This document shows, in pieces, positions 1-64,000 of a stretch of DNA of 64,000 nucleotides. The DNA lies in NCBI GenBank assembly GCA_963663165.1, contig OY760175.1, positions 3,168,001 through 3,232,000 on the forward strand. The letters run 5' to 3'. This DNA comes from an uncultured Desulfospira sp. GTDB lineage: Bacteria > Desulfobacterota > Desulfobacteria > Desulfobacterales > Desulfobacteraceae. How positions within the stretch are numbered: position 1 is the stretch's first letter; each line of letters starts with the position of its first letter. The notes under the pieces are model-generated. The model worked only from the letters and a program-made list of their open reading frames with translations, had not been told where the DNA came from and made no database searches. The position numbers and the translations under genes are program-made.

Positions 1-976
1 TCAACAGGGTCTCAACAATGGCAAAAGAATAAATCACCACCAGATAATGCCTGGCCAGGGCTGCAAAATTACATTTTCCACCTGAAAAAGGCGGAAAATT
101 TTCAGCCTTTTTAAAAAATTCGTAGATCTCATGATATGTTACAACAAACCCGCCGGTAAACAATTGTTCAAAGTAAGGAATTACCTGGCCGAACCTGTTT
201 CCCGACAAGGCATCAATACCGTATATGAAAGATACTGCCATGGCCACAACAAGGGGAATTCCGGCCCAGATAACGGCACGCATAAGAAAAAGAGGTCTTA
301 ATTCTTTATTCCTTACGGCTAAAAAAGCAAGGGCACAAAAATAGAATATAATAAATAAACACCCTTCAATTCTGATGAGAGTTGATGCCCATGCCAAAAT
401 AAATGTCAGCACAAAACAGGACTGACCCTTCTCCCTTATTGACTTTAATCCCCAATATATAAACGAGCTTGATACCAGGAGGAAAAGAGGATCCCGGCTC
501 AAATATAGAAACCATTCATTCATCATGGGCAGAACGGCAAAAATGAGACTTGCCCAAAAGGCGGCACCTATGCCAAATAATGCTTTTGTCAGATAATACA
601 GGGGAATGGCAGAAAGGGTAATACTCACACAAGAGATAAAATACCCGGAAACAATCCAGTCCGGGATAATAAAGTGAACCAGTGCCAGAAGTATTGGATA
701 GACCGGCATCGGATAAAGGGACAGGCCTTTTGCAAATTCTCCTGCGCTATAGTGTTTTGCAGCGGCTATATATAAAATACCATCGTTGTTGATGGCCGAG
801 TCAAATAACCCCGCCAGTATAACCAGTTTTATCAGGACAGAAACAAGTAAAGGAATTCCCAGGCAAAAAAATGTTTGTTTTTTCTCACTGAGCTTATGCA
901 GATTTAAACCTGTCCCCCCAGCAATATCCTTAATGCCAGGAAAAAATATCTTTCTCCTTTCATGCATTTCATTCAT
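1..976 (-). CDS. GT39/ArnT-PMT-like integral membrane glycosyltransferase (partial, runs off the window start)
   Basis: Not in the ORF track. Manual translation from ATG at 976 (upstream AAAGGGGAA) gives MNEMHERR...AINNDGILYIAAAKHY...YPMPVYPILLALV...LSRDPLFLL...TLIRIEG, open to position 1. Many TM segments and a DG..Y / RxE pattern typical of GT-C/PMT_2 proteins. Confidence 0.7.
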   Translation of the reverse strand, partial: MNEMHERRKIFFPGIKDIAGGTGLNLHKLSEKKQTFFCLGIPLLVSVLIKLVILAGLFDSAINNDGILYIAAAKHYSAGEFAKGLSLYPMPVYPILLALVHFIIPDWIVSGYFISCVSITLSAIPLYYLTKALFGIGAAFWASLIFAVLPMMNEWFLYLSRDPLFLLVSSSFIYWGLKSIREKGQSCFVLTFILAWASTLIRIEGCLFIIFYFCALAFLAVRNKELRPLFLMRAVIWAGIPLVVAMAVSFIYGIDALSGNRFGQVIPYFEQLFTGGFVVTYHEIYEFFKKAENFPPFSGGKCNFAALARHYLVVIYSFAIVETLL

Positions 977-1322
977 TAAAAATGATTCCCCTTTAAATGG
1001 GTGTTGAAACCATCCAAATTTTCATTGAGTTATGATGTTTCTACAGGTCTTTGAGGCGGCTACTATATCATGACCAACTATCATTTAAAATAAAGCCATC
1101 GGTTATCTTCTTAAAAAAACGGCATTGAATATAGCATATTAACCGTTATTCATCAATCAATCATTAAAGCAGGGCTGCAGCGTGCTGACTGATGGGGTAA
1201 AAAAAGGCTCTATGCAAGGCATAGGATTTTATATTTTTCTTGACAATCACAGGCACTTTCTTTATCCATTTGCAGTGTTTACTATATGCTTAACGATATT
1301 GAATATTTAGAATGAAAAATAT

Positions 1323-2225
1323 ATGAATTCAAAAGAAAAAGGGGTTTATATAGGGCTCTGGTTGCTTATCTTTGTCCTGGGGAAATTTTCTTTCCGATCC
1401 GGAGCATCTCTAGGCAAATTCATCGGCGCAATATGGTTTTTCCTGGATAAAACCCGAAAAAATATAGCCATTGATAATTTATCCCGGGCATATGGCCCGG
1501 AAAAAAGTAAAAATGAGATTTTACAGCTGGCCAGGAGAGTATTTGATAATCTAGGCCGGATGCTTTTTGAATATGCCTGGTTTTACAGTTCAGGAAGCAA
1601 ACATGATTCAGGGATCTTCTCAGTAAAAGGGTTTAACCATTTAGAAGCCGCACATGCCAAAAAAAAGGGGGTCCTTCTTTTATCCGCTCACCTTGGCAAC
1701 TGGGAGTTTGGTACAGCACTCGCACCTCTGACCGGGATGCCCATAACCGTGGTCTATCAAAAAATCAAATTCAAACCTTTGGACCTGCTGATAAAAAACA
1801 ACAGGAAAAAGCTGGGCATCACCCTTTTACCCTTGCACAATGCTTTTGCAGGCGTGGACTCCGCCTTGAAACGCGGTGACCTGATTGGGCTTTTGATGGA
1901 TCAGAATACCAGACATAAAAAAGGGATATTCATTGATTTTTTTGGCCGGAAGACTTCAGCAAATCCAGGCCTTGCCAAATTAGCCCTTCAAACCGGTGCG
2001 CCCGTTATCCCTGCGTTTGCCTACAGGGAAAACGGTAAATATATTTTTGAAATCCAGCCTGAACTGCCCTTAATCAAAACCGGGGATGAAAAAACCGATA
2101 TCCTTTTAAACACGCAACAACAAAATACCGTGATTGAAAAAATTGTCAGAAGACACCCAGACCAATGGTTTTGGATTCATAAACGTTGGAAAACAAGGCC
2201 TTTAGACGAACAGGAATCAGCTTAG
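1323..2225 (+). CDS. lpxL: Lipid A biosynthesis lauroyl/myristoyl acyltransferase (LpxL/HtrB family)
   Basis: Motifs LLSAHLGNWE, GLLMDQ, FFG, PDQWFWIHKRWKT. Confidence 0.9.
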   Translation: MNSKEKGVYIGLWLLIFVLGKFSFRSGASLGKFIGAIWFFLDKTRKNIAIDNLSRAYGPEKSKNEILQLARRVFDNLGRMLFEYAWFYSSGSKHDSGIFSVKGFNHLEAAHAKKKGVLLLSAHLGNWEFGTALAPLTGMPITVVYQKIKFKPLDLLIKNNRKKLGITLLPLHNAFAGVDSALKRGDLIGLLMDQNTRHKKGIFIDFFGRKTSANPGLAKLALQTGAPVIPAFAYRENGKYIFEIQPELPLIKTGDEKTDILLNTQQQNTVIEKIVRRHPDQWFWIHKRWKTRPLDEQESA

Positions 2226-2353
2226 GATCGTCTCTTGCTTTACAAACTGATTCCCATATAGATATTTATGACAATTGATCATTGTATAAAACCGAAATCC
2301 GGAAGCCGTATCCAATTAATTTTTTGAACAAAACGCCCAAAACGGAACAAGTA

Positions 2354-3223
2354 ATGAATAACCCTATTGTTACGATACTGATTCCCAATTACAGAACACC
2401 GGAACTTACCAAACTCTGCCTTCGTCTGATCAGAAAACATACAGACTGTTCAAGAATTCATGTTATTGTCATTGATAATGACTCCGGGGACGAATCAACT
2501 GATTATTTAAAATCCCTGAAATGGATTGAACTTATCCAAAGAGAGCCCATTCCTTGTGAAAGCCCTTCGGTATCTCATTCAAGAGCCCTTGATCTGGCAC
2601 TTGAAAGGGTTACAACGCCATATGTTCTCTCCATACATACAGACACTTTCATAAAGGATCCGGGATGGCTTGACGCGTTGTTAAACGAAATTGAGAAAGG
2701 GCCGGAAATCGCCGGAATAGGTTCCTGGAAACTTGAAAACAGCCCCTCTTTTTTAAAAAGAGCATGGAAAATTTTTGAATATAAAGTACGCAGGCTAAAA
2801 TACTCAATAAGCTCAAACCAAGAAAAATTTGTGGAAGTGAAATCACAGGAGGATGCGGGATACTACAGCCTGTCGAACCCAAACAGCTTGAATCTGAATA
2901 AAAAAAATTACTACCTAAGAAGCCATTGTGCCCTATACAGGACGGATATCTTAAAAGAACACGGCCTTAAATTTCACACACCGGATAAAACTGCAGGCCA
3001 TGAAATGCATCATAGACTCACAGAAAAAAATTACAAAATGGTTTTTCTCTCGACTGAATTTTTAAGCCGATATCTGATGCACCTCAACCATGCCACAATG
3101 GTTCTGCATCCCGAGCTTGGATCTAGAAAAAAAACGGTTCGTAAGGGGATGAAACGAATAAAAAAAGCATTAAAGGTGCTCAAGGCGGACGAAATTATGA
3201 AGGAAAATTCCCTCGACCTTTAA
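2354..3223 (+). CDS. Family 2 glycosyltransferase
   Basis: VTILIPNY, VIVIDNDSGD and SIHTD (DxD-like). ATG at 2354 preferred over TTG at 2282. Confidence 0.85.
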   Translation: MNNPIVTILIPNYRTPELTKLCLRLIRKHTDCSRIHVIVIDNDSGDESTDYLKSLKWIELIQREPIPCESPSVSHSRALDLALERVTTPYVLSIHTDTFIKDPGWLDALLNEIEKGPEIAGIGSWKLENSPSFLKRAWKIFEYKVRRLKYSISSNQEKFVEVKSQEDAGYYSLSNPNSLNLNKKNYYLRSHCALYRTDILKEHGLKFHTPDKTAGHEMHHRLTEKNYKMVFLSTEFLSRYLMHLNHATMVLHPELGSRKKTVRKGMKRIKKALKVLKADEIMKENSLDL

Positions 3224-3306
3224 AAACAGCATTTTTTGAATTCAAGATTACGCGTTGTTAAAACAGACAAACGATACCCAAAAAATAATAAAAGAGTTTA
3301 TAAACC

Positions 3307-4302
3307 ATGGCCCACCAGAGCCCCTCTATCCTCTTCCTTGCAAAACGAAAAGCCAGTGCATCAACAAGGTACAGATGCCTTCACTACTTTCCATTTCTTG
3401 AACGGGCGGGATTCAAGCCGGAACATATCAACACCAAAGGCGGGCTGATCAAAAAATTTCGGATTCTTTACAAAGTAAAAAAGGCCGATGCTGTTGTAGT
3501 TGCAAGAAAAACGTTTACATGGCCTTTCAGGTCCCTTGTCCACCGGTGTTCAAAAAACCTTATCTTTGATTTTGACGATGCCATATTTGTCAGGAGCAGC
3601 GGTGAAAAATCCGTCCTTCGCCAAAGCAGGTTCAAGGCGATGCTTAAACGAGTTGACCATGTCTGGGCAGGGAACCGGTATCTTGAAACTATGGCATTGA
3701 AATACTGTCCCAGCGTGGAAGTGCTGCCAACTGCGGTAGATCTTGATCGTTACCATCTCAATACAGAAAAATCCGAAAACCATATTGATATTGTCTGGAT
3801 TGGAAGTTCCTCTACAAAAAAATATCTTAAACGCCTTATCCCTGTCCTTGATAAAGCAGCTGAACTTTTTCCCGGTATCAGGCTGAAAATAATAGCTGAC
3901 TTTGACCTTGAAACCCGTAAGATCAAAACCGTACCGATTGCCTGGTCAGAAGAAACTGAAGGTGCTGAAATCGGATCAAGCCATATCGGTATTTCAATGA
4001 TGACGGAAGATCCCTGGTCAAACGGAAAGTGCGGGCTTAAGGTTATTCAGTACATGGCCGCATCTCTGCCGGTCATTGCCACCAATAATGGCGCCCACAA
4101 AGAGATTATTGAACATGAAAAATCCGGTGTCCTTGTAAATAACGAAGCAGAATGGCTGGATGCGCTCTCAGATTTAATCAAAAACAAAGAAAAAAGAGAC
4201 ACATTGGGTCAAAGAGGATTTGAGACGGTAACCCAAAGATACTCTCTGGAAACAACCTCACAACAAATGATCGATAGTTTAAACCGCCTTATCCGACATT
4301 GA
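3307..4302 (+). CDS. Family 4 glycosyltransferase
   Basis: ASTRYRC, IFDFDDAIF, IVWIGS, GKCGLKVIQYMAASLPVIA (GT-B fold). Confidence 0.9.
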   Translation: MAHQSPSILFLAKRKASASTRYRCLHYFPFLERAGFKPEHINTKGGLIKKFRILYKVKKADAVVVARKTFTWPFRSLVHRCSKNLIFDFDDAIFVRSSGEKSVLRQSRFKAMLKRVDHVWAGNRYLETMALKYCPSVEVLPTAVDLDRYHLNTEKSENHIDIVWIGSSSTKKYLKRLIPVLDKAAELFPGIRLKIIADFDLETRKIKTVPIAWSEETEGAEIGSSHIGISMMTEDPWSNGKCGLKVIQYMAASLPVIATNNGAHKEIIEHEKSGVLVNNEAEWLDALSDLIKNKEKRDTLGQRGFETVTQRYSLETTSQQMIDSLNRLIRH

Positions 4303-4974
4303 AGAGCAAAGCTTTATGACTTTTTTCTTCAAATTTTCAGGATCTGATTTGAATCTGAACTCAGCCTTTTCAAGGTAGTGATCTAAAAAACACTCTATGC
4401 CTATTTCCCTTATTGCCTGCCGGTCCTGCTTGTGGTGGAGTATGGGTTTAAAATTTCTAATTCTTTTTGAAAACAACAGAGGGGACGATGAAAAAAAATG
4501 GAGACTGTCAACATCAATCAGGCCGAACCGGTTATCTTCAAGGACAAAGACATTATTGAAATGAACTGCTCGAAAATAAATGCCATTATTGTGCAGAAAG
4601 GCGAAAAACTTTGCAAAATCGAGCAGGCAGAATAAATTTTCTCTTTCCGTTATAAGCTTGTCCCGAAGAGAAATCCCTCTAAGGGGCTTATAAATGATCA
4701 AATATCTTTTTATTGAAGGAACTTTATAAGTATTTTTAATACGAACCGTTGGGACACCCATTTTTCCGAGCAGTTCGACAGCCCGTACAAATCTTTTTGC
4801 ATAGGGCCACAAAATGGCTGATGAAATAATCCGTTTTCTCCTGAAAAGCTTTGCAATACAACCATCGGAAAGCCGGATCACCTTTACGCCGTAACTGTCC
4901 TCGGTAAGTACAGTTCCATTTTTAACCAGGCTTTCATAATCTGCCTGGTCCAATTTTTCCCACCTGCAGAACAT
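4279..4974 (-). CDS. LPS kinase-like protein (Kdo/WaaP superfamily, Ttg8/PA4998-like)
   Basis: VKVIRLSDG..AKLFRRKRIISSA..PYAKRF; LHNNGIYFRAVHFNNV; FGLIDV. Last gene of the waaG-waaP run. Confidence 0.75.
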   Translation of the reverse strand: MFCRWEKLDQADYESLVKNGTVLTEDSYGVKVIRLSDGCIAKLFRRKRIISSAILWPYAKRFVRAVELLGKMGVPTVRIKNTYKVPSIKRYLIIYKPLRGISLRDKLITERENLFCLLDFAKFFAFLHNNGIYFRAVHFNNVFVLEDNRFGLIDVDSLHFFSSSPLLFSKRIRNFKPILHHKQDRQAIREIGIECFLDHYLEKAEFRFKSDPENLKKKVIKLCSSMSDKAV

Positions 4975-4980
4975 TATCTT

Positions 4981-6423
4981 TTACCGTCCTTTTTGTGAAA
5001 GCCCTTTAAAATGCCTCATTACTTCAGGATGCCCTTCCCAATTTTGTAAAAACCTTTTTACATCCTTTTTAAATGCCTTTTTAAAACCAGCCGCGCTCCT
5101 GTGCTGTTGCATGCTGTCCAAATCAATCAAATACGGCTGTTCCCCATGGATGATAATATTTGTGGCTTTCATATCGCCATGACTGATCTTCATTCGCTCA
5201 AATTTCTCAAACAGTGCGGTGATCTTTTCTGCCATGCTTTCAAGATCCGCTTGCGCCATCTTTGGAAAGAGGGTCCTTGCATTCTCGCCACTGACATATT
5301 CACATATAAAAAAAGCCGTGTTTCTGAAAGGGCCGAATCGTTTTTCCTTAAAGGCGGCAGGAAGGCCTGTTCTTATGTCGTTTTTCACAAGCATATGGGC
5401 GGAACGCCACGATATATCCGCCCTTGTCCTTTTAAAGGCCCTCCTGAATGCATGAAAGAAATTCTTCATATTGTACCGCTTGATCACAAATTTTCTTCCA
5501 TCTATTTCACAAAGGACAACGGTTGCCGAATTACCTGCCTTGAGCAGATTTTCACCAGCATTTTCAAACGCCGTATCAGGATTTTCAAGCAGGGCTTTAA
5601 ACCGATTTGAAGCATACGCTTTGTTACAGGCCATAAATGAAAAAAAGCTTTTCCGGCAAAAAGTTTTTGTGGAATTCCGGTATATTTTTTTTAGATATTT
5701 TTTAATATTTTTTTTTCTGCTCCTTGAAATATCCCTTTCAAAATCCGCAGACGCATCTTTATACGGCCTGATATTTCTTGCTTTGAGATATACACCCAAA
5801 GGTTCATCCAATTCTTTTTGCCCTGCAAAATCAGTCTGAGCAAAAAAAACGGACAAATTTTTAAGCCCTTCTTTAATGGGCAAAGAGCGGGCCGATCTTT
5901 TTTTTATCGCCGCACAGTCTAAAAAAAATATCTTTTTTTCCTGTAAAAGAAAATTTTTAGCATGAAGGTCAGTATGAATGGCCCCTTTATTGTGCAGTAA
6001 AGCAATCATTTTTATAAAACGGTTTAAAATCTCTTTATTAGAATCCTCTGTACGGGATTTTTCTGTAACTATTGAAATATCACTTGTAAAATCAATATAT
6101 TCAAGTATCAGAACATATGCTTTTATTTCGTTGTTGAATTCATTGCAGAGTATTTTAGGTGAAAAAATCCCCGCGTCTTCTAATATCTTTGCACCATATA
6201 CTTCCTTTCCAATATTCGCTTTGGAACGAAATTTTTTAAAGAACAGCTTTGCAACAACCTTTTTATCATCCAGGCTGCCTAAGACAACAGCCCTGCGCCC
6301 TGGGATATACCTTAATATTTTTCGGCATTTAAGCCGTTTATCTGCGGATACAAGCTCAAGCTCGAAAGGGAGATGGAACCGCTTCTTTCCAATTGTTAAA
6401 TATTTGAAATCAGGACCATTCAT
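4981..6423 (-). CDS. Tandem two-domain LPS kinase (InaA/Kdo family, PA5006-like)
   Basis: Two kinase cores: HTDLHAKNFL...FLD and LKAGNSATV...VIKRYN...HGDMKATNII...LIDLD. Confidence 0.8.
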   Translation of the reverse strand: MNGPDFKYLTIGKKRFHLPFELELVSADKRLKCRKILRYIPGRRAVVLGSLDDKKVVAKLFFKKFRSKANIGKEVYGAKILEDAGIFSPKILCNEFNNEIKAYVLILEYIDFTSDISIVTEKSRTEDSNKEILNRFIKMIALLHNKGAIHTDLHAKNFLLQEKKIFFLDCAAIKKRSARSLPIKEGLKNLSVFFAQTDFAGQKELDEPLGVYLKARNIRPYKDASADFERDISRSRKKNIKKYLKKIYRNSTKTFCRKSFFSFMACNKAYASNRFKALLENPDTAFENAGENLLKAGNSATVVLCEIDGRKFVIKRYNMKNFFHAFRRAFKRTRADISWRSAHMLVKNDIRTGLPAAFKEKRFGPFRNTAFFICEYVSGENARTLFPKMAQADLESMAEKITALFEKFERMKISHGDMKATNIIIHGEQPYLIDLDSMQQHRSAAGFKKAFKKDVKRFLQNWEGHPEVMRHFKGLSQKGR

Positions 6424-6427
6424 CGGC

Positions 6428-7258
6428 TTACCAAATGAAATGCGGATCTTTTTTAAACTCCTTTTTATACAGATTCACGGCGCGTTTTCTCACCACCCAC
6501 CAAAAGAGTTTATCCCCCTCTATTGCCCTTTCAGGTGTAGTGCCTTTATAAAGGCCGATAAAATAAAGGATATCATCCTTTGAAAGGCCAAGATCCATGC
6601 TTGAAAAAAGGAGGGCTGAAATATCTTTAACACGCCAACGCCAAGGCGTTTTTCTGCGGATTTGGACCCGGTGCAGGTCTATCAGATAGAGTTTTATATT
6701 ATCAGGCCCAACATGCTCACGCCCCATTGATATATCAAGAAGAAAATGACAGATGTAAAAATCCCTGTGATTTAGGCCATTTTCATGGATGGTTCGGGCA
6801 ATCCAGGCGATTTTTTTTATCAGCGCTTTTTTCAACTCATTTGAGGGGGGGGTCAAGGCCCAGTCCCGGCAATAATTTTCAAGACTGATGGTATCTTTAA
6901 GTTCGTCTGTAATGACAAAAGATTTTATTCTGCCGGGGTTTCTTCCTTCTTTACCGTATCCGACAAGGTCCATGGTATCAACACCGATACTTTTAAGCTT
7001 CTTTATTGCCTGCCATTCGTTTTCGGCACTTAATACCGGCGGTCTTCTGAACTGGCGAAGATTTTTCAAAATTTTTTTCCAGCCGACGCCGGTGTGGAAC
7101 TTGCCAAAGTAAAATTTGTCTTTAAAGCTGAAGCGAAAGGTTCTTCGCCCGTCCTTTTGACTGTAGACAGGCCCTTCAATTTCAAAAAGCTTTTTCAAGC
7201 CTTTTTCCTTAATGTTAAAATACGCCATCCAGTCATCGGGCAAATTGATCATGAACAC
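6428..7258 (-). CDS. waaP: LPS core heptose(I) kinase WaaP/RfaP
   Basis: GRRTFRF, PVLSAENEWQAI, SFVITDEL, NHRDFYICHFLL, LIDLHRVQIR, RWRVKD. True start may be ATG at 7252. Confidence 0.92.
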   Translation of the reverse strand: MFMINLPDDWMAYFNIKEKGLKKLFEIEGPVYSQKDGRRTFRFSFKDKFYFGKFHTGVGWKKILKNLRQFRRPPVLSAENEWQAIKKLKSIGVDTMDLVGYGKEGRNPGRIKSFVITDELKDTISLENYCRDWALTPPSNELKKALIKKIAWIARTIHENGLNHRDFYICHFLLDISMGREHVGPDNIKLYLIDLHRVQIRRKTPWRWRVKDISALLFSSMDLGLSKDDILYFIGLYKGTTPERAIEGDKLFWWVVRKRAVNLYKKEFKKDPHFIW

Positions 7259-8376
7259 ACCTTCTCTATAATATCGACCGCTTTTTTTGCACGGCTGAAC
7301 ACATCGGTTTTCTTTATATACGCTAAAGCGTTCTTCTGAAAATAATTTTCTTTACGTACCCCAAGAAGTGAAATTAATTTTTCGTTGAGCGCTTCCTGTC
7401 TGAACGGGGAAGCAACCACTTTGCCGGCATCGGCCGCCTCTACATGAAAACTGTATCCGCATATATCGGTGGTAATGACCGGCAGTCCCGCAGCAATGGC
7501 TTCAACGATTACCGTGCCTGTATTTTCAATACTTGCGGGATGAAGCAGCAAATCAGATGCACAAAGCAGTTCCGGAACATCCGTTCTGGCACCGGTAAAG
7601 ATCACCCTGTCATCAACCTTATTTTTCTTTGCTAGGGTTTTAAAAGGGGCGGGATTATCTTTTCCAACCACAAGAAGCACACAGGCATCACGCAGGTCTT
7701 CCGGCAGTGAAGAGAGTGCTTTTATACTTCTTTTGACTCCCTTTATTTTAAAATTGGTGCAGACCATTAAAATTATAATTTTATCCCTGCTGATATTCAA
7801 TTCTTTGCGTTTCTTTTTATTCACAGCGTCTGGATCATCCGGAGGCAGACACTTTTTTGAAATACCGGGAGGAAGAAGAAAAAACCTTTCAGGCCCGGTG
7901 TTATAATATTCTAAATAAAACGCCTTCTCTTTTTCCGTCAACAGCAGAATCTTTGTGTTTGCTTCCTGTTTAAAAACCTCTCTTTCAAGCTTCATCAATT
8001 TTTTATATCTGCCGGTAAATCTGAAGATCGGACTTCTTTTTTTCATCTTTGCAGCATAGGAAACATCAGCACAATAATAAAAATCAAGGCCGGGCATTTT
8101 ATTAAATCCCAAAACCGCGTCATACTCTTTTTGGGCTCTGATTTTATTAAATTCTTTGGCAAAGGATTCATATCTGTTGTGATTTGTCAACCCTTTGACC
8201 TGCAATAGAGAAATATCAGCCCCTTTTATGGAATCACCTTCCCAGGAAATGGTGTATACATCGACCTTATGGCCCCGGTTCAAAAGTTCAGTTACAATAT
8301 TTTTAAAATTAACCTGAAGCCCACCAAAGGGGAAATATTTATAAAGACAAACGGCTATTTTCAATTTTTTTCCCAA
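7249..8376 (-). CDS. waaG: LPS core glucosyltransferase WaaG/RfaG (GT4)
   Basis: LYKYFPFGGLQ, GFNKMPGLD, FKIKGV, DLLLHPASIENTGTVIVEA. Directly upstream of waaP. Confidence 0.9.
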   Translation of the reverse strand: MGKKLKIAVCLYKYFPFGGLQVNFKNIVTELLNRGHKVDVYTISWEGDSIKGADISLLQVKGLTNHNRYESFAKEFNKIRAQKEYDAVLGFNKMPGLDFYYCADVSYAAKMKKRSPIFRFTGRYKKLMKLEREVFKQEANTKILLLTEKEKAFYLEYYNTGPERFFLLPPGISKKCLPPDDPDAVNKKKRKELNISRDKIIILMVCTNFKIKGVKRSIKALSSLPEDLRDACVLLVVGKDNPAPFKTLAKKNKVDDRVIFTGARTDVPELLCASDLLLHPASIENTGTVIVEAIAAGLPVITTDICGYSFHVEAADAGKVVASPFRQEALNEKLISLLGVRKENYFQKNALAYIKKTDVFSRAKKAVDIIEKVCS

Positions 8377-8389
8377 AATTAAAGAATCT

Positions 8390-8453
8390 CCAAGATCTGA
8401 AATACGATTTCAGACCATAGGCGGTAAGTGCGTTCACCTTCCGTTTTCAGAAT
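8390..8453. repeat. ~64-bp dispersed repeat, copy 1
   Basis: CCAAGATCTGAAATACGATTTCAGACCATAGGCGGTAAGTGCGTTCACCTTCCGTTTTCAGAAT recurs with few changes at 9963-10026; contains an internal TCTGAAA..TTTCAGA hairpin. Confidence 0.9.
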
Positions 8454-8547
8454 CCCCCCCGCCGGCGACGGCCCTTAAAGTTTGAACAACCCGAGTGCTT
8501 GAGGAATCTCTGATTTTTTAAAAAATAAATAAACAGTTGAAGGTCTC

Positions 8548-8607
8548 CATGGGGGCCGGCTTTTTATGCGCCCGAAGGGCGTGTAAAAAGCCGGCAGCAG
8601 CCCCATG
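8548..8607. repeat. Long intergenic hairpin
   Basis: CATGGGG-GCCGGCTTTTTATGCGCCC GAA GGGCGTGTAAAAAGCCGGC-AGCAG-CCCCATG. Confidence 0.7.
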
Positions 8608-8683
8608 CTACCGCCTTTCGTTCTTTGTTTTTATAGTAAATTCCATCTGGTGTCCAGTCGTCAAGCGCCTGGCGGTCCCCGAA

Positions 8684-8790
8684 CAGGGTCATCGCATGTA
8701 AAAAAAGCAATCTATTCCGGAATTAAAAATAAGGATAACCTAAATAAAATGTAATGGGGGCCGGAAACCGGAAGAAGGGAGACCGGATGC
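8684..8790 (+). mobile_element. Solitary ISAs1-type terminal repeat with subterminal sequence
   Basis: CAGGGTCATCGCATGTAAAAAAA...TCCGGAATTAAAAATAAGGATAA matches the inverted ends at 20860-20913 and 28178-28232. Confidence 0.7.
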
Positions 8791-8918
8791 GCCCTCCAAG
8801 GGAACCCGGCATCCGGCATCTATCGCTCTATTTTGGGTCAATGCAAGGTTGGAGCGGGCCATTCTGCAGTATATTCGAATCTTGCTCTTCCTGATCCTTA
8901 ACGGCAACTTTTCACAAT

Positions 8919-9440
8919 TTAATTGATTGGCTGTTCTGCACTAGGAAAGATGGTTACAATGTCAGGAACGCCCTCGTTATAACGGTGCTTAACGTCATTC
9001 TTCCAAAACTCGTAAAGGGAATTGCCAATTTTACTGCGCAAATAGTCTAACGGAAAATTTCAAAATTAATTCGTTTGTAAGTGGGAACTCGTTCGGATAC
9101 GGAAAAAAAATCAGGAAAATAATGTAGTCTACTGCAAATAAAGTTTGATCCGCCACGGGCTAAGGTAAATACCCCGGCAATGTTCACTTGGTTCTTATCT
9201 AATTGAAGATAATCTGAATATCGGTTAAAATTATTTTCGAATTTTCCCAGCCACTGCTTCGAAGTAGATTTGAAAGGTCTGTTTCGACCGGGAGTGTTGT
9301 TAGACATTCTTTTCATTTCTCCTATTCTGCTTTCTTCATCTATCCAATTAATAATCAGTGATGCTCGGTTCGGTTTTTGCCTGCGCGGCAATTGGAATTT
9401 TTTGATCTTTGACAATATCGTCCGTTGCCATCCGTGATGA
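8919..9440 (-). pseudogene. Fragment of a sulfotransferase-like (P-loop) gene
   Basis: VFTLARGGSNFICSRLHYFPDFFSVSE resembles the PAPS-binding RSGS/T loop plus HP..E motif. AT-rich; frame appears to shift near 9050 (continues FPLDYLRSKIG...). The annotated ORF start at 9547 lies inside a repeat. Confidence 0.4.
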
Positions 9441-9460
9441 AAAGACACCAACGCATTTTT

Positions 9461-9690
9461 ATAAGAAACTGGAGACAAGAAACAAGAGGGCGAAGCACCT
9501 GCGGTGCCCAATTTATAGTCTACCGTTGCTGGTATCTTCAGTTTCATTATTCGTTGTGGGCTTGTGGCCCATGGCCGTTATATGAAAGTCTCACTAACAT
9601 CTTGAGAAGACTTTCATTATTTGTTGTGGGCGGTTCTTGGTTGGATAACCGAGACGGCCCGGTTTCTGCCCTTTAGGGTATGGCCGTTAG
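9461..9690 (+). repeat. Two tandem units of a two-hairpin structured repeat (9461-9580 and 9581-9690)
   Basis: Core AWGAAA-[hairpin]-TTTCATNNTTYGTTGTGGGC-[hairpin]-GCCC(R)TGGCCGTTA; also at 26714-26860 and 61040-61128. Confidence 0.9.
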
Positions 9691-9955
9691 TTGATCCTCA
9701 AAGGTCATTTTTAATGGTCGGCGGGCTCCCTTATGATTTTTATTCTGGTGACATGGGGTGCAAATCTGCCAGGAGCTCCATGAATTTGTCAAAATCCATA
9801 GACTGTAATTGTTTTTTAAGACTAAAATGTGCGCCATATTGGCCTCCCTGAAATAAAATTTTCAAGGCGCATAAAAATTTTTGCGTACATTTGTCAATAA
9901 AAAATTCTTAATAAATTTAACGGTTTTTACGCAAGAATCTAACCGAACAACACTG
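9689..9955 (-). mobile_element. Degenerate 5' remnant of an IS4-family element (left end plus broken transposase N-terminus)
   Basis: RBS GGAGG and ATG at 9837. Frameshifted pieces read MAHILV / KKQLQSMDFDKF / GARRPLKMTFEDQL, which I recognise from memory as a deltaproteobacterial IS4 transposase N-terminus. Candidate IR CAGTGTTGTTCGGTTAG at 9955-9939. Confidence 0.6.
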
Positions 9956-9962
9956 GGAATAT

Positions 9963-10026
9963 CCAAGATCTGAAATATTATTTCAGACCATCGGCGGAAA
10001 GTGAGTTCACCTTCCGTTTTCAGAAT
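9963..10026. repeat. ~64-bp dispersed repeat, copy 2
   Basis: Direct copy of 8390-8453. Confidence 0.9.
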
Positions 10027-10170
10027 ATTTTCTCCGAGTTATGCGAATTTTGGATTTGGAACGATCCCTCACACAACCACAATGTGATGTACCTGTATCA
10101 GGTCTGATCGAGTTGAGGCAATAAGAAAAAGCTGAATCCAGATTTCTTCAAAATTCCTTCAATATTTGTG

Positions 10171-10902
10171 TTACACCCGAGATGAACTATAAAACCGGGC
10201 CAGAAGCCGGGGATCCGCCCCCAGGGCATAAAGGCAAATCAGAATCCAGTTTCTCACGGTGGTATAAACAACCCCTTCTTGTTCCCACCGCCTGGCCGAA
10301 GTCGACAGGGCATGGTCAAGGAAAATAGGCCGGATTCTCTTTGCCTTGATCTTTTTCATGATCCCCACATCCTCCATGATGGGCACATCCGGGAAACCGC
10401 CGATGGCGTCAAACAGGGCCTTAGACATAAAAATCCCCTGGTCTCCGTAAGGAATTCGGGACAGCCTGGATCTTAAAGAAGCGGCTTTTTCAATAACACG
10501 AAATATTTGTTTTCCGGAGTTGATATGAAGATCAAAGGCACCGCAGAATCTGTGAAACGTTTTGTCTTTGGTTGAAGCTAAAGAACTGAACCTTTGGGCC
10601 ATCCGGTCAATGGCGGTTTGGTCCAAAACCGTATCCACATGTAGAAAAAAGAGCAGATCACCCGAGGCCTTTGCCGCACCGGCATTCATCTGAACGCCCC
10701 TGCCTTTTTCAGACTCAACCGGAATGACAAACGGGGGAAGGGAACGGCTTCTTTTTAGATGACTTAAGGTCGGGGCACCGGGTTCTCCGTCCACAATAAT
10801 GATCTCAACATCCCGGGGCAATTCAAGCCCCAGCAGCTGGTCCACCCTGGGACAGATTCTTAACGTCTCCCGGTATACCGGAATGATAATGGACAGTTTC
10901 AT
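10171..10902 (-). CDS. GT2 glycosyltransferase, TIGR04283-like (rSAM/selenodomain-associated transferase 2)
   Basis: LSIIIP, GRGVQMNAGA, LFFLHVDT, PYGDQGIF, GGFPDVPIMED, TSARRW. Confidence 0.85.
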   Translation of the reverse strand: MKLSIIIPVYRETLRICPRVDQLLGLELPRDVEIIIVDGEPGAPTLSHLKRSRSLPPFVIPVESEKGRGVQMNAGAAKASGDLLFFLHVDTVLDQTAIDRMAQRFSSLASTKDKTFHRFCGAFDLHINSGKQIFRVIEKAASLRSRLSRIPYGDQGIFMSKALFDAIGGFPDVPIMEDVGIMKKIKAKRIRPIFLDHALSTSARRWEQEGVVYTTVRNWILICLYALGADPRLLARFYSSSRV

Positions 10903-11170
10903 GCCCGCTGTTTACCACAGATTCCCGGCAAAAAACAGCCGCCATGTGAACAGCCCGGGTGAGGCTGTTTTTTTATGCCGAACGGGGGTTGATTTTCTTA
11001 AACAGGTTTTATAAATAAGGTCTTTGGAAAAAACTGCTTTTTGTCCGGTTTCATTTATGGATGGGGGATTAGCATTCTGGAATTGGCGTAAAACCGGCCA
11101 TATATTCAACCGGATGGGGTCATCCCATGGAAAAAATCCCGCAAAAAGACAATCAATTGAGGAAAGGCAA

Positions 11171-11557
11171 ATGACGGATCAGCTTTTATTGGAAAAGGTG
11201 TTTTCACAGGAATTTCTTGACGGACTGCTGCCCCCGGAAAAAAGTGACGATTTCTTTGAAGCGTTATACGGGGATGCTTCAGAAGGAGCCTATGATATCC
11301 GGCTGGTATGCCTTTCCCAGAGGGAAAACCGGGTGGTACTGGCCTTTAACCTGCTCCAGCGGCCGGGCAAGTGCCTGGTGTGCAGCCTGACCTACGGCCT
11401 GCCCAATGTATTCAACCGCCACCCTTTAATCAACCTCAAGGGGATGATCCAGAAAATCGAAGATGCCGGGGTTAAAGTCAAAAACTGGCGCCTTGGAAAT
11501 ACCGAAGAAAACAGCCGGGACCTGCACGTCATTCCCTTTTACCTGGATATTGAATAA
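11171..11557 (+). CDS. Conserved hypothetical protein with CxxC (PGKCLVCSLTYGLP)
   Basis: GAGGAAAGG RBS before ATG at 11171; host-like codon usage. Confidence 0.75.
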   Translation: MTDQLLLEKVFSQEFLDGLLPPEKSDDFFEALYGDASEGAYDIRLVCLSQRENRVVLAFNLLQRPGKCLVCSLTYGLPNVFNRHPLINLKGMIQKIEDAGVKVKNWRLGNTEENSRDLHVIPFYLDIE

Positions 11558-11594
11558 TATTTAACGGCTGGGCCAAACAGCCGCCTTAAAAAAC

Positions 11595-11635
11595 AAAGGG
11601 ATCAAAAACCTTGAAGCATGGTTTTTGATCCCTTT
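11595..11635. terminator. Bidirectional intrinsic terminator between convergent genes
   Basis: AAAGGGATCAAAAACC-N9-GGTTTTTGATCCCTTT. Confidence 0.75.
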
Positions 11636-11662
11636 CTTATTTTGTGCCCGGACGAAACCTCC

Positions 11663-11696
11663 GTGTTTGGACGGTTATGACTATCCGTTCAAACAC
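11663..11696. repeat. Minimal member of the GTGTTTGRAC-ended repeat family
   Basis: GTGTTTGGACGG-N10-CCGTTCAAACAC; same ends at 45128-45277 and 52140-52266. Confidence 0.65.
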
Positions 11697-12223
11697 TATT
11701 TAGGCAGCTTGGGAAATTCCTTGTTCAGAATCTTATTCCATCCATCAGCCTTGTCTTTGACCTTTTTTAGCAGTGCGCCGGTGTTGCCCTGAACGGTTAC
11801 CTTTTCGATGACATCTCCCTGGGCAATACTGTCCACCACTTTCTGGTCGTCTTCGCCTTCCACGCAGCCAAACACGGTGTGCATCCCGTCCAGGTGAGGG
11901 GTTGGGCCGTGGGTGATAAAAAACTGGCTGCCGTTGGTGCCGGGGCCGGCATTGGCCATGGACAGTATCCCGGGCCGGTCATGCTTGAGGTCTTTTTTGA
12001 ACTCATCCTCAAACTCGTACCCCGGACCGCCCATGCCGTTGCCCCAGGGGCAGCCGCCCTGGATCATGAAATCGGAAATCACCCGGTGAAATTTTAATCC
12101 ATTGTAGTACTCGCGCCTGGCAAGGTTCACAAAATTGCCGCAGGTGACGGGGGTCTTGTCTGCAAACAATTTGAGCCGGATGGTGCCCTTGCTGGTTTCC
12201 ATTATTGCTGTAAGATCTGCCAT
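11696..12223 (-). CDS. Cyclophilin-type peptidyl-prolyl cis-trans isomerase
   Basis: [43 protein letters not shown]. Confidence 0.97.
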
Positions 12224-12450
12224 GTCTGTCTCCTTTTTTGATTTACAAGGCTGAAGGGATTTAGGCTGAAGGCTGTTAGGGCTTCAAATCCTGACCGTTC
12301 AGTGTTTTCAACGTTTATTTTGAGCCGGTTCCTGGCGGAAAAGCCAATCCGGCCCGGTGTCTGACCTTTGGGGGTACGCCGTTACTGAAATAAAATCCCT
12401 TTGAAAATAAAGCGTTGTTCAGAAATGTCAAATTTAGACTGAAGGCCGAA

Positions 12451-12752
12451 CAGAGCAATCGCGTGTAAAAAAATTATCCTCGATGGTTTTTATTTACATA
12501 TGCATTCAAGGCCCGCCCCTCTGTGGTGTTTGGCGTAAGCCAGACCTCTGTACCTCTCTGTGGTTTAAAACAAGAAATCCCGAAGGGGTTGAATTATTCT
12601 TCTTTAACCTCCTGGTTTTATAAATTGTGGGCTTCGCCCACTCTTTAAATTTAACCACAGAGGGGCACAGAGAAACACAGAGTTTCAGTGCTGCGCACTG
12701 AAATTGCATTCGGTAAGCTTAAACAATGGGAAAGTTACATGCGATTGCCCTG
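12451..12752. mobile_element. 302-bp MITE with ISAs1-type 18-bp terminal inverted repeats
   Basis: CAGAGCAATCGCGTGTAA ... TTACATGCGATTGCCCTG, flanked by a 10-bp duplication GAAGGCCGAA/GAAGGCTGAA. Second copy at 29806-30330. Confidence 0.85.
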
Positions 12753-12837
12753 GAAGGCTGAAGGCGTTTAGGGTGAAGAATTCTAATTCCTATGGTCCTA
12801 TCAATCTTCAGCCTTCAGCCTATCCACCTTCTTCGGC

Positions 12838-15039
12838 CTATCTGCCTGCCAGCCTCTTGCCAAGCCAGCTTTGGTACCGGCACATGCCCGCCAGGGCCTT
12901 CACGGCCCGTTCCGGGGAAGGAAAGCAAACGGCCTTGTACCGTGTATCCGGATACCGGTAAAGGGTCCGGCTCTCCTCATCGGTCAGGAGACTGACCCCT
13001 AACACCGGTTTTTCATATTTTTGGGTTAAATCCACCACATACCGGATATATTCCTTTTCCGTTTCAAGCATGCTCTTTTTGAAGGCCTCCCCCTGGGCCT
13101 TTGAAACAGCCGGGTCTGACCGGTATACAGAATTGACCAGATTGTTGAGCAGAATTCTCTGGCCATGGACCCCCAAATGGATCACGGCGTCGCACCCGTC
13201 CCACATGAGCAGCTCTTCCAGGCTGGCCTTGGAGACTTCAAGACTGGTTTCTCCCACCAGGTCCACAGGGTTGCCATGGCTCCAGTAATCGGGCAGCACC
13301 TTGTTGAGCCGGTCAACGATATTACCAGACAGGGAAGGGATTTCAAGGCCGTGTTCGGTACACAGATCCGAGGCAATGACCCCCCATCCCCCGCCAAGGG
13401 TCATGATGGCCACCCGGTTTCCTTTGGGCAGGGGCAGGGATGAAAACACAGCGGAAAGGTCTAACAGTTCCATGGGCTGTGACACCTGGATAATCCCGGC
13501 CTGGCGGCATGCGGCATTGAAGACACCGGCATCCGAAGCCATGGCCCCGGTATGGCTGGACGCAGCCTTTTCTCCCATCCGGGTCCGCCCCCCTTTCAGG
13601 ACCACCACCGGCTTTTTCCCCGACAGCCGCCGGGCGCTTTCCAGAAACCGCCGGCCGTTTTTAACACTTTCGATATAAAGCACCACTGTCTTTGTCAGTT
13701 CATCAACCTCGAAGGCTTCCATATAATCTTCAATGGTCACCATGGCCTCATTGCCTGATCCTGAGAACGCCCTGATCCCGATGTCCTGCTGCTCGGCAAA
13801 GGCCAGCAGCTGGGTTCCCATGTTGCCGGACTGGCAGACCAGGGCCGTGGACCCGGCCAGAGGATAGGCATGGGCCGCCGTACAGTAAAACTGGGCATGG
13901 GGATTGCAAACGCCCATGGTATTGGGCCCCAGCACCAGAATCCCGGCTTCCCGGGCCTTTTCCACCACTTGCCTTTCCAGTGTTTCCCCCTCTTTTCCCA
14001 CTTCCCTGAACCCCGAGGTGATCAACAGCATCCCTTTAACGTTTTTGGCCTTAAGTTCCGGGATAATGTCCAATACCCGGGAGGCTGGAATGGTCACCAC
14101 GGCCAGATCGATATCCTCTTCAATCTCAGTCACGGAAGTAAAGGCCTTTTGCCCTAAAAGGATACCGCCTTTGGGGTTGACCAGAAACACCTTGCCCTTA
14201 AAGTCCCGGGACAGGGTGCTGGCGGGCAGCATATGGCCCCATTTGCCGGGGGTGTTGGAGGCGCCCACAAATGCAATGGACTGGGGATAAAAACAGATAT
14301 TGAACGCTTTAAGGTTCGCGGGCCGGACAGGGGCATGGCCTTCTTTGGGGGCGTCAAGCACCACCAGACCGTCCACGGCCACCGGGCTGCCGTCGGGCTG
14401 GACAATCAGGGGATTAATGTCGATCTCCTTTATTTCAGGACAGGCCAGGGCCATATGGGAAAGCCCGCTTAACACCGCTTTAAGGCTCTGGATGTCGGCA
14501 TTTTTTTCTCCCCTGAAAGGGCCCAGCAATTTTCTGGAGACAAGGCCTTTGAGCATATCCTCAATATCGGCATCGCTCAGGGGGGCAACCCTCATGACCA
14601 CATCTTTGAGGGCCTCGGTAAAAATCCCCCCAAGGCCGAACATGATCACAGGCCCGAACTGGGGATCACGGAACATCCCGGCGGTAAATTCACGCTTTCC
14701 CTTTATCATGGGCTGGATCAGAAAATATTCAGGGGACGGGGATGCCGTGGCGGCCATGTCCTCCATTTCAGCTGCCAGAGCCTCTGGACTGGCGATGGCC
14801 AGCCGGACCAGCCCGGACTCGGTTTTATGGGCCATGCCCGGGCAAATCCCCTTTAAAACCACCGGGAATGACAACCCTTTGGTCTTTGCTGCCGCTTTGT
14901 TGGCGGTACGGCAGACCATTTCCTCAACCACCGGGATCTGAAACCATGAAAAAATCTTCTTGGCGTCATCTTCATCTAAAACCGTTACCCCTGCCTCTAA
15001 TTTTGCCCTGATTAAATTTTGGGTCTCATCCGTGTTCAT
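12838..15039 (-). CDS. ADP-forming acetate/acyl-CoA ligase, beta-alpha fusion
   Basis: ATP-grasp domain (AHKTESG, DPQFGPVIMFGLGG, EIDINPL) then CoA-binding domain (VGAS..PGKWG, GPNTMG, QSG, SSHTGAMA, NPVDL). Confidence 0.92.
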   Translation of the reverse strand: MNTDETQNLIRAKLEAGVTVLDEDDAKKIFSWFQIPVVEEMVCRTANKAAAKTKGLSFPVVLKGICPGMAHKTESGLVRLAIASPEALAAEMEDMAATASPSPEYFLIQPMIKGKREFTAGMFRDPQFGPVIMFGLGGIFTEALKDVVMRVAPLSDADIEDMLKGLVSRKLLGPFRGEKNADIQSLKAVLSGLSHMALACPEIKEIDINPLIVQPDGSPVAVDGLVVLDAPKEGHAPVRPANLKAFNICFYPQSIAFVGASNTPGKWGHMLPASTLSRDFKGKVFLVNPKGGILLGQKAFTSVTEIEEDIDLAVVTIPASRVLDIIPELKAKNVKGMLLITSGFREVGKEGETLERQVVEKAREAGILVLGPNTMGVCNPHAQFYCTAAHAYPLAGSTALVCQSGNMGTQLLAFAEQQDIGIRAFSGSGNEAMVTIEDYMEAFEVDELTKTVVLYIESVKNGRRFLESARRLSGKKPVVVLKGGRTRMGEKAASSHTGAMASDAGVFNAACRQAGIIQVSQPMELLDLSAVFSSLPLPKGNRVAIMTLGGGWGVIASDLCTEHGLEIPSLSGNIVDRLNKVLPDYWSHGNPVDLVGETSLEVSKASLEELLMWDGCDAVIHLGVHGQRILLNNLVNSVYRSDPAVSKAQGEAFKKSMLETEKEYIRYVVDLTQKYEKPVLGVSLLTDEESRTLYRYPDTRYKAVCFPSPERAVKALAGMCRYQSWLGKRLAGR

Positions 15040-15633
15040 TTAAGCCTTTACCCCGTTGAAAATAATGTTGGCAATTTCCCTTGACACTTTTTTGACATCC
15101 ACGTCCCTGCCAAAAATGATCTCGCCTAAGCAGGCATGTTCAATGGCCCCCATGATCAGGCGCCGCAGCACGCGGGCGTCGGTATCGGGTTTTAAATGCC
15201 CTTGTTCAATTCCCTGTTCAATGATCTCAAGAAGGACCCGGGCATATTCCTGCACCATGCCATAGGCGCAGGATTCAAAATACGCCGGAGAGTTCCTGAC
15301 CTCCAGCAGCAGAATTTTTGCCAGGACCCGGTTGGCCGCATAGCTTTCAAGGCTGGTGAGAATCATCACCTGAAGTCTGTCCAGGCAGTTTTCCTTTTCA
15401 GACAGGCGGGTTACGATCTTTTCTTGAAAAAAAACAAAGTGTTCGTTAAGCACCTGATACAACAGGTCCTTTTTATCTTTGAAATACTTGTAGATCAGCC
15501 CTTCCGTCACCCCGGCGGTTTCAGAGATTTCAGCTGTTGTAATGGCGTTGAACTCTTTGGTTTTCATCAGCCCGGAAAGGGCTTTCATGATTTTGATTCT
15601 TCCCGGCGGATTGGTGTTCCCTTTGTGTCTCAT
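15040..15633 (-). CDS. TetR/AcrR family transcriptional regulator
   Basis: ITTAEISETAGVTEGLIYKYFKDKKDL helix-turn-helix; abuts the ligase gene. Confidence 0.92.
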   Translation of the reverse strand: MRHKGNTNPPGRIKIMKALSGLMKTKEFNAITTAEISETAGVTEGLIYKYFKDKKDLLYQVLNEHFVFFQEKIVTRLSEKENCLDRLQVMILTSLESYAANRVLAKILLLEVRNSPAYFESCAYGMVQEYARVLLEIIEQGIEQGHLKPDTDARVLRRLIMGAIEHACLGEIIFGRDVDVKKVSREIANIIFNGVKA

Positions 15634-15673
15634 AATGAATTCTCTGCCCTGCTTGATCTGCCTCAATAAAAAG

Positions 15674-15711
15674 GTAAGTAACACTTACTCACAAAAACAA
15701 ATAAATGTCAA
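15674..15711 (-). promoter_or_regulatory. Sigma70-type promoter with probable TetR operator
   Basis: Minus-strand TTGACA at 15711-15706; perfect IR GTAAGT-AAC-ACTTAC (15674-15688) over the -10 region. Confidence 0.55.
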
Positions 15712-15804
15712 GTACGGATATTTGGGAACCCAAGGGAGACCGGATGCACAATCCCCTGCGGAATCGCAAAACCGGTCTCCCGTTTCCGGTCTCCATTCTT
15801 TACA

Positions 15805-16419
15805 TTACGCCCGGATGGGAAAAATCGCGAAGATGGTGGTGGTCCATATGCAGTGGGATACGATCAAAGGGCCCAGGCGCCCCAGGCGCCAGTACATAAA
15901 TCCCCAGAAAAGCCCGGCCACGGCTGCCGCGCCGATGAGCATGAAATTTAAAGCACACAGGTGTATGGCCGTATAAAAAAAAGCGGCGGCAAGCCACCCT
16001 CTAAGCCCGCCTAACCGCCGGGACAGCCGCTCCTGCACAAAGCCGCGCCAGAAAATCTCCTCACACGGGCCGGTAATGAAAAAAAGCAGCAGGCAGATCA
16101 GCCATGCCGGCGTACCATCGCCTTTGGCATAGATGCTGCCTACCTGGGACACGGCAAAGGGAAAAAGCCATTTGCTGACAAGGTCCCCTATAAAGAAAAT
16201 GGCGTACAGCACTGCCGCAGACCCCGCTCCCCAGACAAGATCCCCTGGCCGGAACCGGAACCATTGACCGGGGCCAAACCCGAAAAAAGCTGCCAAAACG
16301 CTCAGACACAGGGCCGAGGCACTGATTTTTATCCAGAAGTTTCCCCACCCCACGGCAAAAGAAAAAAACCAGAGAACAAACGCGGCACCGATGCAGATGG
16401 CCAGCTGTTTTGTCTTCAC
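15805..16419 (-). CDS. CPBP (CAAX/Abi) family intramembrane metalloprotease
   Basis: EEIFWRG, FYTAIH, SHCIW; hydrophobic. Confidence 0.9.
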   Translation of the reverse strand: MKTKQLAICIGAAFVLWFFSFAVGWGNFWIKISASALCLSVLAAFFGFGPGQWFRFRPGDLVWGAGSAAVLYAIFFIGDLVSKWLFPFAVSQVGSIYAKGDGTPAWLICLLLFFITGPCEEIFWRGFVQERLSRRLGGLRGWLAAAFFYTAIHLCALNFMLIGAAAVAGLFWGFMYWRLGRLGPLIVSHCIWTTTIFAIFPIRA

Positions 16420-17315
16420 AGGAGAAACACCTTGTCCAGCAGGATTGAAATCAACAGCAGGCCCCCAAAAGCGGTATCGAATTTCGCTGTCCTGGCATCG
16501 GCATCCGACGGTGCTGTTCCGGAAAACATTCTAAAAACAGGCCAGGCCAGGGGAAGGGACAACATTACCAGCAAAGACCAGGGCGACAGGGGGCCTAAAA
16601 CCGACATGGCCACAATGGCAAAAAAGGATCCGGCCACCAGGCCTAAAAACAATTTTTTACCCTTGTCATACCCCATGCGTACGGAAATGGTGGATATGTT
16701 CTGCTGCCGGTCGTATTCCGTATCCCGCAGGTTGTTGGCCAGAAGCACCAGGCTCACCAGAAGCCCTAAGGGGATGGAAACCAGGGCCAGGGACCAGGAC
16801 AGGTGCTGCATCTGGACAAAATACGCCCCCTGCATGGCCAAGGGCCCCCAGATTAAAAAAACCAGGGGCTCGCCAAGGGTATGGTATTTAAGACTGATTG
16901 GCGGGGCCGTATAAATCAACCCTAAAAAAACCCCGGCAAGGCCAAAGGCCAGTACGGCCAGTCCCCTGGTAACGGTAAGCCAGATGCCAATGCCAATCCC
17001 CAGAGCATATAACAAAGCCGCCGCCGCCAGCACATGGCCAAGATTGATGTCATCAAAGGCCAGGGGATGGGGCCGGTATTGGGTTGTGGGAGCGTTGGGC
17101 ACATCCACCCGGTTTTTAACGTCAAAATAATCGTTCATCAGATTGGACGCCCCGTGGATGCAGATCATGGCCATCAGGGCCGCCAGGCACAGACCTAAAG
17201 AAAACCCCTGGCCGATGGCCCAGAAACTGCCGGCAAAAACAGATATGACACTCATGGTAAACGACCAGGGCCGGGTGGCCAGGATAAGATCCCTGTGCAA
17301 CTTTTTCATTTTCAA
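16416..17315 (-). CDS. menA: 1,4-dihydroxy-2-naphthoate polyprenyltransferase (UbiA family)
   Basis: ATRPWSF, NLMNDYFD, YTAPPISLKY..LGE, LLANNLRD...D. Confidence 0.85.
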   Translation of the reverse strand: MKMKKLHRDLILATRPWSFTMSVISVFAGSFWAIGQGFSLGLCLAALMAMICIHGASNLMNDYFDVKNRVDVPNAPTTQYRPHPLAFDDINLGHVLAAAALLYALGIGIGIWLTVTRGLAVLAFGLAGVFLGLIYTAPPISLKYHTLGEPLVFLIWGPLAMQGAYFVQMQHLSWSLALVSIPLGLLVSLVLLANNLRDTEYDRQQNISTISVRMGYDKGKKLFLGLVAGSFFAIVAMSVLGPLSPWSLLVMLSLPLAWPVFRMFSGTAPSDADARTAKFDTAFGGLLLISILLDKVFLL

Positions 17316-17491
17316 TCCCCCTTCTTTAATGATCCATCCAGAATCAACGGCGGCGGCAAGACTTCCTGCACCACAGCCAATAGACGATTTTTCGTTTAGA
17401 CCCTACTTAGAATAAGGGGAGTGATGTTGTCAATCAGATTAAGCCTTCAGGCCCGTTTACCCCCACCCACAGGAGATCCCCTTATACCGGG

Positions 17492-18985
17492 TTAGGGCAA
17501 CCCCCTCGAATTCCGTGCGGTTTGGGGAACCACCCTTGGGATTTTAATTGAAAACTTTGTTCCCCGGTCCTTGGAGGACTTGACCTTGATCTCCCCTCTG
17601 TGCTGGCTGATCACCTTATTGGCGATGTAAAGCCCTAAGCCGGTGCCCTTGTTCCCTTTAGAGGAAAAGAAAATGGTAAAAATATTTCTTAAGGTTTGTT
17701 CATCCATGCCCTGGCCATCATCCTGGATGGTAAACACCACCTTTTCTTTGTCTGCCCGGGCATGAAACAAGATCTTATGTTTTTTGGCTTCCTGATCATC
17801 CACACAGGCCTCTATCCCGTTTTCCAAAATATTGACCATTGCCGACTGAAGGCTGGGTTCGTCCACCTCAAACATCTCATCTTCGGTCAGTATCTCAAGT
17901 TTATGCTCAAGGCAAATCCGGTTTCTTTTGGCCTTGTTTGAAACAATTTTCAAAGTGCTTTCAAAAAAATCCTCGACCGAAACACTGCGCCACTCCATCT
18001 TTCTTGTCTTGGTATAATAAAGGATGTCCATGACCAGCTTTTTTATCCTGGCCGTCATCTGCCGGGACTGGAGAAACCCCTCTTTAACCTTGTCCCGGTT
18101 ATGGTTTTCCAGCCCCTTTTCCATCAGATAGATCCCCCCGTCCAGGCTGGTCAAAAGCCCTTTGATGCCGTGAGAAATAGAGCCGATCATAAATCCAAGG
18201 GAGGTCAGATGATCTTCGAGCCGGCGGACTTCAGTGATATCCGTGAGCATGACCATGGCCTGGTCAACCTTGCCCTGCATATTTTTAATGGGGGCGGTCC
18301 AGCACAACACCACATATTTTACCCCGTCCGAGGATATGATTTCCATTTCAGAGGAATGATTGGTTCCGTCTTTGATGGTTTTTTCCAGAGGGCAGTTGGA
18401 ACAGGGCTCGTCCCGGTTTTTTAAAATGCCGAAACAATAGGATCCCGTGTGATTTCCAAAGTATTCCTTAAATTTTTTATTGCAGTCCGTGATCTGGTAA
18501 TCCTTGTCCCGGACATAAGTAAAACAGGGGACCTCGTCAAACAGCTGCTGGTAATTTTTTTTGGACCGGGCATACCGGCTCTGGTAACAGGTGTCGTTAA
18601 AACAGACATGCTGCTCCAGGCAATTTCTTTCTATGGACCGGTTAATATAAAAATCCAGGGTCCGGGCTGTGGCCGGCAGGGTAAAAAAATCCGATGCCCC
18701 GCTCCTTAAGGTCTTCACCCCCGTATCGAGCATATCCCGGGTCACGGCGGCAATGATTTCTTTATCCGGTTCATTTTTTGTAATCTGTGAAATTTGTTCC
18801 AGGCAGTCCTGTTTTTCTTTTTTAAGAAACAGGATAACGATATCGGGCTGGGTTCGTTGCTTGGGGAAATCTAATTCCCGGGCCGAATCAATGGAGTGAA
18901 ACTCCATATATGAATAAAACTTGGATTTTTCAAGATCGGGAATGTCACCCGGGGCATAGTTTATCAGTTCAATGGTTTGAATCAT
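17492..18985 (-). CDS. Sensor histidine kinase with degenerate receiver and PAS domains
   Basis: GASDFFTLP receiver remnant; PAS with CFG..RDEPCSNCP; H-box SISHGIKG; N-box NILENGIEA; DDGQGM and GTGLGL. Confidence 0.88.
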   Translation of the reverse strand: MIQTIELINYAPGDIPDLEKSKFYSYMEFHSIDSARELDFPKQRTQPDIVILFLKKEKQDCLEQISQITKNEPDKEIIAAVTRDMLDTGVKTLRSGASDFFTLPATARTLDFYINRSIERNCLEQHVCFNDTCYQSRYARSKKNYQQLFDEVPCFTYVRDKDYQITDCNKKFKEYFGNHTGSYCFGILKNRDEPCSNCPLEKTIKDGTNHSSEMEIISSDGVKYVVLCWTAPIKNMQGKVDQAMVMLTDITEVRRLEDHLTSLGFMIGSISHGIKGLLTSLDGGIYLMEKGLENHNRDKVKEGFLQSRQMTARIKKLVMDILYYTKTRKMEWRSVSVEDFFESTLKIVSNKAKRNRICLEHKLEILTEDEMFEVDEPSLQSAMVNILENGIEACVDDQEAKKHKILFHARADKEKVVFTIQDDGQGMDEQTLRNIFTIFFSSKGNKGTGLGLYIANKVISQHRGEIKVKSSKDRGTKFSIKIPRVVPQTARNSRGLP

Positions 18986-19360
18986 CTGTCTTCCTTTAAC
19001 GGCCGTCCCCTGAAGGGCCGGCACCGGCCCGGTCATTCAATCAAAGCCGCGCCGCAACACGCATTGAAAGTCACTGCAGCATCTGTCTTGAGACTTTCAT
19101 CTTCACTGTTCTTACCAGATCACCCCGCCGGCTTTCTGCCGACGGGGTGAACCCATGAAAAGCACTATAAAACAACTGCCCAAAAAATGCTACCTGCCTG
19201 AAGCCGGGGGGTTTTGACTTTTTACAGGACCATTTGGCCGGATCATGCTCAAAATAAGCCTGAGAGAATAAAAAAATAATTTCAACCGGGGTTTTACCAA
19301 TCATGGGATCACGCCCGCTGCCACTATCGGTGGTATCAAACTATAACATCCTAAAATATC

Positions 19361-19392
19361 TTGACACGAGCCTTAAGGTTGCGTACACAACT
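19361..19392 (+). promoter_or_regulatory. Promoter and palindromic operator upstream of marR
   Basis: TTGACA at 19361; GTTG-CGTACA-CAAC IR at 19378-19391, just before the ATG. Confidence 0.45.
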
Positions 19393-19396
19393 ATTT

Positions 19397-19846
19397 ATGA
19401 CCTTTTCATATAACCACAAAACATCCCTGGGATATCTGACCGGCATCGCCAGCCGGCGGCTGAGTCACACCCTTGCCCTTCGGTTTCAGGCCGAAGGGAT
19501 CGACATGACCGCCGAACAATGGGGGACCATTCTCATTTTGCTTAACGGTGATGCCGTGACCCAGGCACAGATCGGCGCCCACCTGCTCCTGGAAAAATCC
19601 AGTGTCAGCCGCCTGCTTGACGGGCTTGAACGGCGGGGCTGGATCACCCGGACCCGGGATCTGAAAGACAGCCGGCAGAAACGGGTCTCCCCGACGCCCA
19701 AGGTTTTTAAAACCGCCGAACGGTGTGCCGTGATTGCGGAAAAGGTGATTGAAGAGGCCCTGGGCGGCATGACTGGACAAGAGAAAGCAAACTGTCTGTT
19801 GCTATTGACACGCATCATAGCCAACCTGACCCCGCAGGATAAATAG
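19397..19846 (+). CDS. MarR family transcriptional regulator
   Basis: MTAEQW, EKSSVSRLLDGLERRGWITR..DLKDSRQKRV. Confidence 0.92.
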   Translation: MTFSYNHKTSLGYLTGIASRRLSHTLALRFQAEGIDMTAEQWGTILILLNGDAVTQAQIGAHLLLEKSSVSRLLDGLERRGWITRTRDLKDSRQKRVSPTPKVFKTAERCAVIAEKVIEEALGGMTGQEKANCLLLLTRIIANLTPQDK

Positions 19847-19897
19847 CCCCCCCAAAAACATCCATAAGGCGGCATACACAACAATAAAGGAGGCACA

Positions 19898-20743
19898 ATG
19901 GATTTACAGTCAATCATTAAAGAAACCGACGTATTTTTAGAACATCTCGGCCTTAGTGAAGCACCTTTTGGGGTCTATTACGCAGACACCCTGCCGGAAA
20001 AAGCCTTTGGCCCCAAACCTGGTGTCCCCATCTCCCGTGAACTTGAAGACAAGGGAGAAGTGGACATGCAGGAAGTGTTTAAAACCTTTTCCTGTGTGAT
20101 GGGCAACATCTGGCTGGCCAGGAAAAAGCAGGCGGCGGCCTTTATTTCTGCGGAAGAATATGGCTGCCTCGGCGGCGTCTTCTACTGCGCCATGATGACT
20201 CCGAATTTAAGGTTCATTGAGCATTATGTCACCACAGGGTATGAAGGCACCCCCATCCACGGGGAACGGTATCTGCCCTCTCCTGAAGCCATGAGAAAAT
20301 TTCTGGACAGGGTAACGCCGCCCGAACCATCGGGCAAATACTGTATCTTTAAGCCCCTGTCCCACTTTACCGGCAAAGAGGAACCGGAATTTGTTATCTT
20401 TTTTGCAAGGCCCGAAGTAATCTGCGGCCTTTTTGTCCAGACCACATTTACCACAGGAGAGGTGGATTGTGTGGCCGCCCCCTTTGGTGCCGGATGCACC
20501 AATATCCTGGCCTGGCCCCGCTATCACAGGGATAAAGGGCAGGAGAAAGCGGTCCTGGGCGGGTTTGACCCCTCTGCCAGAAAATTTATGAAAACCGATG
20601 AGATGACCTTTACCGTGCCGCTGTCTCTTTATAAAAAGATGCTGGCCGCCCTGCCCGAGTCCATGTTCAACACAGATGGCGCCTGGCAGAATGTGCGCAA
20701 GAAAATCGACCGCAGCGCCAGAACCTGGGGAGAAAAGGAATAA
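19898..20743 (+). CDS. DUF169 family protein
   Basis: SCVMGNIWLARKK, YGCLGG, PFGAGC, GGFDPSAR; strong AAGGAGG RBS. Confidence 0.75.
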   Translation: MDLQSIIKETDVFLEHLGLSEAPFGVYYADTLPEKAFGPKPGVPISRELEDKGEVDMQEVFKTFSCVMGNIWLARKKQAAAFISAEEYGCLGGVFYCAMMTPNLRFIEHYVTTGYEGTPIHGERYLPSPEAMRKFLDRVTPPEPSGKYCIFKPLSHFTGKEEPEFVIFFARPEVICGLFVQTTFTTGEVDCVAAPFGAGCTNILAWPRYHRDKGQEKAVLGGFDPSARKFMKTDEMTFTVPLSLYKKMLAALPESMFNTDGAWQNVRKKIDRSARTWGEKE

Positions 20744-20747
20744 ACGC

Positions 20748-20913
20748 AGACCGGAGAAAGGGAGACCGGAGGCTGAAAATCCCGGCGCCCTCGGGTATAC
20801 GCATTCCAGTCTCCGGTCTCCGTTTTTCGGTTCCCGGTCTCCTTCAATTTTATTGAAAATTATCCATATTTTTCATTCCGGGATGGGTGGCTTTTTTACA
20901 TGCGATGGCCCGG
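20748..20913 (-). mobile_element. Solitary ISAs1-type end with GGAGACC heptamer palindrome
   Basis: Reverse complement begins CCGGGCCATCGCATGTAAAAAA...CCCGGAATGAAAAATATGGATAA, homologous to 8684 onward. Confidence 0.7.
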
Positions 20914-21217
20914 TCTGACGCAACCGGTTGATATCCCGCAGAGGCGGTTCCCCGAACAGGCGGCTGTATTCACGGCTGAACTGGGAGGGGCTTTCATATC
21001 CGACTTCGTATGTGGCACTTAAGGCATCCAGATTCTCTGTGAGCATCAGGCGCCTGGCTTCGTTCAGGCGCAGCCGTTTCTGGAACTGCAGCGGCGTCAG
21101 GGCGGTCACCGCTTTAAAATGGCTGTGAAACGCGGATTTGCTCATACCGGCATTGGCGGCCAGTTCTTTGACACGAAGGGGGCTTGTATATGGTATCTGC
21201 TTATCAACAAAATCCAA
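20873..21217 (-). pseudogene. Truncated AraC-family (YqhC-like) regulator, C-terminal HTH only
   Basis: [55 protein letters not shown]-terminal domain missing; 3' end reads into the ISAs1-type end. Confidence 0.85.
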
Positions 21218-21333
21218 TTTCTTTGAATATCAACATATTGAAACTAAAAATTCATCACAAACGTATAAACAAGACGCCATTATGCTTACAATGCCTGAAA
21301 ACGAGATTCAACATCCTTACCACACTTTTGGAG

Positions 21334-21362
21334 AATCAGGCAATTATATAAACCAATCAGGC
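21334..21362 (+). promoter_or_regulatory. Candidate AraC-type tandem binding sites
   Basis: AATCAGGC direct repeat at 21334 and 21355 (21-bp period) between the AraC remnant and the divergent CMD gene. Confidence 0.45.
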
Positions 21363-21516
21363 TATCGGTTATGCCATTGGGAGGTGTATGCTATGGGCAG
21401 CTCAGGAAAAAAGGCCTTGCAAACCGGCCGGAACGACATCATTCCGGATGGACGGTATGCTGAAAACTTCTCAAATTCCCTGATTCCGGGCCGAAAGATT
21501 TTAAAGGAGACACCAT

Positions 21517-22164
21517 ATGACAACACTAAACACCAAAGAGCGGGCAATCATCGCCATTTCTGCGTTTACCGGCGGCGGTGAGCTCGATCAGCTCAAGCCG
21601 GCCCTTGAAAAAGGGCTTGAGGCCGGCCTGACCGTAAATGAAACCAAAGAGATTCTGGTTCAGATGTATGCGTATGCCGGCTTTCCCAGAAGCCTGAACG
21701 CCATTGGGACCTTTATGGCGGTCATGGATGAGCGCAAGACAAAGGGATGCCGTGACGAGACCGGAAAAGAGTCCGCTCCTTTCCTCAAAAATGAAACCAG
21801 CCTTGAATTCGGCGCAAGGAATCAGACCCGGCTTGTGGGTCAGCCCGTAAAAGGGCCCATGTTTGATTTTGCCCCGGCCATTGACCAGTATCTCAAGGTC
21901 CACCTGTTCGGTGACATTTTCCAGCGGGATGTTTTGACATGGCGGGAACGTGAGTTGGCAACCATTGCCTGCCTGGCCAATATCAACGGCGTCAACAGCC
22001 AGCTGGCCGCTCATTACGGCATCAGCATGAACAACGGCGTGACCCCGGAGCAGCTTCATGAGTTCACATGGGTCCTTGCGGAGTGCTGCGGAAAAGAGGT
22101 GGCACAGAATGCCCGAACCGTTCTTGAACAGGTACTTCACCCTGACTCATCCGGGCAGGAGTGA
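21517..22164 (+). CDS. Carboxymuconolactone decarboxylase family protein (two CMD domains)
   Basis: KEILVQMYAYAGFPRSLNA; HLFGDIFQR..LTWRERELATI; AAGGAG RBS. Confidence 0.88.
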   Translation: MTTLNTKERAIIAISAFTGGGELDQLKPALEKGLEAGLTVNETKEILVQMYAYAGFPRSLNAIGTFMAVMDERKTKGCRDETGKESAPFLKNETSLEFGARNQTRLVGQPVKGPMFDFAPAIDQYLKVHLFGDIFQRDVLTWRERELATIACLANINGVNSQLAAHYGISMNNGVTPEQLHEFTWVLAECCGKEVAQNARTVLEQVLHPDSSGQE

Positions 22165-22232
22165 TCATTGCAGATTCGGTCTGCCCCCGGACACTGTAGA
22201 AATTTAATAAAAACCAGACAGGAGTAAATAAA

Positions 22233-22654
22233 ATGAATTCATCAGACCAGAATCCCCCTTCACCGGCGAAGGCTTTTTCCCCAAAGGCACCAAAAACGAC
22301 GCATATGCCCGTTATTTTACGGGGACCAGCTATCTTGAAATGCTTTCCCTGGAACGGGTGACCATCGGCAATGTCACCTTTGAACAGGAATGCCGCAATT
22401 TCTGGCACATCCACCACAAGGGCGGCCAGATCCTTCTGGTGACCGGCGGCCGCGGCTGGGACCAGGAAGCCGGGCAACCGGCCAGGGAGCTGTTTGCCGG
22501 AGATGTCGTCAATATTGCACCGGAAACCAAACACTGGCACGGCACCGCCAAAGACAGCTGGTTTGCCCATGTGGCGGTTGAAGTGCCGGCCCAAGGCGCT
22601 TCCAATGAGTGGCTTGAGCCGGTATCCGACGAGGCCTACGATCAGCTTAAATAA
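22233..22654 (+). pseudogene. Cupin-domain protein, frameshifted in a C5 run
   Basis: AGGAG plus ATG at 22233 (MNSSDQNP). One extra C at 22254-22258 joins it to FTGEGFFPKG...NVTFE..CRNFWHIH..GGQILLVTGG..KHWHG. Confidence 0.75.
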
Positions 22655-22733
22655 GGGTCTTTGTCATACGGCTCAGAAGGGCCAACCTCAATTTTTCACA
22701 GCGGTGGCCCGTGTCCAGTCAATCCCAAAACCG

Positions 22734-22928
22734 GGCCTTGATTATATTGATATGATGATCATCCACAGTCCAAGACCCTGGATGAAATATCATGAATCCG
22801 AGCCTTTTTTTGAAGGCAACCGGGAAGCCTGGAAAGCCCTGGAACAAGCATATAAAGCAGGAAAACTGTGGGCCATCGGCGTATCAAACTTTGAAAAAGA
22901 GGACCTGAACAATATTCTTTCTTCCTGT
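22734..22928 (+). pseudogene. Internal fragment of an aldo/keto reductase
   Basis: GLDYIDMMIIHSPRPW...AWKALE.AYKAGKL.AIGVSNF; both termini missing. Confidence 0.85.
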
Positions 22929-22959
22929 CGGGGTGAACAAATCCGCATCCGCCCTGCTG

Positions 22960-23264
22960 GGGCCGGTATCATGTGGATCATATACGCCGTGGCCACAGGC
23001 AATCCACAAATGGTCACCGTAACGTCAGGGAATGCATGATATCCATCAGTTCGGCACGGACTGTTTCTTATGGACCTTCCTTGCCTTTTGCGCGGGGACC
23101 GGCGGCTCGTTGCTGATCATCGGTTCCGCCGCCGGGATGGCGGCCATGGGCCTGGAAAAAATAAATTTCTTCTGGTATGTAAAAAAATCAGCGGACTGGC
23201 CGCCCCGGGGTATGTGGCCGGTATACTGGTTTTTCTGGCACAATTTCGACTGCTACACGCCTGA
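22960..23264 (+). pseudogene. Remnant of an NhaD-type Na+/H+ antiporter
   Basis: FLAFCAGTGGSLLIIGSAAGMAAMGLEKINFFWYVKK, frameshift in an A-run near 23185, then ISGLAAPGYVAGI. Confidence 0.75.
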
Positions 23265-23305
23265 CTGTAAAAAACAACCGCAAAATAAAAGGGAACCATA
23301 GGGAT

Positions 23306-23824
23306 ATGGAAGCACAACTGCTGGACAATTACAGGGCACTTGTCAGACGGGCGGATGACCATGTCCGGGCCGTACTGACCCGGTATGGCCGCTATATTAC
23401 CTGCCGGAAAGGATGTGACGCCTGCTGCCGTTTCTTAACCCTGTTCCCTGTGGAAGCGGTTGCCCTTTCAGCGGCCTTTGTTGAACTGGACCCGGAATCC
23501 AGGGCACTTATTGAAACTGCCTGTGCCCAAGACACCGCCTGCCCGCTGCTCCACCACCATGAATGCCTGCTTTACGCGGCAAGGCCCCTGATCTGCCGGA
23601 CCCACGGGCTCCCGATCTGTTTTAAGGAACAGGACAGCCTCAAGGTGGATTTCTGCCCTGAAAATTTTAAGGGCCTTGCCACACTGCCCGGGGATGCCCT
23701 GCTGGATCTGGATCAGCTGAACACCACTCTGGCCGCTGTAAACACCCTGTTCTTAGATTCAATTGATGCGGATCTTCCGGACCGGATTCCCATTTCCCAG
23801 GCCCTGTTCCTGCTGGAGACCTGA
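23306..23824 (+). CDS. YkgJ family cysteine-cluster (CxxCxxCC) protein
   Basis: CRKGCDACC ... CPLL...CLLYAARPLICRTHG. Confidence 0.88.
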   Translation: MEAQLLDNYRALVRRADDHVRAVLTRYGRYITCRKGCDACCRFLTLFPVEAVALSAAFVELDPESRALIETACAQDTACPLLHHHECLLYAARPLICRTHGLPICFKEQDSLKVDFCPENFKGLATLPGDALLDLDQLNTTLAAVNTLFLDSIDADLPDRIPISQALFLLET

Positions 23825-23827
23825 CCC

Positions 23828-24613
23828 ATGGAAAACAACGGCATACAAATCACCTGGCTGGGCACGGCAGCCTTCCGGATCAAAACCCGGAAAACCGATT
23901 TTTTAACCGATCCCTTTATCAGCCGGAATTCAATGGCATCCCCGGTTCAGGCGCTGGGCCCGGAACATTTCGGGCAGTTCCCCCTGGTCTTCCTGTCCCA
24001 CGGTCATTTTGACCATGCCAAAGACCTGCCGAAGATCCAGCCGGAACGCCTATGTTGTGCCCAATCCCTTAGCCCGGGCCTGATCAGAAAAGGGATCCCG
24101 GAAAAGCGGCTTATCCCCATACGCCATGACGGCCAGGGTTGTGAAATAAATTCATGTCAGGCAACCGCCTTTTTCAGCCGGCATATCCGGTTTGACCTTC
24201 CCCTGGTCAAAGACCGGGCCAGGGCAGGCCTTTTTGACCTTCTCCCCTGCATCCGGCTGCTTTGGGACTGGCCCTGCGGCCAGGTGTTAAGCTGGCAGTT
24301 TTTTTTAAATAAAAAGGTGATTCATTTTTTTGGAAGCGCCGGGTCCACCAAAGAAGAACTTCAAAAAATCGCTGCCAAAGGACCGGTCCATATCCTCATG
24401 CTGCCCCTTCAGGGACGTTCAACCATCTGTGATACCGCCCTTGATTATGTGAGGATTCTCAAACCCCAAACCGTCATTGCCCACCACCACGATGATTTCT
24501 ACCCCCCGGTATCCAGGAGTGAAGATATCACCCCCTTTACCCGGGGCATGGCCCGAAAATTCCCACAGATCAGACTGATCATCCCCCGGATCAACCGGCC
24601 CGTCCGGGTGTAA
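23828..24613 (+). CDS. MBL-fold metallo-hydrolase
   Basis: ITWLGTA, TDPFIS, SHGHFDH, AHHHDDF. Confidence 0.88.
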   Translation: MENNGIQITWLGTAAFRIKTRKTDFLTDPFISRNSMASPVQALGPEHFGQFPLVFLSHGHFDHAKDLPKIQPERLCCAQSLSPGLIRKGIPEKRLIPIRHDGQGCEINSCQATAFFSRHIRFDLPLVKDRARAGLFDLLPCIRLLWDWPCGQVLSWQFFLNKKVIHFFGSAGSTKEELQKIAAKGPVHILMLPLQGRSTICDTALDYVRILKPQTVIAHHHDDFYPPVSRSEDITPFTRGMARKFPQIRLIIPRINRPVRV

Positions 24614-24710
24614 TCAATAAAAACAATGCCGGGCCTTTTCTTGAACATCGGATAAAATGTTCCGAAAAAACCCGGCAGCCCGAAAGTTTAACATCGGGCT
24701 GGAAAAAAGG

Positions 24711-26498
24711 TTACGATAGTTTGAACCGGCCCATTAACGCCTTGAGCCGGGCCGAAAGGTCTGCCAGCCCATGGGCCGTATCCCTGACGCCGACGCTGCT
24801 GTCTGAGATTTCGCCTGACGCCAGGCTGACATTGGCTATATTTCCCGCCACTTCATCGGCCGCAACGGCACATTGTGCCACATTGTCGGTCACTTCTGAA
24901 ATCCCCAGAGAGGCCTGGGAAACATTTTGGGCAATTTCCCTGGTGGCTTCGGACTGCTGCTCCACAGCCTCCACAATAGCCCCGACGCTGTCGTTCACCG
25001 AATTAATCACCTGGATGATCTGTTCAATGCCTTGGGTGGTCTCTTTTGTTGAATCCTGCATCCGTTCGATCTTCATCCGGATCTCGGTGGTGGCATCGGC
25101 GGTCTGGGCGGCCAGGTTTTTGATTTCATTGGCCACCACGGCAAATCCTTTGCCGGCCTCCCCTGCCCTGGCCGCCTCAATGGTGGCATTTAAGGCCAGA
25201 AGGTTGGTCTGTTCCGAGATATCGGTGATGGTTTCGGTCACCTTGCCGATCTCAAGGGCGGCCCGACCCAGTTCCGTCACTTTCTCAGACGCCTGGCCGG
25301 CCCGGGACACGGCGGCCCGGGTCACATCCCGTGACTGCTCCGTATTGTTCACAATTTCCTGGATGGTTGCCGTCATCTCTTCGGCCGCCACGGAAACCGA
25401 AGCGACATTTCCGGCGGTCTCCTCTATGGAGGCCCTGACGCTGGCCATGCCGGCACTCATCTCTTCAGCAGCCGCCGCAACCGATACGGCCAGTTCAGAG
25501 GCATCCGAAGACTTGGCCGACATGGACCCGGCCGCCTGGTTCAGCTGATCAGAGGAGACCGACAAGGTGCCCACCCCCTGATTGAGGTCATCCATCATCT
25601 GCCGCAGATTGGCAATCATGGCATTCATGGCGCCGGCGAGTTTACCGGTCTCATCATCACAAATGACCGCCATATCCCGGCTCAGATCACCGCCGGACAT
25701 GCGATTGGCAAAATCAACCCCCTGTTTTAACCGGCCGGTGATGGACCGGGCCACCAGAAAGAATACCACCGAGGCCAGAATGATGCCGGCCAGCACCAGA
25801 ACAACGGCCTTGACAATTGAGGCACGCAGGGCGGCGTCCGCCTTATCCAGGGACTGGATCACTTCAAAGGCCCCATGGATCTCGCCTGCCTTCCAGTTCT
25901 CAAACGTTCCGCCCGTTGGATCTTTTCCATCATCGCGCCCCCACAGGGCTTTGGACTGGGCCGGATCACCATGGCAGATCAGGCAGGATTCAGTCAGCCG
26001 GATGGGAAGAAAATACCGCACGGCATTGATCTTGGGATCCACCACATAATACTCGCTGAGCCGCTCTTTTTTTATTGTTTCAAGGGCCGGCCCCTCAATC
26101 TTGTAGTCTTTACCGTAATCCGGGCCGTTTTCAGGACGCCGTGGGCTGAACTTGGGCACCCTGAAGGTGAAATCACCCTGTTCGGCTTTGCGCATGGCCG
26201 CATTCCATGCCGTCACCACAGGGATAGTGCCCAAAAGCTTGTCTGTCTCGTTATTCCGGGCATAGGCCTTGATGGCGTCAAGGGGGAACAGCCCCAGGGA
26301 CCATTTCTCATCCATCTCCTGCCGGGTGGATTCACAAATCAGACAGATAGACCGGGCCTTTTCCACATAGGCATCAATGGTTTGGGCCTTGTCTGACCGG
26401 ACATAAAAAAAGAGCAGGACACCCGTCAAAAGGACAGTGGTTCCGATGCCCACGGTTAAAAATTTGACAAAGATCGGCAGATCGAGAATTTTCTTCAT
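24711..26498 (-). CDS. Methyl-accepting chemotaxis protein with periplasmic c-heme (DUF3365-like) sensor
   Basis: TM1, SCLICHG (CxxCH), TM2, [31 protein letters not shown]. Confidence 0.93.
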
Positions 26499-26713
26499 TA
26501 TTCCTCCGAATGGAAAAAGATCTTTTCCCAGGCAGCCGGAAACTGGAATGATGCTGCTCTGGATAGAAATGTTTATGGCAATTCAATAAATTTAACAGAT
26601 TTATGGGGTCAGCTCAATAATGAAAACAAAGACGGGAAACGGGAGACCCCAGACCGGAAGATGGCAGACCCCTTTGTCTCAGGGTGATCGCATGGAACTT
26701 ACCTATAGTTTTT

Positions 26714-26860
26714 ATAAGAAACTGGAGACAAGAAACAAGAGACAAGAGGGCGAAGCACCTGCGGTGCCCAATTTATAGTCTACCGTTGCTGGTATCTTCA
26801 GTTTCATTATTCGTTGTGGGCGGTTCTTGGTTGGATAACCAAGACGGCCCGTGGCCGTTA
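26714..26860 (+). repeat. Two-hairpin structured repeat, copy 3
   Basis: First ~105 bp nearly identical to 9461-9561 (one extra heptamer); second hairpin nearly identical to 9623-9660. Confidence 0.92.
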
Positions 26861-27156
26861 ATCGAACGATGGGTGAACAGATGATAATATAATCCTTCCC
26901 CGCCATTTGAAAGGGGCCACCCCAGGATATTGTGTCGGGTCCAACCCCGTAACCTAAGAACTTATAGACATCTGTCGCCCACCGCCCAAGCAGAAAACCC
27001 CGAAAAAGACGGAATATCAAAGTGTTGAATATTAATAATGGTCCGGGGTTCTGAATCCATCATTGTAGGGGTTCTGTTTTTGACATAGTCTGCAGAGTGA
27101 AATTTTAAAATGCCATACAAACCAAACGAACGAAAGGCATTCTCAATGCGTGAAAG

Positions 27157-27504
27157 TTATTCTATAAGCTGCTCAACAGTTAATTCCATCGCATCTGCCA
27201 ATTTGATCAAGGAGCTTTTCCGGGGATTGGCATCCGGTCTCTCTATCCGGGCCAATGCCGGTTGCTTTATCCCTGCTTTAGCAGCAAGTTCCGCCTGGGT
27301 CAGACCTAAATATTCCCGCCAAGCTTTTACAAGGCTGTCGCCTCTGACATTTGCCTTTACCACTTCGTGGGGAAACCATACGTCAGATTCGTCCGGCTCA
27401 ATACCGTCAACCAGTACCTGGTATTCATCCCATGGAATGACGGCAAAAGCTGGTTTTCCACCTTGCTCAATAATTTGGACATTATTGGTAAGTACAGTTG
27501 TCAC
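27157..27504 (-). CDS. XRE/HigA-like HTH antitoxin
   Basis: VQIIEQGGKPAFAVIPWDEY N-terminus; VKAWREYLGLTQAELAAKAGIKQPALARIE HTH; overlaps the toxin gene. Confidence 0.9.
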   Translation of the reverse strand: MTTVLTNNVQIIEQGGKPAFAVIPWDEYQVLVDGIEPDESDVWFPHEVVKANVRGDSLVKAWREYLGLTQAELAAKAGIKQPALARIERPDANPRKSSLIKLADAMELTVEQLIE

Positions 27505-27745
27505 GTTTTTTTACCTCCTGAATGGCGATTATCTTAACCTGCTCTTCGTCGTCAAAAAGGACTCGATAGCGGCCTACCCTCATTCTGTAATCGTATTTGT
27601 GTTTTTTCAGCGCCTTAACATCAAGGCCTTTACAAGCGGGGAACTCTGCCAACTGGTCAACACTTTCAAAAATGGCTTCCTGGTACTCTTTGGGAACCTT
27701 TTTCATTTGTTTGCGGGCTTTGTTGCTCCATCGAATCGTTTTCAT
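27482..27745 (-). CDS. RelE/ParE (HigB-like) type II toxin
   Basis: IRWSNKARKQMKK, DVKALK, YRMRVGRYRVLF, IQEVKKRD. Confidence 0.92.
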   Translation of the reverse strand: MKTIRWSNKARKQMKKVPKEYQEAIFESVDQLAEFPACKGLDVKALKKHKYDYRMRVGRYRVLFDDEEQVKIIAIQEVKKRDNCTYQ

Positions 27746-27793
27746 AAAACCATAATAACAAAATATAACAATATGTCAATTTTGAAGTTATAT
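27746..27793 (-). promoter_or_regulatory. TA promoter (extended -10, probably leaderless) with operator IR
   Basis: Minus strand TTGACA-N16-(TGn)TATTAT-N6-ATG; ATATAAC/GTTATAT IR (27763-27769 and 27787-27793) brackets the -35. Confidence 0.6.
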
Positions 27794-28087
27794 AATATTA
27801 TATAGATAAAATCATATTAATATCGAATAAATTTGCCTGAGGTATTAAGAACTCCTAAGCTAATTTTGAGGCAGCGGTCACTACTTTTGTTATTGGTGGA
27901 CTGGATCAAAAATCTGGAAGATCAAATCAAGGTTCTGAGGTGAAGACTACCTCCAAAACAAAATCCGTTTTTTGTATGGAAGACCACCCCGGACTGTCCC
28001 TGTACTTCTGATCAAAAAAATTAGGATATTGAAATTGGGACCTGTCCTGGTTTCCCTGTGAGTAACGAAAATAATGTATATTGTTGA

Positions 28088-28166
28088 GACTTGGGATATG
28101 GGATATGGGACTTGGGGAGGCCGTGGATGCCGCAATCCCCAGGTCCCATATCCCAAGTCCCAAGTC
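28088..28166. repeat. Heptamer (GGGATAT/GGGACTT) tandem palindrome, copy 1
   Basis: GACTTGGGATATGGGATATGGGACTTGGG...CCCAGGTCCCATATCCCAAGTCCCAAGTC; near-identical at 30088-30168. Confidence 0.9.
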
Positions 28167-28409
28167 CAATTTTTTGGATTATCCTTATTTTTCATTCCGG
28201 GATGGACTGTTTTTTTACATGCGATGGCCCTGGCCCTTTGCCTGATAATCCTGGATATTTTTTTCAAAATGGCATATTAATCTTTGTTCCCCCCATGACG
28301 CGGTATTTAGGTCATCCCGCCATGAACCGGGATAATGAGTTGACCTATGGAACACAAAATAACAGTCCCGGCACTGCAATCCAACGGCACATCCACAGAA
28401 CGAAACTGA

Positions 28410-29651
28410 ATGAAGACAGAAAACCATCGATCACAGCCCGTAAAAAAGGGGCCCGGCTACAGGGAATTTGTTACCCTGATGGCGGTCATTATCTCCATCA
28501 CCGCCCTCTCCATTGATATGATGCTGCCGGCCCTTCCGGATATTGGACGGCAGCTTGGGGCAAGTCATCCCAACCATGCCCAGCTGGTGGTTTCCCTGGT
28601 GCTGTTCGGCTTTGGGGCCGGGCAGATTTTACTGGGCCCCCTGTCAGACTGCTTTGGCAGAAAGCCGATCATCCTTATGGGATTTTTGGTGTTTATTCTG
28701 GGATGCCTGATCTCAATTTTCTCCACCGGGTTTCACATGATGCTGGCGGGACGGTTTATCCAGGGGATTGGGATGGCCGGGCCTCGAACAGCCATTATTG
28801 CGCTTATCAGGGATTTGTACAGCGGACGGCCCATGGCCCGGATCGTGTCCGTGATCATGGCGGTATTCATTTTCATTCCCGCCATTGCACCTGCCTTGGG
28901 GCAAACCATTTTGCTGGTCGCGGGCTGGCGCAGCATTTTCGGTTTTTTAATGTTCCAGGGGGTCATCACGCTGACATGGTTCTGCCTTCGCCAGCCCGAG
29001 ACCCTGCCCAAAGAGAACCGTCTGCCCTTTTCTTTGAAGCGGATTCTAAAGGGGGGAACAGACGTGGTTCAAAACCGGGTCGCCATAGGGTATACCCTGG
29101 CCTCCGGGTTTATGCTGGGTGCCTTTGTGGGCTACCTGAACTGCGCCCAGCAGATTTTTCAGGATACATACGGTCTTGGCCGGGAATTTCCAATCTATAT
29201 GGCGTTTCTCGCACTGTCTGTGGGCAGTGCCTCCTTTGTCAATTCCCGCATTGTCATGCGCCTGGGCATGAGGGCATTGTCCTGGTGGTCTGTGGTTGCA
29301 TTTATCGTTGTGACAAGTATTTACCTTTTTATCACCCTCATGCTGCACGGCCATTCACCCCTCTGGTTGACCATGGTCTGTTTTTCCGTATCATTTTTCT
29401 GTCTGGGAATCGTTTTCGGCAATCAGAATGCCATTGCCATGGAACCGCTGGCCCATATTGCAGGGGTTGGATCTGCCGTGATTGGAAGTCTTGCCACCCT
29501 GCTCTCCTCACTTTTGGGCATGATTGTGGGCCAGTTCTTCAACGGCACCACCGTACCGCTGACTGTGGGATTTGTCATTCTCGGGGCATTCACAGCAGGG
29601 GCCATGTACTGGGCCAATGGCCCGTCCAAAAGGCCCAATACCCGGGGATAA
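28410..29651 (+). CDS. Bcr/CflA family multidrug MFS transporter
   Basis: ALSIDMMLPALP, GPLSDCFGRKP, RDLYSGRPMAR, GWRSIF, PETL. Confidence 0.93.
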   Translation: MKTENHRSQPVKKGPGYREFVTLMAVIISITALSIDMMLPALPDIGRQLGASHPNHAQLVVSLVLFGFGAGQILLGPLSDCFGRKPIILMGFLVFILGCLISIFSTGFHMMLAGRFIQGIGMAGPRTAIIALIRDLYSGRPMARIVSVIMAVFIFIPAIAPALGQTILLVAGWRSIFGFLMFQGVITLTWFCLRQPETLPKENRLPFSLKRILKGGTDVVQNRVAIGYTLASGFMLGAFVGYLNCAQQIFQDTYGLGREFPIYMAFLALSVGSASFVNSRIVMRLGMRALSWWSVVAFIVVTSIYLFITLMLHGHSPLWLTMVCFSVSFFCLGIVFGNQNAIAMEPLAHIAGVGSAVIGSLATLLSSLLGMIVGQFFNGTTVPLTVGFVILGAFTAGAMYWANGPSKRPNTRG

Positions 29652-29805
29652 GCCCATCTCCGGGGACATGGCGATTCCCCGGCGATCGACATCGACGATA
29701 TCGTTATAGGCGGATCTTCCAGGGATAGAGACCGCAATGACCATGGCTGCTGCGGATTCCTCTCAGGCAAGGCCTTTGGAAAGGCAGAATCCCTGTAGGC
29801 CGTCA

Positions 29806-30330
29806 CAGGGCAATCGCATGTAAAAAAATTATCCTCGATGATTTTTATTTACATATGCATTCAAGGTCCGCCCCTCTGTGGTGTTTGGCGTAAGCCAAAC
29901 CTCTGTGCCTCTCTGTGGTTTAAAACAAGAAATCCCGAAGGGATTGAATAGTTCTTCTTCAACCTCCCGGTTTGTAAAATTGTGGGCTTCGCCCACCTTT
30001 TTCATTTAACCACAGAGGACCACAGCGCGTCAAATCCGCAACCCCAATATGTGTTCCTTGCTGGTAAATTTAATATGTATAAAATGGGGACTTGGGATAT
30101 GGGATATGGGACTTGGGTAGGCCGTGGATACTGCAATCCCCAAGTCCCATATCCCAAGTCCCAAGTCCATTGTTTTGGAGAGTAACTGTATTATTTCTCC
30201 CAGGATAATCTTAATAAAATTTTAAACTTTTGGAGTTGAGTAGCACAGAGAACCACAGAGTTTCAGCGCTGTGCACTGAAATTGCATTCGGTAGTCTTAA
30301 ACAGTGGGAAAGTTACATGCGATTGCCCTG
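29806..30330. mobile_element. ISAs1-type MITE copy 2 with a nested ~213-bp insert
   Basis: Perfect TIRs CAGGGCAATCGCATGTAA/TTACATGCGATTGCCCTG; perfect 9-bp duplication AGGCCGTCA (29797-29805 and 30331-30339); colinear with 12451-12752 except ~30028-30240. Confidence 0.9.
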
Positions 30331-30348
30331 AGGCCGTCATCCAGACAA

Positions 30349-30377
30349 TTGACAATATCAATGAATAGGCGTATTAA
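30349..30377 (+). promoter_or_regulatory. Sigma70 promoter of the B12-regulated operon
   Basis: TTGACA-N17-TATTAA just upstream of the riboswitch. Confidence 0.6.
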
Positions 30378-30390
30378 TTATAAGATTTTT

Positions 30391-30571
30391 TTGTCCAGGT
30401 GCGTGTAAAAACGCTTGGCCACTCATCTACGGCCAAAGGGAATCCCGTGAAACTCGGGAATGGGCCCGCCGCTGTAACCGGAGACAATTTCGTGCAAAAA
30501 ACACTGGCAGTAACCGCTGGGAAGTGGCATGGAAAAGGATGACCCGGAAGTCAGAAGACCTGCCTGGACAA
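30391..30571 (+). ncRNA. Cobalamin (AdoCbl) riboswitch
   Basis: AGGTGC...AAAGGGAATCCCGTGAAACTCGGGA..GGGCCCGCCGCTGTAAC...CACTGG...CTGGGAAG...AAGTCAGAAGACCTGCC (B12 box); closing stem TTGTCCAGG/CCTGGACAA. Confidence 0.95.
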
Positions 30572-30632
30572 TGTGCCGATATTCCCGTGGACAGGGATGC
30601 ACGACAGATCCAGCTGGATAGTTTGGGACATC

Positions 30633-30666
30633 CCCGGATTGAATTTTTTTCGGTCCGGGTTTTTTT
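30633..30666 (+). terminator. Intrinsic terminator (riboswitch expression platform)
   Basis: CCCGGATTGA...TCGGTCCGGG followed by T7, before the first ATG. Confidence 0.75.
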
Positions 30667-30700
30667 ATTCCCGGCCTTTAACGTTAAGGAGGGAGAATAG

Positions 30701-32671
30701 ATGAAGATGTATGTATGGCTGGCAGGTCTCTTAAGTTTATGCTTTTTTTCGTCAACTGCCATGGCGGTGATAGAATCGGGCAGTGCCGCTTCAGGCCAGG
30801 CGTTAGAAGACATGGTGGTGACCACCAGCCGGGTCGGGGAGATGAAAAAAGAGGTTACCCAAACCGTCAAAACCATTGATAAGTTTGAGATCGAGGCTTC
30901 CGGGGCATCTGACCTGGCAGACCTTCTGGCCGAAGAGGGCATCGGCCATATCCAGAAATACCCTGTGGGAAACACCTCGGTGGGGATCCGCACCTTTCGC
31001 ACCGACCCCATGGGCAATGACCTGGTCGGGCGGGTGTTGATCCTTTTAAACGGCCGGCGGGCCGCCACCGGCAATCTGACCAAATTTTTAACCAAAAACA
31101 TTGAGCGAATTGAAATTATTCGCGGCCCCGGGGCGGTCCAGTACGGCTCTGCCGGTATGGGCGGGGTCATCAATATCATCACAAAGCAGGGCGATGAAGA
31201 CCTTGAGGGTTTCGTGGAGGCCGGATTCGGCAGTTACGGCCTCAATGAACAGAGCGCCGGGGTTTCCGGAAAAACCGGAAAGTTTGACTATGCCCTGGCC
31301 GCTACCCGTCGGGACCAGAATGACTATGAAACCGCCGACGATGGCGATTACGACAATACCTGGATTGAAGACCAGTTAAATTGCAGCATCAATATGGGGT
31401 ATGAGTTTTTGCCAAACAACCGGATCGGCGTGATCTGGAATTACTATGACGTCAAAACAGGAGACTGGAGTTCCTGGGACTACAACACCCCCAATATAAA
31501 TTATGTAAAAAAAGACAATACCTCCTTTGACATCATTTATGACGGTGCTGTTGCCTCAAAAACCTATACCTGGCAGATACGCTATTTTACCACCGAGGAT
31601 AACAATAACTACTATTATCCGGACGGCTCTTCTACGGATTCTTTGGGCAAATCCGAACAGAACGGCGCCCAGGCACAGGTTACCGGAGACTGGAATATGG
31701 CACAGCTGACGGTTGGTACGGACTGGGTCAAATATAAAATTGACAACAACGGGGCTATTGGCAAATACGATAACCTGGCCTTTTTTGCCTTAAGCAAATT
31801 CAGACTGCTGGATGAGCGGTTGATCCTTTCGGCCGGGGCCAGAATGGATAGCTATGAGATCAAAGGGGGCGGAAATAAAGATGACCAGGATGATGTCACC
31901 TTTAATCTCGGGGCCGCATACCTGATCACCGATCATTTGAAATTCAGGGTCAATTACGGCCAGGCCTTTGTCATGCCCACAGCCGAATCCATGCTCATGG
32001 ATATGTCCTACCCTAACTACGGGTTACTCTATGAAGCTAACCCGGATCTGGACCCGGAAACAAGCAAAACCTACGAAGCCGGTGTTGAATATGAGACATC
32101 CTTTATCCGTGCCGGCCTTACCGCATTTTATACCGATTATAAGGACAAAATAGAGACGCTATATGTGGGTTATGCTGCAGGAAGAACCACCTATACCTAT
32201 TACAATGTGGATGAAGCCACCATCTCCGGTGTAGAAGGAGAGCTATCCGTTGATCTGGGCGGGCTGCTGAACTGGGGAATGGAAGTCCGGCCTTTTGTCA
32301 ATTTTGTCTATCTGGACCAGTATGAAGACGGCGAAACCGGAGACGATCTGCTCTTTGTCTCTGACAGGACCCTTTCGGCAGGCATCCGGGCATCAAGCCC
32401 GGATCATTTTAATGTCAGTTTAACCGTGGCCTATACCGGTGATCAGGATATCAATGTATATGATGCATATTTTAACAAAGTACGGGCTACCAAGGGCGAT
32501 TTCACGGTAACCAACCTGGCCGGGAATTACAAAGTCTTTCAGCAGTCCAATGGGAACGCGGTCTGGCTCCACGGAGAAGTCAACAACCTGTTTGACAAGG
32601 ATTACGAATATGTGAACGGGTATCCCATGCCCGGCCGAAATTTTTTTGCATCGGTAAAATATACGTTTTAG
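30701..32671 (+). CDS. TonB-dependent receptor (BtuB-like)
   Basis: Signal peptide, TonB box EDMVVTTSR, IERIEIIRGPGAVQYG..GMGGVINIITK, C-terminal NNLFDKDY..PGRNFFASVKYTF; first gene under the B12 riboswitch. Confidence 0.93.
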   Translation: MKMYVWLAGLLSLCFFSSTAMAVIESGSAASGQALEDMVVTTSRVGEMKKEVTQTVKTIDKFEIEASGASDLADLLAEEGIGHIQKYPVGNTSVGIRTFRTDPMGNDLVGRVLILLNGRRAATGNLTKFLTKNIERIEIIRGPGAVQYGSAGMGGVINIITKQGDEDLEGFVEAGFGSYGLNEQSAGVSGKTGKFDYALAATRRDQNDYETADDGDYDNTWIEDQLNCSINMGYEFLPNNRIGVIWNYYDVKTGDWSSWDYNTPNINYVKKDNTSFDIIYDGAVASKTYTWQIRYFTTEDNNNYYYPDGSSTDSLGKSEQNGAQAQVTGDWNMAQLTVGTDWVKYKIDNNGAIGKYDNLAFFALSKFRLLDERLILSAGARMDSYEIKGGGNKDDQDDVTFNLGAAYLITDHLKFRVNYGQAFVMPTAESMLMDMSYPNYGLLYEANPDLDPETSKTYEAGVEYETSFIRAGLTAFYTDYKDKIETLYVGYAAGRTTYTYYNVDEATISGVEGELSVDLGGLLNWGMEVRPFVNFVYLDQYEDGETGDDLLFVSDRTLSAGIRASSPDHFNVSLTVAYTGDQDINVYDAYFNKVRATKGDFTVTNLAGNYKVFQQSNGNAVWLHGEVNNLFDKDYEYVNGYPMPGRNFFASVKYTF

Positions 32672-32728
32672 ATAAAGGGACACCGGGAAAACAGCAGACC
32701 GGGGACCGGATGCGCAGGCCTTAAGGAG

Positions 32729-34630
32729 ATGACCATGAACAAAAAGACGGCGGTGGGGCAGTGGCTGGCCATTGGATTGATTATTGCGGCTGCGGTCCTT
32801 TGGGCCTCTGTTTTGCCGATAACAGCCCATGAACACAAGCCGTTGTCTGAAGCAAAGGCCCAGGATATGGGCGAAATGGTCGTTATGGGTGACAAGGCGG
32901 CAGATTTTGCCCGGCAGAACCCCGCCCAGGTGGTTACCATGGATGCGGCTCAGATTGAGCAGCGCAATTTCCTGCAGGTCCAGGAAGCCTTAAGTGCCAT
33001 GCCCGGTGTGGATGTCAAGGAGAGTTCCGGTGGTATGGGGGCCAGAATCGCCATTCGCGGCGGGGGCGGTTCCGGATCGGTCCTGGTCCTTATTGACGGA
33101 CGCCCGGCCGCCGCCATGCAGTACGGCGGTGTTGACTTAAGCGGCATTCCTATTGATCTGGTCAAACGAATTATCGTGTTCAAACCGCCGGTGCCGGTCT
33201 GGCTTGGAGCGGACAGTGCCGCCGGTGCCATCTATATTGAAACCAAACAAAAAAAGACCGCCGTTACGGCCGGGAAAAAAGGCAAAATCAGGGCCACGGG
33301 CGGCTCTTACGGCCTGGCCGCGCTGACGGCCACAGCCCAGATCGACAAGGATGAGCGCCAGTATGTGGTTTCCGGCGGGGCTTCCCACAAGGATGGAAAG
33401 CGGCCCAACAGCCAGAAGGACCAAGGCCACCTGAATCTTGGCTATGACTGGAAAAAAGAGGGGCGGCAGGTGCAGGTGAATGCCAAGGCCTATGTTTCGG
33501 ATCATGGTGTGGCAGGCCCCACCTATAACCCGACCCCGGATGCGGCCCAGCGGTATGAAAAGGCAAGTTTTGATGTAAAGTACAAAGGATTTACAGACCG
33601 TTCCGATTACACCCTAAAGGCCTGGACCGATGCTAAAACCCTGGATGAAACCGCCCAGAACGGGGATAAATCAACCCTGGATACCTTAACCGGGGGGCTT
33701 GCATCGGATTTTTTCTTTGCCCCGGGGGATGAGGATGATGAACTCAAGCTCGGGTTCCAGTTTGAGCACAACCGGGTGGACCATACCCTGACCGGAAAGC
33801 ACAACCGGTCCCGGTTCGGGGGCCACACGGAATACCATATCCGGACAGACCCCTTTGTCTATACCCTGGGTGCCAGGGCCGATTACACCAATGATTTTTA
33901 TCTTTGCCCCGGTGCCCATGCCGGCATGGTTTACACCCTGTCCGATCAGACGCAGATTCGCCTTAATGCCGGTTACAGCGAACATGTCCCCACTTTCAGC
34001 CAGCTCTACCAGCCCAGCCACGGCTCCATTGACCAGGTGCGGGGCAACCCGGATCTGGACAAAGAAAAAATGGTCAGCTTAAGTCTAGGCCTTGACCGGC
34101 AGATAAGGCAAAACCAGAAACTGGGGGTCTCATTATTTCGAACCGACTCCCGGGACCTGATCAAATACCAGCGCAACGGCCAGGATATCAGCATCCCGGA
34201 AAATATTGACCAGGCCTACAAGCAGGGGATTGAAATCAGTTATAAGTTCTCTTTTTCCAAGGACACCGATCTTGAGATCAACTACATCCTCCAGGATACA
34301 AAAAACAGGGACAATGACTGCGATTTAAGTTATGCCCCGACCCATTCGGGCAAACTTATCTTTAAAACCCAATTGAATGCCAAAACCCGTTTTGAATGGA
34401 TTACAAGGGGATATTCCACACAATACTCCGACAATGAGAATACTGAAGAAGAGCGTCTTGATGCCTATTTAACAACGGACCTGAAGCTGAGCCGGCCCAT
34501 GACAATCCTTAAGAAAAAAGGCCTGGTCTTTGTCAATGTCAGCAACCTTTTTGACAGGGATTATGAGGGCCATTACGGCTATCCCGATGACGGGATCCGG
34601 TTTGAGGCCGGCATGAGCATTAATTTTTAG
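32729..34630 (+). CDS. Second TonB-dependent receptor
   Basis: EMVVMG, VLVLIDGRP, GNPDLDKE, NLFDRDY, terminal Phe. Confidence 0.9.
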   Translation: MTMNKKTAVGQWLAIGLIIAAAVLWASVLPITAHEHKPLSEAKAQDMGEMVVMGDKAADFARQNPAQVVTMDAAQIEQRNFLQVQEALSAMPGVDVKESSGGMGARIAIRGGGGSGSVLVLIDGRPAAAMQYGGVDLSGIPIDLVKRIIVFKPPVPVWLGADSAAGAIYIETKQKKTAVTAGKKGKIRATGGSYGLAALTATAQIDKDERQYVVSGGASHKDGKRPNSQKDQGHLNLGYDWKKEGRQVQVNAKAYVSDHGVAGPTYNPTPDAAQRYEKASFDVKYKGFTDRSDYTLKAWTDAKTLDETAQNGDKSTLDTLTGGLASDFFFAPGDEDDELKLGFQFEHNRVDHTLTGKHNRSRFGGHTEYHIRTDPFVYTLGARADYTNDFYLCPGAHAGMVYTLSDQTQIRLNAGYSEHVPTFSQLYQPSHGSIDQVRGNPDLDKEKMVSLSLGLDRQIRQNQKLGVSLFRTDSRDLIKYQRNGQDISIPENIDQAYKQGIEISYKFSFSKDTDLEINYILQDTKNRDNDCDLSYAPTHSGKLIFKTQLNAKTRFEWITRGYSTQYSDNENTEEERLDAYLTTDLKLSRPMTILKKKGLVFVNVSNLFDRDYEGHYGYPDDGIRFEAGMSINF

Positions 34631-34738
34631 GTATTTAGACTGAAGGGGGGTAGGCTGAAGGGCTGCGAGTCACTTTGTTATGCACAAACTTCAGTCTATT
34701 CTCCTTCAGTCTTCAGCCTGTTTTAGGCGGGATTTCCA

Positions 34739-35491
34739 ATGGAACTTAAAACCCTGATACTGGGATTGTTTGTCTCGTTTGCCGCCTTTGCCCTCAAGGC
34801 CGGGGGCGGGCTCTCCTATGTGTTTGCCACCCGGCCTTCAGCAAGGCACCGGGCCGCGGCTGCCGCCGGTTTTGCAGCCGTCTACGCCCTGGTCTTTTCA
34901 TTGGCGGGGCTTATCCTGTCCAGGGTAGACCTGACCGGGCACATGGACCATCTCCAGGCCTTTTTCAAAAGCGGGATGTTTCTTCACTTTCTGCTGGCGA
35001 TGCTGATGGCCCTGTGGGGAAGACACCTGATATCCGAACACAAAACCGCCAAAGGATCGGGAAAAGGCACCACCAGAGGGTGGATTCCCCTGGTGGTGCC
35101 CTGCCCGGTATGTTTTACGGTGATCCTCCTGTCCATTGGCTTTTTGCGCGTTCTCTATCCCGGGCACCCGGAACTGTTGTGGGCCTTGTACCTGTTTTTT
35201 GTTCTGGTCAGCCTTGCCGTGGCCTTTCCCTTGTCCGTTGCCATGGGCAGGCGTTCCCCCGAGCCTTTTCTGGGCGGCCTCATGCTTTATCTGTCCGCCT
35301 ATTTCCTGCTCACGGTGTTTATGGTGCCGGCCTTTTCCGATCTGGACAAAATTTACACAATCGCATCGCCGGATACCCCGTTTACCCCTTCTGTGCCCGG
35401 CCTGCTTTTGGGTTCAGGCGCCATTGCTGCCGTGGCCATAGGATTTTTCCGTCCGTTAAGACATACCCCAAAGGAAAACAAAACCCCATGA
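34739..35491 (+). CDS. DUF2162-like membrane protein
   Basis: FALKAGGGL and PCPVC motifs, multi-TM, cobN-type context. Confidence 0.75.
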   Translation: MELKTLILGLFVSFAAFALKAGGGLSYVFATRPSARHRAAAAAGFAAVYALVFSLAGLILSRVDLTGHMDHLQAFFKSGMFLHFLLAMLMALWGRHLISEHKTAKGSGKGTTRGWIPLVVPCPVCFTVILLSIGFLRVLYPGHPELLWALYLFFVLVSLAVAFPLSVAMGRRSPEPFLGGLMLYLSAYFLLTVFMVPAFSDLDKIYTIASPDTPFTPSVPGLLLGSGAIAAVAIGFFRPLRHTPKENKTP

Positions 35492-36099
35492 CCGCTTTAT
35501 TAAAAACCCTGATTTACATGATCTCCTCATCCCTGTTTTTACCGGTGCTGCTGCTGCTTTCATGCCTCTCTTTGTGGATGCTGGTTTATCTTGGCCGGTT
35601 TTTACGCTCCGGCCTTGAAAGACGACAGATCCGGGCCGGGCAGGCCCAAACGGCTGTCCCGCTGCCGGACCAGGTCCTGGCCCGGCAGTTTGACGGCCTG
35701 TTTCCTGCCCGTGTGGCAAAGGCCGTCCACGCACTTGAGGCCCTGGACAGCCGGCACCACCATGTGCGCATTGTCAGCCTGCTCCAGGAAGAGGAGCATC
35801 AGATGTGGAAATCCTTGGACCCCCTTAAGATGATCATCCGGGTCGGGCCCGGCCTAGGCCTGATCGGCACCCTGATCCCCATGGGCACAGGCCTTGCCTC
35901 CCTGGGCCAGGGAGATTTAAACCAGCTGTCCCAGGATCTGGTGGTGGCCTTTACCACCACGGTGGTGGGCATGGCCTTAGGGTTGATCGCCTACTGTCTT
36001 TTTACGGTGCAGCGACGGTGGGTGGAGACCGATGTCAAATCCCTGGAACTTTGTGCAGAACTGCTCACCCAAAAGGCAGGGGACCATGAGATATCTTAA
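35488..36099 (+). CDS. MotA/TolQ/ExbB proton channel family protein
   Basis: RVGPGLGLIGTLIPMG..L..GD...LVVAFTTTVVG; ATGA overlap with the upstream gene (ORF-track start 35014 is too long). Confidence 0.9.
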   Translation: MTALLKTLIYMISSSLFLPVLLLLSCLSLWMLVYLGRFLRSGLERRQIRAGQAQTAVPLPDQVLARQFDGLFPARVAKAVHALEALDSRHHHVRIVSLLQEEEHQMWKSLDPLKMIIRVGPGLGLIGTLIPMGTGLASLGQGDLNQLSQDLVVAFTTTVVGMALGLIAYCLFTVQRRWVETDVKSLELCAELLTQKAGDHEIS

Positions 36100-36421
36100 A
36101 ACGGGCCAGAACCGGGGAACCGGTTTCTCGGACAATGATCCCATGGCCGGGGTGGCCAATCTTTTTGACCTTGGCCTTGTCTTTATTGTGGGGCTGCTCA
36201 TTGCTATTTTCGGGGCCTTTCATTTGGAGGACCTCCTGACACAGGACAGTTCCCTGACCCTCATGAAAAAATCAGACAGCGGGGAAATCGAGATTATTGA
36301 AAAAAAAGGCCAGAAAATCTCTGCCATGAAGGTGACCAAATCCAAGGCCAAAGGCAAAGGCCAGCGCCTGGGCACCGCCTATAAGCTGGAAGACGGGTCC
36401 ATGATTTACATCCCGGACTGA
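36086..36421 (+). CDS. DUF2149 family protein
   Basis: DPMAGVANLFD ... GQRLGTAYKLEDGSMIYIPD. Confidence 0.85.
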   Translation: MRYLKTGQNRGTGFSDNDPMAGVANLFDLGLVFIVGLLIAIFGAFHLEDLLTQDSSLTLMKKSDSGEIEIIEKKGQKISAMKVTKSKAKGKGQRLGTAYKLEDGSMIYIPD

Positions 36422-36469
36422 TCAAGAAACAAGAAACAGGATACAAGAAACAAGAGGGCGGAAATCACG

Positions 36470-39400
36470 TTGCCTGATAAGACGGTGGGTATAAGCAAAC
36501 AACCAGCATGGCTTTGCCTGTTGACATGGGTGGGCCTGATAGTGCTTTGGGGTATGGGGCCAAAGATTTTGGCCGCAAAGCCGGTGGATATTGTGTTTAT
36601 GGTGCTGGACCATAACTCCTATATGGCCGATCTTGCCGTAAAAGAACTGCCCGCAGCCCTTAATGTGGAAGTCATCTCGGTGGGCCAGACCCAGGAGCAG
36701 CCTCAACGGGCAAAAGAGCTGATTGGCCGGGCCCGGGTGATTGTGGCCGATGTCATGGGAAAGGAGGTGATCACCTTCCTGGCCGCCTGCAAAGGCCTTA
36801 ACGGCGAAAAACCGGTCTATGCCCTGCGCGGCTCCCTGGATGATGCCGCCTTAAAACGGGAGGGGTACCGGTTTGACGAGACCGTGGCCGGGTATTACCG
36901 CCACGTCTGTGTAAAGAATATTCAAAACATGCTCTGTCTTGTGGCCCACCGCCATATTGATGCCGGCATTGCCTATGATCCGGTTCAGGAACTGCCTGTC
37001 ATGGGGATGTACCACCCCAATGCCGAAGCGCCTTTTTCACAGGTTAAAGACTACCTGGCCTGGCAGGCGGAGCGGCCCGGGTTTGACCCCGAAAAAACAC
37101 CCATCGGCCTTCTCTTCTATGGATCCTACCTCACCCCGGGGCAAAAAGAGTGCCTGGACCAGATTATCCTTGGATTTGAGGCGGCCGGATTTAATGTGCT
37201 GCCCTGTTTCGGCAAAGAGGAAACCGTGATCCCGGCCTATTTCCTTAACGAAAAAAAACAGGCCCGCATCCACATGCTGGTCTCCTTTTCCCTTAAGTTC
37301 AACAACGCGTTAACGCCCCATCTTTCAATGCAGGTGTCAGCCCTGGATGTGCCCATATTCAATGCGGTAAACCTCTATTCCAACACCCTGGACCAATGGG
37401 AAAAAAGCCCGGAAGGCATTGACAGCCTCCAGGTGGCCTGGACCATGGCCGTGCCTGAAATTTCCGGGCTGGTGGAACCCACCGTGCTGAGCGGCAAACA
37501 AAAAGTCACCAATGAAGAGACGGGGAAATCCTATTATTTAAGCACGGTTTCCCGGGACAACCTGGACCATCTGATCAAAAGAATCAAGGGGTGGAAAAGA
37601 CTTCAGGCCGCCTCAAATAAAGAAAAAAAGATCGCGGTCATGTTTTACAACCACCACCAGGGAAAGCAGAACATCGGGGCCTCCTATCTGAACGTGTTCA
37701 AAAGCATTGCCCAAATTCAAAAGGCCCTGGCCCAAGAGGGGTACCGGACCGGAGAATCCCTGTCCCCGGATGAGATCAGGGAACTTTTGCTCACCTGTGC
37801 CCGGAATGTGGGGTCCTGGGCACCGGGAGAACTGTCCCGGCTGACCGGCTCAGGCAAGGTGATCCGGGTGCCGGTAGGGGAATACAAGGCCTGGTTTGAT
37901 GCCCTGCCCAAGGATTTCAAGGCAAACGTGATCAAACAGTGGGGCCCTGTGGAAGCCGCGGATATCATGGTTCAGGACAATGCCTTTATCATTCCCGGCG
38001 CCCGGACCGGCAACCTGATCCTTTTACCGGAACCGGCCAGGGGATGGGGGGATGATCCCATGAAGCTTTACCATGATCCCACCTTATACCCCCACCACCA
38101 GTACCTGGCCGTCTATCTGTGGCTTCAAAAAAATTTCAAGGCCCATGCCGTGATCCACTTAGGCACCCATGCCACCTATGAGTGGACCCCGGGCAAACAG
38201 GCCGGGCTGTCAACTTCCTGCTCCCCTGAGGTGCTTGGCACGGATATCCCCAACCTCTACCCTTACATCGTGGATGACGTGGGCGAAGGCATCCAGGCCA
38301 AACGGCGGGGCCGGGGCGTCATGATCTCCCATCTGACCCCGGTGCTGAAAGCAGCGGATATCCATGAAGAGTACGCCAGGATGGCCGATCTGGCAGGCCA
38401 GATTGAACGGTCTGAGAGCATTGGCAGCCAGACAACAGCAGAGAAGAAAGCCGAACTCTTTGCCCTGGCCCAAAAAACCGGTATTTTCAAGGATCTTCCC
38501 CACCCGCCGGAAACCGATGATGAAAAGGTTCACGCCCTGGGCCATTATTTAGAAGAGATCAAGGAGAGCCTGGTGCCCTTTGGCATGCATACCTTCGGAG
38601 TTTCTCCCGCCCCGGAAGCGGTGAGGGAAATGGTTGACGCCATAGGGCAGTGGCACTCAGAAGACACAGGGGAAAAGGGTAAAAAAGCCTTTAAAACCGC
38701 CATCACCGCAAGCGGGCCGTTAGAGATGGCATCCCTGATCCGGGGCCTGGAAGGACGGTATGTGCCCCCCGGTGAAGGCAATGACCCGGTGCGGAACCCG
38801 GCAGCCCTGCCCACGGGAAGAAATTTCTACGGGTTTAACCCGGGCAAAATGCCAAGCCCGGCAGCCTGGGCCCTGGGCCAAAAAGCCGGGGACGATATCA
38901 TTGCCAACCACTTGAAAAATCACGGCACCTTCCCCCAAAAGGTGGCCGTGGTCCTCTGGGCCGTTGAGTCCCTGCGCAACGAGGGCATGAACGAGTGTAC
39001 CATCCTTTACCTGATCGGGGTAAAGCCGAAATGGAACAAGGCCGGGCGGGTTCTGGGCCTTGAGCTGATCAAAGGGGCAGAACTCAAGCGCCCCCGGATT
39101 GATGTAATGATCAACGCCTCAGGCCTTTACCGGGACCTTTTTCCGGACAAAATGCTCTTCCTGGATGAAGCCGTGCGCATGGCCGCCCGGCAGACCGATG
39201 TGGAAAATCTCATTGCCCGGCACAACCGGGAAATTAAAACCCGGCTTATTCAAGAGGGCATGGACCCGGACCAGGCCGAGGACCTGTCACGGTTCCGGGT
39301 GTTCAGCGAGCCGCCCGGGGCATACGGCAACGGGGTCAGTGAAATGGCCTCGGGCTCTTCTCTCTGGGATGATCCCGACCGGGTGGCCCAGGTGTGGGAA

Positions 39401-40453
39401 AACCGGACAGGGTACGCATTCGGAAAAACCGGCACCGGCAAAACCTGGGGCATGCCGGCCCATAAGGCCCTCAAGGCCCAGCTCTCCCAGGTGGATGCGG
39501 CGGTTCATTCCAAATCCTCCAACGTTTACGGTCTCATGGACAACGACGACATGTTCCAGTACCTGGGCGGCCTTGCCATGGCCGTCAAAAAGGAGGCCGG
39601 GAAATCCCCGGAAACCCTGATCACCAAACAAACCGGCGGCAGTGCGGTCCGGGTGGAGGACCTGGGCAAAAGCATTGGCATGGAGCTGCGGGCAAGGTAT
39701 CTCAACCCCAAGTGGATAAACGGCATGAAAGCCGAAGGATATGCCGGGGCCAAAGCCATGGCCGATTTTGTGGAGTACCTCTGGGGATGGCACCTGACCA
39801 CCCCGGAAAAGGTGGATGAATCCAAATGGAATGAAGTCTACGATGTCTACGTGGAAGACAAATACGGCCTTGACATGGATCAGTTCTTTGCCAAGGCTTC
39901 ACCCTGGGCCTTTCAGTCCATTACGGCCAGGATGCTGGAGACCCATCGAAAGGGATACTGGAAAGCCAATGAAAAACAGCTGGAGACCCTGGCGGCCGAT
40001 TATGCCAAAAGTATTGTGGCCAAAGGTATTGCCTGCTGCGAGCATACCTGCAATAATCCTATGCTCAACCAGATGGTGGTCTCCATTGTCTCCATCCCGG
40101 GGGTCCTGAGCCCGGAAATTGCCGAAGCCTTTAAAATGGCGGTGGAAAAGATGGCGGGAAAATCCCTGGAAGACCAGGTCAAGGCCCGGCAGGAGCTGCT
40201 GGAAACCTTAACCGCCCCGGGGTCCCGGACAGACATGGGACAGCCGTCCAAATCAGACGGCCCCGGGGCCGGCGCGGAAGATATGGTGGAAGGCTTTAAA
40301 ATGGAAGAGATCAAACGGATGAAAGACAAAACCACTGAACTGAGCACATCGGGCATGGAGTGGGTGGGGCTGTTGGCCGTGCTGGCCGTACTGGCCCTGG
40401 TGTCGGCGGGCTTTTTTTCAAATTCCAAACGCCGCCGCCCGACCCTCATTTAG
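36470..40453 (+). CDS. cobN: CobN/ChlH-family chelatase-like protein with N-terminal signal/anchor and C-terminal TM (BtuS/HmuS-type)
   Basis: PHHQYLAVY, HLGTHATYEWTPGK, YIVDDVGEGIQAKRRG, LPTGRNFY, RPRIDV, SGLYRD, LNPKWINGM, CCEHTC; hydrophobic termini. Confidence 0.9.
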   Translation: MPDKTVGISKQPAWLCLLTWVGLIVLWGMGPKILAAKPVDIVFMVLDHNSYMADLAVKELPAALNVEVISVGQTQEQPQRAKELIGRARVIVADVMGKEVITFLAACKGLNGEKPVYALRGSLDDAALKREGYRFDETVAGYYRHVCVKNIQNMLCLVAHRHIDAGIAYDPVQELPVMGMYHPNAEAPFSQVKDYLAWQAERPGFDPEKTPIGLLFYGSYLTPGQKECLDQIILGFEAAGFNVLPCFGKEETVIPAYFLNEKKQARIHMLVSFSLKFNNALTPHLSMQVSALDVPIFNAVNLYSNTLDQWEKSPEGIDSLQVAWTMAVPEISGLVEPTVLSGKQKVTNEETGKSYYLSTVSRDNLDHLIKRIKGWKRLQAASNKEKKIAVMFYNHHQGKQNIGASYLNVFKSIAQIQKALAQEGYRTGESLSPDEIRELLLTCARNVGSWAPGELSRLTGSGKVIRVPVGEYKAWFDALPKDFKANVIKQWGPVEAADIMVQDNAFIIPGARTGNLILLPEPARGWGDDPMKLYHDPTLYPHHQYLAVYLWLQKNFKAHAVIHLGTHATYEWTPGKQAGLSTSCSPEVLGTDIPNLYPYIVDDVGEGIQAKRRGRGVMISHLTPVLKAADIHEEYARMADLAGQIERSESIGSQTTAEKKAELFALAQKTGIFKDLPHPPETDDEKVHALGHYLEEIKESLVPFGMHTFGVSPAPEAVREMVDAIGQWHSEDTGEKGKKAFKTAITASGPLEMASLIRGLEGRYVPPGEGNDPVRNPAALPTGRNFYGFNPGKMPSPAAWALGQKAGDDIIANHLKNHGTFPQKVAVVLWAVESLRNEGMNECTILYLIGVKPKWNKAGRVLGLELIKGAELKRPRIDVMINASGLYRDLFPDKMLFLDEAVRMAARQTDVENLIARHNREIKTRLIQEGMDPDQAEDLSRFRVFSEPPGAYGNGVSEMASGSSLWDDPDRVAQVWENRTGYAFGKTGTGKTWGMPAHKALKAQLSQVDAAVHSKSSNVYGLMDNDDMFQYLGGLAMAVKKEAGKSPETLITKQTGGSAVRVEDLGKSIGMELRARYLNPKWINGMKAEGYAGAKAMADFVEYLWGWHLTTPEKVDESKWNEVYDVYVEDKYGLDMDQFFAKASPWAFQSITARMLETHRKGYWKANEKQLETLAADYAKSIVAKGIACCEHTCNNPMLNQMVVSIVSIPGVLSPEIAEAFKMAVEKMAGKSLEDQVKARQELLETLTAPGSRTDMGQPSKSDGPGAGAEDMVEGFKMEEIKRMKDKTTELSTSGMEWVGLLAVLAVLALVSAGFFSNSKRRRPTLI

Positions 40454-40481
40454 GCATTTAGATTCAACGGATAAGTCCGAC

Positions 40482-41396
40482 ATGCTGATATTAAACACCA
40501 TTTTCCCCTTGTTTTTCCTGCTGGTCCTGGGCAGCCTGTTGAAACGGTTTAACCTGACCAACCCGGTATTTTTAAAGACATCGGACCGGCTGGTCTACTA
40601 TGTGTTCTTCCCTGCCATGCTGTTCTGGAAACTGGGGGCGGGTCCGGCCGGGGGGCAGGTCAATTCAGGGCTTTGCCTGTCCGGCCTCATAGGGGTGGGG
40701 CTGGTTTTTCTGGTGTGCCTCAAAGCCCTTCAGGTCTTTAAGGTGCCGGCCTTTAAAGCCGGATCATTTGTCCAGGCCGGGGTCCGCTTCAACACCTATA
40801 TCGGGATGGCAGTGGTCCTCAACACCCTGGGCGAGGAAGGGGTCCGGCATTTCGGCGTCCTGGTGGGGGGCGTTATCCCCATGCTCAACGTGATGGCCGT
40901 ATCGGTCCTGATCTGGCACTCTGATCAGGATTTAACCCGTGCCCAGAAGCGGCTGTTTTTCATCAAAGCACTGGTGTCCAATCCCCTGATCATTGCCTGC
41001 GTCCTGGGCTTAGGGTACGCCAGAACCGGTCTTGGATTTCCTGTTTTTATGCATAACACCTTTGCCCTGATGACCAGCGTCACCCTGCCCCTGGCCCTGA
41101 TTTCCATTGGCGCAAGCCTTTCCTTTGCCGGCCTTGAACACCATGCCCGGCTGTCCTGCATTGCCGCGCTGCTCAAACTTATGGTTCTGCCCTTGACCGG
41201 CTTTGCCCTGCTGACCCTCTTTCAAGTCACGGGCATTGCCTTTAAAACCGGCATGATCTTTTTTTGTCTGCCCACCTCAACCTCCATCTATGTGCTGTCA
41301 GGCCAGCTGAACTCGGACACTAACCTTGCCTCGTCGGCCATCATGGTCTCCACCCTGTTCTCCTTTGTCTCCCTGTCCGTGGCCCTGGCCCTGTGA
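40482..41396 (+). CDS. AEC (auxin efflux carrier) family transporter
   Basis: LVYYVFFPAMLF, RFNTYIG, NPLIIAC, PLALISIGASL, PTSTSIYVL. Confidence 0.88.
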   Translation: MLILNTIFPLFFLLVLGSLLKRFNLTNPVFLKTSDRLVYYVFFPAMLFWKLGAGPAGGQVNSGLCLSGLIGVGLVFLVCLKALQVFKVPAFKAGSFVQAGVRFNTYIGMAVVLNTLGEEGVRHFGVLVGGVIPMLNVMAVSVLIWHSDQDLTRAQKRLFFIKALVSNPLIIACVLGLGYARTGLGFPVFMHNTFALMTSVTLPLALISIGASLSFAGLEHHARLSCIAALLKLMVLPLTGFALLTLFQVTGIAFKTGMIFFCLPTSTSIYVLSGQLNSDTNLASSAIMVSTLFSFVSLSVALAL

Positions 41397-41489
41397 ACAG
41401 GGCACCATCGGCGTCTGACATGAGCACATGGGATTCAAGTGCCGTCCCCCCAAGGTGGTCTTGTGCCTGACTGAAAATTTATTCAAACA

Positions 41490-42254
41490 CTATCTTGTAA
41501 ACACCCAGTCATTGTCTTGGGAAAGCTCCGGATTGAACCGGTATCCGCCACGGGTGAAGATTTTGAGCGTTTTTGTTTCATTGATGCCGTTTTTGATAAT
41601 AAAATCGGCCATCACCCCCCGGGCCCGCTTGGCGTGGATGCCGATGACCTTGAAGGTGTCTTTCTTTTTTTCCTTGAAATGGATATTGAGCCGTTCAACT
41701 TTTAATTTGCTGTTATCCACGGCCTTGACATATTCGTTGGAGGCCAGGTTGACCAGAACCGGGTCTCCCCCGCTGTCAGCGACATCTTGTACGATGCGGT
41801 CCGTTATCCGGTCTGCCCAGAAGTCGACCAAATTTTCCCCCCAGGGGCCGGCAAACCGGATTCCCATTTCAAGGCGGTATGGCTGGATCAGATCCAAGGG
41901 ACGCAGCAGACCGTAAAGGCCGGACAGAATTCTCAGATGGGCCTGGGCAAAATCAAAATCTTGACTGCTGTAATGTTCCGTATCCATCCCCTGGTAAACA
42001 TCGCCTTTAAACGCAAGCAGTGCCGGGGTGGCGTTCTGTGAGGTAAACGGCATGGAGAAGTCCTGGTATCGCTGATGGTTCAGCCGGGCAAGTTGGGGAC
42101 TGATTTTCATCAGCTGTTCAAGGTCTTCAGGGCCCAGGGTCTTCATATGGCTGACCAGAACCCTGGTCTTTTCGGAAAAGAAAGGGGTTGTGGCTTCCGG
42201 ATGGGCCTTTTTTCCCATATCCAGTGTCTTAGACGGCGCAATAATGCTGATCAT
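41490..42254 (-). CDS. yaaA: Peroxide stress protein YaaA (UPF0246)
   Basis: PSKTLD, AFKGDVYQG, LRILSGLYGLLRPLDLIQPYRLEMG, NLASNEY, AKRARG. Confidence 0.95.
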   Translation of the reverse strand: MISIIAPSKTLDMGKKAHPEATTPFFSEKTRVLVSHMKTLGPEDLEQLMKISPQLARLNHQRYQDFSMPFTSQNATPALLAFKGDVYQGMDTEHYSSQDFDFAQAHLRILSGLYGLLRPLDLIQPYRLEMGIRFAGPWGENLVDFWADRITDRIVQDVADSGGDPVLVNLASNEYVKAVDNSKLKVERLNIHFKEKKKDTFKVIGIHAKRARGVMADFIIKNGINETKTLKIFTRGGYRFNPELSQDNDWVFTR

Positions 42255-42307
42255 ATAATATTCCTCCTGATCTTAGCGGCATTGTCCGCCATTGTACCAG
42301 ACGGCTT

Positions 42308-43006
42308 CTATTTCCGATACATTGATTTGGGCCAATCCATAGAAGAACCGACCTTTATAATGAGAAGCCACTCTCTCAAATCGCAGCTTTGATTTAAATG
42401 GAGACGGGAAACCGGAACGAATAAACCCGGGGGAACCGCGATTTCGTCGGCAAACGCCTGGGTAACCGGGGAGCCGCCCACCATGATTTTAACCCCTTCC
42501 ACGCCACTGGATTTTATTTGCTGAACCGTGTTTTTCAAGGCCGGCATGGTTGTGGACAAAAGACCGGAACAGGCCACAAGGGTGACATTTTCATTGGACT
42601 TTACGGCCTCAATGAACTTTTCAGGCGAAATGTCCACCCCCAGGTCCACCATGTTGAATCCCACACTCTCCACCATCATGGCCACAAGGTTCTTGCCGAT
42701 ATCGTGCAGGTCCCCCTGGACCGTTCCGATAACGCATGTCCCAAGGGATGGCCCGGCATCATCCCCGGACATATGGGGTTTGAGCACATCAACCCCCTTG
42801 GCCATGGCCTTGGCGGCAATCAGCATTTCGGGCACAAAAATGGTTCCTGCGGAAAATTTATCGCCCACCACCCCCATGGCGTCCACCATGGCCTGAAGGA
42901 TGGCCGAGGCCGGATGGCCTTCATCAATGGCCTCCTGGACCAACCCGGCGATCAGCTTGGTTTTACCTTTTTCAACAAGTGCTTTTGCTTCTTCAATCTT
43001 TGACAT
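42308..43006 (-). pseudogene. Corrinoid protein of a methyltransferase system (MtbC/MttC-like), C-terminus replaced
   Basis: FVPEML, GTVQGDLHDIGKNLV (DxHxxG), SGLL, IMVGGSPVTQAFADEI; the expected GAD.Y..DA tail is absent and the frame reads into a repeat after ~42438. Confidence 0.75.
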
Positions 43007-43161
43007 GCGTTATATCCTTATTTCTCCAGCGCTTTAACGCCCATGATCTTTATCCGGATCGGGCCTTTCACGAATAATGACGTTACAAGGCCCGGTTTCT
43101 TTTAAATATTTAACGGCACACTGATTCCGGTTCCAAGGTGCCGGCAGACATGAATTTGAAT

Positions 43162-45088
43162 TTATGAAGCCCCAAGCAGCTGCGGCAAAAAGAGCGTAAT
43201 CTCCGGAATTAAAATCAGCAAAATGACTTGTATAATATCCGCAATCAGAAATGGAAGGATGCCCTTAAATATGGTGTGCATAGGGACATCATTTTTCACC
43301 ACCCCTTTGATGATGAATACGTTTATTCCGATTGGCGGTGTGATCATGCCGATTTCCACAATCCTTACCATAATGATTCCAAACCAGATCGGATTAAACC
43401 CCAGGGCCTGAACCAGCGGAAAAAATATCGGAACGGTCAGCAATACGATGGACAGAGAATCCATGACACACCCGAGTATCATATAGGCAACCAGGATGAG
43501 AATCAGGATTACATAGCGGTTTAACGGCAAGGCGGCAACAAACTCTGAAAGCTCGTACGGGATTTGGGATATGGTTAAAAAATAGCCCAGGAACATGGCG
43601 CCTAAAAAAACCGTCAAACACATTGAAGCGGTTTTGACCGAATCAAATAAACTGTCATAAAATTTCCGGATGGACAGTTTACCGCGGATAGCAATGAATA
43701 CCAAAACCCCGAATGCACCGATTCCACCGGCTTCCGTTGGTGTGAACGCCCCGGCATAAAGGCCGCCGATAACCAGAAAGAAAAGAACCAGAACCCCCCA
43801 GGTTTCCTTAACGGATACCATCCTGTCTTTAAAATTGGAGCGTTTGCCCGGAGGCCCTAATTCCGGCCTCATTTTGCACATGATCAAGATGGTAATAATA
43901 TAAAACAAGGCTTCCATGACACCCGGAATAAATCCGGCAATAAACAGTTCCGTGATGGGCTGGTTTGTCAATACACCGTATAAAATCAGAACAACACTTG
44001 GGGGGATTAAGATGCCAAGGCTTCCGCCCGCGGCAATACAGCCGGTTGAGAGCGCCGGGTCATACTTGTACCGTTTCATTTCAGGCAGCGCAACCATGCC
44101 CATGGTCGCAGCGGTTGCAAGGCTTGACCCGCTGATGGCGGCAAAACAGCCGCAAGCCCCGACAGTGGCAATGGCAAGTCCCCCGGGCAGATGGCCAAGA
44201 AACCGGTACACCAGCACGTATAAGTCTTTGCTCAAACCGGCCTTGAATGCAAATGCCCCCATCAGAATAAAGAGCGGCACCACCGTCATGGAATAGTTTG
44301 TCGTTGAATTAAACGGTACGGGTTGAAGAAGGGAAAAACCGGCTGCAGAACCCGCCAGATACATCATGCCGGCCGCACCGACCAATATCATGCAAAAACC
44401 AATGGGGACCCCCATGAATAAAAAGCATACCATGATAAGCATGCCCACAATCCCGCTGATAACCGGGGATGAAGATCCGCCGCCGGCCAGATGAAATGCG
44501 AGCAAGGCAATGACCACGGACAGAAAAACCCCACACGATATTAAAATATGACGCGATTCCCAGGAAGCCGTAACACATCGGTGGGCCGATTTTAAAGTGT
44601 CGCGTAAAAAGGTTATGGACAATACGCCGCATCCCGGGGCGAGTATCAGTATAAACGGCCATAACGGCAATTCCAGCAAAGAGGTTGTAAGCCCCCGGCC
44701 ATAAACTGTTGCGGTATGGTTAAATGCTTTCCAGGTGATTATGCCTGAGACCATAAGGCAAAGTCCGCCAGAGACTGCCTCGAAAAGAAGCCTTATATTT
44801 TCGGGTAAATACATCAGCAACAGCTCCACCCTGACATGTTCTTTTTCCAGGGCCGTATAGGCAATCCCCAGAAACGTAATCAGCATCAGGCCAAGTTCAG
44901 AGAGCTCTTGGGTTCCCTTTAATCGGTGAGTTGAAAAGGTAACGGCCGGCAACATCGGCCGCAGTCAGAAACATCAATAAGGCGAGAACACAAATACCCG
45001 CAATATAGAACCATTTTGCAATTTCATCGATATTGAATACTTTTTTAAAACTTGTACGAAAATTTTTAAAATCCAGTGGCATGTCCAT
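43162..45088 (-). pseudogene. Fused TRAP transporter DctQ-DctM, frameshifted near 44915-44920
   Basis: ADVAGRYLFNSPIKG | TQELSE; VPLFILMG, FAAISGSSLATAA, GSLGILIPPS, FTPTEAG, GMITPPIG. Confidence 0.85.
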
Positions 45089-45127
45089 GCTGTCGCGCGT
45101 CCTAAAGTATATCCATCAAAATATTGG

Positions 45128-45277
45128 GTGTTTGAACGGCGCCATAGAGGGGCCTTCAGCTCACAAAGCCGCCCATCTGCCGGTTTGCAGGAAAAGCGGC
45201 CATCCCCACAGCCTCAAGGCTGCTTTGGCGGCCGGGTTTCCTGCACCTTGCATCCGGGCAACGTTTCGTCCAAACAC
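45128..45277 (-). repeat. GTGTTTGRAC-ended REP/MITE-like repeat
   Basis: Reverse complement CCGGATGCAAGG-[hairpin]-GCAGATGGGCGGCTTT matches 52140-52266. Confidence 0.75.
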
Positions 45278-45384
45278 GGGGGTTTCGTTCAGACACAGAT
45301 TGAAATCAATTATTCCGAATATTCGGCAATCATTTTCAAAAGGTCATCATAAACTACTTTGGCGGGCAGCCCTTTTTTTTCTAA

Positions 45385-46099
45385 TGAGTTTAAATAGGTT
45401 AAAGGCGGAAACCTATGTTTTTGTTTGCGGCGATTTTCCCATTCTGTCTGAGAAATTGCCGAACGGAACCATAGGGGGGATTGGCATTGAAATTGTCCAT
45501 ATTATCTGCGATCGCCTTGGCCATACCCCGTCCATTGGTTTTTATCCCTGGGCAAGGGCTCAGGAAATGGTCAAAAAGGGAAAGGCGGATGTTCTCATTG
45601 CGCCGTACATGACCCCGGAACGGAAAAAATGGCTGGATTTTTCAATCATTCCCTTTTATGAAGATGAGTCTGTTTTTTTGTGCGCCCCGACAGTGATATC
45701 ACATGGAACGGGGATCTGCTCTCCATTAAATTATACCGGATCGGCATGGTTCCAAAATGGAGTGTGGGAATTGATTTTGAGAAGGCAGCGCCTCATTTAT
45801 TGATTGACTACGCCCCTGGTCTTGACCTTTGTTTTCAAAAATTGATGATCGGCCGTGTGGATCTGGTTCCCACCTCGATCCGGGAGGCAAACGCTGTTTT
45901 TAAGCAGCTGGGCCTCAGTGCCCGGGAGCGGCCGGTTGCCATTGAACCGGTTCTGGCAACGCACTATAATTATTTTGGCTTTTCAAAATTGAATCGCAAT
46001 AAGCTCAAGGCATTTAAAACAGAATTTGAGACCATCTTACAACAGATGTACCGGGCCGGTGAAATCGAAAAGATACGGAAGGATATCCGTCTTCGTTAA
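45385..46099 (+). pseudogene. Family 3 periplasmic substrate-binding protein, frameshifted in a T7 run
   Basis: GIGIEIV, YPWARAQEMVKKGKAD, TPER; one extra T at 45673-45679 joins it to VRPDSDITWNGDL...KLMIGRVDL. Start uncertain. Confidence 0.75.
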
Positions 46100-46130
46100 G
46101 AGATGCCTGTAAGGTGTAAAAGGATCATAC

Positions 46131-48368
46131 ATGCGCAAAAAAACAGACCAGGCAGCCCTTTTAAACCATATCGTAAAAAAACGCTCTATCTCAAACGCAC
46201 TGACGCGGCTGTTGATTTTAACGGTTATGGTGGTCTCGTTTACAACCGCCGGGATCATGTACTATTTTCTGTCCCAAAGAGAATATTCCCAGCTGGAGGA
46301 AAAGGCCCAAAGTTTTATCACCTCCATTGACGGCGTATTGGGAATTCCCCTGTGGAATCTTGACCGCAAGGCCATCATAAAAATCGGCCGGGCCTACGCC
46401 CATGATGAACTGTTCGAACAGCTTAAAATTGTGGACAACATGGGGACGGTCTGCTACGACTTTGAAAGGGACCGGAAAGCGCCGGTTATCCGAAAAAAGG
46501 CAGACATCTATCATAAAGGGCAGATTGTCGGGCATGTGCCATGGCCTATACCACTGAAAAGCTGGCCCATCGGAACCCGAATATCCTGATCTTCGGCCTG
46601 GCCATTCTCGGGTTGGTCATTTTTTCGCTGGCCTTTGTCACCGGCCTGTTTTTTAAACGCATTCTCAAAAAACTGTTCCTCCGGTTGAATGTGATCTCTG
46701 ACGCATATGCCACAGGGACTGAACTTGCGGTGGGGGAAGAACTGCCGTACCTGGAATTCCAGCCGTTGATCCGGATTCTAAAGGATATGCGTGACAAATT
46801 AAATGCCCAGTTCCGTGATACCCAGGCCGCAGAGAAAAAATACCGGAGCATTTTCGAAAATGCGGTGGAAGGGATCTACCGTTCCACACCGGACGGCAGT
46901 ACAATTGAAGTCAACCCGGCCCTGGCCCGGATTCTCGGCTATGATTCACCCCGGGACCTGATGCAGTCCGTCTCCAATATCGGCGAGCAATTTTATGTTG
47001 ATCCGGAAATCAGAAATGAATATATCCGGCTTACGCAAAAAAGCGGCATTGTTTCCAACTTTGAAGTCCAGCTCCGGGCAAAGGACGGCAGCACCGGCTG
47101 GCTGATCCTCAACTCCCGGCCGATTTTTAATAAAAAAGGAGAACTGGTACTCATCGAAGGCATGGCCAAAGACATCACACAGCAGAAAATGGCCGAGGAT
47201 GAAAGAAAGGACCTGGAAAAGCAGCTTTACCATTCCCAGAAACTTGAATCCGTGGGAAGGCTTGCCGGCGGCGTGGCCCATGATTTTAACAACATGTTAA
47301 GCATCATCCTTGGTTTTACGGAAATCAGCCTGGACGACCTGCCCCAGGACCTTCCGGTGTATGATAACCTCCTTGAGATCAAGTCGGCCGCCCAACGATC
47401 CGCCGATCTTACCCGGCAACTCCTCGCCTTTGCCAGTAAGCAGACCGCTTCACCCAAAATTTTGAATTTAAACGAAATCGTATCCGGTATGCTCAAGATG
47501 CTCAAACGCCTGCTCGGAGAAGACATCAGCCTTGATTTTTTCCCGGGGACTCACCTTGGAACGGTGAACATGGACCCGTCTCAGATAGACCAGATACTGG
47601 CAAACCTGTGCATCAACGCCCGGGACGCCATCACCGGTACCGGCCGGGCCCGGTGCCATATCCATTAAAACCGAATCCATCTTTCTTGACGAGGCATACT
47701 GCCGGCATCATCCCAAAATTGCCCCGGGTCCTTACGTCATGCTGTCCGTCACCGACAATGGGTGCGGTATGGATGAATCCGTCAAAAAAGATATATTTGA
47801 GCCTTTTTTTACAACCAAGGAAAGAAAAAAAGGAACCGGCCTTGGGCTTTCAACGGTTTACGGTATCGTCAGGCAATACAAAGGAAACATTGAAGTTGAC
47901 AGTGAACCGGGCCATGGAACAACCTTCAGGCTCTATTTTCCCGTCTACCAGGGATCAGCGCCGGAAAAATCCGACCATACCGCAGAGAACTTAACCGTCC
48001 AGGCCAAAGAAACGATCCTTCTCGTGGAAGATGAACATCCGTTGCTGGCCATGGCCCAGCAAATGCTTAAGCGTTTGGGCTACCATGTGTTAACGGCGGA
48101 TTCTCCCAAAAAAGCCATTGATATTTCAAGGAATCATCCGGAAAAGATCCATCTTTTGATGACGGATGTGATCATGCCGGGAATGACCGGCCGGGATCTG
48201 GCCGACCGGTTGTCCGGGGAGCGGCCGGGCATCCGCTGCCTCTATGTTTCCGGCTATACCAGCGACGTTATCGCCCCCCAGGGGGTTTTGGAAAATGATG
48301 TCCACTTTATGCAAAAGCCCTTTACCATAAAGGTGCTGGCAACAAAGCTTCGCGAAGTTCTGTCATAA
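46131..48368 (+). pseudogene. Hybrid PAS sensor histidine kinase/receiver, broken into three frames
   Basis: LGIPLWNLD; KYRSIFENAVEGI; GRLAGGVAHDFNN; NLCINARDA; DNGCGM..FEPFFTTK..GTGLGL; ILLVED..LLMTDVIMP. Breaks at ~46538 and 47644-47653. Confidence 0.9.
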
Positions 48369-48461
48369 CAGAATGTGGCAAATTTCGAATTTTGCCCAGT
48401 CGGTACTGATTTAAAAAGCTTACGGCCGCTGAAAGCAGTATCTTGCCGATACGTTACCCGT

Positions 48462-49208
48462 TTAAATCCCGATGGGATCTCCGGCCGCGAACCGGGGCTC
48501 ATGCAGGGGGATCAGGATGTCGGCCTCATCCTTGATCTCTTTCATGATGTCATAGGCCGAATAGACATCCACATGGGTGCCCGGCGGAATCAGCTCCATT
48601 TCCATGCCCCTGATTTCCGCCGGGGGGTTGTAGTTTTCTTCAATAATGCAGAATCCCGTGATGGCGGCCCGGCCTTTGGGGGTGTCAATGAACACGGTCA
48701 ACCCGCCTCTGGTATGGACCGGGGTATGTTTGACATGGATGCCCTCAACAATGGGGCCGTCCATGCTGACCACCCGGATCTGGCCGTTTTCTTCAACATC
48801 TTCGATGTAATCTTCTAAGTACCGGTAATCCAGAGGATGGGGGTTGTGAATGGATTCAAGCTCCTGCTCATGAATGTAAAACAGGGCGTTTTCACATTTA
48901 TAATCGTTTTCACAATGGTCATTGTGCAGATGGGTATGAATGACGATGTCAATATCTTCCGGGGCGAGCCCGTGTTGTTCAAGGCCCTGCTCAAAGGTGT
49001 AGATTTTTCCCCCGATGGCCTTTTCCCGCTCCGGGGACTGGATGGGGTTCATTTCTCCTGTATCCACTAAAATGTTCTTTTCCCCGCCTTTGATCACCCA
49101 GGTGAAAATAGGGATGGTATAGGTCTGCCCCTGGCCGTACTGGTAGGTCATCATACTCTTGTCAAATACTTTGGTTCCCATGGCAACGGGATGGATGGTG
49201 TAGTTCAT
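48462..49208 (-). CDS. N-acyl-homoserine lactonase-like MBL-fold hydrolase
   Basis: ILVDTG, HTHLHNDH, TPVHTRG, IPLHEP. Confidence 0.85.
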   Translation of the reverse strand: MNYTIHPVAMGTKVFDKSMMTYQYGQGQTYTIPIFTWVIKGGEKNILVDTGEMNPIQSPEREKAIGGKIYTFEQGLEQHGLAPEDIDIVIHTHLHNDHCENDYKCENALFYIHEQELESIHNPHPLDYRYLEDYIEDVEENGQIRVVSMDGPIVEGIHVKHTPVHTRGGLTVFIDTPKGRAAITGFCIIEENYNPPAEIRGMEMELIPPGTHVDVYSAYDIMKEIKDEADILIPLHEPRFAAGDPIGI

Positions 49209-49220
49209 GATTTTCCTTGA

Positions 49221-49766
49221 TTATATGTCAGTTGTGCACATGGACGTCAGTTTGGCCTTAAGGTCTTCCGGCACAGTGGTGAACCCCTCTAAAACAGACC
49301 AGAGGATTTCCCGGACAATGGCGGTTTTGGGCCGGCCGGAAAGCATCTGCACATCCAGGGTTTTAAGGTCGATAACGATATTTTCAAAATTGGAATATGG
49401 CAGGTCCGCCTTTGGCAGCGCCTCCCGGATCTCCTGGACAACACTTTCCAGAACAGTCTTATCAGAATCGTTTAGCACCGGGCCCGGGCCAAGGGCGGCC
49501 GGGGGCTGATCCGGCTGATATCCGGGGGCCGGTTTCACGTCAAGAACCCTTAAGCCCTGATCCGTAATGCCGATGCCGCCGGCAAGGGTTTTAAGCTCGG
49601 CATATTCCTGAAGGAAAAGGGACTGGGCGGTCATGTCAATCTGGTCCTTTTCCATGCCAAGGGCTTGACCAACCTCATACATGGACACCTGGACAGTGGG
49701 ATCTGATTCCGCCTGAGTGCAGAGTTCAGTCAAAAAAACTTTTTCTTCCGGTGATTGGAATGCCAT
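49221..49766 (-). CDS. Hypothetical protein
   Basis: Long ORF with host-like codon usage; AAAAGG before ATG at 49766. Confidence 0.7.
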   Translation of the reverse strand: MAFQSPEEKVFLTELCTQAESDPTVQVSMYEVGQALGMEKDQIDMTAQSLFLQEYAELKTLAGGIGITDQGLRVLDVKPAPGYQPDQPPAALGPGPVLNDSDKTVLESVVQEIREALPKADLPYSNFENIVIDLKTLDVQMLSGRPKTAIVREILWSVLEGFTTVPEDLKAKLTSMCTTDI

Positions 49767-49798
49767 AGGATATATCCTTTTTTTTAAGCTTTTTAAAT

Positions 49799-50140
49799 TC
49801 AATTCCCGCAATAAAGATCCATATAATTAAAAAAGCTGTCTTCATACCCTCTTTTGAACCCATTGACGTATGATGGCGACTTGTCCGGCCCCATGACCTG
49901 AAGATGCCGGTCCCGGTTTCTCATCATTTCAAGTTGGTAGCCGGCATGGCCTGCGCCAAGGCTCCGAACGCTGATACAGATAGTGTTCATGGCATCCTGT
50001 TTGGCCAGTTCGTCGGCATAATCGCTGCCGGATCGGTATTCTTCAGGATCCATCCCGGCACTTGAGTAGATGCACCCTGGGGCTGTTATCATAAACCACA
50101 GGGCAAAAAAAACCGATAAGGTCTTTAAAGACATTTTCAT
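49799..50140 (-). CDS. Hypothetical lipoprotein
   Basis: AAAGGAG RBS; signal peptide ending in TAPG-C. Confidence 0.65.
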   Translation of the reverse strand: MKMSLKTLSVFFALWFMITAPGCIYSSAGMDPEEYRSGSDYADELAKQDAMNTICISVRSLGAGHAGYQLEMMRNRDRHLQVMGPDKSPSYVNGFKRGYEDSFFNYMDLYCGN

Positions 50141-50232
50141 TTCCGGATCTCCTTTACTGTTTGGGCTGCCGTTATTGGGGCATGCTTTTTAGGATAACCA
50201 TTTTTCTTTAAATGACAAACTCCGGTTAAAAT

Positions 50233-50268
50233 AAAAAAGGGGGCCGAAAATCAACATCGGCCCCCTTT
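50233..50268 (-). terminator. Intrinsic terminator after the ABC operon
   Basis: GGGGGCCGA/TCGGCCCCC stem with an A6 run on the left (U-tail on the minus strand). Confidence 0.65.
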
Positions 50269-50335
50269 GGGGAAACACGCCGTCCCCAACAAAATTTGTA
50301 ACTATTCAAGCTAATGCTGAACAGTTACCCCAATT

Positions 50336-51067
50336 TTACAGAATCTGCTTGAGAAAAAGCTTGGTCCGGGCATGGCTCGGGGCGGTAAAGAAATGCTCCG
50401 GGGTCCCTTCCTCAATAATCTGGCCCTGGTCCATGAAAATCACCCGGTCGGCCACCTCCCGGGCAAATCCCATTTCATGGGTCACGCAGACCATGGTCAT
50501 TCCCTCTTTGGCCAGGGTTTTCATCACATCGAGAACCTCGCCGATCATCTCGGGGTCCAGGGCCGATGTGGGCTCGTCAAAGAGCATGATCTTGGGATCC
50601 ATGGCCAGGGCCCTGGCAATGGCCACCCGCTGCTGCTGTCCCCCGGACAGATTGGCGGGCCAGGCATGGGCCTTGTTGGCAATGCCGACTTTTTCCAGCA
50701 GGGTCATGGCTTTTTCCTCACGCTCCTTTTTCCCCCTTTTTCTGACCAGTTTCTGGGCCAGGGTGACATTGCCCAGGATGGTCTGATGGGGAAACAGGTT
50801 AAAGGACTGAAATACCATGCCCATTTCCCTGCGCAGTTTGTTGATATTGGTTTTGGGGTCAAACAGGTCCACTCCGTCCACCAGGATCTGTCCGCGGTCC
50901 GCGGTTTCCAGGCGGTTGAGGCAGCGCAGAAAGGTTGATTTTCCGGAGCCGGACGGCCCGATCACCACAACGACTTCCCCTGCGTCAATAAAGTTGGAGA
51001 CATTATCCAGGGCCTTGACCTCATGGGGAACAAAAAAAGTTTTATAAAGATTTTTGATTTCAATCAT
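50336..51067 (-). CDS. Polar amino-acid ABC transporter ATPase (GlnQ-like)
   Basis: [44 protein letters not shown]. Confidence 0.96.
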
Positions 51068-52080
51068 TTTGAGGCGGTCCTCCTTTCCAGGTACTGTACA
51101 AACATGGACAGGGTAAATGTCATGCTCAAATAAAGCACCGCACACAAAAACCAGAGTTCAAAGGTTTGAAGACTGGTGGTGATCCCTTCACGGGTGGCTT
51201 TGGTCAGTTCGGTTACCGATATCATGCCCAGAAGGGATGAGTCCTTGATCAGATTGATAAACTGGCCGGCAAGGGGGGGCAGGATGGTTTTCAAGGCCTG
51301 GGGCAGGATAATGTGAAACATGGTCTGAAAATAGGTCATCCCCTGGGAGCGCGCGGCCTCAATCTGCCCGGGATGGATGGCTTCAATGCCGGCCCGAACG
51401 ATCTCGATCACATAGGCCCCGGTAAATACGGACAAGGCCATGATGCCATACCATTCCGGCGGAATGATGGGCAGCCCGTGCATGCCTAGAATTCCGTTGA
51501 TGGTGGTGCCCAGAACAAAGTAAAAAATCATGATCTGAACCAGCAGGGGCGATCCCCTGATAATTTCCACATAGGTAATGGCAGACCACTTGAGGACCGG
51601 GGTGTCCGATACCCGGGCCACCCCGCCGATGATGCCGAGCAGCACCCCGAAGATGGTGGACATAAAAGAGATCTTGAGGGTAATCCACAGCCCCTTGAGC
51701 AGAATGCCCGGCTTCCAGCCCCCCTTGTATTCGGCAATAATATCGCCAGGAGAGACCATGTCCCCTTCAACCCAGTCAAAAGAGCCCTTGGGAACGGTGT
51801 AAGTGGTGGTATCCCCGTCCACTTCCACAGCAAGGGCGACTTGATCCCCCTTTTCGGTGATGGATGCAATTTCACCGTCTCCTTCGGCGTAAATGGTGAC
51901 CATGGGATGGTATATGAAATACCGGGGCACCATGAACCAGCGCCATTTGTATTCCACGGCCGCCGTTGCGCCGTATATGGCACCGATGACAAGCCCCATC
52001 ACAATCAAAAACCCGACAATGGAGACCGTGTACGCTGCGGGATTGCTCAGTCGTTTAATATTGGATACATTCTTTTCCAT
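51064..52080 (-). CDS. Polar amino-acid ABC transporter permease
   Basis: [32 protein letters not shown]. Confidence 0.95.
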
Positions 52081-52139
52081 ACAAAAATAACCTTTAAAAA
52101 AAGCCGGCAGTCTTCTGACTGCCAGCTTTATTCTCTATC

Positions 52140-52266
52140 GTGTTTGGACAAAAAGTTATCCAGATGCAAGGCCCGGAAAAAACGGCAACCGGAGCAACCT
52201 TCAGGGGTGTGAGAATTGCCGTTTTTTTCTAAAACGCAGCAGATGGACGGCTTTTCGTTCAAATGC
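52140..52266 (+). repeat. GTGTTTGRAC-ended REP/MITE-like repeat
   Basis: GTGTTTGGAC...CCAGATGCAAGG-[hairpin]-GCAGATGGACGGCTTT..GTTCAAATGC. Confidence 0.75.
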
Positions 52267-52269
52267 TAT

Positions 52270-53091
52270 TTACTTTGCCAGCTCTTTCTGCCAGTCGTTG
52301 GACTTAATCCATTTGTCATAAGATTTCTGCCATCTGCCGTCGTTCTTGTACTGGCGGATGAAGTTGTTCAAAAAGTTGACAAAATCCGGGTCCCCTTTTT
52401 TCAGGCCAATGGCCAGAGGCTCAAAGGTAAAGGGTTGGTTTAAGGCATAGGTTTTGCCTTCGCCGTGGGCGGCCTGGAAGAACTCAACCAGGGGAAGGTC
52501 ATAGACAAAGGCATCAGCATTGCCCTGAATCACCTCCATGGCCCCTTCGGATTCCACCTCAAATGACTTGTAGGTGGCCTTTGGGATGTATTTTTTGACC
52601 GCCTGCTCACCGGTGGTGCCCAGTTTTGAACAGACCACATATTTGGGATCATTCAGGTCCTTATAAGAGTTGATGCTCCCCTTGTGTTTGTTGTTCACGA
52701 TAATGGCCTGACCTACAATTATATAGGGATCTGAAAAGCAGATTTTAAGGTTTCTCTCCTGGGTAACGGTCATGCCGCCGATGATGACATCAATTTTATC
52801 GGTGACCAGAGAGGGGATAATGCCGTCCCATGCAGTGTTTACCGGTTCAAACTCAACGCCCATGGCCTTGGCAAGGTGCTTGGCCATGTCAATGTCGAAT
52901 CCCATGTAGTTGCCTTTGGTGTTGGTCATTTCAAAGGGCAGGTAACCGGATTCAAACCCCACCCGAATTTTTCCGGCTTTAAGGATGGATTCAATGTGGG
53001 ATTTATTGGCCAGTTCAATATCGGCACAGAACCCGGGGGCGGATACCAGCACAAAGGCCAGTACAAATAAGGATACAGCAATCTTTTTCAT
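52270..53091 (-). CDS. Polar amino-acid ABC transporter substrate-binding protein
   Basis: Signal peptide, YLPFE, GFDID, WDGIIPSL, GMTVTQER, GTTG; AGGAGG RBS. Confidence 0.95.
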   Translation of the reverse strand: MKKIAVSLFVLAFVLVSAPGFCADIELANKSHIESILKAGKIRVGFESGYLPFEMTNTKGNYMGFDIDMAKHLAKAMGVEFEPVNTAWDGIIPSLVTDKIDVIIGGMTVTQERNLKICFSDPYIIVGQAIIVNNKHKGSINSYKDLNDPKYVVCSKLGTTGEQAVKKYIPKATYKSFEVESEGAMEVIQGNADAFVYDLPLVEFFQAAHGEGKTYALNQPFTFEPLAIGLKKGDPDFVNFLNNFIRQYKNDGRWQKSYDKWIKSNDWQKELAK

Positions 53092-53289
53092 CTCTTTTCC
53101 TCCTATGAAATTTTTTATGTCTGAACAAAAACCGTTCATGAGTAGGTTTAATACTTAGCATAATATTTTTAAATGGCAAGGAATATTTTCCAGCCATGTA
53201 AGGCCTTGCCGTGGGCTTGACTTGCCTTAAATTTCCGTCGTATGATTTAATTTTTTCAAACCGCTTAAAAAAATAAAGGCCCCATAAGG

Positions 53290-53928
53290 TTGATAAAGCG
53301 CCTTTCCCCCAAAAAACGCAGCCATTCCAAATTGAAGATTCTGGCCGTTTCCGACTGGGAAGACACTGATCTTGCCCGGCAGGTGACGGACAAAACCCTG
53401 GGACCGGTGGACCTGATCATCTCCTGCGGGGACCTGCCCCCGGAATACCTTTCGTTTTTAAGGGACCGCCTGGACGCCCCGCTGTTCTATGTCAAGGGGA
53501 ACCATGACCTAAGGTACACCCGCACCAACCCTTTGGGCTGCCGGAATATTCATGCCCGGGTGGTGACCGTCAACCGGTTGAATATCCTGGGACTTGAAGG
53601 GTCCATGTGGTATAACGGCGGGGCCAATCAGTACACGGAAACCATGATGAGGCGGACCATCTCCCGGCTGTGGTTCAACATCCTGATAAAGGGCCGCATT
53701 CATATGGTGGTCACCCATGCCCCTCCGCGGCACATCCATGACCGGGAAGATCCCTGTCATATGGGGTTTGAATGCTTTAACACCCTTATCCTGAAACAAC
53801 GGCCCCTCTATTTTTTTCACGGCCATGTTCACCAGGCGTTTGAGACCATGGAAGACCGGATCACCCGGGTGAGCGGCACCCGGGTGATCAATACCTGCGG
53901 ATTTACCATTATGGAAATTAAGCCATGA
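53290..53928 (+). CDS. Calcineurin-like metallophosphoesterase
   Basis: KILAVSD, ISCGDL, VKGNHD, VTHAPP, FHGHVH; start may be TTG at 53332. Confidence 0.9.
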   Translation: MIKRLSPKKRSHSKLKILAVSDWEDTDLARQVTDKTLGPVDLIISCGDLPPEYLSFLRDRLDAPLFYVKGNHDLRYTRTNPLGCRNIHARVVTVNRLNILGLEGSMWYNGGANQYTETMMRRTISRLWFNILIKGRIHMVVTHAPPRHIHDREDPCHMGFECFNTLILKQRPLYFFHGHVHQAFETMEDRITRVSGTRVINTCGFTIMEIKP

Positions 53929-55010
53929 AACATATTTTTCAGTCCTTGTTTTCCCCCAAAAAACATTCAGAGGAAAGTGGCCTTTCCGCGTTCAACCGGC
54001 AGCGGGTTGAAACCGAAGATGTCCAGTTTATTGACCATGGCATCACCACCATGCCATTGGAGGATATCATCGGCAGCGTAGGCAAATACGATGATTTCGA
54101 CTCTCAGTTCAGGCCAAGAAAGCATGTTGACAGCAACCGGTTTAACAGCATCAAACAGGCCATGAGGGAGGGAAAGCCCATCCCCCCGGTTAAATTGTAC
54201 CAGATCCGGAACGAGTATTATGTGGTGGATGGAAACCACCGGGTCGCGGCCGCAAAAGAGCTTGGCTGGACGGAAATCTCAGCCAAAGTCGTGGAGCTGC
54301 TGTCCAGTGAAAACACCATGGAAAACATGCTCTACCTGGAAAGGAAAAAATTTTACATCGCCACAGGCCTGCCCGAAGAGATCCAGCTGACCGAAGTGGG
54401 AAAATACAACTATCTCGAGTCCCAGATCAAAAAGCACCAGGTCTTCCTGGCCGGACAGTCCGGCAGGGACTGTGACCGGCAAAAAGCCGCCCGGGACTGG
54501 TACAATACCATCTACACCCCCCTTGCCACCATTATCGGCAACAGCGGGCTCCTCAAGTACTTCCCCAACCGGACCGTGGGGGACCTGTACACCTATATTG
54601 CCTACCACCACTGGGAAAGAAGCTCCAACCGGCGGTTCGGCATCGGCATTGACCAGCTCATTCCCAAAAGCATGGAAGGGTTCCGGAAAGCCATGCTGGA
54701 GAAAAAAACCCCGGATTACCCGGAAATGAAACGGAGCATCACCGCCTTTGTGCTGGTGAATACAGACCCCAAATTAGAGTATCAGATCGTTGACCTGTTG
54801 TTTGACATTGAAGAGATCAAGGAGGTCCATGCGGTTCACGGCCCGGTGGATCTCCTGGTCAAAGCGGTGATCAAACGGGACCTTCTGGCTTCCGATGCCG
54901 AGGTCATCGCTGAATTTGTAGAGATGCAAATCCGCCAGCTGGACGGGATCACCCGGACCCAGACCATGATCCCGGGACTGTCCAAGGTAAAAGAAGGCAT
55001 CATCTGTTAA
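53925..55010 (+). CDS. ParB/Srx-like domain protein with helical middle (DUF4032-like) and C-terminal Lrp/AsnC ligand-binding domain
   Basis: IIGSVGKY.DFD..F.P; PPVKLY...YYVVDGNHRVAAAK; C-terminal AFVLV...EVHAVHGPVDLLVK...IRQLDGITRTQTMI; ATGA overlap with the phosphoesterase. Confidence 0.8.
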   Translation: MKHIFQSLFSPKKHSEESGLSAFNRQRVETEDVQFIDHGITTMPLEDIIGSVGKYDDFDSQFRPRKHVDSNRFNSIKQAMREGKPIPPVKLYQIRNEYYVVDGNHRVAAAKELGWTEISAKVVELLSSENTMENMLYLERKKFYIATGLPEEIQLTEVGKYNYLESQIKKHQVFLAGQSGRDCDRQKAARDWYNTIYTPLATIIGNSGLLKYFPNRTVGDLYTYIAYHHWERSSNRRFGIGIDQLIPKSMEGFRKAMLEKKTPDYPEMKRSITAFVLVNTDPKLEYQIVDLLFDIEEIKEVHAVHGPVDLLVKAVIKRDLLASDAEVIAEFVEMQIRQLDGITRTQTMIPGLSKVKEGIIC

Positions 55011-55139
55011 TATGGGGGCTTAGGCTGAAGGGAAGCCTGCCGAAACCATCTTTACCTTCGGTATGAGCCCCTTCAGCCCTCAGCCTATCCACCTTAAGCC
55101 CCATTGTAACTGTCTGAAAAAAATAAAATAATTAAATCG

Positions 55140-55168
55140 TTGACAGCTTTTTATTTTAGCTCTAAGTT
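55140..55168 (+). promoter_or_regulatory. Candidate sigma70 promoter of the glutamate synthase operon
   Basis: TTGACA-N17-TAAGTT in an AT-rich spacer. Confidence 0.5.
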
Positions 55169-55221
55169 TAAGGCTTTGGAAAAATATATATTCTTTTGTA
55201 CAGTAACAAGGAGAGTTTTAC

Positions 55222-56352
55222 ATGTGTCGTCTGTTTGCACTTACCAGCAGTGATCCGGTTTCCCCCATGCTGGCCATCAAGGCACTGGATGTCATGAAAG
55301 AAGGACATGACGGATCAGGCGTAGGCCTGCTGCTTCAGGATCTTGGCGGACCCTTTGAAGAAATCAAGGACTGCCCTATTTTATCCGGCATCTTTACGGA
55401 AGAAGGGCTTCGCCGCCTGGACCTTTTCATGATGGATATGGGGTTTTTGACCAAATATAAAATCTCCTTGAAAGTTCCCAAAAAATGCGTGGAAGGCACC
55501 CCGAGAAGGGGGGTCTACCTGATCCGGGCCTATGAACTTCCCGAGCACTGGGACCAGTATACCCAGGAAGAAATTGAAAGACGGTTTCTGGAAATCCGGG
55601 TGAAACTCAAGGAAATGGGTGAAGAAAAACAGGACATGATTGTCTTTTCTTTCTGGCCCGACGCCATCATGATCAAGGAAATCGGTGATCCCATGCAGCT
55701 GGCCGAATACTTAGGCCTGGACAGAAAGGAACTCAGGGCCCGGGTGATCATGGCCCAGGGGCGGCAGAACACCAACTATGCCATCAACCTTTATGCCTGC
55801 CATCCGTTTTTTATCAGCGGGTACTGCACCATGACCAACGGTGAGAACACGGCGTTTATCCCCATTAAAGATTTTCTGATGTCCAGGGGGATTCCAGGGT
55901 ATACCGGCTACCAGTCCGACTCCGAAGTCTTTGCCCATATTCTGCATTTTTCCATGATGGAACTTGGTTTAGGGATTGAAGGGTACAAACATGTGATTAC
56001 CCCCCTTCAAAGGGAAGCCCTTGAAATTCATCCCAATGCAGACTTCTTATTTCACCTGAAACGGACCTGCCGGCCCCTGATCATTGACGGGCCCAACTGC
56101 GTTATCGGCACCCTGCCGGACCATTCCCTGTTCATGGTTCAGGACAGAAAAAAACTGCGCCCCGGCGTTGTGGGCGGCAACCCCGGCATGTTTGGATTTT
56201 CATCGGAAATCTGCGGCCTGGATGCCGTGATCCCCGACCGGGACACCTCAAAAGATATTCAACCCATGCACCTTGACACCGCTATTGTTGGCCCTGAACG
56301 CCAGGAGGTAAATATATGTCGTCAAACAGAAGCCTTGAGCCTTCCTCTTTAA
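55222..56352 (+). CDS. Glutamate synthase, class II glutamine amidotransferase subunit
   Basis: N-terminal nucleophile Cys2 (MCRLF), RQNTN, ACHPF, NGE, SDSE, DRKKLRP. Confidence 0.88.
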   Translation: MCRLFALTSSDPVSPMLAIKALDVMKEGHDGSGVGLLLQDLGGPFEEIKDCPILSGIFTEEGLRRLDLFMMDMGFLTKYKISLKVPKKCVEGTPRRGVYLIRAYELPEHWDQYTQEEIERRFLEIRVKLKEMGEEKQDMIVFSFWPDAIMIKEIGDPMQLAEYLGLDRKELRARVIMAQGRQNTNYAINLYACHPFFISGYCTMTNGENTAFIPIKDFLMSRGIPGYTGYQSDSEVFAHILHFSMMELGLGIEGYKHVITPLQREALEIHPNADFLFHLKRTCRPLIIDGPNCVIGTLPDHSLFMVQDRKKLRPGVVGGNPGMFGFSSEICGLDAVIPDRDTSKDIQPMHLDTAIVGPERQEVNICRQTEALSLPL

Positions 56353-57950
56353 GCTTAAACGATCTGCCCTGGCAGATTCAGTACAATAATGACCGCTGCA
56401 CCCTTTGCGGCCAATGCACGGCGGTTTGTCCGGTAAAGGCCATTGAGCTGACGGTTTTCAGAAAAAGAAACCTGAGGACCTCGGTGAACCAGCCCCACAG
56501 CCATTCCAACGAGTACACCACCTTTTACGGCATCAGCCAGAAGACCCGGGTGGAAAATGCCTGTATCGGCTGTGCCATGTGTACCATGGTCTGTCCCAAT
56601 GACGCCATCCGGCCCGTCAAAAATCAAGGCCTTGACCGCTTAAAATTCCATATCAACCAAAAGGGGATCCCCAGACGGCGCGGGGGCCGCAGAAATTCAT
56701 CTTTTTCCGTGCTGGACCGGATTAAGTTCACCCGGATCTCCATGCTCACAGACCCGGCCCTGGATGCGGGCCGTCACGAATTTGAAATGCGGACCCTCCT
56801 GGGACGGGTGCTGCCCCCCAGAGAAAACATGAAGCGCCTTCAGGAAAAGGGCTGGGTCCCGCCGGTCCGGGAAATCTATCCGTTGATCATCGGAGGCATG
56901 TCCTTTGGCGCCCTGTCTCCCACCATGTGGGAAGGGCTTCAGATGGGGGTGGCCTACTTAAATGAAGAAATGAACATGCCCGTGCGCATGTGCACCGGAG
57001 AAGGGGGCTGTCCCCCCCGGCTGCTGAGATCCCGCTTTCTAAAATATGTGATTCTCCAGATTGCCTCAGGGTATTTTGGATGGGATGAAATCATCCACGC
57101 CATTCCCCATATGAAAGAAGACCCCTGCGCCGTTGAAATCAAATACGGCCAGGGCGCCAAGCCCGGGGACGGCGGCCTTTTAATGTGGCACAAGGTCAAC
57201 AAACTTATTGCCGCCATCCGGGGGGTTCCCCAGGGCGTGAGCCTGCCCTCTCCCCCCACCCACCAAACCCAGTACTCCATTGAGGAGTCCGTGGCCAAGA
57301 TGATTTTGTCCATGTCCATGGCCTGGGGATTCAGGGTGCCGGTTTACCCGAAAATTTCGGCGTCCTCCACCTCCCTTGCCGTCATGAACAACTTGACCCG
57401 GAACGAGTATGCCGGGGGCCTGGCCATTGACGGAGAAGACGGGGGAACCGGCGCGGCCTATTCCGTATCCATGGACCACATGGGCCACCCCATTGCCAGC
57501 TGTATCCGGGACAACTACCTGAACCTCACCAAGCTGGGCAAACAAAACGAGATTCCCATCTTTGCCGGCGGCGGCATCGGAAAGAACGGCAACCTGGCCG
57601 CCAATGCCGCCGCCCTGATTATGCTGGGCGCCTCGGGTGTCCAGATCGGCAAGTATGTCATGCAGGCGGCGGCCGGATGTGTGGGAACCGAAGAAGACCG
57701 GTGCAACGTTTGCAACGTAGGGGTATGCCCCAAGGGAATCACCTCCCAGGACCCCAGGCTTTACCGGCGCCTGGACCCCGAAGACGTGGCCCAGCGGCTG
57801 GTGGATCTGTTTGTCTCCTTTGATACGGAACTCAAAAAAATCGTGGCCCCCCTGGGACGGTCCACATCTTTGCCCATCGGAATGTCCGATGCCCTTGGAA
57901 TTGACGACCATGCTGTTGCTCAACGCCTCAGTATCAAGTACGTGGTTTAA
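56316..57950 (+). CDS. Glutamate synthase FMN-binding subunit with N-terminal 2x[4Fe-4S] domain
   Basis: CxxCxxCxxxCP twice; MSFGALS, TGEGG, QIASGYFG, EIKYGQGAKPGDGG, GGTGAA, CPKGITSQDP. Confidence 0.93.
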   Translation: MSSNRSLEPSSLSLNDLPWQIQYNNDRCTLCGQCTAVCPVKAIELTVFRKRNLRTSVNQPHSHSNEYTTFYGISQKTRVENACIGCAMCTMVCPNDAIRPVKNQGLDRLKFHINQKGIPRRRGGRRNSSFSVLDRIKFTRISMLTDPALDAGRHEFEMRTLLGRVLPPRENMKRLQEKGWVPPVREIYPLIIGGMSFGALSPTMWEGLQMGVAYLNEEMNMPVRMCTGEGGCPPRLLRSRFLKYVILQIASGYFGWDEIIHAIPHMKEDPCAVEIKYGQGAKPGDGGLLMWHKVNKLIAAIRGVPQGVSLPSPPTHQTQYSIEESVAKMILSMSMAWGFRVPVYPKISASSTSLAVMNNLTRNEYAGGLAIDGEDGGTGAAYSVSMDHMGHPIASCIRDNYLNLTKLGKQNEIPIFAGGGIGKNGNLAANAAALIMLGASGVQIGKYVMQAAAGCVGTEEDRCNVCNVGVCPKGITSQDPRLYRRLDPEDVAQRLVDLFVSFDTELKKIVAPLGRSTSLPIGMSDALGIDDHAVAQRLSIKYVV

Positions 57951-57962
57951 AAGGAGGCTGCC

Positions 57963-60293
57963 ATGAAATCCAGCGACTATATTTTTGTACCCGGCAAAAG
58001 AGAAGAAAAAAGAATTCCCTCCAGGGTATTAGAAGAGACCATCCACCAGCACATCAGGGGTGGACAACGAAAACTTGAAGTTGAGGCATTCGGCCAGCAC
58101 GGTATTGGCGGAAGGCTCTGGGATGCCGGACAGGACCCCACCCATATCCGGGTCATCGGCCATCCGGGCCAGCGGGCCGGTTCTTTGGGAACACCCAACA
58201 CCACCATTGAAATCATGGGACCGGCGTCGGATGACGTGGGCTGGCTGAACGCCGGGGCACAGATCATTATCCACGGCAGCGCCTCTAACGGGATCATGAA
58301 CGGGGCGGCCCAGGGAAAGGTTTATGTGGGCGGCTCTATCGGGGCCCGGGGCATGACCATGACCAAACACAACCCCCGGTTTGAGCCCCCGGAACTCTGG
58401 GTTCTAGGGGCTGCAGGAGATTATTTCGGCGAGTTCATGGCCGGCGGCATTGCCGTGATCTGCGGCCATGGATTCGGCACCGACAACTCCATCATGGGGT
58501 ACCGCCCCCTGGTGGGCATGGTGGGCGGCAAGGTCTTTGTCCGGGGAAGCGTGGACGGGTTCAGTAAAAAAGATGCCCGAATTGCCCCCCTGTCCGACCA
58601 GGACTGGAGCTGGTTGTTGGCCAACCTGAAAACCTTTCTGGAAAACATCGACAAGGCCGACCTGTTCAATTCCCTGTCCCACCGGCCGGACTGGCAGCTT
58701 CTGACTTCCAAATCCCCTCAGGATAAAGCCGCCAGCGGGCAGCAGCTTTCCATGGCCGCATTCAGGGCCGAAGTCTGGGACCGGGAACTGGGCCGGGGCG
58801 GATTGATCGGAGACCTTCAGGAAACTGAACAGGGAACGGTTCCGTTAATTACCAAAGCAGAGTTCCGGCGGTATGTTCCGGTATGGGAACAGGGCAGGTA
58901 CCAGTCTCCCTGCCAGGCCGCATGCCCCACGGGCATTCCGGTCCAGGACCGGTGGGCCATGGTCCGTGCCGACAACATTGACGAAGCCATTTCCATGGGC
59001 CTGGAATATACCCCCTTCCCGGCCACGGTCTGCGGCTATCTTTGCCCAAGCCCCTGTATGGCCTCCTGTACCCGGAATATGGAAAACATGAACCCCATTG
59101 ATGTCAGGCTTCTAGGCCGTGCCGGGGAAAAGGTAACGCCCCCGGCACCAGCGCCCAAAACCAACAAACGGGTGGCCGTCATCGGGGCCGGCCCCGGCGG
59201 TATTGCCGCGGCATGGCACCTGACCCTCAGGGGCCACACAGCCGTGATCTTTGACGGCGGGGACAAACTTGGCGGAAAGATTTCCTCGGTCATCCCGGAA
59301 TCCCGGATACCTAGGGAAACCCTGGAATCCGAACTGAACCGAATCAAAGAGCTGGTCCCCGATATCCGCCTAAAGCAGCCCATTGATGACAAGGAGTTTT
59401 CCAGAATCAAGTCTGACTACGAGTTCGTTGTTGTGGCGGCGGGGGCCAGTAAACCAAGGACACTGCCTGTCCCCGGCATAGAGCATGCCGTGTTTGCCAA
59501 TGATTTTCTTGAAAATGCCAAACGTGTCAATTTCAAGCCGGGCAAACGGATCGTGATTATCGGGGCCGGAAACGTAGGCTGCGATGTGGCCACCGAAGCC
59601 CACCGGTTAGGGGCAAAAGACATTACCCTGATCGATGTCCAGAAACCGGCAGCATTTGGCAAGGAAAAAGAGGATGCTGAAAAATGCGGCGCCAAATTCA
59701 AATGGCCCCTGTTTACAAAGGAAATCTCAAAAAGAGGGGTTACCCTCAAGGATGATACCCTTCTGCCGGCCGATACCGTGGTCATTTCCATTGGGGATGT
59801 TCCGGATCTTACCTTTCTTGGCAAGCAGGTTGAGCTGAACAACGGCCTTGTGGGCGTGGATGAATTTAACCGGACCTCAGACCCCAAAGTGTTTGCCATC
59901 GGCGACATTGTGGCGCCCGGGCTGATCACTGATGCCATTGGCATGGGAAAACGGGCCGCCCTCAATATTGACCGGCTCCTTGCAGGGGAAAAACCGGATC
60001 AGGTCAAAGAGGGCACCATGATTGCCAAAGACCGGGTCAAACTCGAATACTATGATCCCAAAAAAGATGCCATGAACATGGCAGAGTGCGGGGCGGACTG
60101 CGCTTCCTGCGGCAACTGCCGGGACTGCGGCATTTGTGTGGCCGTCTGCCCGGAAGGGGCCATTGAACGGGTCGCCCTTGAAGATAACGGATTTGAATAT
60201 ACCGTGGATGAAACCAAGTGCATTGGGTGCGGATTCTGCGCCGGTGCCTGCCCTTGCGGGATATGGGCCATTGTTCCCAATACCCCATTGTAG
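57963..60293 (+). CDS. Glutamate synthase GXGXG domain fused to a GltD-like FAD/NAD(P) oxidoreductase and ferredoxin
   Basis: GQHGIGG and GXGXG repeats; PCQAACP, CGYLCPSPC; two GxGxxG motifs; VFAIGD; C-terminal 2x[4Fe-4S]. Confidence 0.9.
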   Translation: MKSSDYIFVPGKREEKRIPSRVLEETIHQHIRGGQRKLEVEAFGQHGIGGRLWDAGQDPTHIRVIGHPGQRAGSLGTPNTTIEIMGPASDDVGWLNAGAQIIIHGSASNGIMNGAAQGKVYVGGSIGARGMTMTKHNPRFEPPELWVLGAAGDYFGEFMAGGIAVICGHGFGTDNSIMGYRPLVGMVGGKVFVRGSVDGFSKKDARIAPLSDQDWSWLLANLKTFLENIDKADLFNSLSHRPDWQLLTSKSPQDKAASGQQLSMAAFRAEVWDRELGRGGLIGDLQETEQGTVPLITKAEFRRYVPVWEQGRYQSPCQAACPTGIPVQDRWAMVRADNIDEAISMGLEYTPFPATVCGYLCPSPCMASCTRNMENMNPIDVRLLGRAGEKVTPPAPAPKTNKRVAVIGAGPGGIAAAWHLTLRGHTAVIFDGGDKLGGKISSVIPESRIPRETLESELNRIKELVPDIRLKQPIDDKEFSRIKSDYEFVVVAAGASKPRTLPVPGIEHAVFANDFLENAKRVNFKPGKRIVIIGAGNVGCDVATEAHRLGAKDITLIDVQKPAAFGKEKEDAEKCGAKFKWPLFTKEISKRGVTLKDDTLLPADTVVISIGDVPDLTFLGKQVELNNGLVGVDEFNRTSDPKVFAIGDIVAPGLITDAIGMGKRAALNIDRLLAGEKPDQVKEGTMIAKDRVKLEYYDPKKDAMNMAECGADCASCGNCRDCGICVAVCPEGAIERVALEDNGFEYTVDETKCIGCGFCAGACPCGIWAIVPNTPL

Positions 60294-60308
60294 CCCATTC
60301 GGGCAGCA

Positions 60309-60385
60309 TTTAGCTTTTAGCTGTTAGCGCCTGTAGCCGCCGATTTCAAAAGGTGCTAGCTAACAGCTAATTGCTAACAGCTAAC
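60309..60385. repeat. Heptamer (TTAGCTK/GCTAAYW) tandem palindrome between convergent genes
   Basis: TTTAGCTTTTAGCTGTTAGC ... GCTAGCTAACAGCTAATTGCTAACAGCTAA. Confidence 0.8.
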
Positions 60386-60471
60386 GGCTTAATAAAAACC
60401 AGAACAAACGATCTGATCATTTATATATGGATAAATCCAAAGGAATTTGATTCCACTGATTTTCTTTGAGG

Positions 60472-60990
60472 CTACCGGGAGACGTCCCCATCTGCGTTGG
60501 GATCCTTGAAATCCCAGTATTTTGTTATCGTACCGACCGACCCGCCCATGTCATCCATCCCGTTATATTCCCATTCAATACGGCTGTAGTTAAGCGAGAT
60601 CTCTTCAACCGGGCGCCCCCCCTGGCCGAATGAATCTGAAATATTGATACTGGTGATGATGACTTCCCAAAGCTTAATTTGATACAACGGATGCAGCGTG
60701 CCGGACATGGTGGTGGTGATGACTTTGAGTTCTGCAGTTTCAATATCCCTCCTGTGGCAGCACAGATCCATGAGGGGAAGGCTGGATGAGTCAATAACCT
60801 TTGAGATCCTCAAATCGCCATGCTGGACCGCACCGATTCTCCGGCTATCGCCGCTGCCCATCATACTGGACCGGTCCACACTGGTTGCGACATTGTGGGA
60901 AAACCCTTCAATTCGGATCCACCCCGCGTGTGCCATGTCTTGGCTTTCCCCCTCTATGCCCTCAATTTTCATAAAAATGGCATTGGACAT
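60472..60990 (-). CDS. hcp: Type VI secretion tube protein Hcp (orphan)
   Basis: IFMKIEGIEGES.D..H.GWI; ISKVIDSSS..L; YQIKL..VIITSI; PVEEISLNYSRIEWEY; YWD. Confidence 0.88.
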   Translation of the reverse strand: MSNAIFMKIEGIEGESQDMAHAGWIRIEGFSHNVATSVDRSSMMGSGDSRRIGAVQHGDLRISKVIDSSSLPLMDLCCHRRDIETAELKVITTTMSGTLHPLYQIKLWEVIITSINISDSFGQGGRPVEEISLNYSRIEWEYNGMDDMGGSVGTITKYWDFKDPNADGDVSR

Positions 60991-61039
60991 GTTGCTTCTC
61001 CTTTTGTGATAGCCTTTAGCATGCTGATAAAGCTATTTA

Positions 61040-61128
61040 TATGAAAGAATCTGCAAGCTGCTGTAATTCTTTCATGCTTTGTTGTGGGCTGAACCGGATT
61101 AACAATCCAATCGGCCCGTGGCCGTTAG
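61040..61128 (+). repeat. Two-hairpin structured repeat, copy 4 (divergent stems)
   Basis: TATGAAAGAAT..ATTCTTTCATGCTTTGTTGTGGGCTGA..GGATT-AAC-AATCC..TCGGCCCGTGGCCGTTAG. Confidence 0.85.
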
Positions 61129-61251
61129 TTCGTATTTTCTCTTAAATCCGCAGATTCCAGTTTATTCAATGCGCTTACGACAGCATGCTTATCATATATT
61201 ATATTTCTATACAGACAACATCTTTTTATATCCAGCAGTGGACGAATAAAT

Positions 61252-61680
61252 TCAATCAGCCGCATACCCCATTAAAATCTCCATATGCCCCGTGTGGTCA
61301 TCCACTTTTTCTTTGATGATTTCAAACCCGCATGTTTGATAGAATGCCATACTTTTGGGATTTTCTTTATATACTGCAAGTTCGAGCCTGTTCCTTAGGG
61401 ATGTTGCTTTATCCATTAACTTTCGCCCAATACCCTTTCCCTGAAATACGGGGGCCACAAACATGGCCGCCAGCACATCGCCGTGAAGGCAGAAAAATCC
61501 CTTTACGGTTTGATTTTCTATAAAAATATAGGTGTCGGAACGGGGAATATAAATGTCGCGCATGGCATCCATGTTTGATTCCCAAAAGGCCTTATCCATA
61601 AACCCATGGGCCTGTATGGAAGCGTTTAGCCAGATATCCAGCACAGCATGGATGTCTTGGGGCCCACACTTTCGTATCAT
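61252..61680 (-). CDS. GNAT family N-acetyltransferase
   Basis: IWLNASIQAHGF, AMFVAP.FQGKGIGRKL, LAVYKEN...FY...GF. Confidence 0.92.
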   Translation of the reverse strand: MIRKCGPQDIHAVLDIWLNASIQAHGFMDKAFWESNMDAMRDIYIPRSDTYIFIENQTVKGFFCLHGDVLAAMFVAPVFQGKGIGRKLMDKATSLRNRLELAVYKENPKSMAFYQTCGFEIIKEKVDDHTGHMEILMGYAAD

Positions 61681-62501
61681 TTCCCCCCTCCTTCAGCCTT
61701 TTTTGACGGAAACAGGGCATTGGTTTTTCCGGTGATATAATAGGCCGCAAGCCCGGTCCATTCCCTTGCCGCCATGGCCAGAATGCGCAGATTTCCGGAA
61801 AAATTCAACCCGGGCTCTATTTCCCGGTCCGGCGGGGTAAAATGATCCACGGGGTATGGAATCACCGGCCAGCCCAGCTGATTAAACACCCCCACCGAAC
61901 GGGGCATGTGGGCGGCCGACGTTACCAGGACCCAGACCTGCCCAGGTTCCGGATGGGCCAAGTTCTTTGAGAACAACCCGTTTTCATAGGTATTTCTCGA
62001 TTTTTCCTCAAACAGGAAAGAGGCGGTATCCAAACCCAGGGCCTCAAAAACCGGCCGGGCCGTGTCCGTACATTTCCATTCCTGGCCTGTGGGGTCCCCT
62101 GATCCGCCCGTAAACAGATGGACCGCATCGGGGTAGGCCCTGACCAGGCGGATAAACCCCACATACCGGTCCGCTGAAGCATTCAATTCCGGCTGATGCC
62201 ACAGCCGGCTTAACTTGCTGATTTCCGCACCGCCCAGCATGATCACCCCATCCACCTTTTCGGGAAGTTCCGGATTGGCGGGAAAGCGCTGTTCCAGGGG
62301 GGCCAGCAGCATCATGCCCAGGGGAAAAACCGTGATCACCGACATGGCCAGAACCACGCCGGACAGTATCCACCTGGCCCGTTTCACTTTACCGGCAAAC
62401 CAGAACAGCATCCCGGCCAGGGCAGAAAACACCAACAAAAAATCAGGCGAGATCACCAGCCAGATCAGCTTGGACAACCAGAAAAACACCGTATCCATCA
62501 T
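61677..62501 (-). CDS. YdcF/DUF218 (ElyC-like) membrane protein
   Basis: VIMLGG, FTGGSG, EEKSRNTYEN, LVTSAAHMPRS, PYPVD, REW. Confidence 0.92.
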   Translation of the reverse strand: MMDTVFFWLSKLIWLVISPDFLLVFSALAGMLFWFAGKVKRARWILSGVVLAMSVITVFPLGMMLLAPLEQRFPANPELPEKVDGVIMLGGAEISKLSRLWHQPELNASADRYVGFIRLVRAYPDAVHLFTGGSGDPTGQEWKCTDTARPVFEALGLDTASFLFEEKSRNTYENGLFSKNLAHPEPGQVWVLVTSAAHMPRSVGVFNQLGWPVIPYPVDHFTPPDREIEPGLNFSGNLRILAMAAREWTGLAAYYITGKTNALFPSKKAEGGGK

Positions 62502-62604
62502 GGGGCCTGTCTCCTGAGAAATAGACGTGACTTATTAATCGTTATCCCTTTAGGCAAAGGCAGGATACCTTCTTCCTTCAGTCTAACCCCCTTCAGCCTT
62601 CAGC

Positions 62605-63324
62605 CTAATTCCCTGCCCTGGGAAACAGCAAAGACCGGATCCAGCCCCAGAGGGTATTGCCTTCAAGAATTTTTTTTTCATTTTCAGCCAGGACCCGGTT
62701 CATCTCTTCCGTATCGCCATACCGGTCTTTTCGGGTAATGATCGGCCGGTCCGGGTCCAGGGTCTTGATCACCCGGGCCGGATTGCCCCCGGCAATGACA
62801 TTGGTCGGAATGTCACAGGTCACCACGGCACCGGCACCGATAATGGAATTCCTGCCAATGGTCACCCCTTTGCAGACAATGGCCGAATCTCCGATCCAGA
62901 CATTTTCTTCCAGTACCACCCGGCTGGTCTCCTGTGGCGGCAGGGACCGGTCATAGATGCCGTGCCAGTCTGAATCCGTGATATAGGCGTTGCTGGCCAG
63001 CATGGACGAGTCTTTGATCACAATGGAATTGGCCGCGCTGATCCTTACCCCCGGGGAGATCAGGACATGGTCACCGATGACGATACCGTCAATATCTTTG
63101 CTTTCAGACCAGACCGTCAGCCTTGTCTTTTTATCTGAACAGCCCAGAAGGGTGATGTTGTTTCCGATACGGACCGGGCCGCCGAACACCTCAATATGCC
63201 AGGGTTTGACAATAAAGGGATTATCCCCCAGGGACGTCAGTTTCGGCGACAGGTAACGGCGGACATAGAAATTGAGAAAACGGTACCAGGCCTTTTTAAG
63301 ATAATAGGGCCGATAGTCTTTCAT
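62605..63324 (-). CDS. Hexapeptide-repeat acyltransferase
   Basis: ITDSDWH, VWIGDSAIVCKGVTIGRNSIIGAGAVVT.DIP.NVIAGGNPA; ATG overlaps the upstream TGA. Confidence 0.92.
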   Translation of the reverse strand: MKDYRPYYLKKAWYRFLNFYVRRYLSPKLTSLGDNPFIVKPWHIEVFGGPVRIGNNITLLGCSDKKTRLTVWSESKDIDGIVIGDHVLISPGVRISAANSIVIKDSSMLASNAYITDSDWHGIYDRSLPPQETSRVVLEENVWIGDSAIVCKGVTIGRNSIIGAGAVVTCDIPTNVIAGGNPARVIKTLDPDRPIITRKDRYGDTEEMNRVLAENEKKILEGNTLWGWIRSLLFPRAGN

Positions 63325-64000
63325 CAGTTGGCGGTTTCCGTAAACACAGCCCCTTTCCAGGCCGAATGGCAAAACAGGCGGCTGGCCGGGGTCAGGCCGT
63401 AAATGGCGTCGGCGGCCATGACCACCACCGCATTGGTCCAGGAAATCTTTTCTTCGGGCCAGATGACCATATCCGGATAGGTATACCCGCACCAGAAGGT
63501 TTTATCCCGGTAGACCCGGTCCATGATCCAGGAAAAGACAATCCCGGCTTTTTTCCGGTCTCCCATGGCATTGAGGGCCAGGACCAGTTCACTGGTTTCA
63601 GCAATGGTTACCCAGGGCTGGTCTGACACGCACCGGCAGCCCTGGCCTTCGATGACATACTTGCTCCAGTGGCGGTCGATCCGGGCTCGGGCCTTTTCTC
63701 CCCGGAGGGCGCCGCAGAGGATGGGATAGAACCAGTACATGGAGTACCGGGCTTTGGAAACGTTATATTTGTGAGGATTTTCCTGAATGGACCGTTCCAG
63801 AAGCCCAAAGGCGTTTTGCCATTCCGGCCGGTTTTTACCCAGAATACCGGCAACGGCAAGGGCGGCTTTAAGGCTCATGAAGATTGAACTGGAGCCGGCC
63901 AGAAGCGACATGGGATCAGCCTTGCCTTCCGGGCTTTTAGCCCAGAAGATTTCCCCGGTCCGGGTCTGAAGTTCCAGGGCAAATTCAATGCCCTTTTCCA
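63324..64000 (-). CDS. Prenyltransferase/squalene-cyclase-like alpha-alpha barrel protein (partial, 5' end outside window)
   Basis: Open frame from the window end: IEFALELQTRTGEIFWA...LLAGSSSIFMSL...SMYWFYPILCG...GCRCVSDQPWVTIAETSEL...IWPEEKISWTNA. Confidence 0.65.
   Translation of the reverse strand, partial: EKGIEFALELQTRTGEIFWAKSPEGKADPMSLLAGSSSIFMSLKAALAVAGILGKNRPEWQNAFGLLERSIQENPHKYNVSKARYSMYWFYPILCGALRGEKARARIDRHWSKYVIEGQGCRCVSDQPWVTIAETSELVLALNAMGDRKKAGIVFSWIMDRVYRDKTFWCGYTYPDMVIWPEEKISWTNAVVVMAADAIYGLTPASRLFCHSAWKGAVFTETAN

Follow-up and report, generated by a model that had tools for sequence, protein, structure and literature searches.

Results

Units in the window

The window, the whole 64,000-nt stretch of an uncultured Desulfospira sp. 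genome (contig OY760175.1) that was analysed, contains four related two-hairpin units on the + strand. All four had been reported in a preliminary description, and each was recovered within 1-2 bases of the place given for it. Their extents and principal parts are as follows.

9461..9579, + strand: unit 1, a long-loop miniature of 119 nt with a right end, a sub-terminal inverted repeat around a filler of ~45 nt, and a left end; hairpin 2 is minimal (inner stem nearly absent), the unit ends with the TT core at 9578-9579, and a run of 5 T lies directly before it (9456-9460)
9580..9688, + strand: unit 2, a short-loop miniature of 109 nt with a 19-nt extra hairpin inserted ahead of its end; followed by AGT
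26714..26859, + strand: unit 3, a long-loop miniature of 146 nt with a full hairpin 2; followed by AAT
61039..61126, + strand: unit 4, a short miniature of 88 nt upstream of hcp; followed by AGT
61039..61076, + strand: stem 1 of unit 4, equal to the two sub-terminal inverted repeats of the parent insertion sequence (ATGAAA...TTTCAT)
61081..61086, + strand: far arm of hairpin 2 in unit 4, GTTGTG, complementary to the 5' donor guide CACAAC
9553-9558, 9623-9628 and 26813-26818, + strand: GTTGTG in the other units, as motif matches
61117..61126, + strand: near arm CRTG-N3-G of unit 4 with the TT recombination core, as a motif match

Units 1 and 2 stand head to tail, and their junction, TT|ATATG, is the sequence read by the target guide of the resident element described below. 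In unit 4 the first bases of stem 1 are the right-donor site, which the 3' donor guide reads; the loop of this stem stands in the place of the transposase and bridge RNA, and the G that precedes the TT core in the near arm matches the target loop at its first handshake base. The pairing of GTTGTGGGC with GCCCRTGGC, once held to consist of wobbles only, comprises 5-6 Watson-Crick and 3-4 G.T pairs. As for the accessory genes that had been placed around the units, the ParE/HTH toxin-antitoxin pair and hcp were confirmed, but the proposed sulfotransferase fragment and IS4 remnant had no Pfam match. Unit 1 lies in the 5' part of a - strand frame, 9047-9547. Rfam gave no match to the unit at the gathering score or by E-value, the only match in the window being a cobalamin riboswitch elsewhere.

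Copy number and distribution

Far from being a four-copy element, as first described, the unit is present about 300 times in the genome (G000), in 262 clusters (nhmmer: 328 matches, 30.7 kb, about 0.5% of the genome). The core recognised earlier occurs 123 times exactly, 240 times at one mismatch and 292 times at two, on both strands (155 matches on + and 137 on -). Since the pattern TT[TC]CA-N3-TT-N-GTTGTG has 240 exact matches in this genome and its reversed form only 2, the units are not a product of chance. Miniatures are also common in related sulfate reducers, several of which hold 100-350 pattern matches; cultured carriers include Desulfocicer vacuolatum and Desulfobacter curvatus. The units have no replichore orientation bias (132/256), and in 74 of 99 gaps between co-directional genes they run antisense to the genes on either side. 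When 2766 neighbouring frames were clustered, no recurrent gene family emerged genome-wide as a partner; what ranked highest was the unit itself in translation, together with a repeated transposase gene containing one unit.

The parent IS110 element

Both halves of the unit were found to be the reverse complement of the ends of an IS110-family insertion sequence (IS), in this genome as well as in relatives. The parent IS is present in three copies elsewhere in the genome, and the unit corresponds to its right end joined to its left end, antisense to the transposase, with the transposase and bridge RNA deleted. Its transposase matches NF033542 at 1.7e-70, above the cut-off, and contains DEDD RuvC-like and Tnp domains with the catalytic D-E-D-D and S, of which D22/E73/D109/D112/S310 align with the catalytic motifs of IS621. 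The bridge RNA has two loops whose guides co-vary with target and donor, as expected of the IS110 family; RNAalifold gave only the two inner stems of its fold, the outer stems being assigned by eye. A bridge-RNA model matched the three IS copies alone in this genome and nothing in the window. The units, having no coding capacity and matching an autonomous element at both ends, thus qualify as IS110-family miniatures. In four relatives (L154, L155, L141 and L176) the IS ends read CATGGCCG-TT, as in the miniatures, and miniatures adjoin IS copies in another genome (G005) and in metagenome loci. Relatives also include plasmid copies from Alicyclobacillus and Cupriavidus (L277, L280).

With its sub-terminal inverted repeats and a non-coding region downstream of the gene, the parent has features of the IS1111 group, though the line around that group is blurred by relatives at about 40% identity that carry the bridge RNA upstream of the gene. 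Units and transposase co-occur only loosely: among the 56 pattern-bearing genomes of the family, 43 gave no transposase match, including the near-complete G001, G013 and G022.

Insertion sites and the target guide

Nine informative paralogous empty sites, from 163 clusters tested, all place insertion at TT|A, with junctions that vary in length by 0-2 extra T. The orthologous site in G001 is a further empty site, as unit 4 is absent there; for units 1-3, G001 and G002 gave no orthologous flank. Contigs of four sequencing runs showed no circle junction, which contigs would not be expected to reveal, and the small share in RNA runs is not taken as a sign of expression. The flank that follows the core is matched by the 3' target guide, at three positions in 45/45, 45/45 and 44/45 cases, and overall at 169 of 225 bases (shuffled 83.7 +/- 6.4; 0 of 10,000). 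The target guide of the resident element also matches the start of the unit itself, which accounts for the tandem arrays. The 5' target guide is little used, its best offset reaching z 3.7 and the second z 3.0 among seven offsets tried; the 5' guides may therefore matter little.

Donor guides and the far arm of hairpin 2

The 3' donor guide matches the first bases of the unit and varies with the right end (ATAC x4, ATTC, ATTT, ATGTT, GGAT). Like the 3' target guide it pairs with the + strand, so that the strand favoured in the preliminary description is the one paired by all 3' guides. The 5' donor guide, instead of matching the DNA that adjoins the core, matches GTTGTG on the same + strand, 20-60 nt inside; hairpin 2 brings this site next to the core.

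We read the 5' donor guide from a covariance-model alignment, which parsed 40 of 42 matches and replaced an earlier, noisy automatic parse (far arm 84 vs 75.6 +/- 3.8 shuffled; 222/10000). Identity to the far arm is 169/200, whereas no register beside the core exceeds 71/200. Across 21 distinct states the far arm scores 77/105 vs 58.1 +/- 3.7 shuffled (0/20000), although such shuffle counts ignore kinship among relatives and hence overstate significance, and the near arm scores 35 vs 39.0 +/- 2.2; the pairing of a left donor guide with the bottom strand beside the core, as in IS621, is thus not found by either measure. The count retains 11 of 40 rows with at most 3/5 far-arm matches. Some low-scoring rows are wrong or off-register left-end picks (L259, L266, L197 and L234), and others need a 1-nt bulge or mismatch (L246, L238, L241, L236, L252 and L282). 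The guide takes the states ACAAC, ACAAA, ACCAC, ACCCC and ACCCT, and its co-variation with the far arm extends to relatives with as little as 36% protein identity. In 23 of 30 cases the donor base adjoining the core is the same as the first handshake base (shuffled 11.9 +/- 2.4), which places strand exchange on the + strand. Positions left unpaired in the proposed donor pairing vary freely: N2, N3 and the base two places ahead of the core show about 1.9 bits.

Folding of the two strands

Covariation of the stems, claimed from four copies, was borne out in 44 diverse units, where 43 cells with two-sided changes were counted vs 22.8 +/- 3.7 in shuffled data, mainly in stem 1. No variation occurs in the outer T.G and G.T pairs (44/44), but their columns were fixed by the pattern used for selection. 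The proposed wobble bias towards the + strand is clear with RNA energies (71/77 hairpins) and small with DNA energies, which favour + in 60 of 77 miniature hairpins (-9.95 vs -9.23 kcal/mol). By the same DNA energies the + strand is lower in 23/45 IS left ends, the junction folds at -12.5 vs -12.4, and the lowest-energy DNA fold of the miniature junction lacks the outer G.T stem. Distant relatives have an outer arm without those G.T wobble pairs, so the bias is weaker evidence than had been supposed. A hairpin of -2 kcal/mol or lower stands between the core and the guide site in 36/40.

Discussion

On the basis of sequence comparison, the unit is a gene-less piece that carries both ends of an RNA-guided IS110 element, and it is likely moved by that element. 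More fully, we consider it probable that the units are miniatures of IS110-family ends, likely moved in trans by a bridge-RNA-guided recombinase that would read its donor as one folded-back strand. The earlier proposal of a structure-selected single-stranded hairpin substrate for a recombinase came near to this reading, but had in mind a HUH-type or other enzyme, and an IS110 DEDD/serine bridge recombinase is indicated.

The + strand is likely the one that is exchanged. It would be cut, and would correspond to the 'top' strand of IS621; both IS621 and CazIS110-1 are reported to excise that strand in single-stranded form. Hairpin 2, together with the inverted repeats of stem 1 across the circle junction, would fold this strand into a pseudo-duplex, with the far arm in place of the missing bottom strand. 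The recombinase would then join the folded strand to any TT followed by three bases read by the target guide, ATA for the resident element and AGT and ATT for relatives, and the register of joining may slip by one base within the T run. As the resident guide would read the start of the unit itself, new copies could land head to tail and build arrays.

This reading is weakened by several observations: CazIS110-1 prefers double-stranded DNA (dsDNA) about 20-fold at the LD-RT junction, the DNA energies of the two strands are nearly equal, ISPpu9 of Pseudomonas putida KT2440 still yields detectable minicircles when its palindrome is mutated (PMC12288879), the 5' target guide is little used, units and transposase co-occur loosely, and replichore bias is absent. 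An unlikely alternative, to which the first of these lends support, keeps the same miniature and guide site but makes dsDNA the substrate, in which hairpin 2 would form a cruciform arm, or else would loop out on the protein, with no need of a free single-stranded circle. Inner stems of Watson-Crick pairs that fold about equally on both strands, and the want of replichore bias, would suit it; yet stems this short (mean about -4.5 kcal/mol) are weak for spontaneous extrusion, the extra pairs favour the + strand in most miniature hairpins, and single-strand excision of exactly that strand has been reported for two relatives, IS621 and CazIS110-1. We regard as improbable an ordinary IS110 miniature that recombines on a half match, by the 3' guides and protein contacts (CRTG, inverted repeats) alone, in which the far-arm match would serve another role such as pairing with a putative left-end antisense RNA like Asr9/Ssr9 of ISPpu9. 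Half-match activity has been reported for IS621, and the sparing use of the 5' target guide, the circularising ISPpu9 mutant, the strong strand bias with RNA energies and the antisense placement of the units would all be in keeping with it. The match, however, is only 5-8 nt long and falls exactly in the slot of the left donor guide, and it co-varies over five states at a fixed distance from the inverted repeat.

It is very improbable that the unit is an independent structured ncRNA, or the hairpin substrate of a HUH enzyme (Y1/RAYT, IS91) or a reverse transcriptase, and this reading is largely refuted. Two hairpins, the one-strand wobble bias and the variable T run at the 5' junction do invite it, and the genome has 14 Y1 and 11 reverse-transcriptase matches. 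But the unit has no Rfam match, both its ends are those of an IS110 element, and the target, the core and the conserved motifs are all explained by the guides in the bridge RNA of that IS. The HUH substrate fares no better: in none of the 13 Y1 loci inspected does the unit bound the gene, which also disposed of REP/REPIN elements with a RAYT. The reverse-transcriptase route, prompted by the T run, was set aside as the IS110 ends explain the unit. Self-cleaving ribozymes, attC sites and IS200/IS605 layouts, compared by eye on their known consensus features, did not fit. A match to a described family of IS ends had been named beforehand as evidence against a new element; this holds in part, the unit being built from IS110-family ends.

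The closest known case is MITEPpu9 (the ssr9 module) of ISPpu9, likewise a gene-less element bounded by IS110-family ends that occurs alone, beside the IS and in tandem, with a dinucleotide core; ISPpu9 also has a short palindrome just inside its left end in the order core, spacer, hairpin, a likeness of layout that does not imply kinship. However, MITEPpu9 has 8 copies in REP targets, as against about 300 copies and a 5-base target here, and the accessible text neither reports long sub-terminal repeats nor maps bridge-RNA guides to the left end (PMC12288879). With IS621 and ISCro4 the parent shares the DEDD and serine recombinase, two-loop bridge RNA, core dinucleotide, handshake bases and 3' guides on the top strand (PMC11208160, PMC11208158, PMC13626964; PDB 8wt6, 9t56), though similarity of its transposase to IS621 is distant (E 3.5e-9). 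In those systems the partner of the left donor guide is the bottom strand directly beside the core, whereas here the match of this guide is on the top strand, at a distance of 20-60 nt and beyond a hairpin; the effective target here is also about 3 bases plus the core, with a junction that varies by 0-2 T. The IS1111-group elements ISEc11, ISKpn4 and ISPa11 resemble the parent (PMC11187229) in their sub-terminal inverted repeats, the non-coding region downstream of the transposase and a match on the transposase sense strand that lies 5' of the other match. Their matches are described there on opposite strands, and, unlike in these elements, the left inverted repeat here is set 30-60 nt inwards and has a hairpin on its outer side. 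In ISPpu10, too, a DNA hairpin takes part in site recognition; in the available text (10.64898/2026.03.19.712850) that hairpin is in the target, the guides are on opposite strands and the hairpin only raises efficiency, whereas here it is in the donor and would supply the partner of the guide. No description of same-strand donor guides was found in a literature search that lay outside subscription papers, ISfinder and bioRxiv supplements.

In integrons, one strand of attC folds to a pseudo-duplex recombination site with a variable interior, and such sites occur in arrays; the tyrosine recombinase reads extrahelical bases and uses no guide RNA. The units share the variable interior and the arrays, and probably the folded strand, but do not conserve the RYYYAAC/GTTRRRY box pair.

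It is currently debated whether the circles in which IS110 elements move are single- or double-stranded, and preprints of 2025-2026 differ in detail. If donor guide pairing occurs only after fold-back, the strand question would be tied to sequence and the reaction would have a built-in direction. The miniatures would represent a minimal donor of 90 bases, whose hundreds of natural variants distinguish the bases that are read from those that can vary. They also show an IS110 derivative acting as a REP-like repeat throughout the genome, its copies having been placed over time by several guide specificities. In genome editing, a fold-back donor would mean a different rule of donor design and possibly single-stranded cargo. 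A wider proposal, which we put forward tentatively and with slightly more doubt than confidence, is that a broad IS110 clade in sulfate reducers, Bacillota, Burkholderiales and Acidobacteriota recombines, as its obligate donor, a single strand folded in the manner of attC, on which the bridge RNA reads both donor guides; the 90-base units would then be minimal natural substrates and would define an integrase, programmable by RNA and with single-strand cargo, whose target is about five bases long. No relative was found in viral contigs; among phages, four records stand at 30-32% identity.

Miniatures of a resident IS110 element

On sequence comparison the two-hairpin units of the window are an IS110 element minus its gene and RNA, because both ends and the inverted repeats of such an element, resident in the same 6.74-Mb genome (G000), equal parts of the unit.

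Features of the window and of G000 (units read on the + strand)
Window 9461-9579: unit 1
Window 9580-9688: unit 2
Window 26714-26859: unit 3
Window 61039-61126: unit 4
Window 27157-27745, - strand: ParE-type toxin and HTH antitoxin pair, confirming the TA module noted near the units
Window 30380-30581: cobalamin riboswitch that precedes genes for TonB-dependent receptors
G000 C1:4366465-4368204: parent IS110 element, 1740 bases
G000 C1:3581528, 3651133, 3683464, 2380590: examples of unit insertions into repeats

Read in reverse, the IS's left end yields the latter half of the unit (TTTCA-N3-TTY-GTTGTG, hairpin, CATG-N3-G-TT) and the right end its first bases, while the inverted repeats ATGAAA/TTTCAT are its stem 1; the + strand is antisense to the transposase. 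This 419-aa protein, encoded by three identical copies in G000, matches NF033542 (E 1.7e-70) and has catalytic residues D22, E73, D109, D112 and S310. Relatives at 92% to 51% identity have these same ends; several of them carry directly adjoining miniatures, and some end in exactly the miniature's sequence. The units were almost certainly moved by this IS110 clade. An HUH enzyme or a reverse transcriptase had been the first candidates for the mover and failed or were dropped, the HUH link offered in the preliminary description failing on testing; the IS110 ends were then found to make up the unit. A Y1 transposase gene (G000:C1:3023500-3024320) has flanking inverted repeats of its own, of the GGGGTCA type and with stuttered ends, and two units 600 bases away are unrelated to it. 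In the third IS copy (G000:C1:4961844-4963870), the bridge RNA (the two-loop guide RNA of IS110 elements) has its 3' stem split by about 2 kb of other DNA, and the right end follows only after the interruption, at about 4963900.

The four units had been placed correctly to within 1-2 bases, but the family is far larger than the four copies first proposed: on both strands of G000 the original core yields 123 exact matches and 292 with two mismatches, and a relaxed exact core 240, against 2 for the reversed pattern. A profile search of G000 returned 328 matches in 262 clusters covering 30.7 kb, with 2 of them within frames of at least 200 codons and a head-to-tail arrangement in 65 of 69 multi-unit clusters. 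None of the four units matched Rfam. The proposed covariation of the stems held: among 44 diverse units, whose conserved columns were fixed by the selection pattern so that their invariance proves nothing, standard pairs make up 91% of the two stems, and double changes number 43 (22.8 +/- 3.7 after shuffling), mostly in stem 1.

A short-unit pattern was present in 56/84 genomes of the same family and in 32/316 others of the class, outside the family mostly with 1-4 matches per genome (reversed control, 4 matches in total across 401 genomes); named carriers are Desulfobacterales, e.g., Desulfocicer vacuolatum and Desulfobacter curvatus. The transposase was detected in 15/84 family genomes, 13 of them carrying the unit pattern, and in 8/316 others; 43 pattern-bearing family genomes, near-complete ones included, gave no transposase match. 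In three near-complete genomes, G001, G013 and G022, the miniatures are stranded; these hold 282, 81 and 20 pattern matches, with no clade transposase or bridge-RNA match among the 150 candidates scored per genome.

Bridge RNA and target choice

A conserved block of 130 bases lies about 80 bases downstream of the transposase stop codon and contains two inner stems backed by double changes (8/11 pairs); in G000 the bridge-RNA model matches the three IS copies only. The RNA lies downstream of the gene in L237/L239/L240/L253 (41% identity) and every closer relative, and upstream in L031, L238, L241, L246, L277-L280, L282 and L284 (36-42%). The RNA has switched ends within one clade.

In 45 distinct guide/flank pairs, out of 75 parsed rows, the 3' guide of the first (target) loop predicts the DNA following the TT core, positions 1-5 matching in 45, 45, 44, 23 and 12 pairs (169/225 bases overall; shuffled, 83.7 +/- 6.4). 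Use of the 5' target guide is weak at most. In the second (donor) loop the 3' guide varies with the right end in eight co-varying rows, four further rows being mis-parsed and one a mismatch. Both 3' guides pair with the + strand; those of IS621 bind the top strand, the first to be cut and exchanged (PMC11208158). In 23/30 elements the donor base beside the core is the same as the base following the target guide (shuffled, 11.9 +/- 2.4), an equality required by handshake pairing that explains why the G before TT is invariant.

The resident target guide reads TT-ATA, the unit's own start, which would open a direct route to head-to-tail arrays. Among the right flanks of 125 non-tandem units in G000, 41 read ATA, 39 AGT and 22 ATT, against backgrounds of 1.0, 0.2 and 1.5%. 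Because AGT and ATT flanks are common, and such guides occur in relatives in other genomes whereas the resident guide reads only ATA, several mobilisers appear to have acted on these units; relatives with AGT and ATT guides likely placed many of the G000 copies, units 2 and 4 among them.

Probable donor recognition across a hairpin

The 5' donor guide of IS621 has its partner on the bottom strand, next to the core (PMC11208158). Here the guide sequence is CACAAC, which complements + strand GTTGTG, the far arm of hairpin 2; next to the core stands CRTG-N3-G, which includes free positions. Genomes, metagenomes and plasmids supplied relatives with identities as low as 36%, whose RNAs were aligned to the bridge-RNA model (42 matches in 47 sources; 40 parsed, misses kept). 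The guide was identical to the far arm at 169/200 bases, six distant rows requiring a bulge or mismatch, and to the DNA beside the core at 71/200, the best of all registers. The relatives are not independent; over 21 distinct states the far arm scored 77/105 (shuffled, 58.1 +/- 3.7; 0/20000) and the near site 35 (39.0 +/- 2.2), no excess. An earlier, cruder parse had given a far weaker signal. The guide and the far arm vary in step, taking the states ACAAC, ACAAA, ACCAC, ACCCC and ACCCT. We consider same-strand pairing of the 5' donor guide across hairpin 2 very probable.

In 36/40 elements a hairpin lies between core and guide site, and its folding sets GTTG opposite positions 3-6 from the core. 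On the simplest reading the donor would be rebuilt from one folded strand, with the inverted repeats closing the other side. Such a folded strand is probably the working donor substrate, the reading that we favour; the single-stranded hairpin substrate first suggested would then survive, with an IS110 bridge recombinase in place of an HUH enzyme. This reading fits the single-stranded circle reported for IS621 (10.64898/2026.08.31.748434) and the excision and integration of the top strand in CazIS110-1 (10.1101/2025.10.25.684509). That the folded strand is the obligate donor is a more tentative proposal, at slightly under even chances. Against the folded strand, CazIS110-1 is reported to prefer duplex donors about 20-fold at one junction (10.1101/2025.10.25.684509), and in ISPpu9, where the left end contains a similar spacer and palindrome, minicircles were still detectable after mutation of the palindrome, though changes to the bases immediately inside the core put the recombination site in the wrong place (PMC12288879). 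The hairpin could also form as a cruciform in duplex DNA, since DNA folding energies barely separate the two strands. Of the one-strand G.T bias in the preliminary description, the pairs themselves exist in the units, but they are lost in distant clades and the strand difference by DNA energies is small; they follow in part from a guide-fixed far arm facing the conserved CATG.

IS110 miniatures are already known: MITEPpu9 has eight copies (PMC12288879), and a 2026 survey (10.64898/2026.08.14.744561) describes tandem non-coding units beside IS110 genes. In ISPpu10 a hairpin in the target aids recognition, its guides still lying on opposite strands (10.64898/2026.03.19.712850), and seekRNA matches both strands (PMC11187229), unlike the same-strand donor guides proposed here. 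The portions available of Durrant et al. (PMC11208160), a directionality paper (PMC13626964) and a language-model survey with 25-nt donor windows (10.64898/2026.10.21.760802) contain no same-strand donor reading, which is without a published description in the literature searched (subscription journals, ISfinder and preprint supplements lay outside its scope).

Insertion sites and mobility

The units are mobile, as paralogous sites without the insert and the empty site of unit 4 in G001 (flanks 88-94% identical) establish. Such paralogous sites were found for 13/163 G000 clusters tested, four comparing only a single unit with a tandem; at the nine informative sites insertion was at TT|A in 9/9, with no extra T at one, one at four and two at four. 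Tandem junctions carry 2, 3 or 4 T in 64, 25 and 6 of 97 pattern matches, some of which are not true junctions, whatever the subtype. This varying T count, unusual in the IS110 family, might conceivably reflect slippage of the A-rich guide along the T run.

Units in G000 show no replichore bias (132/256), which also counts against the folded strand. They are antisense to both flanking genes in 74/99 co-directional intergenic gaps (p 8.5e-7), where target-like sites are balanced by orientation (1588:1537); we would guess at selection against a stable + strand RNA hairpin in transcripts. Another dispersed repeat has also received units repeatedly at an identical TT|AGT position (45 empty paralogues), and a second repeat family in G000 likewise receives them.

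What the first reader, a model, noticed from the sequence alone, without database searches (positions are those of the whole stretch)
26680..28232. Transposase-free ISAs1-ended cargo element carrying a toxin-antitoxin module
Seen: the two MITEs define two end types, TIR+AAAAA and TIR+CTT. Here a CTT-type end (CAGGGTGATCGCATGGAACTT, 26680) faces an A-type end (28232), enclosing 1553 bp. The flanks CCCCTTTGTCT and GCCCTTTGCCT match at 9 of 11 positions. Inside are an intact AT-rich RelE/XRE pair with its promoter, one two-hairpin element and one heptamer palindrome, and no transposase. Inference: a non-autonomous gene-carrying element (MIC/transporter-type) stabilised by addiction, or a MITE that later accumulated nested insertions. 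I am not aware of such cargo elements being described for ISAs1.
Basis: partly seen in the sequence, partly recalled or inferred. Interest (0 to 1): 0.75.

Follow-up and report, generated by a model that had tools for sequence, protein, structure and literature searches.

The report
ISAs1-ended frame with swappable cargo
The toxin-antitoxin pair sits in a transposase-free element built in two layers, outer jumping-gene ends and inner recombination-like sites, and the same layout holds different defence or metabolic genes in related sulfate-reducing bacteria, so it may be a movable docking site for genes rather than a dedicated toxin carrier.

Summary
The two ends face each other over 1553 bp, flanks match 9/11 (chance 1 of 4353), and an intact ISAs1 element in a relative has the same ends. 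No ISAs1 transposase was found in this genome. The layout outer end-L-cargo-R-outer end recurs with other cargo: 16.4 kb here, and 3.1, 10.2 and 18 kb in another genus. Three of these four have 8-9/10 target duplications, and relatives show empty sites. The ends land 19-20 bp from a promoter -35 box. The pair itself occurs without the ends in all 13 homologous loci, so addiction does not define the element. Best reading: a non-autonomous ISAs1 frame loaded by site-specific recombination; this copy is aged. Not shown: that a loaded frame moved as one unit, or which recombinase acts. The scan earlier noted a MITE-bracketed, promoter-proximal cassette in another genome (e1-6696867). New variant of a known kind; interest 0.62.

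The parts
26669..26679 (+). left copy of the target duplication (11-bp register)
   Evidence: 9/11 with 28233-28243; 5/10 in the usual 10-bp register
26680..26710 (+). left end, first part; 26680-26697 is the terminal inverted repeat (IRL type)
   Evidence: 16/18 to the left end of an intact ISAs1 element in G056
26711..26860 (+). 150-bp two-hairpin repeat, a later insertion that splits the left end
   Evidence: 26 full copies in the genome; left-end sequence resumes after it
26860..26888 (+). left end, second part
   Evidence: with 26680-26710 it matches the first 60 nt of another miniature element at 50/60
26888..27026 (+). leader between the left end and site L
   Evidence: homologous leaders at G000 1290 kb (69% over 83 bp) and in G034 (63% over 97 bp), each preceded by a terminal repeat
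27027..27095 (+). site L: near-palindromic core with 9-nt centre plus a second box about 47 bp inside
   Evidence: 17 model hits in G000, found in 65 of 100 relatives; geometry
27157..27504 (-). antitoxin-like XRE/HTH_3 protein, 115 aa
   Evidence: Pfam PF01381 E 8.8e-12
27482..27745 (-). RelE/ParE-superfamily toxin, 87 aa, upstream of and overlapping the antitoxin gene
   Evidence: Pfam PF05016 E 2.9e-8
27752..27779 (-). promoter-like site of the pair
   Evidence: 11 of 12 consensus matches; conserved with the genes in G001
27843..27937 (-). inner extension of site R
   Evidence: shared with about ten other R copies in the genome
27938..28008 (-). site R: same two-box geometry as L, facing it, different 9-nt centre
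   Evidence: 24 sites in G000, 0 on the reversed genome; found in 66 of 100 relatives
28009..28062 (.). unassigned spacer
   Evidence: no clear homologue found in the genome
28063..28178 (+). heptamer hairpin in the usual central slot of the local miniature elements
   Evidence: 28063-28235 is 93% identical over 175 bp to an ordinary 220-bp copy; slot holds at least three hairpin types
28179..28232 (-). right end; 28215-28232 is the terminal inverted repeat (IRR type)
   Evidence: 15/18 to the right end and 17/18 to the left end of the G056 element; 42-48 of 52 to 12 of 13 miniature copies
28233..28243 (+). right copy of the target duplication
   Evidence: G001 is colinear with the window from 28240 on

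Best explanation
A two-layer element. Outer layer: a non-autonomous ISAs1-type frame (left end, leader, L ... R, right end) that an ISAs1 transposase supplied in trans once inserted, as its relatives are, with a roughly 10-bp duplication, typically 19-20 bp upstream of a promoter -35 box. Inner layer: L and R, double-stranded recombination-like sites between which cargo is loaded and exchanged, probably by a tyrosine recombinase supplied in trans. The toxin-antitoxin pair is simply this copy's cargo and may help it persist. This copy is aged (worn duplication, split left end, no cognate transposase found) and probably immobile now. Shown: anatomy, ISAs1 identity of the ends, recurrence with other cargo, empty sites, cargo changing at the L core, promoter spacing. 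Inferred: trans-mobilisation, the recombinase, any role of addiction.
For: Ends match an intact ISAs1 element (NF033564, E 3.6e-132; 10-bp duplication). Same layout elsewhere: G000 16,431 bp, 9/10, empty site in G001; G117 18,020 bp, 9/10, empty site in G081; G087 10,240 bp, 8/10, and G034 3,127 bp, 6/10, at one site that is empty in G117 and G126. In relatives 7 of 64 L sites have an inward terminal repeat within 400 bp outside; 0 of 64 in the opposite orientation, 0 of 63 further out; without the one site picked knowing the repeat, 6 of 63, Fisher p 0.001. The leader is homologous across genera. At 3 of 3 orthologous L sites compared, G000 and G001 agree up to the L core and diverge inside it, with different cargo at the two whose cargo was read in both. 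The junction predicted for an unoccupied site was found: 11 of 14 pattern hits in 7 of 161 genomes lack the inner arm. 24 of 66 left-type ends have a -35 box at 19-20 bp (background 0.8%). A 20-kb block between two miniature copies has a perfect outer duplication, an empty site in G001 and its genes elsewhere in G001.
Against: 57 of 64 L sites and 52 of 53 R sites in relatives have no terminal repeat nearby, so L/R islands mostly exist without the frame. This copy's right part is an ordinary local miniature element (93%), and the ends that precede the leader in G000 are of different subfamilies. No loaded frame was seen at two sites, and no unloaded frame with both ends was found. Miniature copies here routinely collect insertions (intron, RIT twice). 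The recombinase link is loose: 4 of 17 non-G000 integrase loci have a site nearby, and 1 of 20 L/R loci has integrase remnants. This copy has no -35 box on its left side and only a 4/6 match on its right.
Confidence: 0.5

Rival explanations
1. An ordinary 200-230 bp ISAs1 miniature element that was later hit, in place, by an L/R island carrying the pair and by a 150-bp repeat. The leader belongs to the island, which favours the AT-rich central slot of such miniature elements. The ends never move cargo.
For: Removing the inserts leaves a 230-nt frame matching a normal copy at 199/230. The insert sits in the slot that holds variable hairpins in other copies. An intron and two independent RIT insertions sit in other copies (miniature parts differ at 17 of 228, RIT parts at 5 of 4118). 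Most L/R islands lack the ends.
Against: Left-type end beside L and right-type end beside R in the window, G034, G087 and G117; leader preceded by a terminal repeat in two genera; the 20-kb block shows that DNA between such ends can change place.
Confidence: 0.33
2. One reading: a mobile insertion cassette dedicated to this toxin-antitoxin pair, transposed as a 1553-bp unit and kept by addiction.
For: Paired ends, duplication, intact pair with promoter; the element is unchanged in contigs of two studies.
Against: Single copy; 0 of 13 homologous loci have the ends, although several contigs are only 1.4-4.4 kb; G001 has the pair at 86% elsewhere without ends; sister frames carry other cargo.
Confidence: 0.1
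3. The two ends come from different insertions and face each other by chance.
For: 46 of 116 ends in the genome are unpaired; the duplication is off the usual register.
Against: Chance match 1-10 of 4353; 4 of 967 strong pairs have a duplication against 0 in five shifted controls; the halves add up to one element.
Confidence: 0.04

Closest known systems
Mobile insertion cassettes (MIC231 of Bacillus cereus; Tn3-type MICs of Xanthomonas, PMC4337579, passages read)
   Same: Passenger genes between transposon ends, no own transposase, target duplications, 3-19 kb, some with toxin/antitoxin genes.
   Different: Ends are ISAs1-type; cargo lies between a second pair of conserved internal sites and changes at them; landing is tied to promoters.
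TIME, TIME-COMP and TIME-RES of Pseudomonas (PMC4133298, abstract and passages read)
   Same: [quoted passage not shown] The 20-kb block here resembles TIME-COMP.
   Different: Tn3 family with 38-bp repeats and 5-6 bp duplications; mobility was shown by trapping, here only inferred; no exchangeable cargo sites described in the passages read.
MITE-flanked class 1 integrons of Acinetobacter (PMC10969869, passages read)
   Same: Non-autonomous ends around a site-specific gene-capture system with variable cargo.
   Different: No integron integrase inside; R sites do not fold like attC; one split element rather than two whole MITEs.
Promoter-targeting p-MULT elements, TnGBS/ISLre2/ISKra4 (PMC3942029, passages read)
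   Same: [quoted passage not shown]
   Different: Mutator-like transposases, 15-17 bp spacing; that paper does not mention ISAs1 (0 occurrences).
ISAs1 family insertion sequence (G056 copy, L056)
   Same: 18-bp terminal repeats, left/right end types, 10-bp duplication.
   Different: No transposase gene; interior unrelated (no DNA match of that element to this genome).

Membership tests
ISAs1-derived non-autonomous element | terminal repeats shared with an autonomous ISAs1 element | tested here: met
   16/18 and 15/18 to the two ends of L056, whose protein is NF033564
ISAs1-derived non-autonomous element | target duplication of the family's length (10 bp in L056 and most local copies) | tested here: inconclusive
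   9/11, beyond chance, but 5/10 in the 10-bp register
ISAs1-derived non-autonomous element | no transposase of its own | tested here: met
Mobile insertion cassette (MIC) | passenger genes between the two ends | tested here: met
Mobile insertion cassette (MIC) | moved as one loaded unit (second site, or clean empty site for this unit) | tested here: inconclusive
   single copy; G001 lacks the MCP gene too; sister elements have empty sites, which cannot tell loaded from unloaded arrival
Mobile insertion cassette (MIC) | cognate transposase available in trans | tested here: not met
   none found in G000, 96.7% complete (tblastn best E 1.6; NF033564 0 hits); partial or split matches in G001 and G034
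Mobile insertion cassette (MIC) | mobilisation by the transposase in an assay | not testable with these tools
   needs a transposition assay
Integron (attI/attC cassette array) | attC sites fold into hairpins | tested here: not met
   20 R cores, mean folding z +0.2 to +0.5 on both strands, RNA and DNA energies
Integron (attI/attC cassette array) | integron integrase beside the array | tested here: not met
   none inside the element; the nearby tyrosine recombinase scores 34 bits against TIGR02249, cut-off 265
Tyrosine-recombinase integrative element (att sites) | palindromic core, crossover at the core, unoccupied site exists | tested here: inconclusive
   near-palindromic core, divergence starts at the L core, arm-less cores in 7 genomes; but L and R centres differ and no circle junction was sought in reads
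Tyrosine-recombinase integrative element (att sites) | cognate recombinase | tested here: inconclusive
   4 of 17 non-G000 integrase loci have a site within 1.5 kb against 1.7% of random windows; most genomes with L/R lack this protein at E 1e-60
RAYT/REP or TIRtron ends | L and R flank a Y1 transposase gene | tested here: not met
   1 of 11 Y1 loci examined (of 14) has one partial L, none has a pair
Type II toxin-antitoxin module (RelE/ParE + XRE) | adjacent toxin and antitoxin domains in one operon | tested here: met
   no NCBIfam family above cut-off
Type II toxin-antitoxin module (RelE/ParE + XRE) | toxicity and neutralisation; addiction | not testable with these tools
   needs expression tests

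The most novel reading that the evidence does not exclude
A mobile gene-docking platform of Desulfobacteraceae: an ISAs1-ended frame that is placed in trans just upstream of promoters, carries double-stranded recombination sites, swaps defence, toxin-antitoxin and metabolic cargo at those sites, and can be moved on while loaded. It would play the role that Tn402 plus integron plays elsewhere (recalled comparison) but with unrelated parts.
Probability: 0.3. Interest if true: 0.8.

Novelty: new variant of a known kind. Interest (0 to 1): 0.62.

Why it matters
It would explain how defence and toxin-antitoxin islands get to, and turn over at, fixed promoter-adjacent spots in sulfate-reducer genomes without carrying any mobility gene. 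It gives three testable things: ISAs1 ends around cargo of 1-20 kb, promoter-directed insertion for an ISAs1 lineage, and a widespread pair of recombination-like sites whose enzyme is unknown. My paper searches listed nothing that describes these; the library lacks most subscription journals and ISfinder, so that is weak evidence of absence.

Tried and rejected
PF13808 search in the genome gave ten copies of a 517-aa transposase with related but different ends and a 9-bp duplication; not the cognate enzyme. R as an attC-like hairpin: rejected. L/R as RAYT ends: rejected. A loose two-box regular expression for L/R gave 29 hits against 46 on the reversed genome and was dropped. Lowering the end score to 8 or 5 gave duplication pairs at chance level (19 against 6-22; 212 against 173-205); the 16.4-kb element only passes at that lower score and rests on its empty site. 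The 150-bp repeat showed no match to the flanks of the four IS110 genes. Aligning integrase flanks showed no shared L or R at a fixed place. Two 4346-bp twins looked like a loaded element at two sites but are independent RIT insertions. Contigs of four runs gave no intermediate allele, only the full element and a form skipping 24516-28443; no RNA holder listed. Right-end homologues in G065 and G123 had no L/R partner in the stretches fetched. No structure prediction or complex job was run, since protein folds do not bear on the claim. No supplementary files were read; supplements of PMC4337579 and PMC3942029 list elements I did not see.

Full report
1. Observation. The window is G000:C1:3168001-3232000 of a single-contig 6.74-Mb genome; record titles of near homologues point to Desulfobacteraceae. 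A left-type end at 26680 faces a right-type end at 28232. The genome has 105-133 such ends depending on the pattern; a profile search gives 116, of which 70 form 35 short pairs of 180-525 bp and 46 are unpaired. The finding's flanks match 9 of 11; 1 of 4353 unrelated pairs does as well, and 10 of 4353 have at most two mismatches in any 9-11 bp register. The usual duplication is 10 bp, where this pair gives 5/10. Among 967 strong facing pairs 0.6-60 kb apart, 4 have a duplication, this one included, against 0 in five shifted controls. The genes are a ParE_toxin-domain protein followed by an HTH_3 protein with an 11/12 promoter match.

2. The ends are ISAs1. The same terminal motif occurs in 40 of 150 family genomes. 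In G056 it bounds a 1458-bp element with a 10-bp duplication and a 374-aa protein that scores E 3.6e-132 against the ISAs1 transposase model. There the CTT-type end is the left end. The window's ends match it at 16/18 and 15/18. No such transposase was found in G000.

3. Outer layer. Taking out 26711-26859 and 26889-28062 leaves 230 nt that match an ordinary miniature copy at 199/230; the left 60 nt match another copy at 50/60. So the 150-bp repeat landed inside the left end, after the frame existed. The heptamer hairpin sits in a central slot that holds at least three hairpin types in other copies. Nested insertions are common: a group II intron in one copy and RIT elements in two; the RIT twins differ at 17 of 228 positions in the miniature parts and 5 of 4118 inside, so they are independent hits.

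4. Inner layer. The pair is enclosed by two repeated sites, L and R, that face each other and share a core. Each has a near-palindromic core with a 9-nt centre and a second box 46-48 bp inside; they do not fold. R has 24 copies in G000 and none on the reversed genome. L and R bound islands of 1-25 kb with toxin-antitoxin pairs, type I restriction, BREX, Thoeris-like TIR, GmrSD and AbiC genes; an AbiE pair lies just inside a lone L. R also repeats directly between single modules. Models of L and R hit 65 and 66 of 100 family genomes, in the same nine genera. At three orthologous L sites G000 and G001 agree up to the core and diverge inside it; at two of them the cargo was read in both genomes and differs, for example 1.2 kb of toxin-antitoxin genes against 22 kb with a BrxL gene. 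A pattern for the junction expected at an unoccupied site hit 14 places in 9 of 161 genomes (reversed control 5); 11 of them, in 7 genomes, lack the inner arm, 2 are normal L sites, 1 looks like chance, and none lies between a clear pair of ISAs1 ends. That these are tyrosine-recombinase sites is my inference. A candidate enzyme (PF00589) is near a site in 4 of 17 non-G000 loci against 1.7% of random windows, but most L/R genomes lack it at that stringency.

5. The two layers recur together. In G000 a 16,431-bp defence island has worn ISAs1-type ends outside R and L, a 9/10 duplication and a single target copy in G001. In genus g3: G117 has an 18,020-bp element, 9/10, with an empty site in G081; it holds a formate-dehydrogenase-like operon, a tyrosyl-tRNA synthetase and an IS110 gene but no ISAs1 transposase. 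At another site, examined in 17 genomes, 2 are empty (G117, G126), 7 carry ISAs1-type ends (G102 292 bp, G106 about 280 bp, G129 1855 bp, G034 3127 bp with L and R, G087 10,240 bp with L and R, G093 and G135 left end plus leader), and 8 are rearranged or unresolved, part of that output being cut. In relatives 7 of 64 L sites have an inward end within 400 bp, controls 0 of 64 and 0 of 63; R sites 1 of 53; in G000 3 of 17 L and 2 of 19 R, against 1.7% at random. The loci were those returned as best hits plus pairs I picked, one of them knowing the end was there; kin are not independent. The leader between end and L is homologous between the window and G034 (63% over 97 bp).

6. Landing rule. 24 of 66 left-type ends and 7 of 67 right-type ends in G000 have a -35-like box 19-20 bp outside (background 0.8%). 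This explains repeated use of one target, and it means that frames at an orthologous site may be inherited or may be separate arrivals. This copy has only a 4/6 match at position 20 on its right.

7. Can such ends move cargo? A 20,061-bp block with cytochrome c, iron-sulfur and aminotransferase genes lies between two miniature copies with a perfect 10-bp outer duplication. G001 has the empty site, and has the block elsewhere with homology ending at the inner edges of the two copies. That fits composite transposition; recombination between copies would give the same picture.

8. The pair itself. One copy in G000. G001 has it at 86% at another locus without ends or L/R. None of 13 homologous loci has a terminal repeat; 3 have an R-like match, one at E 1e-6 and two weak. 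At the syntenic site G001 lacks 24614-28239, MCP gene included, and contigs show only that form or the full element.

9. Mechanism and rivals. Best (0.5): non-autonomous ISAs1 frame as docking site, cargo loaded at L/R, pair incidental, copy now aged. Rival (0.33): plain miniature element hit in place by an L/R island. Dedicated addiction cassette 0.1; chance pairing 0.04. The first two agree on the anatomy and differ on whether leader and L belong to the frame and whether loaded frames move.

10. Known relatives. Papers seen: PMC4337579 (passages), PMC4133298 (abstract and passages), PMC10969869 (passages; ISAs1 not mentioned), PMC3942029 (passages), PMC3281130 (passages; cites an ISAs1 element inside a mosaic element, which I did not read), PMC3733652 (abstract and outline). 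Tn402, attC and att-site anatomy are recalled. Cargo between non-autonomous ends, miniature composites and promoter targeting are each known for other families. Their combination on ISAs1 ends with internal exchange sites was not listed. It works like a mobile insertion cassette with an integron-like role; it is not an integron, and full membership of the cassette class is unproven.

11. Verdict. Real feature, partly right reading, richer anatomy than reported. New variant of a known kind; interest 0.62; boldest case probability 0.3, interest 0.8.

Noticed in passing
G000:C1:2737416-2757476 (L012, L013): 20-kb block of cytochrome c, iron-sulfur and aminotransferase genes between two ISAs1 miniature copies, perfect 10-bp outer duplication, empty site in G001 and the genes elsewhere in G001.
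   Followed up: partly
G000:C1:4001973-4018403 (L100): 16.4-kb defence island (toxin-antitoxin, type I restriction, Thoeris-like TIR genes) with worn ISAs1-type ends, 9/10 duplication and empty site in G001.
   Followed up: yes
genome-wide, for example G000:C1:2337500-2339800, 4444300-4446800; L104, L108: R sites repeat in direct orientation between single toxin-antitoxin or other modules, like a cassette array without hairpin sites.
   Followed up: partly
genome-wide ISAs1-type ends; also the 2777-bp element at G000:C1:237302-240080 and its nine copies: Ends lie a fixed distance from a -35 box: 19-20 bp for the miniature elements, 18-19 bp for 9 of 10 copies of the 517-aa transposase element.
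   Followed up: partly
G000:C1:2833165-2837510 and 4197466-4201811 (L010, L011): RIT elements inserted twice at the same position of different miniature copies; RIT elements also sit at the inner edge of R extensions at 2337.5 kb and 6731.8 kb.
   Followed up: partly
G000:C1:2833155 and 2833165: Two miniature elements back to back, sharing one 9-bp target copy: the same site hit twice.
   Followed up: no
G000:C1:2421228-2423515 (L009): Group II intron inside a 302-bp miniature copy with a perfect 10-bp duplication.
   Followed up: partly
window 29806-30330: 525-bp miniature copy with a perfect 9-bp duplication; absent at the syntenic site of G001.
   Followed up: partly
window 8684 and 20913: Unpaired right-type ends in the window.
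   Followed up: no
window 24614-26679: The MCP gene is missing together with the element in G001; gain or loss not resolved.
   Followed up: partly
window 26925-26934; L199:4310-4340; L344-L350: A box resembling the NrdR motif (recalled, not tested) recurs in leaders, right-hand trailers and before unoccupied cores.
   Followed up: no
window 27745-27752: The -10 box ends 6 bp before the toxin start codon, which suggests a leaderless transcript.
   Followed up: no
L250:6065-14436: The 18-kb element of G117 carries a tyrosyl-tRNA synthetase and a formate-dehydrogenase-like operon.
   Followed up: partly
L212:9104-13416: Cargo inside a G001 L site with an OmpA-domain gene after a 664-aa membrane-like gene, reminiscent of Zorya (recalled, not tested).
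   Followed up: no
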